Positions 1-64,000 of a stretch of 64,000 nucleotides of DNA are shown here, piece after piece; within the stretch, counting starts at the first letter, position 1, and each line of letters begins with the position of its first letter. Both the position numbers and the translations under genes were made by a program. The notes beneath the pieces are model-generated. The model saw only the letters and a list, made by a program, of their open reading frames with translations. It ran no database searches and was not told where the DNA came from. The DNA comes from Cetorhinus maximus (taxonomy: Eukaryota), in contig NC_135901.1 in assembly GCF_964194155.1 (NCBI RefSeq), positions 22,940,001-23,004,000 of the forward strand, written 5' to 3'.

Positions 1-1180
1 TCCCAACACATTAATAATCCGGATACTATTACATTAATAGTCTGGTGCCTATTGCATCAACAATCAGGATCTTATTGTATAAATAATCAATGTCTTATTA
101 CATTAATAATCAGGATTCTATTACATTACTTACACGATTCCAACTGCATTAATGTGGCAGATGAAGTTCAATGCAGAGGAGTGTGAGATGATTTGTTTTG
201 GCAGGAAAGATATGGAGAGACAGTATAAAATAAAGGGAGAGCCTCTAAAAGAGATGCAGGACCTCAGTGTATACGTACATAGGTCATTGAAGATGGCAGG
301 GCATGTTGAGACAGCAGTTAATAAAGAATATAGTATCTTAGGCTTTATTAATAGGGGCATTGAGTACAAGAGTAAGGATGTCATGTTGAACTTGTATAAG
401 ACACTAGTTAGGTCTCATCTGGAGTCTGCGTCCAGTTCCGGGCGCTATACTTGAGGAAGAATGTGAAGGCATTGGAGAGAGTACAGAGGAAATTCACAAG
501 AATGATTCCAGGGATAAATAATTGTAGTTATGAGGATAGATTGGAGAGATTGGGACTGTTTTCCTTGGAGAAAAGAAGGCTGAGAAGAGACTTGATAGAG
601 GTATTCAAGATCCTAAGGAGTATGGACAGGGTAAATAGTGAGAAACTGTTCCCACTCAAGAGAACATCAAGAACTAGAGGGCACAGGTAGAAAATAATTG
701 ACAAAAGCAGTAAATGTAATGTGAGGAAGATTTTTTTCACTCAGAGGGTGGTTGGAGTCTGGAACAAACTTCCTGAAAGAGTGGAGGATGCGGGTTTGAT
801 CGAGTTATTCAAAGGGGAATTGGATTTCTACCTGAAAAGGGAGAATGTGCAAGATTACGGGGTTAAGGCAGAAGAGTGGGACTAGGTGGGATGCTCTGTC
901 AGAGAGCCAGTGCAGACTCAATGGGCCGAATGGCCTCCTTCTGCACTGTAAAGATACTGTGATTAATGATCAGCTGCCTATTGCTTCAGTAATCAGGAAA
1001 TTATTGCAATTATCAGAATGCTAATACATTAATCCAAATTATTTCAATTAATAATCAGAGTCCTATCAACAATCAGAATCCAGTCACATTGTTTGCCAAT
1101 TGTGTCAATAATCAGGATCCTATAAATGAATAATCAGGATGGTATTACATTAATAATCAGAGATCAAATACATTAATAAT
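1..1180. repeat. AT-rich degenerate tandem repeat (attacattaataatcagg-like), split by a CR1
   Basis: Motif recurs at 1-150 and 962-1180; uninterrupted paralog at about 9370-9760. Confidence 0.75.
155..961 (+). mobile_element. 5'-truncated CR1 LINE (ORF2 C-terminus and 3' tail)
   Basis: WQMKFNAEEC, LERVQRKFTRMIPG, LERLGLFSLEKRRLR; tail ggccgaatggcctccttctg; TSD attaatg at 148-154 and 962-968. Confidence 0.9.
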
Positions 1181-1399
1181 CCCCCCAACCCGCTCAACAG
1201 CTGAAGCCCCTCACAACACCACCCCATCCCCGGCACGACAATTTTCCTCAAATGTTCACTCTGGGGTCACACGGAGTCTAAGGCATTAAAATGGGGTCAC
1301 ACTAGGAAAAAGTTTGGGAAGCACTGATTTAAACAACCCCTTTCTGGACTTGAAATGTACTTACCTCATGACTCATCTCATTATCAACATCACATCGCC

Positions 1400-2080
1400 C
1401 TGTTGTATCTCCCTGATAGAAGTTATTATTTTTTCTGGTTATCAGGTGTCGTTGTGGGCTGTTGTTTTCGGTGTAGGCGTCTGTTTCACTCCATTCTTCA
1501 CCCTGAAACTGTCGGAAGTAGTGCCGTCAAACTGTATGGTGTCCCCTTGAATGTTTGCCGCTGCGTCTCTATTGACCTATCCCTTGGCTTTACTTTGGCC
1601 GGTTCTGCTTTGACACCCTCATGGTTGCCCCTTTTTAGGTTTGAAAACAAAGTCTTGGATTCAGTCCCCTGTCCCTTGGACTGAATGTAGGGTTCAGGCA
1701 TATTGTGGTCGCTGCTGCCTAAGGGTGCCTTCACTGTGAGATTGTTGGTTGGTCCCATCTCGTTGCACAATTCCAGGTCTGGTGTGGCCTGCTCTCTGGT
1801 TGGATCCAGAATAACCTATTTCAGGAGACTGTCCTGGAAGCATTCTGTGAACCCCTCATCTGGGCTATCTTTGCCCATCTGACTTTTCCAGTCTATGTGT
1901 GGATTGGAATCTCCCGTGATTGTCGCTGTGTCTTTCTGACAGGCTCCCCAAATAATTTTCTTCATTTATGCTGCATCCTATCATGTAGTTACTATTCGGA
2001 GGCTTGTACACGACAAAAGCCAGGAAATCATTGTTAACCCAATACAAGGCTCTAGTTCAATCCCAGCTGGAATATTAGCT
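1400..2080 (-). mobile_element. CR1 ORF2 endonuclease-region fragment
   Basis: Minus-strand peptides VVYKPPNS and LGSSDHN (APE motifs). Confidence 0.7.
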
Positions 2081-2629
2081 GGAATCTTTTGTTCTGGATT
2101 CTAGGTTTGGTGGCGGGTATGGAAGTCGGAGTGATTTCCGCTAGGGAGGGAGCAGTGGGGGTGCAGAGGGATGGCTGACCACGCACAATCTTGCACCGTT
2201 CAGCTCATTAAATCTGCACTTGTGAGGTGCTCAGCGATTCTTGTGCCGGGTGCAGTCTGGAAGTCTCCGTTCCCACCATTACCTCATGGGGTCGAAGGTC
2301 CAGGCACCATATTTAAAGGGAAATGGGATTAGAATAGTTGGGTACTTGTTTGACCGGTGCAGACTCGATGGGCCGAAGGGCCTTTTCCTGTGCTGTAGAC
2401 CTCTATGACTCTACGACTCTATAAATGTGGGTGAGTGAAGGAAATGCAGCAATGGATTTGTTAATGAGAAATCATCTTTAAAACTAACTTTACTGATCCT
2501 GGAGCAGGAGGAGAGAATGGTGTGAATTTCTATCCTGGACTAACAGGGATGGATTTTGGAAACTCCTTTTACACGGGGTTAGAAGAGGAGGATTTACAGA
2601 CGGAAAAGCCAAACAGACCTGGAGCCTGA

Positions 2630-2731
2630 AACAAAAACAAAAATAGCTGGAAAATCTCAGCAGGTCTGACAGCATCTGAGAAAAGGAACACAGTTAACGT
2701 TTCGAGTCCGTATGACTTTTCATCAGAAGTA
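2630..2731 (-). mobile_element. Short Penelope-end remnant with hammerhead-like motif
   Basis: Minus strand ctgatgaaaagtcatacggactcgaaacgttaac; flanked by agacctgga(g/t)cctga at 2615-2629 and 2732-2746. Confidence 0.75.
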
Positions 2732-2891
2732 AGACCTGGATCCTGATTCCCTTCCCTGAAGGATATTAGTGATGCAGTTGGGTTCGGCTCCACAAATGAC
2801 CAGATTCATTCAGCTCAATTTCACAACCTACGTTTGTCTTTGTGTGGCTTCTCTCTCACTCCCTCTTTCCTGTTTTAAATCGGTTTCATAG

Positions 2892-4206
2892 GATATTAGA
2901 AGCAGAGGAATTGCAGTCAGGAAATTTAAATCAAACACCACATTAGGATCTGACAGAGTCTCTCGATTCATCAGAACCTGAATATCATCAGCCTTTGAAC
3001 ATGGAAGTAAAAAGCACCATTCACACTGAGGAGAAACCAGGGAAATGTGGGGACTATGGGAAGGGACTCAATTACCCGTCTGAGCTAGAAATTTATCAGT
3101 GCTGTCACACTGGGGAGAGGACATTTCCCCACTTTGACTGTGGGAAAGAATTAATTGATTCAACCAACCTGCTGACACACCAGTGAGTTCACACTGAGGA
3201 GAGGCCATTCACCTGCTCCGAGTGTGGGAAGGGATTCACAAAGTCAAACCACCTGCTGAAACATCAGCGAGTTCTCACTGGGGAGAGACCGTTCACCTGC
3301 TCCAAGTGTGGGAAGGGATTCATTCGTTCATCCAACCTGCTGACACACCGAAGAGTTCATACTGGGGAGAGGCCGTTCGTCTGCACCAAGTGTGGGAAAG
3401 GATTCGCTCAGTCGTCCACCCTGCTGATACACCAGCGTGGTCACAGTGGGGAGAGACTGTTCACCTGCTTCGAGTGTGGGAAGGGATTTACTTGTTCATC
3501 CAACTTGATGAGACACCAGCGAGTTCACACTGACAAGAGACCTTTTAAATGCTTGGACTGTGAGAAGTGCTATAAAACCTCAGGTCAACTTATGTCCCAG
3601 CAACATATTCACACTGACGAGAGACCGTTCAGGTGCTCTCACTGCGGGAGTAGGTTCAGGCGATCATCTGAACTCACTGTACACCAACGAATTCACACTG
3701 GGGAGAAACCATTCCTCTGCTCCGAGTGTGGGATGGGATTCACTCAGTCAGCCAATCTGCTGTCACACCAGCGAGTTCACACTGACGAGAGACCTTTTAA
3801 ATGCAAAAACTGCAGGAAATGCTTTAAAAGTTCTGGTGAACTGATGCGCCATCAACGAGTCCACACTGATGAGAGACCTTTTAAATGCCCAGACTGTGGG
3901 AAGTGCTATAAAAGGTCTGGGGATCTGATGTCCCATCAACGTATTCGCACTGACGAGAGACCATTCAGATGCTCGCACTGTGAGATTGGGTTCAGGCAAT
4001 TGTCTCAGCTCACTGAACACCAGCGAATTCACACTGGAGAGAGGCCGTTCACAAGCTCCGAGTATGGGAAGGGATTTACTCAGTCAGCCCATCTGCAGAC
4101 ACACCAACGGGTTCACAGTGTGGAGAGACCAGTCACCTGTTTCATGTGTGGGAAGAGATTCACTCGGTCATCCACACTTATGAGTCACCAGCGAGTTCAC
4201 AAATAA
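2892..4206 (+). pseudogene. C2H2 ZF unit 1 (MEVK-type start); in-frame stop and several degenerate fingers
   Basis: ORFs 2995-3186 and 3505-4206 are in one frame; TGA at 3184 in HQ*VH; 12 repeats follow, about 4 lacking a Cys/His; acceptor ttcatag at 2885-2891. Confidence 0.8.
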
Positions 4207-4989
4207 TTACAGTGATTGGATTTTGCTGTTAATCATGCCTAGGACTGAACCATGTTCATTGGGGTCTGTTTCTGCTGATGTTAATAAACTCCAGCCCAGT
4301 TATAATGGTTAATATTTTGGATAAAAGTCAAATAAATCAACTTTGTTCTAAACTCACAGTGTGGTGAAACTTCTAATATCTCTAACAGAAGTTAGTTCCT
4401 TTTGAAGTGCTCTCCCTTTCCCCGTATCCTCCTCCTCACCTCAAACAACAAGTGTGAGGAGCTCATGGAACTTCTTTGTCACTAAGATTGAGACAATCTG
4501 ATCAGCTGCCTCTGCTGCTTCCCTCCCTTCCACTAACCTACCTGGAAAAGTTGTATCTGAAGCGCCTTCTTGTCCAAGCTCTGCACTTGCATCTTTCTCC
4601 AGTTTCTCTCCTATCTTCTATCTCCCTCAGCTCATTTTGTCTCTGAGACCTGCCTTCCGCTTCTTTGACACTATTCTCACTAAACTGCTGACCATCCAAC
4701 TTCCACATTTTAGACAATATCCTTAACAGTTGGTTCTCTTTTCATACTGTCCCTCTCACCTTTAAATCCACTGTTATCTCTCATCATAAGAAAATCCTTT
4801 GACCCCACCATCCTCCCCCACTCTCTTTTCTCTGACTTTTTACTTGCTGGTAAACTGTTCGATCTCTAATTTTTTTTTCAGTTTGGATCAAAGGTTCCTG
4901 ACCTGAAGCATTCACTCTGTTTCCCTCTCTATAGATGCTCTTTAACCTGCTCAGAGTTTCCAATATTTTCTGTTTTGAGGTCAAACAAA

Positions 4990-5255
4990 TATACGAATTA
5001 GGAGGAGGAATAGGCCACTCGGCCCCTTGAGCCTAATCTAATTGAGCTGATCTAATTGCAAGCTTAACTCCACATTCCTGCCCACCCCGATAACTTTTCA
5101 CCTCCTTGCTTATCAAGAATCTATCGAGCTCTGCCTTTAAAATATTCAAAGACTCTGTTTCCACCGCCTTTTGAGGAAGACAATTCCAAGGACTCATGAC
5201 CCTCTGAGATAAAAAACTTCTCTTCATCTCTGTCTTAAATGGGCCACCCCTTATT
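4990..5255 (-). mobile_element. CR1 3' end fragment
   Basis: FLSQRVMSPWNCLPQKAVE...LKAELDRFL. Confidence 0.8.
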
Positions 5256-5429
5256 CCGCCCCCCCCCCCCCCCAGTTCTAGGTCGGATTTCCACCTAGAG
5301 TATTACAGTATTTTGTTTTTGGGTCAGAGAGGATCAGTTTTCTCTGGAATGAGACATCAGTAACTATCACCCTGTTCGACATGAAACTAAACTCACTGTT
5401 AATTCCTCATCAGTAACAATTTTAAACAC

Positions 5430-5501
5430 AGTTTCCAGCCGGGATTGAACCGGGGGCTTTCCCATGTAAAGTAAACGTGATAATCACTGCACTGGGGAAA
5501 T
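5430..5501 (-). pseudogene. tRNA-Val(TAC)-like pseudogene
   Basis: Minus strand TTTCCCCAGTGCAGTGATTATCACGTTTACTTTACATGGGAAAGCCCCCGGTTCAATCCCGGCTGGAAAC is colinear with vertebrate tRNA-Val; mismatched stems. Confidence 0.7.
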
Positions 5502-5599
5502 GAATGTGAATCCCCCCCCCGGGACAGAGGGGAACTGACCATCCATCTCTAGCTCTAATTCCCAAACAGAAAATGCTGCCAAGAATCAGCAAGTCAGGC

Positions 5600-5980
5600 T
5601 GAGTCTGTGGCCGCTCTCGGCGTTTGAAACCGTCACAATGCCCAGGTGATTGACGGCAGCTCCAGACCAATAGGAAGAGGGTGCGCGGCTGGAGGTCCCA
5701 GCAGCTGGATCTGGTCCTCCAACCAATCGGAGTGAACGAGGAGGCGGGGCCAGGCTGTGACTGAAGCATGCGCAGCGCGGGTAATGACGATGGAGAGACG
5801 GGTCCACAATGGGTAAAGGGGGGAGAGGACGGGGCGGAGGAAGCGATGGATCCGGCGGGTGGACGGAGAGGCTCCGGAAACATGTTGTGTAAACCGCAAA
5901 CCCCGGAAATAAACTGACCGGTTCCCCCTCCCCCGTTTACACCGAGCGGGGCGGCAGCTCCCAGATCAATGAAGAGCCGG
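5600..5980. promoter_or_regulatory. CpG-rich promoter upstream of ZF unit 2
   Basis: Two CCAAT, GC box aggcggggc, gcatgcgc; homologous to 62410-62600. Confidence 0.7.
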
Positions 5981-6571
5981 TTTGTATCAGTTTGGACATT
6001 GGTTTCAGAGGCTGGTCCCTGGTCTCCAGCGTCGGTTCTTCATCATTGAATCATTGAATGGTTACAATACAGACGGAGGCCATTCAGCCTGTCCTGGCTC
6101 TCTGCAAGAGCAAATCAGCTAGTCCCACTCCCCTGCCCTTCACTAACAAGACCAGCAGCAGATATTTCCCATCCCCAGTTACCTGTGGAGAAGATGATGT
6201 TTGACCTTCTTGAACCACTGCAGTCCATGTGGTGAAGATGCTCCCACAACGATGGACAATACAGACTGGGTGGCAGATTCCCTTCCCAAAAGGACATTAG
6301 TGAACCAGTTGGGTTTTTACAAAAAATGCAGCAGCTTTAATGGTCACTTCTTCCTAGTGCCAACCGTAAAAATTACCAGGTTCATTCGGCTTAGTTTCAC
6401 AACCTGCCTTTGTGTTTTTGTGGGTTCTCTTTCACTCATTTATTTTCTGTTTTAAATTAATTTCACAGGGTATTAGAAGGGCAGGATTTGCAGTCGTGAA
6501 ATTCAAACCAAACATCACATCGGGACCTGACAAGAGTTGCCAATTTACCATAACCTGAATATCATCACATT

Positions 6572-7015
6572 TTGAACATGGAAGGAAAAAACACCATTCA
6601 GATGGGGGAGAAACCGTGGAAATGTGGAGACTGTGAGGAAGGATTCAGATCCCCATGTAAACTGGAAGCTCATCGGCGCAGTCACACTGGGGAGAGGCAA
6701 TTCACCTGCCCTGAGTGTGGGAAGGGATTCAGTCGGTCATCCAAGCTGCTGCAACACCAGAGAGCTCACAATGGGGAAAGGCCATTCACCTGCTCCCAGT
6801 GTGAGAAGGGATTCGCTCAGTCATCCCATTTAGTGAGACACCAGCGAGTTCATAGTGGGGAGAGGCTGTTTACCTGTTCCGAGTGTGGGAAGGGATTCAC
6901 TCGATCATCAGGGCTGCTGACGCACCAGCGAGTTCACACTGGGGAGAGGCCGTTCATCTGCTCCCAGTGTGGAAAGGGATTTGCTCAGTCATCCAACTTG
7001 CTGAAACACCAGTGA
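6572..7015 (+). CDS. C2H2 ZF unit 2 (MEGK-type), 4 complete fingers; 5th cut by a stop
   Basis: TGERPF linkers; ends HQ*VHR; acceptor tttcacag at 6461-6468; AATAAA-like 3' UTR shared with unit 1. Confidence 0.7.
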   Translation: MNMEGKNTIQMGEKPWKCGDCEEGFRSPCKLEAHRRSHTGERQFTCPECGKGFSRSSKLLQHQRAHNGERPFTCSQCEKGFAQSSHLVRHQRVHSGERLFTCSECGKGFTRSSGLLTHQRVHTGERPFICSQCGKGFAQSSNLLKHQ

Positions 7016-7659
7016 GTTCACAGGTAACTATGGTGATGGATTTTGCTGTTAATCACATCCAGGACTGAACCATGTTCATTGGCGTCTGTCGCTGCTGATG
7101 TTCATAAACTCCAGTCATATGGATTAATAGTCTGGATAAAAGTCAAGTAAATCAGCTTTGTGTTAAACATAGCGTGTTGAATCTTTTTAATATCTCTAAC
7201 ATAAGTTAGTTCCTTTTGAAGGGCTCTCCCTCTCCCCTGTCTCCTCCATCCTCACCTCCAACAACAAGTGTGATGGAGCATCTTTGTCCCTAAGATTGAG
7301 ACAATCTGATCAGCTGCCTCTGCTGCTTCCCTCCCTTCCACTAGCGCACTGGGAAAAACTGTCTCTGAAGTCCCCCCTTGTCCGAGCCCTGATCTCACAT
7401 CTTTCTCCAGTTTCGCCCCTATCTTCTGTTTCCCTCAGAGCTCACCTTATCCATGAGACCTGCCTTCTGCTCCCTTAATCCTATTCTCACTAAACTGCTG
7501 ACCATCCAGCTTCCATATTTTAGCTAACCTTGTTGGCAGTTCTCTGTCTCTTCTGGTTCTGTCCCTCACCTTTAAATCCACCGTCCTCACCCATCATTAC
7601 AAAAACAACCTTTGAACTCACCAGCTTTGCAAACTAACGTCCCATCTCCAATTCTCCTT

Positions 7660-8690
7660 TCCTATCCTTGGGAGTCTCCCCAAGGATCAATCCTTGGCCC
7701 TTCCTATTTCTCATCTACATGTTGCCACAAGGTGACATCATCCAAAAGCACTGTGTTAGTTTTCACATGTACACTGACAACGCCCAGCTCTACCTCACCA
7801 CCATCCCTCTCCATTCCTCCACTGTTACTAAATTATCAAACTGCTTCTCCCACATCCAGTACTGGATGAGCAGAAATTTCCTCCAATTAAAAATTGGGAA
7901 GATCAAAGCCATTGTCTTCGGTCACTACTACAAATTCAGTTCCCTAACTACCTAGTCCATCCCTCTCCCTGGGAACTCTCTGAGGCTGAACCACACTCTT
8001 CACAATCTTGGTGTCAGATTTAACTCCAAGATGAGTCTCTGACCACATATCTACACCATCACTAATACCAGATATTTCAATCTCCATAACGTCACCCGTC
8101 TCCACTCCACCACAGCTCATCTGCTGCTGAAACCCTCATCAATGCCTGTGTTACCTTTAAACTTGACGATTCCAAAACATTCCTGACCAGACTCTCACCC
8201 CACCCCCACACAGAAATGTGAGATCATCCAAAACTCTGCTGCCCCTGTTCTTTCTCACACCGTTCACTCATCACCCCCTGTGCTTGCTGATCTACATTGG
8301 CTCCTGGTCAAACAATGCCTCAATTTCAAAATTCACATCCTCATTTTCAAATCCCAACATGGCCTTGACCCTCCCTATCTCTGTAATCTCCAGTTTCACA
8401 TCCTCTATTATATCTGTGCTTCTCATTCTGGCCTCTTCAACATCCCTGATTTTAATTACTCCACCAGTGGTGGCAGGGCCAAGGCATGAAACTCTGAAAT
8501 TCCCTCCCTAAATTCTCTATCTCTCTCCTGATTGAAGATTCTTGTTCAAATCTGCCTCTCCAGTCAATGTTTTGGCCATGTACCTTAATGTTGCCCTATG
8601 TGTCAATATTTTCTTTATGAAACTCCTCTGAAGTACCTTGGGATGTTTTATTACGTTAATTGTATTATATAAATACAAGTTGTTACTGTT
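7660..8690 (+). mobile_element. L2-clade LINE RT/3' fragment
   Basis: FLFLIYMLP...SFHMYTDNAQLY, WMSRNFLQL, LADLHWLLVKQ; tail aaatacaagttgtt. Confidence 0.8.
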
Positions 8691-8894
8691 TCAGAGCAAC
8701 CAGTTTGCGCACAGTAAAATTCCATAAGCAGCAATCAGACGAATACCAATTAATCCAGTTTTTTTGGTGGTGTTAGTTAGAACATGAATGTTGGCCGCAC
8801 TGCACCAGGAGAACTCCCCAGTGGACAGTACGTGAAGCTGAAAGCTCTTGTGTTCATTTAGAACCTTTCACATCCTCAGAACAGTGTCGGGTGG

Positions 8895-9366
8895 GGGGAG
8901 GCAGTGATGTAGTGTTACTACATTGTCACTGGACTAGTAATCCAGGAACCCAGGGTAATGCTCGGGGGATCTGGGTTCAAATCCCACCAAGGCAGGTGAT
9001 GGAATTTGAATTCAATAAAAATCTGGAATTAAAAGTCCAATGACAGCCATGAAACCATTGTTCATTGTTGTAAAAACCTATCTGGTTCATTGATGCCCTT
9101 AAGGGAAGGAAATCTGCTGTCCTTCCCTGGTCTGGTCTATGTGTGACTCCAGACCCACAGCAAGGTGGTTGGCTTTTAAACACCCTCTGAATCGGCCCAG
9201 CAAACTACTCGGTTGTATCAAAACCACTAAAAACAAGTCAGCGCTGTGGGTGTACCTGCACCATATGGACTGCAGCAGTTCAAGAAAGCAGCTCACCACC
9301 ACCTTCTCAAGGGTAATCAGGGATCAGCAGTAAATGTGACGCCCACATCCCATGAATGAATAAAAA
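8895..9366 (+). mobile_element. tRNA-headed SINE family A
   Basis: Head gcagtgatgtagtg...gggttcaaatcccacc; tail cacatcccatgaatgaataaaaa; further copies listed below. Confidence 0.75.
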
Positions 9367-9369
9367 CAT

Positions 9370-9760
9370 GTATCAATAATCAGGATACTGTTACATTAAT
9401 CATCAGAATCCTATTGCATCAATAATGATGATCCTATTACATTAATGTTCAGGTCCCTATTACAATAATGATCAGAGTCCAATTACTTTAATATTCAGGA
9501 TCCCAACATCTTAACAATCAGCATATTATTACATTAATAGTTTGGTACATTTTGCATCAACAATCAGGATGTTATTGTGTAAATAATCAGTGTCCTATTA
9601 CATTAATAATTAGGATTCTATTACATTAATAATCAGGATCTAATTACATTAATTACACAGTTCCCACAGCATTAATAATCAGTTGCTTATTGCTGCAATA
9701 ATCAGGAACTTATTGCAATTATCAGAATGCTAATACAATAATCAAAATTATTTCAATGAT
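9370..9760. repeat. AT-rich degenerate tandem repeat, paralog of 1-1180
   Basis: Colinear with 1-150 plus 962-1050, without the CR1. Confidence 0.75.
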
Positions 9761-10394
9761 GATAGAAAGGTAGGTAGGAGAGTAAGCTGTGAAGAGGACA
9801 TAAGGAGGCTACAAAGGGACACGGATAGGTTAAGTGAACGGGCAAAAATCTGGCAAATGGGGTGTAATGTGGGCAGATGTGGCATTGCCCATTTTGGCAG
9901 AAAGAATAAAAAAGAAGCATATTGTCTAAATGGTGAGAGATTGCAGAGCTCTGAGATTTTATTTATTCATTCACAGGATGTGAGCTTTGCTGCCTGGGCC
10001 AGCATTTACTGCCTATCCCTAGTTGCCCTTGAGAAGGTGGTGGTGAGCTGCCTTCTTGAACCGCTGCCAGTGGAGAGTTTTCCCCTTGATTCCCATTGAC
10101 TTCAGTTCAACTACAGTTCTGCTTTTGCAGACCATTTCAGTGGAAATTTGCACTCTTAAACTCAAAGAGCATCAGCCCACTGAAAGCAAAGTCAGTCCAG
10201 CAGAGCATGAGCCCACTGGAAGAAAAATCAGTCTAGCAAAAAGAAACCCTTCGACCCTCCCACTTCAGCAAGTGTCAAAATGAACATGGCTCAGTTCGGA
10301 TGAGATTAACAGCAGCAATAATAGCAGAATCCAACCCCTACAATCAACCATGAACTTGCTGGTGTGTCTGCAAGTTTGATAACTGAGTGAATCC

Positions 10395-10850
10395 CTACCC
10401 ACACTCAGAGCAGGTGAATGGCCTCTCCCCAATGTGAACTCGCTGGTGATGCTGCAGATTGGAAGACAGACTGAATCCCTTCCCACATTCAGAGCAGGTG
10501 AACGGCCTCTCCTCAGTGTGAATTCGTTGGTGATTCCACAGGTCGGATGACTGGAGAAAACACTTCCCACACTCAGAGCAGGTGAATGGCCTCTCCCCGG
10601 TGTGACCACATTGATGAATCTTCAGTGCAGACGGGGTACAGAATCCTTTCCCACACTCAGAGCAGGCGAATGGCCTCTCCCCGGTGTGACCACGTTGATG
10701 AATCTTCAGTGCAGACAGGGTACAAAATCCTTTTCCACACACAGAGCATGTGAATGGCCTCTCCCCAGTGTGAACACATCGATGGGTTTCCAGTGCAGAC
10801 GGGATCCGGAATCCCTTTCCACAATCCCCACATTTCCACGGTTTCTCCAT
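10395..10850 (-). CDS. C2H2 ZF unit 3 (MEKPWKC start), 5 fingers; 6th broken by TAG
   Basis: ORF 10395-10850; remnant GFTQLSNLQTHQQVH after the stop; acceptor near 11166. Confidence 0.7.
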
Positions 10851-11377
10851 GGTGGGGGTTTCCTTCTTTCTTTCCAGGTTTGACGGTCAGTTGAAGCCTC
10901 ATCCACACACACAACACGTGTACCGTCTCTCCCTGTTATGAATGGTATGATGCACTGGAATACACTCACTCAGGTCTCTCTGTCTCGGTGATTTTCCAGT
11001 CACACTGATGTTTTAAATCTTTTGGAGCAGACAAAACAGACAAACATTTCTTCTTCTAGATTCAAAGGCCGATAATATTCAGGTCCCAATGAATCAGGTG
11101 ACTGTTAGATTCTTACATGACGTTTGGTTTGATAATCTGTCTGCAAATCCGCCCATTCCAATATCCTGAAAAGGAGTTTACAAAGGTCACCATTGTCAGT
11201 ACAGGATAGAAATTTGGACCAGGCAATTCTAGTTCCGATGGATGATTCTTTCCTCTCTTGTTCCTCAAAAGCTGTAAATCTTCATCCCACATACTTTCCC
11301 TCCATTCTCACTCTACTATACCTAATATGCACCCTTCCGATTCTCCTGAAGGTACAAAACATGCTGATCTACTGATC

Positions 11378-11607
11378 AAAAACAGAATTACCTGGAAAAA
11401 CTCAGCAAGTCTGGCAGCATCGGCGGAGAAGAAATCAGTTAACGTTTCGAGCCTTCATGGCCCTTCGGTTCTGCCGAAGGGCCATGAAGGCTCGAAACGT
11501 TAACTGATTTCTTCTCCGCCGATGCTGCCAGACTTGCTGAGCTTTTCCAGGTAATTCTGTTTTTGTTTTGGATTTCCAGCATCCGCAGTAGCTTTTAGCT
11601 TTTTGTT
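11378..11607. mobile_element. Palindromic Penelope-end mini element with 14-bp TSD
   Basis: About 92-bp inverted arms 11377-11468 and 11474-11565; TSD ctgatctactgatc at 11364-11377 and 11608-11621. Confidence 0.85.
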
Positions 11608-12354
11608 CTGATCTACTGATCTATGCTTACCAGTTCAAAATATCTATTGGACAAAAATTCATGTAACATCGAGTACTGTATTACATGATACATGGGGGAT
11701 GTAAGGAAGTACTTTATTTGGGAAGTGAGTGGTCATGACATGGAACTCTCCACTTAAGAGGGTAGTGGAAGCAGAGACGATCAATGTTTTTAAAATGAAA
11801 TGGGATGGCACTTGAAGGAAATAAATTTGCAGGGGAATGGGGATATAGAGGGGGAATGAGACTGACTGACTGAATTGCTTGACAGAGAGTCAGCATTGAC
11901 TCATGTTGCCAAATGGATTTCTTCTGTGCTGTAATGACTATGACTGGAAATATACTAAGTAGCTACAGTACTATATTGCAAGACTAGAAATAATGATAAA
12001 TGTACTTTATTACAGAAACATTAAAAATGTATCAAATATACAGCATATGACAACACAACATACTTTGTCCCATATTAATTTACTGTCCCCTTAAATGCCA
12101 GCCATCTCCTGGGGAAACCGCCTCTTTAATTAGAAACATTAGGAACGAGGCCATCCTTTTCACCAGACAAATAAATATGTCGAGCTGAGGGAGCAAAGGA
12201 TACCAATGTCTTTAAGAGTGAGAGAGACCTGGGCCAACTTTTCCAGAGTCTGCACCCTCCCTGGATTCACTTCCTTTCCCTTCAGTTCCAGCAAGTCAAC
12301 AATTTAAACCATAATTAGAAAAGAAATGGAAAGGAGGAGAAAAGAAAGTGTTTT

Positions 12355-13003
12355 ACTCACAGAAGTAGGACAGAGGAAGAAGTTTTGTTGCGTGTGAAGC
12401 TGAATCTTCATTCAGAGCTTGTTAATCTGCTCATTACAGCTTTGCTGGGCAGTAATGAACATGTTCACAAGCTCATTGTCCAACACCCGCATTCAGACAA
12501 TGGGGGAAGCTCCGTGCAGCCATTGGCACAAAGCCCAATTCAGGTCCACCAGCTCTTCGCATTGGTCAACCCCGGATCGACCACAATGAGGGAGCGTGAC
12601 CCCTGCCCACGTGGGGGCGGGAGAGACTTTGACCTCTAGACGCACTGAGCTATTGTCCAATCCGCAATATTTTGCTTCTGTAACCAGTGCTATCGCTCCC
12701 AATGGGACACTGTACTGGGGACGAACCTCTGAGTCAGTGTGACGTCTACAATAGAACACTGCCTGAATCAGCCAGCAGGAATCACTCTGCTCTGCGGTGA
12801 CGTCCTCTGGTTCCAGTCTGCAGGCCGCGCGGACACGGAAGCCCCACGCCAATACTTCCTCGAGACAAGGTCTCCAGGCAACCCGACTGACGGCTCCGGC
12901 CAATAGCGAGCGCTGGAGGACCGGAAGGACTTTGGTCCTCCAGTCAATCAGAGGAAGGGTTCACACAGACCAAAACTTCCTCCTGTGTCCAGGATCTGTG
13001 AGT
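12355..13003. promoter_or_regulatory. Bidirectional CpG promoter with divergent first exons (units 3 and 4)
   Basis: Homologous exon ends with GTGAGT on minus (12355-12360) and plus (12998-13003); gtgacgtc twice; CCAAT. Confidence 0.7.
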
Positions 13004-13079
13004 TTGTTTGCGTTGAAAAGAAAGAGAAGAGGTACAGGCGGGGTTGAGAGGTTGAGGTTTTCAGGAGAAAAGGGAATAA

Positions 13080-13606
13080 TTCAGTAACAGAGTAGTGAAG
13101 CTGTGAGTTGGAGAAGGAGATGGAGAGGGAGGAAGTCTGAGCAGCTGGGAAAAGAAGAGCAAAAAGGTTGATTGGGGGAATCCAACAATGAGAGATCCAG
13201 AGGCTGAGACCCTTGGGGCTGCCTGTGGAAATGGGCTGTGGGAAGACAGCCCTCTGAACAGACTTCAGTCCAACCTCCTGGAGGAGGAAAGGAACTGAAT
13301 GTATACCTTGGAAATACAGAGAGTTGTGGGACTCTGTAACTGGAATTAGTGTCAAATATGCTGAGGGGGGAATTGCTTGTGATTTTGTGGAAGATGCTTT
13401 TATTGTACGAGCTATTTAAAGTGAAATTTAGCTCTTATTAAAAAAAAGTTTTTCTTTTTTAATGCATGCTTCATTTATGTTGATTTTAGTTTGACTGTTA
13501 CAGTAAAAGTTAAAAGTGAAACCTTGCCCTTCGGTTTATTCCGTTGGGGTTGTCTGGAAATTTGTTTCTTTATTTTAAGGTTACCGTTCTTCATGGGGAT
13601 TGTAAC
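13080..13606 (+). mobile_element. LTR-like fragment in intron
   Basis: Ends ggggattgtaaca; inverted paralog at about 26638-26925 with the same junction. Confidence 0.5.
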
Positions 13607-14196
13607 AACAGAGATGTGTCTAGTGTTGTTATATGTTACATATTAGATATGTCATTTATGGTTCTGTAGTAAAGTTCATTGATTATTATTTCTAGTCTTG
13701 TAATATAGTACTGTAGGTATGTTATATATTTCCAGTCATAGAGTCATTTCAGCACGGACAAAGACAATTCGGTTACTCAAGTCCATGCCAACTCCCTATA
13801 GAGAAATCCAGTCAGTCCCATTCCCCCTCTATATCCTGGTAACACTGCAAGTTTATTTCTTTCAAGTGTCCATCCAATTTAATTTTTAAACCATTGATTA
13901 TCTCCGCTTCCACCACCCTTGTATGGAGTGAGTTCCAGTTCATTTTCAGGGCCCTGTGTCCTGGACAGGAAGCAGTGAGCATGTATCTGTCAATCAGCAT
14001 GAACTGGCACCTTCAGGAGAACTTGGAGAGTGTATATGAGGGACAGCAGAGTGAGATTAGTGGGAAAGTGTGTGTGGTGGAGGTTTACACCTTTTCAGGA
14101 ATGAAAGAAGAAAAAGTGTTCATGTAAACTAGAATTGTCTGTCCTCAGCTTCTATCCTGTAATGACAGTGTTGAATTGTGTAAACTCCTTTTACAG

Positions 14197-15058
14197 GATA
14201 TTGGAAGGAGAGGATCTGAAGTCAGGAATCTCAAAACAAACATCACATTAAGATCTGACAGTCACTCAATTAATCACAATGTGAATATCATTGGCCTTTG
14301 AATTTAGACAGAAATGTTTGTCTGTTCTGTCTCTTCAAAAGGTGTAAACATCAGTGTGACTGGAAAAGCACTGAGACACACACACCCGTGCGAGTGTGTT
14401 CATGTTACGCAGCCTGAAAAAACATCACACCATTCATGGTGAGAAGAGACTGGACACGTATTCTGTGCGAGGACGAGGCTTCAACTGATCATCAAAACTG
14501 GAAGGACAAAAGGCACCAGGGAGAAACCGTGGAAGTGTGGGGACTGTGGGAAGGGATTCAAAGGCCCATCTGAGCTGGAGATTCGTCGACGCAGTCACAC
14601 TGGGGAGAGGCCGTTCACCTACTCCGTGTGTGGGAAGGGATTCATTAAGTTATTCAACCTGCTGATACACCAGAGAGTTCACACTGGGGAGAGCCCATTC
14701 ATCTGCTCCATGTATGGGAAGGGATTTGCGGAGTCATCCAGCTTCCGGAGACACCAACGAGCTCACACTGGGGAGAGGCTGTTCACCTGCTCTGTGTGTG
14801 GGAAGGGATTCAGTGAATCATCCACCCTGCAGAGGCACCAGGCGGTTCACACTGGGGAGAGGTCATTTACCTGCTCTCTGTGTGGGGGAAGGGATTCACT
14901 CAGTCAACCAGTCTGCGGACAGACCGACGTGCTCACACTGGGGAGAGGCCTTTCACCTGCTCCGTGTGTGTGGGAAAGGATTCACTGAGTCATCCAACCT
15001 GCTGAGTTAGCATGGCAGTCACACCAATTAGAGACTTTTTAAATACTCTGACTGTGGG
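14197..15058 (+). pseudogene. C2H2 ZF unit 4; frameshifted, 3' end cut by an LTR element
   Basis: Degenerate fingers, frameshifts near 14885 and 14965, TAG near 15008. Confidence 0.85.
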
Positions 15059-17720
15059 TGTTCATTATATCATTTGGGCTTCAGTATATACAGGTGGTAG
15101 GCATTGATTGGTTGGTTACATGAGCGCATATGAAGAGGCACTTACTGACACAGAGTGGAGTTAGGAGGTATATACCAATAATGTTTCACTCTGTGAATAA
15201 ATCTATACCGATAAGATTGGCTCCAGTTTCTTCCTTCACCATAAGACTGTCAGGACTGAATGACCGGGGAACAATTAACAGGTGTTTCAGGTCTAACTCA
15301 CAATATCATTGTGTGGTGAACTGCCCAAAGCAGAAAATCAGGGTCTTCAGAGTGACACATGACATTGAGAATTCTGAGGCTGAAGATGATAATGATCACT
15401 CTGAATAAACTGTACCAATTAGAAGGAGCTTTGACTAAGTTATGAGTGTGTCCTATTGTAAACCTTCCCTTGGCAGGTGACTCCATAACAAGGTAGATGC
15501 CATGGATCGAAAGGAATGGGACAAAGACAAATATTTTCATTCTACACTTTATAGGCATGGTAACCGATTTAGTCTTTCTCCAATAAGACATCCCAAGGAC
15601 AAAAGGGTGATTATCGACCAAGTCATTGGAGAAATAGATAGGGAGGGTTTAAACTAGATTGGCAGGAGGATGGGAACCTGAGGGGAAATTCAGAGAGGAG
15701 AGGAGAAAAACTGGCAGTGGGAAGTAGAGAAGTATTAGCTGATAAGGAGGATATAACAGAGAGTAGCATCAAGGTAAGTAGAATACTCGGAGAGTCTGAT
15801 AGAACTAGAGTAGGCTATCGTAAGTCATTAAATGGAGTCAGAGCAAGGGGGAAAATTTAAAAAGCCTAAGTCAGTATTAATGTGCATATATGTGAATGCA
15901 CGGAGTGTGATTAATAAGATTGGTGAACTAAAGGCATGGGCTGACAAATGAAACTATGATATTGTTGCTATAACTGAGACCTGGCTCAAAGAAGGACAGG
16001 ACTGGGCATTAAATGTTCCTGGGTATAAGGTATTTAGTAGGGACAGAAAAGGAAGAAAGTTGGGGAGGGCGTGGAGTGGCTGTATTAATTAAAGATGGTA
16101 TTACAGTACTGGAGAGAGAGGATGTTCCAGAGGGGTCAAGTATGGAATTGTCCTGGCTAGAGGTTGATAAGGGCAATTTTGTTGATGTTGTGTACATGGA
16201 TTTGCAAAAGGCATTTGATACAGTGCCACAGAACAGACTTGTGAGCAAAATTCTAGCTCATAGAATAAAAGAGAAAGTAGGAACTTGGATAAGAAATTGG
16301 CGGAGTAACAGGAAACAGAGTAGTGATAAATGGTTGTTTTTCAGATTGGAGGAAGATCTGTAGTGGAGTTTCCCAGGGTTCAGTGTTGGGACCCTTGCTC
16401 TTGATATATATTAATGACCTAGACTGTGGTGTGCAGGGCATGATTTCAAAATTTGCAGATGATACGAAGATTGGAAGCATTGTCGACTGTGACGAGGATA
16501 GTCTTGAACTTTAAAAGGACAGACACATTGGTGGACTGAGCAAATAGCAGATGAAGTTCAATGCAGAGAAATGGGAGGTGATTCATTTTGGCAGGAAGAA
16601 TGTGGAGAGACAGTATGAAATAAAGGTAGAAACTCTTAAGGAAATGCAGGAACATAAGGACATCAGTGTATATGTATATAACTCATTCAAGGTGGCAATG
16701 CATTTTGAGAGCAGTTAATAAAGCATATGGTATCCTAGGCATTATTAATAGGGGCATTGAGTACAAGAGTAAGGAGGTCATTTTAAACTTGTGTAAGACA
16801 CTAGTTAGGCCTTATCTGGAGTACTGCATCCAGTTCTGGGCGCCATACTTGAGGAAGAGTGTGAAGGCATTGGAGAGAGTACAGAGGAAATTCACAAGAA
16901 TGATTCCAGGGATAAATAACTGTAGCTATGAGGTAAGATTGGAGAGGCTGGGACTGTTTTCCTTGGAGAAAAGAAGGCTGACAGGAGACTTGATAATCAA
17001 GATCCTGAGGAGTATGGACAGGGTAATTAGTGAGAAACTGCTCCGACTCAAGAGAACATCAAGAACTAGAGGGCACGGATTCAAATTAATGGGCAAAAGG
17101 AGAAGTGATGTGAGGAAAACATATTCACCCAGAGGGTGATTGGAGCCTGGAACGAACTTCCTGAGAGGGTGGCTGAGGCAGGTTCGATCGAGGTATTCAA
17201 AAGGGAATTGGATTGCTACCTGAAAAGAGAGAATGTGCAAGGTTACGGGGATAAGGCAGTGGAGTGGGATTAGGTAGAATGCTTTTTCAGCGAGCCAGTG
17301 CAGACTCAATGGGCCGAACGGCCTTCTTCTGCATTGTGAAGATTCTGTGACTAGACCTAGGGCACCAGCTAAATTTCTGACTGATAATTGAGGGGAATTT
17401 GCGAATGATGAGTTTAGAGACATATGTGAAAACATGAATATTATGGTCATGAACACCGCAGCTGAAAGTCCTTTCAGCAATGGACTCTGTGAAAGGAATC
17501 ACTCAGTGATCCATGAAATGTTGCATAAAGTTTTAGCTGATCAGCCAAACTGCAAGTTGATAACTGCACTGGCATGGACAATTCATGTAAAGAATTCACT
17601 TCAGATGGTTGGAGGTATAGTCCCTATCAATTGGTCTGTGGGAGAAATCCCAATTCACCCTCTGTGCTGGACAACAGCCCTCCTGCTTTAGAAGGGGTGA
17701 TCATTGGTCATCAATAATCA
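15059..17720 (+). mobile_element. Deleted Copia (GalEa-like) LTR element: 5' LTR 15059-15252, gag and integrase fragments, split by CR1
   Basis: TG...CA LTR of about 194 bp; GTINRCFRSNSQYH knuckle; TAAESPFSNGLCERNH integrase; inverted paralog at 58349-60383. Confidence 0.75.
15640..17350 (+). mobile_element. CR1 LINE (endonuclease fragment, RT, 3' end)
   Basis: GRGVAVLIK, VYMDLQKAFDTVP, SGVSQGSVLGP, SKFADDTK. Confidence 0.9.
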
Positions 17721-17865
17721 GTTTATTTCACACAAATAAGTGCTCGAACTAAGAAACTATTGGGGATTCTAGTTGAGGGGTGTCTTATAATTTAATGCTC
17801 TGTACAAAATAAGGAAAATCATATTTTTTCTCTTTGATTTGTTTTGAAATATTGTTTGTATGCAT

Positions 17866-18815
17866 TGTTACGATCCCGGTCAGAACCATTAATGATTAAA
17901 GAGAAATTCGAACACCCAAGTGATAAACTGGAAGAATTACACCACAAGATTCCACATTTTCCAACAAAAACAAACTTTACTGTATACATCAAAGAAAATT
18001 CAAAATCAGCTCTCCAGAATACACTTTAATTCTCCTCAGTATTCCAGCTGTTCTCCAGGTTCCAAGATTTTATGGGGGTCCTTCCATTAGCTTTTGGCTA
18101 AACAACCTTCCAACTTTCCTTTAAGACCTCAAAACTGTGGACTCCTCAGTCCAAATGTGAGCTTCGCTGCCTTTTTGCTGAGGGATTTAAACATTAGGAT
18201 CACCCCTAGTTCCTAATGGCTCTCTAGGCCTCTAGTCCCAAAGCTGGTTCACGGCTCCTGGGCCCACAGCTGACTGCTTCCAAGCGAACTGCAGACTGCC
18301 TGCTTTCTGTGAGAAACACCCAGAATTCCAACCAAGGCTCCACCCTGAATCACTTATCCCATGGTAACAGAGACCAGTTGGGATGTCCAATTGATATTTA
18401 AATTATTTAACTTTTAGCTTCAAAACCAAGCCTCTTTTTCCCTGAGGTCTTCATGAAGAATTCATCTCTCTAACAAAGACAGGACAAGAATCGTCAGACC
18501 CAATGTCTCCAGGTCTCCAGCTAAAAGAGCCCACCTGCCATTTTGCAGTTCTTACCCTTAATCAACATGGGCCACATCTTGGGATTGTGAACTCCCTTTG
18601 GATGTTTCTGTCAGATTCCCATTCCAGGTTTTCCATTTCTCATACATTTCAAAAACCAATACAATTCCCAAACTAAAAGCAATATTTCTAAAATGTATGA
18701 ATAATGAAACTAGATCTTCGCAACACCTTCCCCAGGAAGAAATGAAAATATCTCATCCTCGTAATATCCCATTTAGAATATTACAACTTACAACCTGCTG
18801 TACATCTTAACGACA
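17866..18815 (-). mobile_element. Solo-LTR-like element
   Basis: Bounded by tgttacgatccc and aca ends; inverted paralog 55691-58241. Confidence 0.55.
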
Positions 18816-19122
18816 GCCATGATCTTATCGAATGGTGGAGCAGGCTCGAGGGGCCAAATGGCCGACTCCTGCTCCCAAGTCGTATGTTTTCCTTTGTTCA
18901 ACTATCTTATAACCTGCAATACACATAATAATCCCTGAAGGGTGACCTGATGGAAACATGAAAGATTCTGAAGGGGTTCAATAATCCAATAGAGATTTCA
19001 TGAGATTCCCCAGCGAGTGGTGAGAATGTAGAACTCACTACCACAGTGAGTAGTTGAGGTGAATAGCATGAATACATTTAAGGTGAAGTTAGATACAAAT
19101 GTGAGGGAGAAAGGAATAGAAG

Positions 19123-21650
19123 GCCATTCTAGGATGACGGGACTGACATATGAGGAGAGATTGAGACAGTTAGGATTATATTCACTGGGGTTCAGAAGAA
19201 TGAGGGGGGATCTCATAGAAACCCATAAAATTCTAACAGGACTAGACCGGGTACATGCGGGAAGGATGTTCCCGATAGTGGGGGGGTCCAAAACCAGGGA
19301 TCACAGTCTGAGGATACGGGGTAGACCATTTAGGACTGAGAAGAGGAGAAATTTCTTCACCCAGAGAGTGGTGAGCCTGTGGAATTCACTACCAAAGAAA
19401 GTAGTTGAGGCCAAAGCATAGTTTTTTCAAGAAGGAGTTGGATATAGCTTCACTTCACATCCGAATTCACTCAAGAGAATGAGGATGAAAGTATCGAACT
19501 CGGAGAGAGAGACTGCAAAGTTCTTGAGCAAATTGATATAAGGAGTGACAAGGTATTGGAGGTGTTGGCAGGCTTAAAAGTGGACAAATCTCAAGGTCTA
19601 GATGATTTGTGTCCAGACTGCTGAGGGAGGCAAGGGAGGAGATCACAGGGGCTCTGACCCAAATTTTTAATTCCTCTCTGGCCACGGGGGAAGTGCCAGA
19701 GGACTGGAGAACAGCTAATGTGGTTCCACTTTTTTAAGAAGGGTTGTGGAGATAAGCCAGGGAACTACAGACCATTGAGTCTCACATCAGTGGTAGGGAA
19801 ACTATTGGAGAAAATTCTGAAGGAGAGAATTTATCTCCACTTGGAGAGGCAATGTTTGATCAGGGATAGTCAGCATCGCTTTGTCAGAGGGAGGTCGTGC
19901 CTAACAAATTTGATTGAATTTTTTGAGGAGGTGACCAGGTGTGTAGATGAGGGCGGTGCAGTTGATGTAGTTTATATGGATTTCAGCAAAGCCTTTGACA
20001 AGGTCCCAGATGGGAGACTTAGAAAAAAGTCAAATGCACATGGGATACGGGGTAATTTGATAAGGTGATTCAAAATTGGCTTAGTTGTAGGAGACAGAGG
20101 GTGATGACAGAAGGTTGCTTTAGTGACTGGAAGCCAGTGTCCAGTGGCACATCACAGGGACCTGTGCTCGGTCCCCTATTATTTGTCATTTATATAAACG
20201 CCATAGATGACTATGTGGGGGGTAGGATTAGTAAGTTTGCGGATGACACAAAGATTGGCCGGGTGGTTAACAGTGAGGTTGAGTGTCTTGGGCTACAGGA
20301 AGATATAGATGGGATGGTCAAATGGGCAGTTAAGTGGCAGATGGAATTTAACCCTGAAAAGTGTGAGGTGATACACTTTGGAAGGACTCATTTGACAAGG
20401 AAATATTCAATGAACGGCATGACACTAGGAAGTTCTGAGGAACAAAGGGACCTTGGCGTGTGTGCCCATAGATCTCTGAAGGTGGAGGGGCATGTTAGTG
20501 GGATGGTGAAAAAGACATATGGAACACTTGCCTTTATCAATCGAGGCATAGATTACAAAAGTAGGGAGATTATGTTGGAGTTGTATAGAACCTTAGTGAG
20601 GCCACAGATGTAGTACTGTGTGCAGTTCTGGTCGCCACATTATAGGAAGGATGTGATTGCACCGGAGGGGGTGCAGAGGAGATTCACCAGGATGTTGCCT
20701 GGGATGAAACATTTGGAACCATAGAACCATAGAAATGTTACAGCACAGGAGGAGGCTATTCAGCCCATCTTGTCCACGCCAGCCCGAGGACACCCAGGTG
20801 CCCTTTCTAATCCTACCTTCCTGCACCTGGCCTATAGCCCTGCAGCTTACAGCACTTAAGGTGCCGATCCCGGTACTTTTTAAAAGAGTTTAAAGTTTCT
20901 GCCTCTACCACCAACTTGGGCAGCGAATTCCAGACACCCACTACCCTCTGCGTAAAAAAGTTCTTCCTCATATCCCCCCTGCACGTTCTGCCACTTATCT
21001 TGAATCTATGTCCCCTGGTTCTAGAATTTTCCATCAAGGGAAACAATTTTATCCTGTAAGTTTATGAAGAGAGGTTGGATAGACTTGGGTTGTTTTCATT
21101 GGAGCAGAGAAGACTGAAGGGCGACCTGATCGATGTGTACAAGATTATTCGGGGCATGGACAGGGTGGATAGGGAGCAGCTATTCCCCTTAGTTGAAGGG
21201 TCAGTCACGAGGGGACATAAGTTCAAAGTGAGGGGCAGGACGTTTAGGGGGGATGTGAGGAAAAACTTTTTTACCCAGAGGGTGGTGACGGTCTGGAATG
21301 CGCTGGCTGGGAGGGTGGTGGAGGCAGGTTGCCTCACATCCTTTAAAAAGTACCTGGATGAGCACTTGGCACATCATAACATTCAAGGCTATGAGCCAAG
21401 TGCTGGTAAGTGGGATTAGGTAGGTAGATCAGGTGTTTCTCACGTGTCGGTGCAGACTCGATGGGTTGAAGGGCCTCTTCTGCACTGTGTGATTCTGTGA
21501 TAGCTCTTGGGGCGAAAGGGATCAAAGGATATGGGAAGAAACTGGGAGCAGGCTATTGAGTTGGATGATCAGCCATGATCATGATGAATGGTGGAGCAGG
21601 CTCGAATGGGCCAAATGGCCTACTCCTGCTCCTATTTTCTATGTTTCCAT
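19123..21650 (+). mobile_element. Three nested CR1s: outer +, middle + (19450-21500, RT), inner - (20715-21057)
   Basis: [27 protein letters not shown]; outer copy resumes after repeated atagct; inner copy is opposite strand with its own tail. Confidence 0.85.
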
Positions 21651-22045
21651 GATATGCTGATGGGGGGAGATGAAGAGGGGAGGGTGGAGGCTCATGTGGA
21701 ACATAAATACTAACATAGACCAATTTAGGCAACTGGTCTGGCTCTGTGCTGTAGACTCAATGGAACAGAGACAAATGTATCTATTTTAGATCTACCTGTC
21801 GTGGTTAGAAAAACAACATTTACTATCCAGGATAAAATAAATGTCCTTCATCAGATTTTGCACATTATTTCAGTGCAAATGAGCACTCCCAGGCTCACAG
21901 AGCATCAGTCCACTGGAAGCAAAGTCGTGAGGCTGTGCAGCCCATCAGAAAGAGACCCTCCCACTTCACCAAGTGTCAGAATGAACATGGTTCAATCCTG
22001 GATGTGATTCACAGCAGCAATAACAGCAGAATCCAACCCCTGCAG

Positions 22046-23408
22046 TCACTTGTGAACTCGCTGGTGTGCCTGCAGGTTGGATGATGTTCTAAATCTCTTT
22101 GCACAGCAAGAGCAGCTGAAAGGTCTCTCCTCAGTGTGAATGCGTTGGTGAACCATCAGGTCCCGAGAGGTCTTGAAACAACCCCCACAGTCAGAGCATT
22201 TAAAAGGTCTCTCATTGGTGTGGGTGACATGATGTCTCAGCAGGCTGGACGATGTACTGAATCCCTTCCCACACACACAGTACGTGAACGGCCTCTCCCC
22301 TGTATGAACTCGCTGGTGTGTCAGCAGGGTGAATGAGTGAATCCCTTTCCACACGTGGAGCAACTGAATGGCCTCTCCTCGGTGTGAACTTGCTGGTGCC
22401 TCAGCAGGGTGGATGAATCTCTGAATCCATTCCCACACTCGGAGCAGGTGAACGGCCTCTCCTCAGTGTGAATCCATCATTGTGTCAGCAGGGTGGATGA
22501 GTCAGTGAATCCCTTTCCACACACGGAACAGATGAACAGCCTCTCACCATTGTGAACTCGCTGGTGCCTCTGCAGGGAAGATGAATCTCCGAATTCCTTC
22601 CCACACTCAGAGCAGGTGAACAGCCTCTCCCCAGTGTGAATTTGCTGGTGTTTCCGCAGGGTGGAATGATAACTGAATGCCTTCCCACACTCAGAGCAGG
22701 TGAACGGCCTTTCCCCGGTGTGAGCACGTCGGTGTGTCTGCAGGCTGGATAACTGAGTAAAGCCCTTCCCACACTCAGAGCAGGTGAATGGTCTCTCCCC
22801 AGTGTGAACTCACTGGTGTCTCAGGAGGGCAGATGACTGACTGAATCCCTTACCACACATGGAGCAGGTGAATGGTCTCTCCCCAGTGTGAACTCACTCA
22901 TGCTTGCATAAGGTGGATGAATCATTGAATCCTTTCCCACACTCGGAACAGGTGAATGGCCTCTCCCTGCTGTGAATGGGTGAATGAGTTTCCAGCTGAC
23001 ATGGGAATCTGCATCCCTTCCCACAGTCCCCACACTTCCATACTTTCTCCATGGTGCCAATGGCCTTCTTTCTATGCAGGTTCAGCGATCATTTGAAGCC
23101 TTGTCCACACACAGAACAAGTGTACAGTCTCTCCCCACTATGAATGTTGTGATTTTTTTTCTGGCTGTGTAACCAGTTAAAGCTCTTTCCACAGTCAGTG
23201 CACTGGAACTCAGGTGAGTGTATCTTGGTGATTTTCCAGTCAAAGTTATGTTTAAAACCTTTTGAAGCAGACGGAACAGACAAACATTTCTTCTTCTAGA
23301 TTGAAATGCCATTGGTATTCAGGTCCTGAAGAACCAAGTGACTCTGTCAGATCTTGATGTGAAGTTTATTTTGAGATTTGTGTCTTCAAATCCTCACCTT
23401 CTAATATC
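22046..23408 (-). pseudogene. C2H2 ZF unit 5; several stops and a frameshift
   Basis: TGA at 22894-22896 and 22810-22812, stop near 22480, deletion near 22335; acceptor near 23409. Confidence 0.85.
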
Positions 23409-24522
23409 CTGTAAAAGGAGATTATAAAAGTCATCACTTTCAGTCGGGAACAGAAATTCAGAACAGACAATTCTAGTTTCTATGGAACATTCTTTCTTCT
23501 GTCATTCCCCAAGTCTGTAAATTTCTGTTCCCCACAGCAACCGCCCCCCCATCCCGCCCCCGCCCCCACCCCCACCCCCACCCCCACCCCAACCCGCCGG
23601 CTCTCCCTCCATTCTCACTCTGCTATACCTCATATGCATCCTCCTATTTCTCCTAAAGGTATCAATTTATTCTCACTGCTTCCTAGGCTGGACAATGAGA
23701 CCTGAAAATCTTCATGCAGGCTGCTCGCCATATACATATATCTATATTACTGGACAAAAAATGTGTGTAATATACAGTACTATATCATTTGGTTAGAGAT
23801 ATAGTGGGGATGTGAGGAAGAGCTTTTCTTAGGTAGCGAGTTGCCATGACCTGGAATTCACAGTTTAAGAGGGTGATGGAAGCAGAGACGACCAATAATT
23901 TCACAATGAAATTGGATGGACACTTCAAAGAAATAAACTTCCAGGGGAATGCGGATACAGAAGGGGGAATGGGACTGACTGGATTGCTCTACAGAGAGTT
24001 GCCATGGACTCGAGCTGCCAAATGGACACCTTCTGTACAGTAATGACTCCACAACTGTAAATATATAAGGTAGCTTATCATGAAGCTATTAATGTATATA
24101 ATGTTATTGGAATTATTTTAAAAATTGGACTTGTAGTAGGTCTGTGTCTGTGAGTGTGTATGTGTGGCTTAATTGGATTAAAGGTAGATAGTCTGGGTGC
24201 TTTGATCTACAGTAGTTTTGAGGTGGTAATTGGGTGAACAGTAAATTAAAAGACAAAGAGTTTATTTGCATTTGTTGAATAAACCATTCAAAAGAAGGGA
24301 GTAAAATCTTTCACCTAGCTAGAAGACCAAGGAATGTGTCCATATTACTAATAAAATTGGTACTATGAAAGGGGTTTAATTGTTAGAAGAGGTGGAGTTC
24401 AAAGATGTAGTGATACAATGAGAATTTACATTCAAAGGGAAAGCTAGAGGAGTGTGTGTGCAGGTCAGAGGCATGTAACATCTAAAAAGCCTGTAAGCCC
24501 TACAACTGTCTGCAAATAAAAG

Positions 24523-26175
24523 GTGTGGCTATGGGTACCCGCATGGGCCCCAGCTATGCCTGTCTCTTTATGGGGTATGTGGAACATTCCTTGTTCCAGT
24601 CCTACTCCGGCCCCCTCCCACAACTCTTTCTCCGGTACATTGATGATTACTTCGGTGCTGCTTCATGCTCTCGTCGGGACCTGGAAAAATTTATTAATTT
24701 TGCTTCCAATCTCCACCCCTCCATCATTTTCACATGGTCCATCTCTGACACTTCTCTTCCCTTCCTTGACCTCTCTGTCTCAATTTCTGATGATAGACTG
24801 TCGACCAATATCCATTACAAGTCTACCGACTCCCACAGCTACCTCGACTACAGCTCCTCACACCCCGCTTCCTGTAAGGACTCCATCCCATTCTCTCAAT
24901 TCCTTCGCCTCCGTCGCATCTGTTCTGATGACGCTACCTTCAAAAACAGCTCCTCTGACATGTCCTCCTTCTTCCTTAACCGAGGTTTTCCACCCACGGT
25001 CGTTGACAGGGCCCTCAACCGTGTCCGGCCCATATCCCGCGCATCCTCCCTCACGCCTTCTCCTCCTTCCCAGAAACATGATAGGGTCCCCCTTGTCCTC
25101 ACTTATCACCCCACCAGCCTCCGCATTCAAAGGATCATCCTCCGCCATTTCCGCCAACTCCAGCATGATGCCACCACCAAACACATCTTCCCTTCACCCC
25201 CCCTGACAGCATTCCGTAGGGATCGTTCCCTCCGGGACACCCTGGTCCACTCCTCCATCACCCTCTACTCCTCAACCCCCACCTATGGCACCTCCCCATG
25301 CCCACGCAGAAGATGCAACACCTGCCCCTTCACTTCCTCTCTCCTCACCGTCCAAGGGCCCAAACACTCCTTTCAAGTCAAGCAGCATTTCACTTGCATT
25401 TCCCCTAACTTAGTCTACTGCATTCGTTGCTCCCAATGCGGTCTCCTCTACATTGGAGAGACCAAACGCAAACTGGGCGACCGCTTTGCAGAACACCTGC
25501 GGTCTGTCCGCAAGAATGACCCAAACCTCCCTGTTGCTTGCCATTTTATCACTCCACCCTGTTCTCTTGCCCACATGTCTGTCCTTGGCTTGTTCCAGTG
25601 AAGTCCAACGCAAACTGGAGGAACAGCACCTCATCTTCCGACTAGGCACTTTACAGCCTTCCGGGCTGAATATTGAATTCAACAACTTTAGATCTTAAAC
25701 TCCCCCTCTCCCCCCATCCCCACCCCGTTTCTCCCCCCTCCCTTTTTTTTCCAATAATTTATATAGATTCTTCTTTTCCCACCTATTTCCATTATTTTTA
25801 AATCTAAAACTAAAACTTTGTCAATCTTTCCACCCCACCCCCACTAGAGCTGTACCTTGAGTATCCTGTCTTCCGTTCTTAATTAGCACCTTTCTTAGAC
25901 AATATCACCACCTTCAACACCTCTTTGATCCTTTTGTCTGTAACATCTTTTGATTATCTGCTCCTATCACTGCTTGCTTATCTCTACAATCACCACACCC
26001 TCAACTTCTCTCTCCCCCCGCCCCCCCACCTTAAACCAGCTTATATTTCATCTTTCTCCTAACTATGCTTCAGTTCTGCCGAAGGGTCATGAAGACTCGA
26101 AATGTTGACTGATTTCTTCTCCACCGATGCTGCCAGACCTGCTGAGTTTTTCCAGGTAATTCTGTTTTTGTTTTA
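24523..26175 (+). mobile_element. 5'-truncated Penelope-like element (RT C-terminus, GIY-YIG endonuclease, 3' repeat)
   Basis: AMGTRMGPSYA, FLRYIDD, LPFLD, NLVYCIRCSQCGLLYIGETKR; ORF 24525-25601; sits inside an LTR-like sequence (about 24080-26533). Confidence 0.92.
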
Positions 26176-26942
26176 AATTGAAAGGAACCTCATTTTGAAT
26201 TCGTAAGATGATATGTACTTTGCCTTGTGTCTGTTTAAAGTCTATGAGTTGTTCTTGCCTTGGTGAAGATTTACCTGGGAGTGATTAATTTAGGGATTTG
26301 TTTAAAAATTATGGTAGTAATTTGTAGACATGTATATGTGTTTAATTTCTTGTTAAATGAATAAACGTTTAAGTTAGTTTAGATTAAAAAAAACCTTTTA
26401 AGACTGTGGTTTTATTTCTGAATTCAGAGCTGCATCTCAAAACATACCAATTGAAAATATAGGTTTTGACAGTTGTTCAAGTTTCTATCTGGGATTTAAA
26501 CAACTCAGCCTTTACCAACTGCTGTGTCATAACATCGCTGCAGTACTACATTACACGACTAGAATAATAAATATACTTCAGTACAGAAGCATAAATAATA
26601 TATCCAATATGTACAATATTACTAGACATATCTATGTTGTTACGATCCCCTTAAAATAAACAAATTCCCAGACAACCCTCAACGGAATAAATCGAAGGAC
26701 AAGATTAACTTTTAAAACTTATACTGTAACAATCAAACTAAAATCAACAAAAATGAAGCATGCATTAAAAGACAAATATTATTTGAATAGACAGGATAAA
26801 TTTGACTTTAAACAGTTTATACAATAAAAAACAGGCTCCACAAAATCACAAACATTTCCCCCCTCAGCATATTTGGCACTAATTCCAGTTACAGAGTCCC
26901 ACAGCTCTCTGTATTTCCCAGGTGAGGGAAAGAAAGTGTTTA

Positions 26943-27615
26943 ACTCACAGATGTTAGACAGAGGAGGAAGTTTTAGTGTCTGTGTGAAGTTAATAACAAA
27001 CGCTGTGCTGTTTAAAAGCAAACTTTGGAGAAAATGAGGGGAAGATATATAGTAAACTCCCCCCCTCCCCCCAACTCCTTCAGCTGGCAGCCCAGCGCGC
27101 ATGCGCAGAAAGCGCTGCTGACCGTGTTGTCCAGAGCAGGCGCAGTGCTCTCGATCTTCTTTTGGGCCGCCGTAGACAGCAGCCATGGCCGTGGGGATTC
27201 ACCAAGTGGGGTTCGCTCCGCGGCTTCTCGCTCTGGCCGGAGCCGCCAGCTGGTTGCCTGGAAACCTTGGCTCGAGAAGGTGCAGGAGGAGGCGGGGGGG
27301 TGGGGACAATGGGTGGGGGTGGCTCACGTGTCCGCGCGCCTGGCCTGCAGCCTGGAACCCGAGTACGTCACCGCGGAGCATAGCGATTCCTATTGGCTGA
27401 TTCAGGCAATGTTCCATTGTGGACATCACAATGCGGAAGTTGGACAATGAGCTTCAGACTGAAACTTCCTCCTCTGGGCAACATCTGTGAGGAAATCAGT
27501 GTTTCCCCCTTTCTATTTCTTGTCTAATTCTGGGATTAAATTGTTGACTTGCAGGAACTGAAGGAAATTAAATGAATCCAGGGAGGATGCAGACTCTGGA
27601 AAGGTTGCCCCAGGC
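26943..27615. promoter_or_regulatory. Bidirectional CpG promoter and first exons (units 5 and 6)
   Basis: gcgcatgcgc at 27097-27106, attgg, acgtca; donors at 26943-26948 (-) and 27487-27492 (+); acceptor ttgcag near 27554. Confidence 0.7.
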
Positions 27616-27629
27616 CTCTCAATGAAAGG

Positions 27630-27754
27630 TTGAAGAGTCTTACGCACTCGAAACGTTAACTGTGTTCCTCTCCGCAGATGCTGTCAGACCTGCTGAGTTT
27701 TTCCAGGTATTTTTATTTTTGTTTTGGATTTCCAGCATCCGCAGTTTTTTGCTT
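27630..27754 (+). mobile_element. Short Penelope-end remnant with 14-bp TSD
   Basis: TSD ctctcaatgaaagg at 27616-27629 and 27755-27768. Confidence 0.8.
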
Positions 27755-28259
27755 CTCTCAATGAAAGGGGTGGTTTGTCCAGGAGTTGGCTGGTATTTAA
27801 TGAGACAGTACAGTAATATAGACATTGAGTATTGCTGTAAAAAGAGAGATTCTGTCGAAGCTTTTCATTTGCACGCATCAGAATAGATGCGAGAATGTCA
27901 AATTTCAAAGGGAACAATAATTCATATTGTAAAACAGTGAGCTGATTGTTTTGCAAGTGTACTCAGGTTAAGTTGTTGCTTTGGGGTATGCACCAGGGAA
28001 CAATCATGGCTAGCTTTAATTTAAATTCAGAAAATCCGAGTCAAATCTGGTTGGTTGAGAGATCCACTGGGCGAAACGACAAGGAATGGTTGTCCATGTA
28101 GCTTTTGCTTAATTGAAAAGGCACAATGCCTAGACAAATTCATTTTCCCGGCTGACGACCAGGCCCAATAAAAGATTATCAGTTGAGCTCACAATGAGGC
28201 TCACTTACACTTGCTAGAAGCTCCTTTTATCCCTATTTCAAGTCTGGTCCACTGCAGAC

Positions 28260-28862
28260 AAAGGAATTTTTTAGGAAGTCTTACTATAGCTGCACAGAAC
28301 ATTGTTGAGGCCGCACGTTGAGTATTCTGTACAATTTTGGACTCCGTCCTTAAGGAGGGATATAATGGCTTGGAAGCCATTTGTAGTAGGTTCACTAGGC
28401 TGATTCCTGGGATGAAGGATTGTCATCTGAGAAATGCTGAGCAGGTTGAGCCTTAACTCATTGGAGTTTAGAAGAACAAGAGGTGATCTTATTGAAACAA
28501 ATGGCATTCTGAGGGAGCTGGACAGAGTAGGTACTGGGAGAATATTCCCTCTCATGGGGAAATCTAGAACAAGGGGACACAGTTTTAAAAAAGGGGTCTC
28601 CTATTTAAGACGGAGATGAGGAGGAATTTATTCTCTCAGAGGAACATTAGCCTTTGGAATTCTCTTCCACAGAGAGCAGTGGAGGCGGGTCATTAAATAT
28701 ATTCAAGGCCGAGTTAGACAGATTTTTGATCGACAAGGGAGTCAATGGTTATAGTGGACAGGCAGGAAAGTACAGTTAAGGCCACATCAGATCAAACATG
28801 ATCTTATTGAATGGCGGAACAGGCTTGATGGTATGAATGGCCTAGTGCTGTTCCCATTTCTT
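28260..28862 (+). mobile_element. CR1 3' fragment
   Basis: LEFRRTRGDLIET...SRTRGHS; CR1 tail. Confidence 0.8.
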
Positions 28863-29452
28863 ATAATCTCCGTGTCCAGGACAGGAAGCAGTGAACATGA
28901 ATCTGTCGATCAGCTTGAATCGGCACCTTTAGGAAAATTGGGAGGGTGTATAGTTGGTACAGCGGAATGAGGATGTAGGGAAAGTGTGCGGGATGGAGAT
29001 TTAGAGATTTTGGGGAATGAAAGAGGAAAGAATGTTCCATCAAAATTACAATAGCCTGTTCTGAATTTCTCCCCTGTACTGACAGCAATGACTTTTGTAA
29101 ACTCCTTTTACAGGACATTAGAGGGGGAGGATTTGCAAACGGAAATCTCAAACCAAACGTCACGTCAACAGTCACTCGGTTCATCACAATGTGAGTATCA
29201 TCGGCCTTAGAATCTAGGAGAACTGTTTGTTCTGTCTGCTTCAAAAGGTTATAAACATCAGTGTGACTGGAAAAGCATCGAGACACACAGGCCCGAGTGA
29301 GAGTGTTCCAGTGCACTGACTGTGGAGAAAGCTACACATTTTGACAAAAACATGAGACCATTAACAGTGGGGAGAGACTGTACACGTGTTCTGTTTGTAG
29401 AAGTGTTTTTAACTGATTGTTGAAACTGGAGAGACACAAGGACGCCCGCACA

Positions 29453-30463
29453 ATGGAGAAACCGTGGAAGTGTAGGGACTGTGGGAAAGGATTCCGGTCC
29501 CCGTCTGCACTGGAAAATCATCGACGCAGTCACACTGGGGAGAGACCATTCACCTGCTCTGTTTGTGGGAAGGGATTTACTCTCTCAGCCAACCTGCTGA
29601 CACATAAGCGAATTCACACCGGGGAGAGACCATTCATCTGCTCTGTTTGTGGGAAAGGATTCAGTGATTCATCTGCCCTGCAGGCACACCAGCGAATTCA
29701 CACTGGGGAGAGGCCATTCACCTGCTCTGACTGTGGGAAAGGATTCACTCAGTTATCCAGCCTGCTGATACACCAGCGACTTCATACCGGGGAGAGACCT
29801 TTCACCTGCTCTGAGTGTGGGAAGGGATTCAATCAGTCAGCTAACTTGCTGACACACCAACGGGTTCACACAGGGGAGAGGCCGTTCACCTGCTCCGAGT
29901 GCGGGAAGGGATTCACTCATTCATCCGCGTTGCGGAGACACCAGCGAATTCACACCGGGGAGAGACCGTTCACCTGCTCTGACTGTGGGAAGGCATTTAC
30001 TCAGTTATCCAGCCTGGTGACCCACCAGCGAATTCACACTGGGGAGAGACCGTTCACTTGCTCTGACTGTGGGAAGGGATTCATTCATTCATCTGCCCTG
30101 CAGACACATCAACGAGTTCACACCGGGGAGAGACCGTTCACCTGCTCTGAGTGTGGAATGGGATTCACTCAGTTATCCAGCCTGCTGAGACACCAGCGAG
30201 TTCACACCGGGGAGAGGCCATTCACTTGCTCTGACTGTGGGAAAAGATTCAGTGATTCATCCACCCTGCTGATGCACCAGCGAATTCATACTGGGGAGAG
30301 GCCATTCGTCTGCTGTAACTGTGGAAAGAGATTCAGACATTCATCCACCCTGCTGAAGCACCAGCAAGTTCATGCTGAGAAGAGGCCATTCACCTGCTCC
30401 ACTTGTGGGAAGGGATTCACTCAGTTATCCAGCCTGATGAGACACCAGCAAGTTCACAGATGA
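29453..30463 (+). CDS. C2H2 ZF unit 6, 12 intact fingers, no effector domain seen
   Basis: acaATGG start MEKPWKC; uninterrupted array; acceptor at 29112-29113; aataaa near 30726. Confidence 0.88.
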
Positions 30464-30749
30464 TTGCAGGGATTCTACTGTTATTGCTGTTGTTAATCAC
30501 ATCCAGGACTGAACCATGTTCATTCTGACTGTTGATGAAGTGGGAGGGTCAGAGGGTTTCTTTCCGCTGGGCTGGCTGGTCTCACGGCTTTGCTTCCAGT
30601 GAGCTGATGCTCTTTGAGCCTGGGAGTGCACATTCCCACTGAAATGAGCCACAAAGCTGATTAAGTACATTTATTGTATCCTAAATAGTAAATAGTGTTT
30701 TTCCTACCACTGCAGATAGATCACAAATAAATACATTTGTCTCTGTTCC

Positions 30750-31240
30750 ATTGAGTCTACAGCACGGGGCCAGGCCAGTCGGCTCAATTGGTCTTTGTCA
30801 GTATTTATGCTCCACATGAGTCTCCACTTCATCTCCCCCCATCAGCATATCTTTCTATTCCTATATCCCTCGTGTATGTATCCAACCTCTGCTTAAATGT
30901 ATTCATGTTTTTCACCTCAACCACTCGCTGTGGTAGCAAGTTCCACATTCTCACCACTCGCTGGGTGAGGTTTGTCATGAAATCCCTATTGGATTATTGA
31001 ATCCCTTCATAATCTTAAAGACTTCCATCAGGTCATCCTCCAGTCTTCTCTCTTTTTTCTGAAAAGTGTCAGTGAAGAAAATGCTTTTGGTTCTGGTATT
31101 GTTCTTTTTCTAAATGGAGATCACTAATGTTGACAGTACTCCCAGTTAGTCTAACCATGGCTCGAAACAAGTTGAACATAAACTCCCTGCTTTCCAATTC
31201 TATCCCTCTATAATGGAACCCTATATATGGACCACACATT
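30750..31240 (-). mobile_element. Old CR1 tail shared in the 3' flank of ZF units
   Basis: Homologs at 37050-37585, 43885-44400, 48470-49000, 18940-19122 plus 21650-21762. Confidence 0.75.
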
Positions 31241-33101
31241 AAAGGAAAGATGTGAATTATTTGAGAGGCTGGAGACAGGATTTATGAGAACAGCACCAGG
31301 GATGAGGGACTTCAGTTAGTTGGAGAGACTGGAGTAGATGAAATTCCTCTCTTTAGATCATAGAATTATGCATTCGGCCCATCAATTGCATGCCAGCTCT
31401 CCAGAGTGAACCAGTTTGTTCCATTGCCCCGTTCCATCCTCACATCCCTATAGGTTTATTTGTCCACCCAATTATCTCTGCTTCTCTCTCCCTCATTGGA
31501 AGCAGATTCATGACCACCCACTTTAAATGCCCACGAGGCTCACAGAGCAAAGAGGGAGGCCATTATGCCCATCATGCTCATGCTGGCTCTTTGAAAAACA
31601 GCTCAACTAATCCAGTTGCCCTGCAGTTTTCTTTTCCTTTCAAGAATCTGTCCAGATCCCTTTTTAAAGATAGAAGTGAATCTGCTTCTCGCACCGTTTT
31701 CAGGCAGTGCATTCCAAATCACAACAACTTGCTGTGTTTTAAAACAAATAATTCAGGATATTGTGTGTTTGAAGTTTCACATAGTATTCAAAATGGTGGT
31801 TATTACACAAAATTAAGGTTCAATCTTTATCAATGATTTTGACGAGGGGATTGTGTGTAATATATTCAATTTTCTGGACAATTACAAAACAATACATTTC
31901 TATAGTACCTCTCAGGACCACAGGACCTCTTAAAGCGTTCTGCAGCCAATTAAGTAGTTTTGAAGTTTCATCATTGTTGTAATATATGAAACTATAGATA
32001 GGGCAGGGTAGTCAAATTTCATTTTAAAAATCAATCACTTTCATCCTGTATTCACTGTTATAAGTAACAAGGTCAAGGAAGCCATTTTAAACTCTTAACA
32101 TGTGGCTTCTTGAAATCTTTGTACATTGTACAACTTTTCTTTATTAAATACGTTTTGGTTTTGTATTAATAGGCAGTCATGAACCAGATGATTATTCAGT
32201 AATGAACCTTGAATAAGATATCACTTAGTGAATCAATGTAATAGATAATTATATTATAAAGGGTGCATCTGCATTTTAAAAATGAACACCATATAAAGCT
32301 ATTTTTTCTAGAAACTGCAGAGCTAGCAGAAATTGTTTAAATAAATAAATAATTTTCTAATTTTGATAAGCTATAGGACATCATATTCTGCCAAAATCCA
32401 GTTTATCAAGATTAGTAAAAAAGAAAGCTATTGTTTTCCATAAACTGTTGTTTTGAACCACTGTATCTTGTATTCACCAAATGTATTAATTAAATATTAC
32501 TGTATTAATTAACTATTAGTAGCAGATGTTTAAGTAGTGAGCCTTAATTGATTTACAATTAATGAATCAATAATGAATCAGTAGTTATAATAAAGGACTG
32601 AGTTTTATTCACTGTAAAGATGTGAAACCTTCATTGCTGTGTATGTAGAGAATGTGCAATGAAGATAAATGTACTGGCAAGAGAGACCTTCAAGCTCTGA
32701 TTTGCCTCAAAATTTGAAACTGTCTGAAAACCTGTCTGATTGTATAGAATCAGATAAGGGATAGTATGAAACAGTTCCATTGTATTCCTGTCGATGATAA
32801 TGAGAGGAGGTTATGTAAGTAATTGTGAATACAATTAATCTAGTAACTAAATTGACCAATTGTCATGTTACAACAAACCCCACTCTGATGTGAGGTAATG
32901 GTCACTTTGGGGATAAAAGTAGAGGTTCCAAAGGTCCTCCTTGCTAGCCAAGTACTGAAGATTCCCAAGGCTGAGTTCCAAGGAAATTACTGTCAAAGAA
33001 GGAGCCAGAGAGGGTGACGCTTCTACAGACTGATCACCCACATGAAGTTGTAAAAGTTAATGCCTTAAAATTGTTAAGTAAACCTTTATCTCATAAAGTA
33101 T

Positions 33102-33416
33102 GGGGGAGGCAATGGTGTAGTGGTATTGTCGCTGGACTGGTAATCCAGAGACCCAGGGTAATGCTTTGGGGACCAGGGTTTGAATCCCACCATGGCAGAT
33201 GATGGAATTTGAATTCACTAGGAATCTGAGATTAAAAGGCTGATGATGACTCATGAAACCATTGTCAGGGAAGGAAATCTGCTGCCCTCACCTGGACTGG
33301 CCTACATATGACTCCAGACTCTTAAATGCCCCTCTGAACAAGGGCAATTAGGGATGGGCAGTAAATGCTGGCCTAGCCAGCAATGCCCACATCCCGTGAA
33401 TGAATTAAAAAAAAAC
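33102..33416 (+). mobile_element. SINE family A copy
   Basis: Same head and tail as 8895-9366; absent from the mirror arm near 46650. Confidence 0.75.
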
Positions 33417-33559
33417 ACTTCTCTTTTTAAGTTTACTATCCAGAGAAGTCTGCCTTTGCCTTAACTGGTTAAAATCATGTTCGGACCAAAGTCAATTTAT
33501 TAAGTGGCAAGCTGAAATCAATTAAGTTACAGATCGCAAGATATAAATCTTAAATTTAA

Positions 33560-34020
33560 GATATTACATTTATATAGCGTCTTTCACAACCACAGTACAT
33601 CACAAAACACTTTGCAGCCAATGAACTACTTTTGAAGTGTAGTCACTGTTGTAAAGTTGGAAACATGGCAGCCAGTTTACACACTGCAAGATCCCACAAA
33701 CATCAATGTGATGATGAGCAGATGATCTGTTTTTAGTGATGTTGATTGATAAATATTGGCCGGGCACCTGGGATAGCTCCCCTGCTCTTCGAAATATTGG
33801 CCGTGGGAACTTCCATCTCTGCCCAAAGGGGCAGACAGGGCCCTTGAGTTAGCAACTCATCCAAAGGGCAGCAGCTCCAACAGTGCAGCAATCCCTCAGT
33901 GCTCACACTTGGAATGTTGACTTTGATTTTTTCCTCAGGTCCCTGGAGTGAGTCTTCAACCCTCAGCCTTTTAACACAGAGATATGAGTGTGATCCACTA
34001 AGTCATGGCTGACACTATCG
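33560..34020 (-). mobile_element. Deu-domain SINE (SacSINE1/AmnSINE-like)
   Basis: Minus strand tgctgcactgttggagctgctgccctttggatgag...ctgtctgccc; tail acttcaaaagtagttcattggctg. Confidence 0.7.
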
Positions 34021-36584
34021 ACAATACAAAGTTAGAAAGGGAAAGTTATCCTTTGAAATCCCCACATTTGCCTCTAGTGCCTAAATCTAATAATCAAAAC
34101 TCCAGTATAAATAGCATGTATTTGACTGACAAATGTTACAGTGTTGGCTTACAGCCACAAATTTTGAGCTCCCATTTGAGCCTCTGGCTCCTTTCTGTCT
34201 CTATTGCTCATGTCAATGATGGAGCTGAGGGCTGAATTTAGCTGAGAATAACAGGGTCTGCGTCGCAGTTCAGAAACTGCCATGGGTGTTGATTAATAGG
34301 AAGATGCTGGAAGGCTGACTGGGAAGTGGGCCTCCAACCAATTGAGGAAGGAGTGGGGGTGCTACCGGGGCTGATGGTGACGTGACCCCTGGGGTTCAGT
34401 TCCCCTGTGTCCAACGCAGGGAGTCATGGGAACAGCTTACAGAGGAGCTGAAGTGAAACCATTTGGGTCCAGAACGTTGTGCACATCCTTTTACTCTGGT
34501 TGTCTTTGATCCTTAAGTAATTTTCTTTTTAACCATGTTCTGTTTCATTAATAAACTTTTATCAGAAAAAATATTTGATTTTGCTGGGCTTTACATGATT
34601 AGATTTATGCACTTTAGGGAGAGTGGCAGGCTCTTTAACAGAAAATGAGTCCCTCTAAGGTAAGGGAGCCACAGGGGGAGATGAGATTTTGTTTTTGACA
34701 CAGCGATGTTACAAAATGGGGTTCAGGGAGTTAATTAACCTTTTGTCCCCCTTTCCCAAACTCTTAAATGATTCACAGTGATAACAATTATTGGTGATAG
34801 TGGCTAGATATTATTGAAATAAGAGCTGACACTTGCTCATGTCTGAGCAGTAGTATCAAAGTGCAGCAGCATTACCATTACACTCTGGATAAAAGCACCA
34901 TCTCCACGTAAATGCTCCCTGGTCTGTCCCAACTGCTATGGCACCAGTCAATGTAATTTGTAAAACCTCTACAAATCCCTGTGCTCGGGGAATCACTTCT
35001 TTTACTTTTATACATTGCGAAGTCTATGGAGACTGATTTAACCCAATCATTGCCAAGCTAATATTTGATTGAACCAATTCTGGTTGAATTGAACCAATTA
35101 AAAATCTGTTATTGATCCATCTGTACCTGTCCAAGCCACGTCAAACTCTGAAACAATTGATTTCCCCACATTCCATCCCCGGTACAGGGACAGCATTCCC
35201 AGGCCAAGCAGTGAAAACATGGTGGCCTTCACACCCAGGTGTCGTCTAAGATTCAAGGCACTCTTGTTTTCTCTGTCCTCTGGGAGCTTGTTTGTCTCCC
35301 TGTTCCCACATAGAACCATAGAAAAGTTACAGCACAGAAGGAGGCCATTCGGCCTATCTTGTCCATGCCAGCCTGAGGACACCCAGCAATTAATTTCTTC
35401 TCAGTTCTGCTAGGCTTCTGCCAAAGTTTGGCCCCTTTTACAAATTTCAGATCAATAAAACATTTGGTCAATGAAGACCCAAACCACAATATCCCATCTT
35501 GTCACCTATCAACCATCCTTACTCAGAGCGTAATCACAACAGGAATAAAAACAGAAGCGTAAGAATAAAATTAAAAATAAATGCACAGCCAGTTATCGAA
35601 TTTATTTTATTGTTCGCTAATTAGCAAGAAAATCCCAAGCGGGGATCCCCCAGGATTCTTACAGCCCACATCTTGAGGGGGAGCAGTACTCTCTCTCTCT
35701 GACTCCCTCATTCAATTTCACTCCATTATTTTCCAGTTCTGTTCTGGCCCCATCTAGAGTAACATCTACTCGATCTTTTCTTCTCATGAAGGAGCTCCAT
35801 GAGCTCTATGGTACTGGTACATAAGGAATATCAAAGAGCATCAAGAAGCAACTTATCAAGCATGGAAGTCAAAGATTCTCCAGCTCTCTCTTTATCCCTA
35901 TACAACTTGTGGACAGTTCTTACTGAGTATTATTTCTCCTAAGCCCTTGGTTTTCCCAATCCAAAATTTTTATCCCTTTAATTTAATTCATCTTTTGAGC
36001 GTGACCAGTGTGCTTAATTCTATCCTGATTGTTTTAAAGTCAGTTTCTCCATGGAGTATGAGTCAGTGCCTTAATGATGTCAAAATGTTGTCTCATTTCC
36101 CTGGCCACATTAACCATTTCATGTCATGGTGTTTGTAAAGTAGCTGTCCATGTTTGGGACCCATTCTTCAGTGCCTTTCACCATGAATTTACATGTTAGT
36201 TGCTTCACATGTAACAAATTACATCTGTACACTCACATCGGTATTCCAATATCATGTCACATATTCTTAACTTTCAGGTGTTCTTATTAAAAGATGAAAG
36301 TGGGTGTTAATCTCAAGATCTTTGCTTATCTCCCCTGATATGGTGTTGATATTTTAGGTATTAGCCAGGCTATAAAATGTGGTTTTCTTTTGAAAAGAAC
36401 ATAAGCAAAGGATACAAACATTTCCAAGATAAAGCTATCAACTTGTTCATCTCATCGATACTTCCTTGACTTTCACTAGAATGTACGTGGATACCGGATT
36501 GATATATTCCATTGAACTACACCCAAAATGAGTAATTCCAATTCCTTTACTGTCCGGTACAATATTTTCATAATAAGACAGGTT

Positions 36585-36912
36585 TACATAAGGTGGACAA
36601 GGAAATGCTGTTTGCATTAGCTGATGGTACAAAGATGAGGGGATACGGGTTTAAGCTTTTTGGGAGGAGATGCAGGGGGATGTGAGGAAGAATATTTTTA
36701 CACAGTGAGTGGGAATGACCGGGAACTCACTGCTTGTAATGGCAGTGGAAACCGAGACAATGATGATTTCAAAAGGAAATTGGATGGACACTTGAGGGAA
36801 ATAAACATTCAGGGTAACAGGGATAGAACGGGGTAATGGGAATGACTAGTTTGCTCTGCATGGACTCGATGGGCTGAATGGCCTCCTTCTCTGCCCTAAT
36901 GACTCTATGATC
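36585..36912 (+). mobile_element. CR1 3' fragment
   Basis: Tail gggctgaatggcctccttc...gactctatga. Confidence 0.75.
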
Positions 36913-37814
36913 TAAAGACAGAAATTTCAGCTGTTCCTGTCTCTCTAACTAACTGAAGACCCTCATCTCTGGTGCATTCTCACGATTCTCCTCTGCGCCC
37001 TCTCGCATAATTTCACATCTTGTCTCAAGTGCGGGGCTCAGATGTAGGGTTCCTTTCTAGAGGGATGGAATTGAAAAGCAGAGAGGTTGTGTTCAACTTG
37101 TTTCGAACCATGGTTAGACTACACTGGGAGGACTGTTAACATTTTTGATGTCCATTTAGAAAAGGGAAATAGAGACACTAGAGAAGTGGCAACAAATATT
37201 CACAAGATTAATACCAGAACTGAGAGCATTTCAACCCTCGGGAAAGTCTGGGGCTGCTTTTCCCTAGAAAAGAGAAGACTGAAGGGTAACCTGATGGGAG
37301 TCTTTAAGATTATGAAGAAGTTCAATAATCCAATAGGGATTTCATGAGAAACCTCTTTATCCAGTGAGTGGTGAAAATGTGGAACCCGCTATCACAGTGA
37401 GTGGCTGAGGTGAATAGCATGAATACATTTAAGAGGAAGCTAGATACAAACAAGAGGGAGAAAGGAATAGAAGGATATGCTGATGGGGGAGATGAAGAGG
37501 GGTGGGTGGAGGCTCATGTGGAGCACAAATACTGACATAGACCAATGGAGCCGACTGGTCTAGCCCTGTGCTACAGACTCAATGGGAAAAAAAACAAATG
37601 TATTTATTTTAGATCTACCTGTAGTGGTAGGAACAACACTATTTACTATCCAGGATAAAATAAATGTACTTCATCAGCTTTTATGGATCATTTCAGTGGA
37701 AATGTGCTCTCCCACATTCAAAGAGCATCAGCCCTCTGGAAGCAAAGTCATGAGACTGACCAGTCCAGTAGAAAGAAACCCTCTGACCCTCCCAACTTTC
37801 ATAATGAACATGGT

Positions 37815-38711
37815 TCAGTTCTGGATGTGATTAACAGCAGCAATAGCAGCAGGATCCAACCTCTGTAAGCATTGGTGAGCTCGCTGGTGTCTCAGCAGGT
37901 GTTGTGACTGTGTGAATCCCTTCCCACACTCGGAGCAAATGAATGGCTTCTCCCCACTGTGAACTCGCTGGTGTGTCACCAGGTTGGATAACCGAGTGAA
38001 TCCCTTCCCACACTGAGAGCAGGGGAACGGCCTCTCCCCAGTGTGAACTCGCTGGTGTGAAAACAGGTTGGATGAATCACTGAATCCCTTCCCACACACA
38101 GAGCAGGTGAACGGTCTCTCCCCAGTGTGAATTCGCTGGTGTGTTTGCAGGCTGGATGACTGAGTAAATCCCTTCCCACACACAAAGCACATGAACGGCC
38201 TCTCCCCAGTGTGAACCCGCTGGTGTGAAAATAGGTTGGATGAATCACTGAATCCCTTCCCACACACAGAGCAGGTGAATGGCCTCTCCGCAGTGTGAAC
38301 TCGCTGATGTGAATGCAGGTTGGATGACTGAGCAAATCCTTTCCCACAAATGGAGCAAGTGAACGGTCTCTCCCCAGTGTGAACTCGCTGGTGTGTCTGC
38401 AGGGTGGATGAATCACTGAAACCCTTCTCACACAAGGAGCAGGTGAACGGCCTCTCCCCAGTGTGAACTCGCTGGTGTATCAGCAGGTGAGATGACTGAG
38501 TGAATCTCTTCCCACACTCAGAGCAGGTGAATGGCCTCTCCCCAGTGTGAACTCGCTGATGTGTTAGCAGTGTGGATAATCGTGTGAATCCCTTCCCACA
38601 CTCGGAGCAGGTGAACGGCCTCTCCACAGTGTGACTACGTCGATGAATTTCCAGCATAGACGGGGAACGGAATCCTTTCCCACAATCCCCACATTTCCAC
38701 GGTTTCTCCAT
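37815..38711 (-). CDS. C2H2 ZF unit 7, 10 intact fingers plus short C-terminal extension
   Basis: accATGG MEKPWKC; intact ORF; acceptor near 38969; AATAAA on minus near 37601-37606. Confidence 0.88.
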
Positions 38712-39242
38712 GGTGCAGGTGTCCTTGTGTTTCTTCAGGTTATTCCACAGTCGTACACTGGAAAATTCTCACTTGGGTGTGTGTGTCTCGATGCTTTTCC
38801 AGTCACACAGATGTTTAAAACATTTTGAAGCTGACAGAGCAGACAAACATTTCTCCTTCTAGATTCAAAGGCTGATGATATTCAGCTCCCATGAATTGAG
38901 TGACTGCCAGATCTTGACATGACTTTTGTGTTGAGATTTCTGTCTGAAAATCCTCCTCTTCTAATATCCTGTAAAAGGAGTTCACACATGTCATTAGTAC
39001 AGAATAAAAATTCAGAACAGACAATTCTAATTTCTATGGAACATTCTTCCCTCCTTTGCTCCAGAATGTGTAAATCTCCATCCCACACACTCTCCCTCCC
39101 TTCTAGCTCTGCTGTACCTAAAATGCATCCTCCCAATTCTCCTGAATGTGGCAATTCATGCTGATTGACAGTTCCACACTCACTGCTTCCTGTCCAGGAC
39201 ATTGAGACATGAAAATCTATCACTGGACTGAAAATGTGTGCA

Positions 39243-39563
39243 ATATTCAGTACTCTGTTACCGAGTTAGCGATACAGTACTCTGTTACTGAGCTGGAGAT
39301 ATAGTACTCTCATACCGAGTGAGTGATACAGTACTCTATTACTGAGTGATACAGTACTCTAATGCTGGCTTAGAGATACAGTATCCTATTACTGAGTTAG
39401 AGATACAATACCCTATTCCTGAGTTAGAGATACAGTACTCTGATGCTGAGTTAGAGATACAGTACTCTGATGCTGAGTTAGAGACACAGTACTCTGATGC
39501 TGAGTTAGAGACACAGTACTCTGATGCTGAGTTAGGGACACAGTACTCTGATGCTGAGTTAGA
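39243..39563. repeat. 27-bp minisatellite (gagttagagatacagtactctgatgct), about 12 copies
   Basis: Direct repeats visible; 9-aa period ELEIQYSDA in the ORF track. Confidence 0.9.
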
Positions 39564-40560
39564 TTTACTTGGAACTTGCTGCCTATGATGCTGGTGGAAG
39601 CAGATATTAACAATGATTTGAGGATGGAATTAGTGGGCATTTGAAGGAAATAAACTTGCAGGACTATGAGAATCTAGAGGGTGAATGGGACTGACTGGAT
39701 TGCTTTACTCAGAGTGAGCGAGGACTGAGCTGCCAACTGTGATGAAATGTATTCCTGGAGGTTTCATCACCAGATTTACCTCAATGCTCCAGCAGTTAAT
39801 CAAACAACACAGGCATCCTTGTGGCGCACTGCCTTCCTACACCAATTGGAAAGCAAAAAGACTCATGACCAACTTGGATGATGCTCAACTGTCAGCCAAG
39901 CAGCCTTCCACACACCAGCACCAGCCCCCCCACCCCCCCCCCCCCCGCCACACACACACACACACACACACATTTTCAATATTTTTATATCTGGTAAAGT
40001 GAAATATTCTAAGAAAATGACAAAAAAAAATCTTTATTAATTTCCTGATGAATTTTCTCCAGGGTTTCACAAAGCAGTGAATTGGAAAATGGTCTTCAAT
40101 TCCTGGAGACTCTAGGCTAATCTTGGACAGTTGGCATGGACTTGAGTTGCTGAATGGACCCCTTCTATGCCGAAATGACTCTATGGTTGAAAATATAAAA
40201 TGCGACTACCTCATATATTACAAATGTAAAAATAATAATAAATGTACATTATTAAAGAACCAAAAATAATATATCTAATATGTACCATATAACAACACTA
40301 GACAGATCTCTGTCCTATATTAATTTACTGCCCCTTAAATGTCAGCCATCTCCTGGGGAAACCATCCCTTTAATTGTGAACATTAGAAAAGAGACCATCC
40401 TTTTAGCCAGACAAATAAATGTGTCAAGCTGAGGGAGCAAAGGATGTCAATGTCTTTAAAAGAGGAGAGACCTGGGCCAACCTTTCCAGAGTCTGCACCC
40501 TCCCTGGATTCACTTCCTTTCCCTTCAGTTCCTGCAAGTCAACAATTTAAACCTAGAATT

Positions 40561-40731
40561 CTGTGGCTCAGTTCATAGCACCCTCGCCTTTGAATCAGAG
40601 GGTTGTGGGTTCATGTCCCACTCCCGGAAACCAAGAACTGTGATTGTACTCGAAAAGAGTTGCAATCTGTGACTGTTGGTAACTCGAACGAGTTTCCTAC
40701 AGGTAGGAAGTAGACGATAGAGATTTAAAAA
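40561..40731 (+). mobile_element. Short tRNA-headed SINE-like insertion with perfect 17-bp TSD
   Basis: Head gtggctcagttcatagc...gggttcatgtccc; TSD aatttaaacctagaatt at 40544-40560 and 40732-40748. Confidence 0.85.
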
Positions 40732-40786
40732 AATTTAAACCTAGAATTAGAAAAGTAATGGAAAGGGGGAGAAATGAAAGTGTTTT

Positions 40787-41200
40787 ACTCACAGCTATGG
40801 GACACAGAAGGAAGTTTTCGTCTATGTGAAGCTCAATCGCAAAGCCTGCACTCTGATTGGCTGGAGCACCAGAGTCCTTCCGGTCCTCCAAGTCTTCCCA
40901 TTGGTCAATATCTCAGCGCGATGGGAACGTTGGGGGGGGGGGGGGGGGGGGGTTCCCCGCGCACGCGCAGCTTCCCTCTTGGACATGCGCAGTCCGCCCG
41001 CCGCGCAGCGGATAGAGCGGTTTTACCAGCGCGAGGGATTGTGGGAGCTGCAGCCACCATTACTCGTCCTGATCTCAGTTTCCAAGACCCTGAGGCCTGG
41101 ATGAAATGTACAGGAGGGATGGCGCATTGACCCCACACCGACACAAAGTATATGTGGGTAGTCACTGGATTTTATTGCGGCGCCTCTTTAGCCAATCAGT
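40787..41200 (-). promoter_or_regulatory. CpG promoter and first exon of ZF unit 7
   Basis: GTGAGT donor on minus at 40787-40792; two attgg; catgcgc; poly-G tract. Confidence 0.7.
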
Positions 41201-41599
41201 TTGTTAACTTCCATCGCAAGGATTTAGACTTCAATACAAGCAGAAAGTGCTGGAGATACGCAGGCCTCTGCTATTAAAGAAAAATATTCGACGTACTTTT
41301 TTAAGTACCTGTACTGCTACCTTCATGGATCTGTAGGCATACCCTCCAAGGTCTTTCGGTTCCTCTACACATTTCACTATTCAATCATTTGTTCTGTATT
41401 CCCTTGCCTTGTTAGGCTTCCCCAAATTAATTACCTCAAACTTCTCTGGGATTGAACTCGGGGATTCCCTCCTTGAAGCTTCCCACCTGTCTAAATAAAT
41501 ATCAGTACTGAGAGAATGCTGCACTGTCAGAGGTGCTGTATTCCAAATGAGAGGTTAAACTGAGGTCCCATCTGCCCTCTCATAGGTACATAATATATT

Positions 41600-43110
41600 T
41601 ACAGCAGAGAAGGAGGCCATTTGGTCCATTGTATCTGTGCCAACCAAAAAAGAACAATCCACCTTCCAGCTCCTAGTCTGTATCCCCATAGATTACATCA
41701 TCCCAAATTCATATTCAAGATTTTTTTTTTCATTGTGATGAGGATTTCTGCATCTTCCAACCTTTCAGGCAGTGAATTCCAAATCTCCACCACCATCTGG
41801 GTGAAACAATTACTCAACTCCCCTCTAATCCTTCCAGCAATAACTGTAAATCGATGCTCCCTGATGACTGGCCCCTCTACTATGGGAAATATTCACTCTA
41901 TCTGGGCCCCTCAGAATTACAGACAGCTCAATTAAATCTTTCTTCAGCCTCTTCTGTTCAAAAGAAAAAAACCCCCAGCCTCTCCAATCTTTCCTCATTG
42001 TTAAAATTCTCCATTCTTGGTAACATCATCATAAACCTCCTCTGTCCCCTCTCTGGTGCGATCACACCCTTTTTGTAATGTGGTGACCAGAACTGTACGC
42101 AGTACTCCAGCTGTAATCTAACTAGTGTTTTATATAATTCTAGCATAACCTCCCTATATTCTAGGCCTCGGTTATTAAAGGAAAGTATCCACTATGCTTT
42201 CTTACCCACCTTAACTACCTGTGCTGCGACCTTCAGGGGTGGTTGAACATACACTCCAAGGTCCCTCTGTTCCTCTATGTTTCTCACTATCCTGCCATAT
42301 ATTGTGGTAAATCCACTGCCTTGTTAGCCTTCACCAAATTTATTACCTCATTCTTCTCCGGACTTGAATTCCATTTGTCACATTTCTGCCCACCTGAACA
42401 GTCCATTGATATCTTTTTTTTTATTCATTCATGGGATGTGGGTATCGCTGTCTCAGTCACCATTTATTGCACATACCTAATTGCCCTTGTTCATGGGGCA
42501 GTTAAGAGTCAACCACATTGCTATGGCTTTGGAGACACATGTAGCCCAGACCAGGTAAGGCCGGCAGATTTCCTTCCCTAAAGGACATTAGTGAACCAGA
42601 TGGGTTTTTACAACAATCGACAATGGTTTCATGGTCATTGTCAGACTTTTAATTCCAGACTTTTTTATTGAATTCAAATTTCACCAGTGGGATTTGAACC
42701 CGGGCTCCCAGATCATTACCCTGGGTAATCTTCCTGCAGTCTAAAGCTTTCTTCCTCACTATCAAACCCACAGCCAATTTATGTATCATCTTCAAACTTC
42801 TTAATCATAACCCTTATGTTTAAGTCTAAATCATTGATATATACCACAACAGTAAGTGACAGGTACTGTTACCTGTAGAACCCCACTGGCAACAGTCTTC
42901 CAATCACAAAAACATCCATTGACCATTACCCTTTGTTTCCTGCCACTGAGCCAGTGTTGGTTCAAACTTGTTAATTCTGCTTGGATCCCATGAATGGTTA
43001 ATTTACTGATCAGTCTGCCATGTGGAACCTTATCAAAAGCCTTGCTAACATCCATATAGACCACATCCAATGCATTACCATCATCAACGCTCCTTGTTAT
43101 GTACTCAAAA
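41600..43110 (-). mobile_element. CR1 LINE RT/3' region with a SINE A insert (42420-42728, -)
   Basis: [28 protein letters not shown]. Confidence 0.85.
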
Positions 43111-43149
43111 GAGAGAGAGGGGGAGGGGGAGGAGCGAGAGAGAGAGAGA

Positions 43150-43589
<440 letters not shown>

Positions 43590-44399
43590 TTACAGGGGTT
43601 GGATTCTACTGTTATTGCTGCTGTTAATCACATCCAGGACTGAACCATGTTCATTCTGACAGTTGGTGAAGTGCGGGGGTCGGAAAGTTTCTTTCTGCTT
43701 GACAGGCCAGTCTTACGACTTTGCTTCCAGTGGGCTGATGCTCTTTGAGCCTGGGAGTGCACGTTTCCACTGAAATGATCCACAAAAGCTGATGAAGTAG
43801 ATTTTATTTTATCTTGGATAGTAAGAAGTGTTTTTCTTACCACTACAGGTAGATCTAAAATAAATACGTTTGCCTTTGTTCCATTGAGTCTATAGCACAG
43901 GACCAAGCCACTCAGCTCAATTGGTCTATGTCAGTATTTATGTTCCACGTGAGCCTCCACCCACCCTCTTCACTCCCCCCAACAGCATATCCTTCTATTC
44001 CTGTCTCCCTAATGTTTGTATCTAGCTTCCTCTTAAATATATTCATGCTATTCACCTCAACCACTCACTGTGGTCGCAAGCTTCACATTCTCACCACTTG
44101 CTGGGTAAAGAGGTTTCTCATGAAATCCCTATCGGATTATTGAGCCTCTTCATAATCTTAGACTTCCATCAGGTCATCCTTCAGTCTTCTTTTTTCTAGA
44201 GAAAAGCAGCCCCAGCCTTCCCTGAGGGATAAACACTTTCAATTTCTGGTCTGATCCTTGTGAATATTTTTGGCACCTTCTCCGGTGTGTCTATCTCCTT
44301 TCCCTAAGTGGAGATCATGAATATTGACTGTCCTCCCAGTGTAGTCTAACTGTGGTTCCAAACCAGTGGAAGATAACCTTCCTGCTTCTCAATTCTATC

Positions 44400-44900
44400 C
44401 ATAGAACCACAGGAAAGTTCGGTGCAGAAAGAGGCCATTCAGCCCATCGTGTCTGCGTCAGCCAAAAAAGAGAAAAAAGAAACTCGCTGCTCATTTCTTC
44501 CCAAACTTTCCAGCACCTGGTCCATAGCCTTACAGGTTACAGCACTTCAGATGCAGGTCCAGGTAGCTTTTAAGTAAGTTGAGTGTTTTAGCCTCAACCA
44601 CAAACTTAGGCAGTGAATTCCAAACTATAATTTTATACATCATTACATCCCTGCTTTTGTATTCAATACTTTGCCCAATAAATGAAAGCATTCCATATGC
44701 TTTCTTGACCATCTTGTCCACCTGTCCTGCCACTTTCAAGGCATTGTGGACATGCACTCCAGGGTCTCTCACTTCCTCAATCCCTCTCAATAGCTTCCCG
44801 GTTATTGATCATTCCCTTGTTTTGTTTCCCCTCCCCAAATGCATTGCCTCACACTTTTCTAGATTGAATTCCAGTTGCCACTCTTCCGCCCACTCAACCA
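44400..44900 (-). mobile_element. CR1 fragment
   Basis: MVKKAYGMLSFIGQSIEYKSR; tail on minus. Confidence 0.75.
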
Positions 44901-44969
44901 AACCTTAAAGCCGTCGACTCCAGAATTATCTCAACCAAACCATTGATATAATTCTGGAGTTGACAGCTT

Positions 44970-45400
44970 TAAGGGTGGAAAGCAGGATGAGCAAGTGACA
45001 GATGGCCCGAGTGGGGGTGGGTTCGAGGGAGGGGATTGAAATAGGCTAAAAGGTGGGGATAAAACAATATTGTCACCATTGTCATCTTAATGTCACCATT
45101 AGCACATCCTTTAGCTAATATCACCACCATCAACACCCCTTTGACCTTTTGTTTATGACATCTTTGGTAATCTCTCCTTTGCCTCCACCTATCACTGGCC
45201 CTCTATCCAGCTTCACCTGTCCAACCCCCCCTTAAACAGCTTATATTTCATATTTCTATTTAGTTCTGTTGAAGAGTCATACGAACTCGAAACGTTAACT
45301 CTGTCTTCCTATCCACAGATGCTGTCAGACCTGCTGAGTTTTTCCAGCAATTTTTGCTTTTGTTTCAGATTTCCAGCATCCGCAGTATTTTGCTTTTATC
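44970..45400 (+). mobile_element. Penelope 3' remnant with inverted 5' piece
   Basis: ctgttgaagagtcatacgaactcgaaacgttaac and gatgctgtcagacctgctgag tail. Confidence 0.75.
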
Positions 45401-46254
45401 TTAGAGATTTTTAGAAGTTTTACATATTACATTGACTGGTGCCATGGCATCTGGGGCAGACTAGGGAGCATTTACGTGGAGATGGTGCTACTATCCAGAG
45501 TGTAACGGTAATGCTGCTGCACTTTGATACTACTGCTCAGACATTAGCAAGTGTCAGGTCTTATTTATAATAAAATCTAACCACTATCGCCAATCAGTGT
45601 TATCACTGTGAATCATTTCAGAGTTTGGGAAAGGGGGATAAATTAACTCCCTGAACCCCATTTTCTAACATCGCTGTGTCAAAAATAAAATCACATTCCC
45701 CCCTCTCTGGCTCCTTTGCCAATTACCTTAGAGGGGCTCACTTTCTGTTAAAGAGCCTGCCAACCCCTCTCACCCACTTTCCCTAAAGTGCATGAACCTA
45801 ATCATGAAAGGTCCAGAAAAATCAAATATTTTTACTGATAGAAGTTCATTAATGAAACAGAACATATTTTTTTAATTACTTGAGGATCAAAGACAACCTG
45901 AGTAAAAGGATTTGCACAATGTTCTGGACCCAAATGGTTTCTCTTCAGCTCCTCTGAACGTTGTTCCCGTGACTCCCCGCTTTGGACACAGGGGCACTGA
46001 GCACCGGGAGTCACATCACCATCAGCCCCAGTCACTTCCCACCCCTTCCCTAATTGGCTGGAGGCCCATTTCCTAGTCAACCTATCAGCATTCCTGTGTA
46101 TTAGTCAACACCCATGGCAGTTTCTTAACTGGGACACAGGCCCCGTTATTCTCAGCTAAATTCAGCCCTCAGCTCCGTCACCTGGCTGTCATTGACATGA
46201 ACAATAGAGACAGAAAGAAAGGTCAAATGGGAATTCAAAACTCATGGAAGTCGA

Positions 46255-46480
46255 AACTTGAGAGAGTGCTGGACTGCTGGTTGAGATGCCAATGCTAAGG
46301 CCCCGTCTGCCCCTTTGGGTGGACTGAGAAGTTCCCATGGCCACAATTTCAGAGAAGAGCAGGGGCTGCTGTGTTTCCTAAATTACAACAATGACTACAC
46401 TTCAAAAAGTACTTCATTGGCTGTAAAGCACTTTGGGCTGTATTGTGGTTGTGAACAGCCCTTACAAATGCAAGTTTTTA
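46255..46480 (+). mobile_element. Deu-domain SINE remnant (mirror of 33560-33900)
   Basis: ggccccgtctgccc...gaagagcagggg...gactacacttcaaaaagtacttcattggctg. Confidence 0.65.
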
Positions 46481-49289
46481 AATTCAAGTTTTGTGTTACC
46501 TGATCTTATGATCTGAAACTTAATCAATTTCAGCCACACCCAACTTGCCAATTAATGAATTCACTTTGGTTGAGACAAGAATTTCACCAATTAAGGCAAA
46601 GGCAGAATTCTCTGGATTGTAAGTTAAAAAAGAAGTTTATTAAAAGAAAAAGGTTTACTTCACAACTTTAAAATAATGACTTTACAACCTCATGTGGTGA
46701 TCAGTCCATAAAAGCATAAGCCTCTCAGGCTCCTTCTTTGACAGCAATTTTTATGGAATTCAGCCGCGGGAGTCTGGCTCCTTCTTTGACAGTAATTTTC
46801 TTGGAACTCAACCTGGGGAATCTTCATACTTGGATAGCAAGGAAGACCTTCAGAACCTCTATTTTTATGTCCAATGTGACATTTACCTCATGTCAGAGTG
46901 GCGCTTGTTGTAACATGACAATTGGTTAATTTAATTGGATCCCAAATTACTTAGTACATCTTCTCATTATCTTAGACAGGAATACAATAGAACTGTTTCA
47001 TACGATCCCTTTATCTGATTCTATCTGATCCCTTATACAGTTCCAAATGTTGAGGCTAATCAGGGTTTGAAGGTCTCTCTTGCCAGTACATTTATCTTCA
47101 TTGCACATTCTTTACGTACACAGCAATTAAGGTTTTACAGCAAATAAAACTCAGTCTTTTACTATAACTACTGATTCAGAATTGATTTATTAATTGTAAT
47201 TCAATTAAGGTTCACTACTTATTCAATCAGGTGTTACTGACTGGAAGCTAATTAATACAGTAATATTTAATTAATAGATTTGGTTGATACAAGAAAGAAT
47301 GGCTCAAAAAGACAGTTTGCAGAAGACAATAGTTTCTTACTAATCTTAATTGGATTGAACAATGAGCCTTATTCTTGAACTGAACTTTTGCAGAATATGA
47401 CGTCCTATAACTTATCAAAATTAGAAAAGAATTTCTTTGTTTAAACAATTTGCATTTGGCCTGCAGGTTCTGGAAACATTTATATTGATACAGTTTTTAT
47501 GATTAAAAAAATGAAGATCCAGCCACATTAGAGTTTAAAATGGCTTCCTTAACCTTGTTACCTATAACAGTGAATACAATGTGAAAGTGATTGATTTTTA
47601 AAACTAAATTTAGCTACCCAGGCCTACCTACAGTTTCATACATTACAACAGTGACTTGACTTCAGAAGTACTTCATTGGCTGTAAAACGCTGTAGGAGGT
47701 CATGTAGCGGTGCAAGGTGCTAAGAAATGCAATTTTTTCCAACTGACCACAAATTTGGATATATTACACTTTGTCTGCACATCAAAATAATATGGATTGA
47801 GTCTTAATTTTGTGCAATAACCTTGTCTTTGACAACATTTCAAACACACTTGTGAAACTCTAAACATGCTACATCCTGAATTATTTGCGTTGAAACACAG
47901 TGAGTTTTTGTGATGTGGAACCCACTGCCTGAAAATGGTGCAGAGAGCAGATTGGACTCTATCTTTCAAAACAGAATTGGGCAGATTCTTGAAAGGAAAA
48001 TAAAATTGCAGGGTTCTGGGATTAACTGGGTAGTTTCTCAAATATCTGGCATGAACACGATGGGCCAAATAGCCTCCTTCTGTGCTCTGTGACCCTTGTG
48101 TGCATTTAAAATGAGTGGTAATGACCTGGAACCCACTTCCTATGAGTGTGCTAGAAGCAGAGATGATGGAATGATTTCTAAAGGAAATTGGATGGGCACG
48201 TCAGGGAAATGAACCTGGAGTGCTACAGGGATAGGACTGGGCAATGGGACTGACAGGTTTTCTCTACAGAGAGCCAGCATGGACTCGATGGGCAGAATGG
48301 CCCCATTGCCTACACTAATGACTCAATGATCTAATGAGAGAGATTTCAACTGATCCAGTCTTTCCAACTAACTGAAGTCCCTCATCCCTCGTGGCAATTT
48401 CATAAATCCTCTCTCCAGACTTCCGAAGAACTTCGCAAATTTCCTTGAATGTGGAGCCCACATGTAGGGCATTTTAGAGGGATAGAATGAAAAACAGGGA
48501 GTTTATGTTCAACTGGTTCAGAACCATGGTTAGACTACACTGGAAGGATGGTCAGCATTTGTGATCTCCATTTCGAGAAAGGAAATAAGGCACTGGAGGA
48601 GGGGAAACAAAGATTTAAACAAGAATAATACCTGAACTGAGAGCATTTAACCCTCATGAAAGGCTGGGGCGCTATTCTCTAGAAAAGAGAAGATTGAAGG
48701 GTGACCTGATGGAAGTCTTTAAGATTATAAAGGGGTTCAATAATTCAACAGGGATTTCATGAGAAACATCTTCATCCAGCGAGAGGTGGGAATGTGGAAC
48801 TCATTACCACAGCGAGTGGTTGAGGTGAATAGTGTGAATACTTTTAAGGTGAAGCTAGATACATACATTAGGGAGAAAGGATATAGAAGGATATGCTGAT
48901 GAGGGGAGATGAAGAGGGTGGGTGGAGGCTCATGTGAAGCATAAATATTGACATAGACCAACTGATCCGACTGGCCTGGCCCCTGTGCTGTAGACTCAAT
49001 GGAACAGAGACAAATGTATTTATTTTAAATCTACCTGTAGTGGCAGGAAAGACACTATTTACTATTCAGGATAAAATAAATATACTTCATCAGCTTTTGT
49101 GGATCATTTCAGTGGAAATGTGAGCTCCCAGGCTCAAAGAGCATCAGCTCACTGGAAGCAAAGTTGTGAGACCGGCCAGTCCAGTAGAAAGAAACTCTCC
49201 CGACCCTCCCACTTCACCAATTGTCAGAATGAACATGGTTCAGTCCTGGATTAACAGCAGCAATAACAGCAGAATCCAACCCCTGCATT

Positions 49290-50324
49290 CACTTGTGAAC
49301 TCGTTGGTGTCTCGGTAGGTGTGGTGAATGAGTGAATCCCTTCCCACACATGGAGCAAGTGAATGACCTTTCCCCGGTGTGAATTCGCGGTGTGCCCGCA
49401 GGTTGGAAGATTGAATAAATTCCTTCCCACACTCAGAGCAGGCAAATGGTTTCTCCCTGGTGTGAACTCGCTGGTGTGCCCGCAGGTTGGAAGACTGAGT
49501 GAATCCCTTCCCACACTCAGAGCAGGTGAACGGCCTCTCCCCGGTGTGAACGCATTGGTGTGTCCAAAGGTTGGATGACGTTGTAAACCTCTATGCACAG
49601 TGAGAACAGCTGAACGGTCTCTCCTCAGTGTGAATACGTTGGTGGACCCTCAGATCTGCCGCACTTTTGAAGCTACTCAAACAGTCAGAGCATTTAAAGG
49701 GTCTCTCATTGGTGTGAGTGATATGGTGTGCCAGCAGGCTGGATGACTGAGTGAATCCCTTCCCACACTCACAGCAGGTGAACGGCCTCTCCCCAGTGTG
49801 AACTCGCTGGTGCTTCTGCAGGGTGGTGACTTAGTGAATCCCTTCCCACATTCAGAGCAGGTGAATGGCCTCTCCCCAGTGTGACTGCGTAGATGAATCT
49901 CCAGCTCTGATGGAGCTTTGCATCCCTTCCCACAGTCTCCACATTTCCATGGTTTCTCCATAGTGCGGGTTGCCTTGTGTCTCTCCAAATTCAACGATGA
50001 GTTGAAGTCTCGTCCCCACACAGATAATGTGACAGACAACAGTCTCTCACTGCTGTGAATGGTGCCATGTTTGTTCAGATTGTATAACTGGTTAAGTCTC
50101 TTTCCACAGTCAGTACACTGGAACACATTCAGTCAGGTGTGTGTGTCTCGGTGCTTTTCCAGTCACACTGATGTTTAAAACCTTTTGAAGCAGACAGAAC
50201 AGACAAACATTTCTCCTTCCAGATTCAAAGGCCAGTGTTTTGCACGTCCCAATTAATCAAGTGACTTTGTGAGGTTACGATGTGATGTTTTGGGATTTCT
50301 GTCTGCAAATCCTCTCCTAAAATA
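49290..50324 (-). pseudogene. C2H2 ZF unit 9; frameshifts and stop
   Basis: MEKPWKC present; frameshift near 49830 and near 49390; TAG near 49592. Confidence 0.85.
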
Positions 50325-50624
50325 CTGTAAAAAGAATTTACAAAAGTCATCATTGTCAGTATAGGACAAAAATTCATAACAGCCAATTCTAGTTGCTTTG
50401 GCTTATTCTTTCTTCTCTTGATATACAGGTGGAATGGGGCTCTACAGAGAGTCAGCATGGACTCAAGTTGCTGAATGGACAACTTCTGTGCCTTAATGAC
50501 TGGAAATATATACAGTACTATATAGGAAAACTAGAAATAATAATAAATGTACTTTATTAAAGAACCATAAAAATCTAGCATTTACTGTATTAACACTAGA
50601 CATACACAATCTATATTCAAAAAT

Positions 50625-51950
50625 AGAATCATAGAGTTTTATAGCATGGAAAGAGGCCCTTCAGCCCATCATGTCTGCGCCAGTCATCAAGCCTCTATCT
50701 ACTCTAATCCTGTTTTCCAGCACTTGGCCCATAGCCTTGTGTGCTATGGCATTTTAAGCGTTCATCTAAATACTTCTTACATGTTGTGATGGTTCCTGCC
50801 TCTACCACCCTTTCAGGCAGTGAGTTCCAAAAACCCCCCACCCTCTGGGTGAAAAAAATCTTTCCTCAAATCCCTTCCAAACCTCCTGCTCCTTACCTTA
50901 AATCTATGCCCCCTTGTTACTGACCCCTCCACTAAGGGGAAAGGTTTCTTCCTATCTACACTATCTGTGCCCCTCATAATCTTGTACACCTCAATCAGGT
51001 CCCCCCTCAGCCTTCTCTGCTCTAAGGAAAACAACCCCAGCATATCTACCCTTTTTTGATCCTTTTTTTTAACTATCATTTTTATTTCGTAATTTTTATT
51101 TGTTTATTTATATATCTTTTCCCCACTTATTTTCATTATTATTATTTTTTAAATTTATTTCAATTTTTATTCATTGTTTTGTCCCCAGCTTTTAGCCTTT
51201 TCGATCTTTTTTCCCACCACTGTCCCCTCCCCCCACCCCACCCCACTCCACCCCACCCCCACTAGGGTCATCTGTCACTTTCAAGAGTGCTTACCCTGGT
51301 CCTGCCATTATCATATTCTGCTTTCCACTCTTCATATCTCCATTAGCACCTCCTTTAGCGAGTACCATCGCTATTAACAGCCCTTTGAGCTTTTGTTTAT
51401 GACATCTTTCGCAATCTCTCCTTTGCCTCCACCTGTTACACCTCCTTTAAACAGTATATATTTCACCACATTTCTACTTCCCTTTAGCTCTGAAGGAGAG
51501 TCATACGGACTCAAAACGTTAACTCTGTCTTTTTTCTCCACAGATGCTGTCACACCTGCTGAGTTTTTCCAGCATTCTTTGTTTTTGTTCCAGCCTATCT
51601 AGTCTCTCTTCATAGCTGAAATGATCCAGCCCAGGCAACACCCTGGCAAATTTCCTCTGCACCCTCTCCAGTGCAATCACAAGCTTCCTACAGTGTGGTG
51701 ACCAGAACTGCACACAGTACTCCAGATGTGGCCTAACACTTTATACAACTCCATCATAACCTCCCTGCTCTTGTATTCAGTGCCTTGTCGAATCAAGGCA
51801 AGTATCCCATATGCCTTCTTAACCACCATATTTACCTGTCCTCCTCTCATCTAGAATTGATGGACATGCACACCAAGGTCCCTTTGTACTTCCAAGGGTC
51901 CTACCACTCTCGTGTTGGCTTGTTAGTCCTCCCAAAATGTAACACCTCAC
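50625..51950 (-). mobile_element. CR1 3' region interrupted by a Penelope remnant (51049-51589, +)
   Basis: LGLFSLEQRRLRGDLIEVYKIM; TSD-like ccagc(a/c)tatcta at 51037-51048 and 51590-51601. Confidence 0.8.
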
Positions 51951-52231
51951 GCTTTAATGTCCTAGCTTGTCATCTTAAATGTCAGCTAACTCCTGGGGAA
52001 ATCATCCCTTTAATTGTGAACATTAGGAAAGAGACCAACCTTTCAACCAGACAAATTAATGTGTCAAGTTGAGGGAACAAAGAATGGCAATGATTTTAAG
52101 AGAAAGAGACGTGAGCCAACCTTTCCAGAGTCTGCACCCTCCCTGGATTCACTTCCTCTCCCTTCAGTTCCCGCAAGTCCATAATTTAACCCCAGAATTA
52201 AAAAAACAAATAGAAGTAAAAACACTGATTT

Positions 52232-52700
52232 CCTCACAGATGTTGCCCAGAGGAGGAAGTTTTGGTTTGAAGCTGATTGTCCACCTTTCGCATTGTGACG
52301 TCCACAATGGAACGTTGGCCGAATCAGCCAATAGGAATCACACTGTTCCGCGGTGACGTCCTCGGGTTCCAGTCTACAGGCCAAGCGCGCGGACACTGGA
52401 GCACCGCCCCCACCCGATATTCCCCCTCCTCCTGCACCTCCTCGAGACAAGGTTTCCAGCTAACCGGCTGACGGCTCCGGCCAGAGGGAGAAGTCGCTCG
52501 GCGAACTCACCCCTCCCCCCACTGTCTACGGCGGTTGGCTGGTTCAAAAAGAGATCGAGCGCCTGCTCCGGACAGCAGCGCTTTCTGCGCCTGCGCTGCC
52601 AGCTGAGGGAATGGGGGAGGGGAGTTTACAATATGTCTTCCCCTCATTTTCTTCCAAGTCCTGTAGTTTGATTTTAAACAGCACAACATTTGTTTTAGCT
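52232..52700. promoter_or_regulatory. CpG promoter between divergent units 9 and 10 (inverted paralog of 27000-27500)
   Basis: gtgacgtc twice, ccaat, tgcgcctgcgc; donor on minus at 52232-52237. Confidence 0.7.
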
Positions 52701-53351
52701 TCGCACACTCTAGAGGCTGAGTTTCCTCAATTTCTCCTCATAGGAAAATCCCACCCTGCAGGCATTAGTCTGGTGAACCTTTGCTAAACTCTCCCTTGTG
52801 ACAAGTATATTCTTCCTTAGGTAAGGAGACCAAAACTGTATTAAACACTCCAGCTAATGGAGGGAGTGTGTGTGGGGGCAGCTACTTACAGCGCTTGGGG
52901 AGTAAGAAAGGAAATAATGTTCCAGAGAAATTAAGAACAGGCAATTCCAGTTTCTATCCTGGACTGAGGGTGCTGACTTTTATAAAGTCCTTTGAGAGGC
53001 TATTTGAAGAGGAGGATTTACAGAGACGGAAATCGAACCAAACATCAAGTGAAGAATTGGCAGTCACTCAATTATTGCGCGACCTGAACATCATCGGCCT
53101 TTGAATCTTGAAGGAGAAAACTTTGTTTGTTCTGTGTGCTTCAGAAGATTTTAAAATCAGTGTGACTGAGAAACGACACAGACACACACCCGAGTGAGAG
53201 TGTTCCAGTGCACTGACTGTGGCAAGAGCTTTAACCAGTTAAACAGCCTGTAAGAACATCACTATTTACAGCTGGGAGAGACCGTACATGTGCTGTATGC
53301 GGACGCCTCAGCTGATCAACGAACCAGAAGAGAGACTAGGAGGCCCACACC

Positions 53352-54110
53352 ATGGAAAAACCATGGAAGTGTGGGGACTGTGGGAATGGATTCAGATCCC
53401 CATCTCAGCTGGAACTTCATCAACGCAGTCACACTGGAGAGAGACCATTCACCTGCTGTGAGTGTGGGAAGGGGTTCACTCATTCATCCCACCTGCTCAG
53501 ACACCAGCGAATTCACACCAGGGAGAGGCCGTTCACCTGCTCTGAGTGTGGAAAGGCATTCACTACTTCATCCGACCTGCTGACGCACCAGCGAATTCAT
53601 ACCGGGGAGAGGCCATTCACCTGTTCTGATTGTGGGAAGGGATTTAGTCGGTTATCTCACTTACAGGCACACCAGCGCGTTCACACTGGGGAGAAGCCGT
53701 TCACCTGCTCTGATTGTGGAAAGGGATTCTCTCACTCCTCCAACCTGCGGATACACCAGCGAGTTCACACTGGGGAGAGGCCATTCACCTGCTCCGAGTG
53801 TGGTAAGGCATTCATTGATTCGTCAAGCCTGCGGATACACCTACGAGTTCACACCAGGGAGAGACCATTCACCTGCTCTGAGTGTGGGAAGGGATTCAGT
53901 CGATCATCGTTCCTGAAGGCACACCAGCGGATTCACACCGGGGAGTGGCCACCCACCTGCTCTGAGTGTGGGAAAGCATTCATTGATTCATCCAGCCTGC
54001 TGAGACACCAGCATCTTCACACTGGGGAGAGACCGTTCACCTGCTCTGAGTGTGGGAAGAAATTCAGTCAATCAACCTACCTTCGGAAGCACCAGCGAGT
54101 TCACAAGTGA
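53352..54110 (+). CDS. C2H2 ZF unit 10, 9 intact fingers
   Basis: accATGG MEKPWKC; intact ORF; aataaa near 54379. Confidence 0.85.
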
Positions 54111-54423
54111 TAACAGGGGTTGGATTCTGCTGTTATTGCTGCCGTCAATCACATCCCAGAGAGAACCATGTTCATTCTGATGATTGATGAAGTGGGAGGG
54201 CCGGAGGGTTTCTTTCTGCTGGACTGGCCGGTCTCATGACTTTGCTTCCAGTGGGCTGATGCTCTTTTAGCCTGGGTGTGCATGTTTCCACTGAAGTGAC
54301 CCACAAAAGCTGATGTAGAACGTCTATTTTATCCTGTATAGTAAATAGTGTTTTTTCTACCACTACAGATAGGTCTCAAATAAATACATTTGTCTCTGTT
54401 CCATTGGGTCTACAGCACAGGGA

Positions 54424-54715
54424 TTGGCCAGCATTTATTGCCCATCCCTAATTACCCTTGTTCAGAGGACATTTAAGAGTCAACCACATTGCTGTGGGTC
54501 TGGAGTCACACGTAGGCCAGGTAAGGACAGCAGATTTCCTTTCCTAAGGGACATTAGTGATCCAGATGTCATCATCAGATTTTTAATTCCAGATTTTTGT
54601 TTGATTTAATTTTCACCATCTGCTGTGTTGGGATTCAAACCCAGGTCCCCAGAGCATTACCCTGAGTGTCTGGAATACTAGTCCAGTGACAATACCACTA
54701 TGCCACCACCTCCCC
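54424..54715 (-). mobile_element. SINE family A copy
   Basis: Reverse complement of the 33102-33416 family. Confidence 0.7.
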
Positions 54716-55690
54716 ATTTACGCTCCACATGAGCCTCCACCCATCCTTATCTAAACCTGCAATAATCTTGTTTGCCTCTATAAAAACTCCCCTCAGCCTC
54801 CTTTACTCCAAGAAGAACAATCCCAGCTTCTCCAACTTAAATTTGTGAAAATCCTTCATCCCTGGAACCGTTCTGGTAAATCACCCTCTCAAGGACCCTC
54901 ACATCCTCTTAAAGTGTAGTGACCAGAACCGGACTCAGGACTCTCATAGTGGCCTCACCAGAGCTTTATAAACTATTGGCATAACTTCCCCACTTTTGTT
55001 CTCAATACTTCTGTTTCTGAAGTCCAAGATCCCATATACTCAAAACAGGAATATCAAACCTTTTTAATTGAACATTAAAAGCATTTGAACAACATTCTTG
55101 AAATGGCTAAAGAATATTTTGACCAATGAAGGAACGAGTTGTTTCCACAAAAAGAAGCCTTCCTGAACTTCTTGTCTCAAAATGAGAATCCAAAATGTTT
55201 GAGTCTGGGAAATGAACTGAAAAATGAAAACTGAACAAGAAGAAGACACTTTAAATGTGGAATTGACTGCGATATTCCTTTTGGATTTAAACAATGGAGA
55301 AACTACAGACATGGAAGAAAATAAAGCTCAAAGGGTGAACTCTGAACAAACGGATTTTCAAACTGAAATTGAAAATACACATATGAACAGCAATGAGGGC
55401 TCTCCTCTTGCAGAAGGAACTTTGGACTATAATTATTGTAAGAAGAAAACTTTCAGAAAACACTGCAAGCTGTAATATTTCACATCTTCAGTGGAATGTG
55501 ATTCCTGGACATGGAATTCAGCAATGTGCTGTTATCAAGATAGACTTGTGAATTTGAAGTGGACATTGGAGGGATTATTCTGTGTATTGCATGTTATAAG
55601 ATAGTTAAACATAGGAAAACATAGGATTCAGGAACAGGAGTCGGCCACTTGGCTCCTCGAGCCTGCTCCGCCATTCGATAAGATCATGGC

Positions 55691-58241
55691 TGTTGTTAAG
55701 ATGTACAGCAGGTTGTAAGTTGTAATATTCTAAATAGGATATTACGAGGGTGAGACATTTTCATTTCTTCCTGAGGAAGGTGTTGTGAATATCTAGTTTC
55801 ATAATTCATGTTTTAAAAATATAACTTATAGTTTAGGAATTGGATTTTTTTAAAAATGTATGATAATTGGAAAACCTGGGCTGAGAATCTGACAAAAACA
55901 CCCTAAGGGAATTCACAATCACAAGGTGTGGCCCATGTTGATTTTAGAAGCTAAAGCTCGAAGGGTAAGAACTGTAAAACGGCAGGTGGGCTCTTTTAGC
56001 TGGAGACCTGGAGACATTGGGTCTGACAATTATTGTCCTGACAATTTCTGGTGATAGACTGTCCATCAATATTCATTACAAGCCTACCAACTCCCACAGC
56101 TACCTCGACTACAGCTCCTCACACCCCACTTCCTGTAAGGACTCCATCCCATGCTCTCAGTTCCTTTGTCTCCGTCGCATCGGTTCTGATGATGCCACTT
56201 TCCAAAACAGTTCCTCTGACATGTCTTCCTTCTTCCTTAACTGAGGTTTTCCACCCATGGTGGTTGACAGGGCCCTCAACCATGTCTGGCCCATCTCCCG
56301 TGCATCCGCCCTCACACTTTCCTCTCCCTCCCAGAACCATGATAGGGTCCCCCTTGTCCTTACTTATCACCGCGTTCAAAGGATCATCTTCTGCCATTTC
56401 CGCCAACTCCAGCATGATGCCACCACCAAACACATCTTCCCTTCACCCCCCTGGCGGCTTTCCGCAGGGATTGTTCCCTCCGGTTCCACTCCTCCATCAT
56501 CTCCTACACCTCAACCCCCTCCCACGGCACCTTCCCATGCAACCTTAGAAGGTGCAACACCTGCCCCTTTGCTTCCCCCCTCCTCACTGTCCAAGGGCCC
56601 AAACACTCCTTTCAAGTGAAGCAGTGCTTCACTTGCACTTCCCTCAATTTAGTCTACTGCATTCGTTGCTCCCAATGCGGTCTCCTCTACATTGGAGAGA
56701 CAAAACGCAGACAGGGTGACCGCTTTGCAGAACATTTTCGGTCTGTCCGCAAGCATGACACAGACCTCCCTGTCGCTTGCCATTTCAACACACCACCCTG
56801 CTCTCATGCCCACATGTCCGTCCTTGGCTTGCTGCAATGTTCCAGTGAAGCTCAATGCAAACTGGAGGAACAGCACCTCATCTTCCGACTAGGCACTTTA
56901 CAGTCTTCTGGACTCAATATTGAGTTCAACAATTTCAGATCGTGAACTCTCTCCTCCATCCCCAGCCCCTTTCCGATCCCCCTTTTCCAATAATTTATAA
57001 CTTTTTTACAAATATATTTTTCTTTTCCCACCTATTTTTAAATTTATTTCGATCTATTGTTTCATCTCCCCCTTTTAGCCCATTTTGACCCCTTCCCCCC
57101 ACCCCACCCCCACTAGGACCATCAGCCGCTAGCTTGTCCTGCTTTCTACCCTTAGTGTCCCCCTTAGCACATTCCTTAGATAGTATCACCACCATCAACA
57201 CGTCTTTGTCTATGACATCTTTGGCAGTCTCTTCTTGGCGTCCACCTATCACTGGCCCTCTATCGAGCTCTACCTGTCCCACCCCCCCTCTACCAGCTTA
57301 TATTTCACCTCATTTCTATATTTCTTAGTTTGATGAAGGGTCATACAGACTCGAAACATCAACTGTATCTCTCTCCGCAGATGCTGTCAGACCTGCTGAG
57401 CTTTTCCAGGTATTTTTGTTTTTGTTCTAGATTTCCAGCATCCGCAGTATTTTGCTTTTATCTTAATTATTGTCCTGTCTTTGTTAGAGAGATGAATTCT
57501 TTATGCAAACCTCAGGGAAAAAAGCTTTGGTTTTGAAGCTAAAAGTTAATTAATTTAAATATCAAGTGGACATCCCAACTGGTCTCTGTTACCATGGGGA
57601 TAAGTGATTCAGGGTGGAGCCTTGGTTGGAATTCTGCGTGTTTCTCACAGAAAGCAGGCAGTCTGCAGTTTGCTTGGAAGCAACCAGCTGTGGGACCAGG
57701 AGCTGTGAACCAGCTGGAAACCTATAGGGCCAATAGGAACTAGGGGTGTTCCTAATGTTTAAATCCCTCAGCAAGAAGGCAGTGAAGCCCACGCTTGGAC
57801 TGAGGAGTTTTGAGGTCTTAAAGGAAAGTTGGAGGGTTGTTTAGCCAAAAGCTAATGGAAGGACCACCATAAAATCTTGGAACTTGGAGAACAGCTGGAA
57901 TACTGAGGTGAATTAAAGAGAATTCTGGAGAGCTTTGACATATCTTTGGGATGGTCCCAGGAACAGAAGTGAATGAACCTTCAAAATATCGATAAATATA
58001 AGTGAATTCATGTGTTGGGGTGGGGGGAAGTTAAAAAGTAGAACTGGGTTAATAGTATAAGTCTTTATTAACTATCGTGTTAAGTTCATTGTGCTGGTTT
58101 TTAATTTTCTTTTCTCTTATATACATAGTAAAGTTTGTTTTTGTTTAAAAACATGGAATCTTGTGGCGTAATTCTTTCAGTTAATCACTGGGTATCTGAA
58201 TTTCTCTTTAAAAGTTAATGGTCTCGACTGGGATCCTAACA
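55691..58241 (+). mobile_element. Solo-LTR-like element (mirror of 17866-18815) containing a Penelope insertion
   Basis: tgttgttaag...gggatcctaaca. Confidence 0.55.
56041..57464 (+). mobile_element. 5'-truncated Penelope-like element with GIY-YIG, 13-bp TSD
   Basis: NLVYCIRCSQCGLLYIGETKR; TSD aattattgtcctg at 56028-56040 and 57465-57477; empty site near 18480-18495. Confidence 0.92.
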
Positions 58242-58348
58242 ATAGCCACAAACAATATTTTGAAACAGAAAGAATATGATTTTCCTTATTTTGTACAAAG
58301 CATTACATGATGAGACACCACAACTAGGATTCCCAATAATTTCTGAGT

Positions 58349-60383
58349 TCAAGCACTTCTTTTCATGAAATAATTTGATAATTGATGACTAAAATTGGAA
58401 CTAATTGTCGTGCCTTCTAAAGCAGGAGGGCCATCGCCCAGCACAGAGGGTAATTTGGGATTTCTCCCATAGACCAATTGATAGGGACTATACCCTCCAA
58501 CCATCTGAAGTGAATTCTTTACATGAATCATCCATGCCAGTGCAGTGGTCAACTTGCAGTTTGGCTGATCAGCTAAGATTTTATACATTTCATTGATCAC
58601 CGTGTGATTCCTTTCACAGAGTCCATTGCTGACAGGACTTTCAGCTGTGATGTTCATGAACATAATGTTCATGTTTTCACACACGTCTCTAAACTCATTA
58701 GCAAATTCCCCTCCATTATCAGTCAGAAACTTAGCTGGTGCCCCAGGTCTAGTCCCTATCCATTTCTCCATGACTTGGTCTATAATCACCCTTTTGTCCT
58801 TGCCATGTATTATGAGAGAATGACTAAATCGAGTTACTATGTCCATAAAGTGTAGAACGAAAATATTTCTGACTTTGTCCCATACCTTTAGATCCATGGC
58901 AACTAACTTGTTCAAGTCACGTGCCAAGGGAAGGATAACAATAGGAAGTGACGGTGTCCGATACTTTTTTACAGATTTCACACCTTGCATTAATCTCTTC
59001 CATGAGCCTCGTATACTCTTCATCAACCACCCTGCAGGAGTTTTAATCTTTGACAAGAAGGGTGAGCAAACTGTCTTTCTAGCTTTAAGACAATTTGCTT
59101 TTCTTCTCGCTGATTCTTATCACTTGATTCCATTAATCCTTCTCAAACACTCTGATTAGAAACAGCAGGTATTGTTAAAGGGATACGATAATGTCCTGAT
59201 TGAGTAAACTGCAGACTCACTGACTTTCCAAAAACAGTTGTCTTATCTTGATTCATGTCCAGTTGCAATTGTGCCTTTTATCTAAGGTTTACTCAACATT
59301 GAGGAGATCTCACGAAAGACTACGCCAGTCCTGATAAAGTGGTAGAATCCAGATATTTTGCATGGAATCACCACTCTTTTTAAAGGCTTCAATGTGTGAC
59401 ATCACCCAAACCTAAACAAGTTGAACCCTCCTTAACCTTGTGTCTATCTTCACCATGAGGTGAATCTGGGTAACATCTTCACCAATCTGATCCACATACT
59501 GTCGAGGTGCAGCCACTATCTAACACAGCACAGTTGAAAGCGTCTGTGAACAATATACTCATCAATGGACCAAAACTCTTTGTGACGAGTACAATTCCTT
59601 CAGAATGATAATTGTCATGATCTTCAGCCTCAGAATTCTCTGTGTCAGGAGTTATTTTGAAGACCCTGATTTTCCACTTTGGGCAGTTTGACTCATAATC
59701 ATATTTTGAGTTAGTCCTGAAACACTTGTTAATTGTTCCCATTCACCTATTAGTGCTGTTCCAATCCAGATCTGTTAAAGGTGCTTTCGCCCTCATTCAA
59801 AACCTGTCAAAGTCTGATTATGCTCACAGGCTTTCTTGTAAATCTCATCAATGAACCCGAATAGAAGATCCAAACCTTCATCAATATCCAACTGACAGGT
59901 ATCCAGCTCACAAAATTCTTCTGTTCTGATTTTACTTTTGTTAGGAAGTGACAGTGCCAAGGCCAGACCTTGTTCCCTCCTTGGTTGGGACGTAACCCGT
60001 GTCCACATATCCACTTCATTCATCCACTGGTCGTATGGCTCAGACTCCAAGAACAGAGGCTGGGTATCAGACCCTGACAATTGCTTTCAGTCATATCTCA
60101 CAAAAATTACTAGGGTTGGAAGCTTTTGTCCAAAATTTTATTTCCGTTTAGTTTCCATCCTTCGCCATTAGGCAAGCAATCTGTTACCATGACAGCCTTA
60201 TGGTGAAGAAAGAAACTGGAGCCAATCTTTACTTGGTATAGGCTTATTCACAGAGTGAAACTTTAGTTAGATAACTCCTGACTCCACTCCATGCCAGTAA
60301 GTTTCTCTTTATCTGTGCTTGAGTAACCATCCAATCAATTCCCTTCACCTATGTATATGTAACCACAGCTGATACAATTAACA
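58349..60383 (-). mobile_element. Copia (GalEa-like) LTR retrotransposon: LTR 60190-60383, PBS, gag, protease, integrase; RT not seen
   Basis: PBS-like TGGTAACAGA right after LTR CA; gag QGLALALSLP; protease AVLDSGCTSTVCG; integrase VAMDL/TDNGGEF/SNGLCERNH directly after protease. Confidence 0.8.
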
Positions 60384-60466
60384 CCTAGAGTCAGAGTGTC
60401 GAAAGGGTCTGTAATCAGTGTGACTGCAATGGTGTCTCAGCAGGTTGGATGACTCTGTGAATCCTT

Positions 60467-61294
60467 TCACACACTCAGAGCAGGTGAACGGTCTCTCTCC
60501 TCTGTGTGAAGTCGGCGGTGCTTCCGCAGGCTGGATGTATCAGCAAATTCCTTCTCACACTCAGAACAGGTGAAAGGCCTCTCCCCAGTGTGAACTCGCT
60601 GGTGTCTCAGCAGGTTGGATGATTCAGTGAATCCTTTCCCACACAGAGAGCAAGAGAACGGCCTCTCCCCGGTGTGAACTCGCCGGTGCTTCCATAGGCT
60701 GGATGAATTTGGGAATCCCTTCCCACACTCAGAGCAGGAGAATGGCCTCTCTCCAGTATGAACACGTCGGTGTGCCTGTAGGCTGGTTGACCGAGTGAAT
60801 CCCTTCCCACACACGGAGCAAGTGAATGGTCTCTCTCCGGTGTGCGCTATCTGGTGCCGCAGAAGGTTGGTTAACCGAGTGAATCCCTTCTCACACACGG
60901 GGCAAGTGAATGGCCTCTCCCCAGTGTGAACAACACTGTGGTTCTGCAGGGTGGATGACTCACTGAATCCCTTCCCACAGACAGAGCAGATGAACGGCCT
61001 CTCCCCAGTGTGAACGCGCTGGTGCAACCGCAGGTGTGATGACTGAGTGAATCCCTTGCCACAAACGGAGCAGGTGAACGGCCTCTCCCCGGTGTGAACT
61101 CGCTTGTGTGTAACCAGATGCGATGAGTGATTGAATCCCTTGCCACACTGAGAGCAGGTAAATGGCCTCTCCCCCGTGTGAATGCGTCGATGAATTTCAA
61201 GTGCAGATGGGGAACGGAATCCCTTCCCACAGTCCCCACATTTCCACGGTTTCTCTATAGTGCAGGTGCCCTTGTGTCTCTGCATGTTCACCAA
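60467..61294 (-). CDS. C2H2 ZF unit 11, 9 intact fingers then frameshift; usual ATG is ATA
   Basis: TIEKPWKC; upstream in-frame ATG (MQRH); LTR insertion at 60383; duplicated fossil leader 61300-61800; acceptor near 61890. Confidence 0.6.
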
Positions 61295-62399
61295 TCAGCT
61301 GAAGCCTCATCTGTACACAAAATACGTGAACGGCCTCTCTCCGCTGTGAATGGTGCAATGTTTTTTCAGGCTGTGTAACTGGTTAGAGCTCTCTCCACAG
61401 TCAGTCCACTGAAACACTCGCACTCAGGGGTGCGTGTCTCTGTGCTTTTCCATTTACATTGATGTTTAAAAATGCCAGAAAGAGACAGAGCGTCGATGAG
61501 TTTCTAGCTTTGATGGGGAAATCAATCCCTTCCCACAGTCCCCACATATCCAAGGTTTCTCAGAGGACCTGATGTGTTTGTGTCTCTCCAGGCTGGACAA
61601 TCATTTGAAGCCTTGTTTATAAGCAGAACACATGAACGATTTTTCCCTGCTGTGAATGGTGTGATTTTTATTCAGTCTGTGTAACTGATTAAAACTCTTT
61701 CCACAGTCAGTGCACTGGAACACTCTCATTCGGGTGTGTGAATGTCTTGGTGCTTTATCAGTCACACTGATGTTTGAAATCTTTTTCCACAGACAGAATA
61801 GACAAACGTTTACCCTTCCTCATTCAAAGGCCAGTGATATTCAGGTTCTGCTGAATCAAGTAACAGTGAGATCCTCCCCTTCTAACCTCCTGTAAAATGA
61901 GTTTACAGAAGTTATCACTGTAAATACGGGATATTTTCTTTTATTCATTCATGGGGTGTGGGCTTCGCTGGCTGGGCCAGCATTTATTGCCCATCCCTAG
62001 TTGCTCTTGAGAAGGTGGTGGTGAGCTGCCTTCTTCAACCGCTGCAGTCCATGTAGTATTAAATATATAAATTCACAACAGAGAATTCTAGTTTCTATGG
62101 AACATTTTTTCCTCTCATTTCCCCAAATCTATAAATCTCTGACCCACACACTCCTTTCCCTCTCTGCTCATTGTCCCAGATTCAGTGTCCAGTCTCCTAC
62201 TTATTCTTTTCTCCTCTCCAGATTCTCTCTCCTCCTGTCCTTAAACTGATGACTCAGGCTGTGGATCAATTTCACTCCTTCACTCTAATTCTACCAAATA
62301 CTTTGCCTCAAAACAACAAATTACCTTTATTGACTTTATCAGTGTTGTTAAATGAACGGAAATAACCACCTTTTCCCAATTGGGCCTCTGGTTCAGTTT

Positions 62400-62825
62400 G
62401 GTGCCTCAGAGAAGCCGGAAGCGGCGGATGGTGATTCCGGACCAATAGGAAGAGAGGGGGAGAGGCTGGAGGACCGAGTTGGAGCTGCTGGTCCTCCAAC
62501 CAATCGGAGTGAACGAGGGGCGGGGCCCTGACCGCACCACAGGCGGCTCCGCGCAGGCGTGTTCTGGGGCAGAGATTGGAGCATGCGCAGTGCGGAAGAT
62601 GTGTTGAATCGGTAGGGGAGGCATGACTCGAGGCAGGAGAGGAATAGAGGCGGCGGGTGGACTTGGAGGCTTGAGAAACACCTCATGTAGGCTCCCATAT
62701 TCTGCATTTTCACCAAGCGGAGCAGCAGTTGAGGGGTTTCTGATGACAGGCCCGAGGGTAACGGCCGCACTGCCATCTTGAGAAGGGAGGGTGTGCAGCG
62801 GGGCGCATGCGCGGCGACAGGGATG
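62400..62825. promoter_or_regulatory. CpG promoter (paralog of 5640-5780)
   Basis: ccggaag, two CCAAT, ggggcggggc, gcgcatgcgc at 62803-62812, gccatcttg (YY1-like) at 62772-62780. Confidence 0.7.
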
Positions 62826-62959
62826 ATGGGATTTGGAACAAGGAAACTCAAATCAAGGATCCCATCAGGATCTGAGCAAGTCCCTCAATTCACCAGGACC
62901 TGGGTATCAACTGCATCTGATTGTGGAAGGACAAACAGGGCTGCCTGCTCTGTTTGTGG

Positions 62960-63270
62960 TAAGTGTGACCCCGGTGTGACTGCACCGATGAGTTTCCAGC
63001 TCTGATGGGTAACTGAAAACCTTTCCACAGTCCCCACATTTCCAGCTTCTCTCCAGTGTGACTGCGCTGGTTTTGTGTACGGGCAGAAGAGCTGAAGCCA
63101 CGTCCACACACACACAAAACATGTATACGGTTTATCCAGGCTGGGAACGGGTACCTTTGCTTCCATGTTCAAAGGCCGATGATATTCAGGTCCTCATGAC
63201 TCTGTCAGATCTTGATTTAATGTTCGGTTTGTGTTTCCCATCTGTAAATCCACCTCTTCCAACACGTTGA
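62960..63270 (-). pseudogene. ZF unit 12 fragment (MEAK-type leader, about 2 broken fingers)
   Basis: MNMEAK...[25 protein letters not shown] across frameshifts. Confidence 0.75.
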
Positions 63271-63684
63271 TAAATGAATTTAAAACAAGACAAGGGAGTG
63301 TGAGGGAATCACAAAAACAAAAAGGCAGGTTGTGATACTGAGCTGAATGAATCTGGTAATTTGGGGGCTAGAACAAAGTGGGCAGAGCTTCAGGGTCCCA
63401 GTGACCAGGAGAGAAAATCATTGATTCGTTGATTTTATTCTAACTCTCCACACAGGCACCAGAGAACTGAACCTAGCCAGAGTAGAGGGAGGGAGGGAGA
63501 TAACTGGGAAATGGCAGAGATGGTGAGATGGTTTTGGATTTCAGCCCAGGGAGGAGGGAGAGTGTGTAGAATGGGGATTTACAGCTTTGGGGGAACAAGA
63601 GATGTTGTTTGATAGTGACTTGAATTGTCTGTTCTGAATTTTCACCCTGGGCTTATTGTTGACTTTGCTAAATTCCTTTTAAAG

Positions 63685-63900
63685 GGCATTAGAAGGGGAG
63701 AATGGAAAATTCAAACCAAACATCATATCAGGATCTGACATAGTCACTGGATTCATCAGGACCTGAATATCATTGGCCATTGCATATGGAAAGGAAAATG
63801 TTTGTCCGTTCTGTCTGAGGGAAAAAATTTCAAGCATCAATTTGATTGGAAAAGCACCGAGACACAGATACCTGAGTGGGAGTGTTGCAGTGAACTAACT
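63685..63900 (+). pseudogene. ZF unit 13 leader fragment, cut by a SINE head (63900-63950, -)
   Basis: gcattagaaggggag...atgtttgtc...ggaaaagcaccgagacac matches the shared leader. Confidence 0.65.
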
Positions 63901-64000
63901 GTGGTGGATTTGAACCCACAGCCTCCTGACTCAGACGTGAGAATGCAACCTCATCATTACTTTGGATTTTTCCAGTTCTCAGAACCTTGGCCACTTTCAT

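What the first reader, a model, noticed from the sequence alone, without database searches (positions are those of the whole stretch)
2892..63900. Birth-and-death cluster of ZF genes with no visible effector domain, built from one repeated cassette
Seen: about 13 paralogous units share promoter, first exon, acceptor, leader, 3' UTR and flanking CR1. Intact ORFs are pure C2H2 arrays of 9-12 fingers with variable helix residues; most units are decayed. Established: tetrapod KRAB-ZNF and cyprinid FiNZ-ZNF clusters evolve this way and repress transposons through an N-terminal domain. Inference: this may be a lineage-specific analogue that works without a fused repressor domain, for example by steric blocking or a partner protein.
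Basis: partly seen in the sequence, partly recalled or inferred. Interest (0 to 1): 0.75.

Follow-up and report, generated by a model that had tools for sequence, protein, structure and literature searches.

The report
Shark fingers-only zinc-finger gene chromosome
This shark-like DNA holds about 14 duplicated zinc-finger genes, most of them broken; the intact ones encode finger arrays with no recognisable silencing domain and all start with the same unusual first finger, and they likely bind DNA, but their targets and any role against transposons are untested.

Summary
Observation largely confirmed. The window holds 14 paralogous C2H2 units (3 intact: 12, 10 and 9 fingers; one near-intact), mostly alternating in strand as head-to-head pairs around short CpG-rich regions. 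It is a slice of a 65-Mb chromosome with 80 fingers per 200 kb sampled, against 2 elsewhere. Named homologs are from sharks. The cassette is modular, not uniform: two types, several promoters, flanking CR1 in only 5 units. No effector was found: the leader is a dead relic (0 of 43 open in frame, dN/dS about 1, 42 of 46 indels shift frame), and the genome's best KRAB hits are PRDM9-like exons on another contig. Intact recent copies are under purifying selection (dN/dS 0.23-0.25), base-contacting residues included, so recent arms-race selection is not seen; change comes by finger gain, loss and older divergence. An acidic first finger (W, P, S, L, E invariant in 19 of 19) is a candidate partner-binding module. 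Splicing, expression and transposon binding are untested. The scan reported this family before on other windows of this genome. New variant of a known kind.

The parts
2892..4294 (+). U1, short-leader type, broken (stops and frameshift before an 8-finger open stretch)
5690..7120 (+). U2, short-leader type: CpG promoter-like region 5690-5790, acceptor 6469, ATG 6578, stop in finger 5
10133..12399 (-). U3, long-leader type, stop in finger 6; first-exon motif 12356-12385; head-to-head with U4
12960..15060 (+). U4, decayed, start codon changed, 3' end lost
18935..26995 (-). U5, decayed; Penelope-like insertion in its intron; CR1 insertion between its 3' end and the shared flanking CR1 fragment; head-to-head with U6
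26944..27491 (.). Predicted bidirectional CpG promoter of U5/U6: two first-exon donor motifs facing outward about 540 bp apart, with GCGCATGCGC and CCAAT motifs (factor names NRF1/NF-Y recalled)
27440..28945 (+). U6 predicted non-coding 5' exons: exon 1 ending 27486, conserved mini-exon candidates 27555-27603 and 28885-28945 (splicing untested)
29114..29452 (+). U6 leader: relic acidic stretch plus three dead fingers, in-frame stop 12 codons before the ATG
29453..30463 (+). U6 intact ORF, 336 aa, 12 C2H2 fingers; fixed first finger at 29453-29533
30464..31043 (+). U6 conserved 3' tail, AATAAA-bearing segment 30690-30760 and flanking CR1 3' fragment 30853-31043
37279..40831 (-). U7: first-exon motif 40788-40817, acceptor 38968, intact ORF 38711-37815 (298 aa, 10 fingers, reads on 19 residues into the tail), tail, flanking CR1
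43156..44184 (+). U8, 5' end replaced by retroelement sequence, internal stop; tail and flanking CR1 kept
48695..52629 (-). U9, decayed (frameshifts, stops) but with promoter, first exon, leader fingers, tail and flanking CR1; head-to-head with U10
52700..54413 (+). U10: antisense CR1 fragment about 52706-52860 in place of the normal first-exon donor, acceptor 52999, intact ORF 53352-54110 (252 aa, 9 fingers), tail
60420..61915 (-). U11/U12: acceptor 61889, duplicated leader and first finger, 275-codon open frame with 9 fingers, frameshift at finger 10, tail lost
62970..63287 (-). U13, short-leader fragment with one finger
63553..63904 (+). U14, acceptor 63685 and truncated leader

Best explanation
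The window is a slice of a shark chromosome filled with duplicated C2H2 genes whose intact members encode finger arrays with no recognisable effector domain and likely act as sequence-specific DNA-binding proteins, predicted to be transcribed in head-to-head pairs through non-coding 5' exons. Shown: tandem and segmental duplication, frequent death, a non-coding leader, purifying selection on intact recent copies including base-contacting residues, and change in finger number between close paralogs. Inferred: new specificities arise by finger-block gain or loss and by episodic change of contact residues, are then held by selection, and the proteins act on repeats or promoters through a partner bound in trans, with the invariant acidic first finger the most likely docking site, rather than through a fused repressor domain.
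For: Scale: 36 arrays in 264 kb around the window; 80 fingers in 200 kb sampled evenly along the 65-Mb contig vs 2 in 200 kb elsewhere; 416 exact matches to a 32-nt start-of-gene pattern, 0 for the reversed control, 96 of the first 100 listed on this contig. Birth and death: U6, U7, U10 each have 15-17 copies at 86-97% identity, of which 13 of 15, 5 of 17 and 11 of 15 keep a full-length ORF. No effector: leader open in the array frame in 0 of 43 genes, dN/dS 1.05-1.06 over its first two blocks, 4 of 46 indels multiples of 3; no KRAB/SCAN/BTB hit in 124 upstream frames; genome-wide KRAB hits 4, none on this contig, the 3 best being PRDM9-like exons (PRDM9 likeness recalled); 13 longer shark homologs list no KRAB, SCAN or BTB. 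Selection: U10 12 intact copies dN/dS 0.23 (p 2.7e-8), contact residues 0.22; U7 6 intact copies 0.25 (p 5.9e-7), contact residues 0.09. Finger shuffling: U6 relatives have 12, 13 and 14-15 fingers, U7 relatives 10 or 11. First finger: W, P+1, S+2, L+4, E+5 invariant in 19 of 19, helix charge -1.4 vs +0.3 inside arrays; P+1 with E+5 in 3 of 1012 other fingers; same finger heads arrays in other sharks.
Against: No binding, target or partner data. No usable transcript evidence, so exon joins and bidirectional transcription are predictions. The acceptor-strength test did not exclude a cryptic acceptor near the ATG (pyrimidine share 0.61 vs 0.69). The leaders carry 1-8 upstream ATGs, which could limit translation. 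dN/dS came from variant counting without a tree, fixed kappa 4, and some copies on unplaced contigs may be alleles; CpG-rich synonymous sites inflate dS (against the leader rate the ratios would be about 0.43 and 0.24). U10 reference plus broken copies also gave 0.30, so the intact/broken contrast is clear only for U7 (0.65). Pfam holds no FiNZ model that I tested; a novel domain would be missed by Pfam, although the closed leader blocks its fusion through the known acceptor. First-finger invariance may be structural (an N-terminal cap).
Confidence: 0.55

Rival explanations
1. One reading: a shark analogue of KRAB-/FiNZ-ZNFs in an active arms race, silencing young transposons by steric blocking or a partner.
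For: Chromosome-scale cluster, high turnover and retroelement-rich setting; ZNF copy number tracks retroelements across animals independent of accessory domains (PMC10547256, Discussion read); contact residues among 19 older paralogs change at dN/dS 1.3-1.5 while C/H do not change.
Against: Contact residues are conserved among recent duplicates (0.09-0.22), unlike recent mammalian poly-ZF expansions (PMC2604467 passages). The 1.3-1.5 values rest on non-independent counts and were not shown to exceed 1. The human fingers-only LINE-1 binder ZNF146 showed no L1 de-repression on disruption (PMC8896011 passages).
Confidence: 0.25
2. Mostly a by-product: a repeat-rich chromosome amplifies blocks by segmental duplication, gene conversion keeps copies alike, and few copies matter; apparent constraint reflects a few functional parents and recent copying.
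For: 11 of 14 units in the window are not fully intact; whole multi-gene blocks are copied more than ten times including dead genes; non-coding leader and tail are as alike as, or more alike than, synonymous sites.
Against: Amino-acid change is depleted among the copies themselves, and the family architecture is kept in other shark lineages.
Confidence: 0.12
3. A hidden effector exists: a novel N-terminal exon far upstream spliced to a cryptic acceptor next to the start codon, or a C-terminal peptide made by reading through the stop.
For: The leader looks like former coding sequence; a 17-codon open stretch after the stop is the most conserved non-coding part (0.063 vs 0.084 leader, non-CpG), is translated in U7 after loss of the stop and ends several annotated shark proteins.
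Against: Post-stop dN/dS 0.68, p 0.25; U6 has a 5-nt deletion there and U10 a second stop; short-leader genes carry a second in-frame stop; no conserved upstream coding exon seen.
Confidence: 0.08

Closest known systems
Cyprinid FiNZ-ZNF family on zebrafish Chr 4q (Wells et al. 2023, PMC10547256; abstract, introduction, passages and Discussion read)
   Same: Lineage-specific tandem C2H2 family of hundreds of genes concentrated on one repeat-rich chromosome region, array in one exon, rapid turnover.
   Different: FiNZ is an acidic domain in an upstream coding exon; here the 5' part is non-coding. Four of seven young FZNF clades showed positive selection; the two young clades tested here show purifying selection. 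The paper's main text has no mention of sharks or cartilaginous fish; its supplements were not read and may list shark ZNF counts.
Tetrapod KRAB-ZNF clusters (PF01352)
   Same: Clustered birth-and-death, [10 protein letters not shown] linkers, finger gain and loss between paralogs.
   Different: No KRAB on this contig; the genome's best KRAB hits are PRDM9-like. KRAB families are reported lost or absent in cartilaginous fishes (PMC8455134, PMC11603059 passages).
ZNF146/OZF and the 'ZNF-only' class (PMC8896011, PMC3971581, PMC2604467; passages read)
   Same: Proteins of C2H2 fingers alone; OZF has 10 fingers, no KRAB, and binds LINE-1.
   Different: Human ZNF-only genes are mostly old and conserved single genes, not a chromosome-scale expanding family with one cassette; the fixed acidic first finger did not appear in the passages read.
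Zinc-finger clusters noted on catshark chromosomes 13 and 17 (PMC11979771, passage read)
   Same: Probably the same family: clusters of many recent zinc-finger duplicates in a shark.
   Different: One sentence in passing; no gene structure, domain content or selection described in the passages found.

Membership tests
Tandem C2H2 (poly-ZF) genes | Array of PF00096 fingers with conserved linkers | tested here: met
   12, 10 and 9 PF00096 stretches in U6, U7, U10
Birth-and-death poly-ZF cluster | Recent duplicates, intact and dead copies side by side, finger-number change | tested here: met
KRAB-ZNF | KRAB exon upstream, in frame with the array | tested here: not met
   No PF01352 hit on this contig at E<=1 among 150 of 152 candidates scored; none in 124 upstream frames; leader closed in 43 of 43
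SCAN-ZNF / BTB-ZNF | SCAN or BTB domain N-terminal to the array | tested here: not met
   None in 124 of 198 upstream frames scanned; none of the 150 scored SCAN hits (of 4987 candidates) lies on this contig
FiNZ-ZNF | FiNZ domain in an upstream coding exon | tested here: inconclusive
   No FiNZ profile was available to scan; indirectly unlikely, since no upstream exon can join in frame through the known acceptor
FiNZ-ZNF / KRAB-ZNF (function) | Positive selection at base-contacting residues among recent paralogs | tested here: not met
   dN/dS 0.22 and 0.09 in the U10 and U7 clades; 1.3-1.5 among older paralogs, not shown to exceed 1
FiNZ-ZNF / KRAB-ZNF (function) | Binds and represses transposons | not testable with these tools
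   Needs ChIP/DAP-seq and knockdown
ZNF-only genes (OZF-like architecture) | Protein made of fingers alone from start to stop | tested here: met
   Six residues before the first cysteine, one after the last histidine in U6 and U10; 19-residue tail in U7. Met at DNA level; transcripts untested
Bidirectional head-to-head gene pairs | Divergent transcription from one short CpG-rich promoter | tested here: inconclusive
   Outward-facing first-exon motifs 540-640 bp apart in U3/U4 and U5/U6; transcription not observed

The most novel reading that the evidence does not exclude
Sharks built a chromosome of thousands of repeat-targeting zinc-finger genes that discarded their N-terminal extension and turned the first finger itself into the effector: the invariant acidic W-x-C...PSxLE finger docks a corepressor while the remaining fingers read DNA, a third solution beside KRAB and FiNZ.
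Probability: 0.2. Interest if true: 0.8.

Novelty: new variant of a known kind. Interest (0 to 1): 0.45.

Why it matters
How vertebrates without KRAB-ZNFs use large zinc-finger families is open. A shark family of probably a few thousand fingers-only genes with one fixed, odd first finger makes the question directly testable: swap or mutate that finger and look for partners, and map where the arrays bind. If the family merely binds without silencing, it would weaken the idea that every large ZNF expansion is a transposon repressor.

Tried and rejected
RNA evidence: no RNA holder listed; runs guessed to be RNA hold at most 0.22 of the words and appear to be relatives. Laying four of them on 26400-41300 gave short, paralog-mixed contigs; no exon 1-to-leader joint among the 15 of 275 joints shown, which says nothing either way. 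Splicing of U7 stayed untested. Stop-codon readthrough peptide: not supported. Conserved RNA structure in the 3' tail: 1 of 37 predicted pairs has a two-sided change, covariation term -0.6; no Rfam hit in the window. Selenocysteine-type recoding of the shared leader TGA codons: rejected, since the leader also has TAA stops and frameshifts. Cryptic-acceptor test by pyrimidine share: inconclusive. First-finger profile search of 1.84 billion proteins was swamped by long finger arrays; 10 of 192 proteins held carried the motif. PDB search gave only generic fingers. Leader-peptide search gave 1 hit, a shark gene model with no effector family. One motif scan timed out and was redone with BLAST. No structure or complex job was run; no motif prediction against transposons was attempted. 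No tree-based codon model was fitted.
Full report
Observation. A six-frame scan finds 83 canonical C2H2 fingers in the window. Self-alignment and motif scans resolve 14 unit remnants, 13 if U11 and U12 are one gene with a duplicated leader. Three ORFs are intact: U6 (12 fingers), U7 (10, plus a 19-residue tail) and U10 (9); U11 keeps 9 fingers in frame but is damaged at both ends. Pfam sees only zinc-finger families in them. The cassette is modular: acceptor and leader in 12 of 14 units, first-exon motif in 6, 3' tail in 9, flanking CR1 fragment in 5. Two leader types and at least three promoter types occur. From U2 to U11 the strand alternates at every step, and U3/U4 and U5/U6 carry outward-facing copies of one first-exon motif 540-640 bp apart in CpG-rich DNA, which predicts shared bidirectional promoters.

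Setting. The window lies at 22.94 Mb of a 65-Mb contig in a 4.0-Gb genome. The surrounding 264 kb hold 36 arrays. Twenty evenly spaced 10-kb samples of the contig gave 80 fingers; twenty from other chromosomes gave 2. A 32-nt pattern for the gene start has 416 exact matches, control 0, and 96 of the first 100 listed are on this contig; 4 of the 36 local arrays match it exactly. Both figures extrapolate roughly to about 3,000 arrays, live and dead (inference). The closest named proteins are from Heterodontus, Pristiophorus and Heptranchias and share the start, leader relic and tail, so the family is shark-wide or nearly so.

Is there an effector? From 124 ORFs with 5 or more fingers in all fetched DNA (113 distinct), 43 passed the filters for intact long-leader genes and 19 were non-redundant; the loci were chosen by likeness to U6, U7 and U10, so the set leans to that type. 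The leader reads as a former coding stretch (acidic start, then three dead fingers with shared stops), but it is open in the array frame in 0 of 43 genes, its first two blocks have dN/dS 1.06 and 1.05 (the last two 0.65 and 0.75), only 4 of 46 indels are multiples of 3, and an in-frame stop usually sits 12 codons before a strong-context ATG. Short-leader genes mostly have a stop just before their ATG; two open exceptions in the flank are damaged genes. No KRAB, SCAN or BTB appears in 124 of 198 upstream frames scanned. Genome-wide, KRAB gives 4 hits, none on this contig; the 3 best are PRDM9-like exons (likeness recalled). SCAN hits are dispersed, none of 150 scored on this contig. Thirteen longer shark gene models list no KRAB, SCAN or BTB. 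Remaining gap: a cryptic acceptor beside the ATG was not excluded and no transcript shows the joins.

Birth, death, selection. U6, U7 and U10 have 15, 17 and 15 close copies at 86-97% identity across the contig and on unplaced pieces; 13, 5 and 11 keep full-length ORFs. Counting distinct variants per column among existing sequences: U10, 12 intact copies, 37 synonymous on 215 sites, 21 non-synonymous on 541, ratio 0.23, p 2.7e-8, contact residues (-1, 2, 3, 6) 0.22; U7, 6 intact copies, 0.25, p 5.9e-7, contact residues 0.09; U7 reference plus broken copies 0.65 (p 0.2); U10 reference plus broken copies 0.30. Caveats: no tree, kappa fixed at 4, possible alleles among unplaced copies, CpG inflation of dS. 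U6 relatives are not collinear: 12, 13 and 14-15 fingers, with a block repeated. Among the 19 older paralogs, contact residues of the first and last fingers give 1.28 and 1.46 while C and H do not change (star-shaped counting, not independent). So intact genes are constrained, recent copies keep their predicted specificity, and diversity comes from finger shuffling and older change. This rejects 'neutral' and does not show a current arms race.

First finger. In 19 of 19 genes it has W before the first cysteine pair and P+1, S+2, L+4, E+5; helix charge is -1.4 against +0.3 for internal fingers. Of 91 W-type fingers 87 are first and 4 second; P+1 with E+5 occurs in 3 of 1012 other fingers. Its invariant residues are mostly not the base-contacting ones, which fits a protein-binding or capping role (inference). 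PDB offers no specific match.

3' tail. The 66 nt after the stop are the most conserved non-coding stretch (non-CpG difference 0.063, leader 0.084, synonymous 0.105-0.143; nominal p 0.03) and are open for 17 codons, which U7 translates. A coding signal is not significant (0.68, p 0.25), U6 and U10 break the frame, and no covarying structure is seen. A 3' UTR element or copying between genes is more likely than readthrough.

Mechanism. Shown: architecture, duplication, decay, constraint. Inferred: transcription from shared promoters, non-coding 5' exons, translation from the MEKPW start, DNA binding, action through a partner in trans. Untested: targets, silencing.

Literature. Wells et al. (PMC10547256; abstract, introduction, passages, Discussion) describe the FiNZ family and a domain-independent link between ZNF and retroelement numbers; no shark mention in the main text; supplements not read. 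PMC8455134 and PMC11603059 (passages) report KRAB families missing in cartilaginous fishes apart from PRDM9. PMC11979771 (passage) notes clusters of recent zinc-finger duplicates on two catshark chromosomes. PMC8896011 (passages): fingers-only ZNF146 binds LINE-1 with no de-repression on disruption. PMC2604467 and PMC3971581 (passages) treat ZNF-only models as common and warn of missed exons. PMC10208646 (passages) added nothing. Five searches found no paper describing this family's structure; the library lacks most subscription journals. The scan's earlier notes on other windows of this genome reach the same reading; they are not independent support.

Verdict. Real, a new variant of the known lineage-specific poly-ZF cluster: works like a KRAB/FiNZ cluster in turnover, is not a member of either on the tests run. 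Interest 0.45.

Noticed in passing
window 52706-52860: An antisense CR1 fragment replaces the normal first-exon donor of U10 and offers a consensus-like donor at 52820/52821, kept in all 15 close paralogs (14 with the same 12 letters); possible transposon-derived splice site.
   Followed up: partly
window 24486-26179 and 55570-57433: Penelope-like retroelement copies (GIY-YIG, weak Pfam hits), 78% alike; one sits in the U5 intron.
   Followed up: partly
window 15267-18491 and 57466-59740: Two 80-90% alike pieces of an integrase-bearing retroelement (rve hit at 58352-59116), both broken.
   Followed up: partly
L021-L023 (G000:C34, 9.1-9.4 Mb): Three near-identical PRDM9-like KRAB exons within 280 kb: possible PRDM9 duplication.
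   Followed up: no
G000 genome-wide: Thousands of SCAN-like candidates dispersed over chromosomes, probably retroelement capsids (recalled); none of the 150 scored lies on the zinc-finger contig.
   Followed up: no
window 8-153, 1094-1181, 9369-9757; 39245-39563: A 23-bp minisatellite in three places and a 27-bp one in the U7 intron.
   Followed up: no
window 11377-11565: A 189-bp inverted repeat (96%) formed by two facing SINE-like copies in the U3 intron.
   Followed up: no
window 30464-30530 and paralogs: Conserved 66-nt stretch after the stop codon, open for 17 codons, translated where the stop is lost (U7 clade and others).
   Followed up: yes
window 3500-4130: Short-leader genes carry a repeated internal block of distinct fingers (336-bp period in U1), not seen in long-leader genes.
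   Followed up: no

What the first reader, a model, noticed from the sequence alone, without database searches (positions are those of the whole stretch)
29114..29460. Fossil zinc-finger leader with shared stops, and a start codon apparently born from a TGEKP linker
Seen: between the acceptor and the ATG, MEKP-type units carry up to three dead fingers (MFVCSVC.KRF*TSV*LEKHRDTH; FQCTDCG...; GFN*..NLERH). The SV*L TGA recurs at 14357, 29264, 53163 and on minus near 11000, 38803, 50163 and 61763. A second TGA about 13 codons before the ATG recurs at 14486, 29414, 53313 and on minus near 10888, 23095 and 61295; unit 9 has TCA there. The start ACC/ACA ATG GAG AAA CC sits where a linker ACT GGG GAG AAA CC would be and has a strong Kozak context. 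Inference: an ancestral N-terminus died once, became 5' UTR with uORFs, and was amplified; it may now control translation.
Basis: partly seen in the sequence, partly recalled or inferred. Interest (0 to 1): 0.7.

Follow-up and report, generated by a model that had tools for sequence, protein, structure and literature searches.

The report
Fossil fingers ahead of shark ZNFs
A large family of shark-type zinc-finger genes carries three broken fingers ahead of a start codon that sits where a finger-to-finger linker glycine stands in sister genes; the broken part drifts at close to the intron rate, so it is likely an inherited fossil rather than a preserved translation switch, with only one of its stop codons possibly under weak selection.

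Summary
203 of 240 first-finger sites sampled on one contig carry three dead fingers; the start ATG stands where sister (type A) genes have the linker Gly codon (GGG in 8 of 14). The stops are inherited, but likely arose stepwise rather than in one event. The proposed control function is mostly not supported. The leader changes at 0.75-1.03 times the intron rate, depending on the test, and shows no clear codon constraint (dN/dS 0.91 [0.81-1.02] against 0.52-0.62 in live fingers). 109 of 151 leaders are frameshifted. The upstream ATG and first TGA are unconstrained, and new uATGs are not depleted. The strong Kozak context comes free from the old Thr and Glu codons. One residue remains: the second TGA is kept in 178 of 192 copies (10 losses, 27 expected), but two out-of-frame TGAs are nearly as stable and broken genes keep it as well as intact ones. 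A 50-nt exon-like block upstream is far more constrained (0.3-0.5 times). No RNA or ribosome data tested translation. This scan noted the same leader before, in this and other shark genomes, with the same verdict.

The parts
27421..27486 (+). Tail of putative non-coding exon 1, downstream of a GC-rich CCAAT-box region; start site unknown; donor-like GT at 27487
   Evidence: exon status inferred from splice signals
27487..27554 (+). Putative pyrimidine-rich mini-intron (73 nt in the family majority), constrained
   Evidence: O/E 0.63 on tree; 0.58-0.70 in sister pairs
27555..27603 (+). Putative purine-rich micro-exon (49 nt here, 50 in the family); the most constrained non-coding piece found
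   Evidence: O/E 0.49 on tree; 0.29-0.38 in sister pairs
27604..29113 (+). Putative intron 2 with repeat insertions; ends in a conserved branch-point-like motif and AG acceptor
   Evidence: acceptor triplet O/E 0.44
29114..29452 (+). Fossil leader: linker-like stretch shared with type A genes, then three dead C2H2 fingers
   Evidence: PF00096 matches on X-read-through paralogues
29252..29254 (+). Shared TAA in dead finger 1; CAA in many copies, likely the youngest stop
29264..29266 (+). First shared TGA (dead finger 1); unconstrained; TGG in some early-branching copies
   Evidence: stop in 143 of 186 rows; O/E 1.10
29297..29328 (+). 32-nt mildly conserved patch at the start of dead finger 2; cause unknown, weak in the replication set
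   Evidence: O/E 0.71, 2 of 2000 shuffles as low; 0.88 in the 43 new-region rows
29352..29423 (+). Out-of-frame 23-codon uORF in this copy; not the family's shared uORF (a start-stop ATG also lies at 29189)
29414..29416 (+). Second shared TGA, 13 codons before the start; candidate weak constraint
   Evidence: stop in 178 of 192 rows; 10 losses against 27.2 expected; rank 9 of 529 triplets
29453..29455 (+). Start ATG at the position of the linker Gly codon of type A genes; constrained
   Evidence: ATG in 144 of 160 and 39 of 42 copies; O/E 0.43
29453..30463 (+). 336-aa bare C2H2 array (12 PF00096 stretches); no effector family among the 25 best of 49 Pfam hits shown
14157..14520 (+). Paralogous leader (start codon changed to AGG); start coordinate approximate
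52990..53354 (+). Paralogous leader with ATG; start coordinate approximate
10848..11210 (-). Paralogous leader with ATG; extent approximate
23050..23410 (-). Paralogous leader with ATG; head-to-head neighbour of the focal unit; extent approximate
38709..38960 (-). Paralogous leader with ATG and an internal deletion that removes the second TGA; extent approximate
49959..50320 (-). Paralogous leader with ATG; TCA in place of the second TGA; extent approximate
61256..61900 (-). Tandem partial double leader; starts changed to ATA and TCT; extent approximate

Best explanation
The stretch is the decayed front end of an older, longer zinc-finger protein: three fingers broken by inherited stops and frameshifts, which likely lie untranslated in the 5' UTR while the protein is predicted to start at an ATG standing at the Gly codon of the old finger linker. 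Likely history: (1) a gene started at an earlier ATG, still used in type A genes and retained in at least one type B copy. (2) In the type B founder the Gly codon before the 'EKPWKC' finger became ATG; the flanking Thr and Glu codons supplied -3A and +4G at no cost. (3) The fingers ahead of it lost their frame, probably stepwise (second TGA, then first TGA, then TAA). (4) The whole unit was amplified hundreds of times. Ribosomes would reach the main ATG by leaky scanning or reinitiation past uATGs that come and go by mutation. The leader may dampen output as a side effect, but its stops, frame and uATGs are not a maintained device. Shown: homology, positions, rates, frameshifts. Inferred: UTR status, order of events, initiation route.
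For: Type A fingers homologous to dead finger 3 are open: CAA 6, CGA 4, other 4 of 14 at the second-TGA place, and GGG 8, AGG 3, other 3 of 14 at the ATG place. L218 keeps ATG at the type A start. The leader is frameshifted in 109 of 151 copies, near the two thirds expected at random, and 0 of 164 leaders are open from acceptor to ATG. dN/dS in the finger frame is 0.91 [0.81-1.02] against 0.52 [0.37-0.71] and 0.62 [0.42-0.87] in the first two live fingers; nonsense changes O/E 0.80 against 0.30 and 0.24. Distinct indels per 100 nt are 71-95 in the leader, 95 in the intron and 19 in the CDS. Context-corrected O/E is 1.01-1.03 for the leader and 0.98-1.11 for the adjacent intron on trees of 196 rows. 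The MFVC uATG has the second-highest loss rate of the exonic-plus-main comparison (0.13 per branch against 0.039 for the main ATG) and O/E 1.25. New-ATG creation O/E is 0.91 in the leader and 0.95 in the intron, with no depletion in strong context. The method detects constraint where expected: main ATG 0.43, acceptor 0.44, micro-exon 0.49.
Against: Sister-pair tests give a leader slower than mid-intron: raw ratio 0.86 [0.75-0.97], leader lower in 38 of 53 pairs, one pair being a self-overlap artefact. Context-corrected values are 0.92 and 0.97 against a far-intron baseline that includes the conserved micro-exon, and 0.81 [0.71-0.92], 0.81, 0.91 [0.78-1.05] and 0.75 [0.64-0.87] against mid-intron. 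In family L001-L017 non-CpG changes per column are 0.091 in the leader and 0.151 in the intron. Mild constraint or gene conversion of up to about 25% is therefore not excluded. The second TGA has O/E 0.52, similar to the ATG and acceptor, and the 32-nt patch is a significant low. UTR status and translation were not observed.
Confidence: 0.74

Rival explanations
1. Guard stop: most of the leader drifts, but the second TGA is selected. It would end any in-frame upstream initiation 36 nt before the start, preventing a half-finger N-terminal extension or setting a reinitiation gap.
For: Stop kept in 145 of 156 old and 39 of 43 new copies, against 118 of 150 and 29 of 40 for the first TGA (Fisher P 0.045 in the new set). 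10 stop-losing changes against 27.2 expected, while stop-keeping changes are 8 against 7.2. Flanking bases evolve at normal rates. All 19 copies with an in-frame upstream ATG reaching it keep the stop, against 126 of 134 without one (too few to test).
Against: Out-of-frame TGAs in the same preceding-C context are nearly as stable (8 against 21.0 at -110; 12 against 25.0 at -145), and per-branch loss is lower at -110. It ranks 9 of 529 triplets. Intact and broken genes keep it equally (76 of 81 against 102 of 111, P 0.78). Site counts are overdispersed 1.4-1.5 fold. Genome-wide, 15 of 99 exact-flank matches lack the stop, including lineages of 7 and 4 copies.
Confidence: 0.17
2. Conserved uORF control: the MFVC uORF and both TGAs form a maintained translational switch.
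For: 163 of 164 leaders hold at least one uATG, so some dampening is plausible. Translating tandem C2H2 fingers stalls ribosomes and triggers decay in zebrafish (PMC11620358; abstract and section 12 read), which could give such a switch a purpose.
Against: The uATG is kept in only 94 of 148 and 20 of 37 copies and is absent from the focal unit. First TGA O/E is 1.10 and uATG O/E 1.25. uORF number, frame and context vary freely.
Confidence: 0.04
3. Recoding: the TGAs are read through, edited or decoded as selenocysteine, so the fingers are translated.
For: The family majority sequence keeps one frame from acceptor to ATG. Some copies have TGG at the first TGA, and a catshark gene model shows Trp there (P0121).
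Against: 109 of 151 leaders are frameshifted. Zinc-ligand Cys and His decay in the leader (for example 53 of 78 and 56 of 83 kept, against 75-82 of 78-83 in the CDS). A TAA is also shared. There is no SECIS or other Rfam match at gathering level in 27300-30800.
Confidence: 0.02
4. A nucleotide-level element (RNA stem or DNA-binding site) hides in dead finger 2.
For: 32-nt patch with O/E 0.71 (0.54 on internal branches), synonymous and non-synonymous changes equally reduced. It contains a 10-bp palindrome, and RNAalifold proposes a 10-bp stem nearby.
Against: O/E is only 0.88 in the 43 new-region rows and indel density is normal. No stem shows fewer pair-breaking than pair-keeping changes, and compensatory changes (0-5) are within random controls (3-5). 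Folding z-scores over the fingers are near 0.
Confidence: 0.1

Closest known systems
Lineage-specific tandem C2H2 zinc-finger gene expansions (tetrapod KRAB-ZNFs, cyprinid FiNZ-ZNFs; PMC10547256 and PMC11603059, passages read)
   Same: Clustered, heavily duplicated genes with HTGE-linked PF00096 arrays in one large last exon; many broken copies.
   Different: No KRAB or other effector among the Pfam hits shown; the protein is predicted to be a bare array that starts inside a former linker, with dead fingers ahead of it. PMC10547256 has 0 occurrences of shark, cartilaginous or chondrichth.
Degenerate fingers stranded in UTRs of mammalian KRAB-ZNF genes, e.g. eleven fingers in the ZNF252 3' UTR (PMC2865497, passages read)
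   Same: Finger-coding DNA left in untranslated mRNA after an in-frame stop.
   Different: There the fossil lies 3' of the ORF of one gene; here it lies 5' of a new start and is shared by hundreds of paralogues.
RefSeq/UniRef shark 'zinc finger protein ...-like' models beginning MEKPWKC (Pristiophorus P0003, Mustelus P0083)
   Same: Same start and first finger, so the linker-position start is shared with other sharks.
   Different: Automatic names only; the leader is not part of these models. A Scyliorhinus model (P0121) runs through the same leader with a frameshift.

Membership tests
Tandem Kruppel-type C2H2 ZNF gene | Array of PF00096 fingers joined by HTGE-type linkers | tested here: met
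   12 PF00096 stretches, E 2e-83
Tandem Kruppel-type C2H2 ZNF gene | Purifying selection on the finger frame | tested here: met
   dN/dS 0.52 and 0.62; nonsense O/E 0.24-0.30
KRAB-ZNF / FiNZ-ZNF | N-terminal effector domain in frame with the fingers | tested here: not met
   No effector among the Pfam hits shown for the ORF or two read-through leaders; 0 of 164 leaders open from the acceptor. No FiNZ profile was searched specifically.
KRAB-ZNF / FiNZ-ZNF | Binding and repression of transposons | not testable with these tools
   Needs ChIP or perturbation
Conserved regulatory uORF leader | uATG conserved across homologues | tested here: not met
   94 of 148 and 20 of 37; O/E 1.25
Conserved regulatory uORF leader | Conserved stop position relative to the main start | tested here: inconclusive
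   Second TGA 178 of 192, but context-matched controls are similar; first TGA not conserved
Conserved regulatory uORF leader | Ribosome occupancy and effect on main-ORF output | not testable with these tools
   No ribosome profiling or reporter data
Stop-codon recoding (readthrough, Sec, A-to-I editing) | Frame and residues conserved across the stop | tested here: not met
Stop-codon recoding (readthrough, Sec, A-to-I editing) | SECIS or conserved stem | tested here: not met
   Rfam scan; covariation tests
5' UTR exon | Retained in spliced mRNA behind the acceptor at 29113 | tested here: inconclusive
   Acceptor and branch-like motif conserved; no run on record as RNA and no informative splice joint

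The most novel reading that the evidence does not exclude
A shark-wide family of effector-less zinc-finger genes re-started inside a finger linker, and selection has since co-opted one codon of the fossil, the in-frame TGA 36 nt before the start, as a guard or reinitiation spacer. Together with a strongly constrained 50-nt upstream micro-exon, it would set the dose of hundreds of paralogues.
Probability: 0.17. Interest if true: 0.55.

Novelty: new variant of a known kind. Interest (0 to 1): 0.3.

Why it matters
It documents a simple route by which a finger array sheds its N-terminus: a Thr-Gly-Glu linker already carries a strong Kozak frame, so changing the Gly codon to ATG yields a ready start. 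It gives the likely true start for hundreds of shark genes that automatic models fuse or extend. It also offers about 200 parallel copies of a decaying exon as a yardstick for selection in 5' UTRs. As a regulatory discovery it is weak. If the second TGA proved selected, it would be a clean case of a nonsense mutation co-opted for translational control.

Tried and rejected
RNA evidence: no RNA holder listed (all 'RNA' labels are guesses). Contigs of X1, X2, X7, X20 and X1, X2, X8, X16 are mixtures of paralogues. Summed depth rises across the acceptor in the guessed-RNA runs and not in the large run X16, but contig depth cannot rank parts of a gene, so I do not count it. None of the 15 joints shown inside the leader had GT..AG ends (18 more not shown). 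A loose end in X8 at 29117 found no match upstream of the 240 units. No processed copy with the micro-exon/leader junction was found in G000 (absence not shown). An intact leader fused to the array was not found: one search gave 1 hit among 9 candidates (the frameshifted P0121) and one search gave no candidate; both were length-limited. The HMMER search was swamped by generic multi-finger proteins; 8 of its 150 listed proteins held family motifs, mostly fused models that enter after the second-TGA position, one with Trp and one with Arg there. The first strong signal for the second TGA (1 loss against about 13.5 in 83 rows) shrank with more rows and context-matched controls. A branch-point reading of the second TGA was dropped because no conserved AG follows it. 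RNA stems were rejected. The phage search gave no match and was not informative. Rows dropped: 37 of 240 sites were not type B; 3 internal repeats and 4 near-identical rows were removed to give 196; searches used 83 of 160 full-cover rows. Six regions were chosen because they held good matches to the window leader, which may bias conservation upward. The exon-1 ATG test failed (motif not in the majority sequence), so its 'exon1' row there is not valid. Literature searches listed no paper describing this leader; only listings were seen for most, the library lacks many subscription papers, and no supplements were opened. bioRxiv 10.64898/2026.05.12.723742 (passages) was not relevant.

Full report
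Setting. The window lies on a 65-Mb contig (C24) of a 4-Gb genome. Its closest named protein matches are shark zinc-finger models (Heterodontus and Scyliorhinus at 80% identity over the first 60 residues). The leader query gave 3590 first-look candidates, 40 scored, and exact-flank patterns match from 0.4 to 64 Mb of C24 and on small contigs (99 and 439 matches). I sampled 1.46 Mb (190 first-finger sites) and then 0.4 Mb as a replication set (50 sites). Sites were picked by the first live finger, without using the ATG or the stops.

Observation. All TGA coordinates check out within a few bases. Six of nine type B sites in the window have ATG. The focal copy lacks the MFVC ATG and carries its own start-stop ATG at 29189 and a 23-codon out-of-frame uORF at 29352-29423.

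Two subfamilies. 203 of 240 sites are type B: acceptor, linker-like stretch, three dead fingers, ATG. Most of the rest are type A, which share the acceptor and linker-like stretch and start at an earlier ATG; many then have a live finger homologous to dead finger 3. In 14 such type A genes the second-TGA place holds sense codons (CAA 6, CGA 4, others 4) and the ATG place holds GGG 8, AGG 3, others 3. As Thr-Gly-Glu is the canonical linker (established knowledge), type B is the derived state. The -3A and +4G come from the Thr and Glu codons, so the Kozak context is not independent evidence of selection. One type B copy keeps the older ATG (L218), and distal copies have GTG and a canonical first finger with CAA. 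Copies on C22, L220 and L221 have CAA and TGG in finger 1 yet carry the second TGA, and fall near the base of type B with weak support. Stepwise death is therefore likely but not proven. Two basal copies have ACG at the start position, so a CpG route to ATG is possible. MEKPWKC starts occur in Pristiophorus and Mustelus models, which by recalled classification lie on the two main shark branches. A Scyliorhinus model contains the same leader with a frameshift and Trp at the first TGA; its other frame implies TGG at the second as well (inferred from the protein). Mean leader identity to the family majority is 0.88, compatible with long drift given a shark mutation rate of 7e-10 per base per generation (PMC10587355, passages).

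Is the leader coding? No. 109 of 151 leaders are frameshifted and 0 of 164 are open. dN/dS is 0.91 [0.81-1.02] against 0.52 and 0.62 in live fingers. Indels are as dense as in the intron and four to five times denser than in the CDS. Zinc ligands decay. No SECIS-like match was found.

Is it constrained as sequence? Little. On trees of 196 rows with a trinucleotide model the leader has O/E 1.01-1.03 and the adjacent intron 0.98-1.11. Sister pairs give 0.86 raw, 0.92-0.97 against far intron and 0.75-0.91 against mid-intron. The lower values come from pairs chosen on flanking similarity, which favours gene conversion, and from a repeat-rich baseline, but mild constraint is not excluded. The same tests give 0.29-0.49 for an upstream 50-nt exon-like block and 0.58-0.70 for its mini-intron, so they have power.

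uORFs. 163 of 164 leaders have a uATG, but number, frame and context vary. The shared MFVC ATG is lost at 0.13 per branch against 0.039 for the main ATG. ATG creation is not depleted relative to the intron in any frame or context class. Some repression by these uATGs is plausible from general scanning rules, but it is not a conserved design.

The stops. The first TGA (O/E 1.10) and the TAA (18 losses against 19.0) are neutral. The second TGA is kept in 178 of 192 rows, with 10 losses against 27.2 and normal TGA-to-TAA change, and replicates modestly (39 of 43 against 29 of 40). Against selection: two out-of-frame TGAs in the same context behave alike, it ranks 9 of 529 triplets, broken genes keep it as often as intact ones, and whole lineages have lost it. 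I give the guard-stop reading about 0.17.

Patch and structure. A 32-nt patch in dead finger 2 is a significant low but weak in the replication set.

Known systems. The genes work like lineage-specific tandem C2H2 expansions (PMC10547256, PMC11603059; passages) but fail KRAB/FiNZ membership for lack of an in-frame effector. Fingers stranded in UTRs are known from mammalian ZNF252, on the 3' side (PMC2865497, passages). My searches listed no paper on this 5' fossil or the linker-position start. Earlier notes of this scan describe it in this and other shark genomes; they are unchecked AI notes and not independent support.

Verdict. A real, inherited fossil with a neat origin for the start codon and little sign of present function. 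New variant of a known kind; interest 0.3.

Noticed in passing
window 27487-27660 (+); family-wide: A putative mini-intron, 50-nt purine-rich micro-exon and the first bases of the next intron are two to three times more constrained than the leader or mid-intron, with no third-position pattern in the per-site counts. Present within 6 kb upstream of 145 of 196 type B units and 5 of 37 others. Could be splicing enhancers or promoter-proximal factor sites. Its first frame is continuous with the leader's frame, so it may be part of the old coding front end.
   Followed up: partly
window 26900-27460: Head-to-head type B pair (ATGs at 23052 minus and 29453 plus) appears to share a GC-rich CCAAT-box region; the core occurs in both orientations among paralogues, suggesting bidirectional promoters.
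   Followed up: partly
G000:C24, 0.4-64 Mb: The family spans nearly the whole 65-Mb contig, about one unit per 8 kb in the sampled stretches, with near-identical copies recurring at 0.4-26 Mb and a more diverse zone at 26.5-31.3 Mb.
   Followed up: partly
L211-L212 (G000:C22:29.11-29.13 Mb): An outlying type A plus type B pair on another contig; the B copy has an open first finger, the second TGA and ACG instead of ATG.
   Followed up: partly
G000:C24 near 24825234 (+), within L158: Copy with a type A start but a type B-like finger end and ACG at the start position; intermediate or recombinant.
   Followed up: partly
first 170 nt of the CDS, family-wide: Helix positions of the live fingers vary faster than the intron baseline (sliding O/E up to 1.36), as expected for diversifying DNA-contact residues; many type B ORFs are short or broken.
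   Followed up: no
P0123, P0127, P0129, P0169: Database gene models fuse several neighbouring units into one long protein by splicing around the leader stops; likely annotation artefacts.
   Followed up: no
window 24486-25698, 56042-57000, 58349-59116, 19658-20613: Decayed retroelement ORFs (reverse-transcriptase-like and integrase-like by eye; labels recalled, not searched) lie between the units.
   Followed up: no
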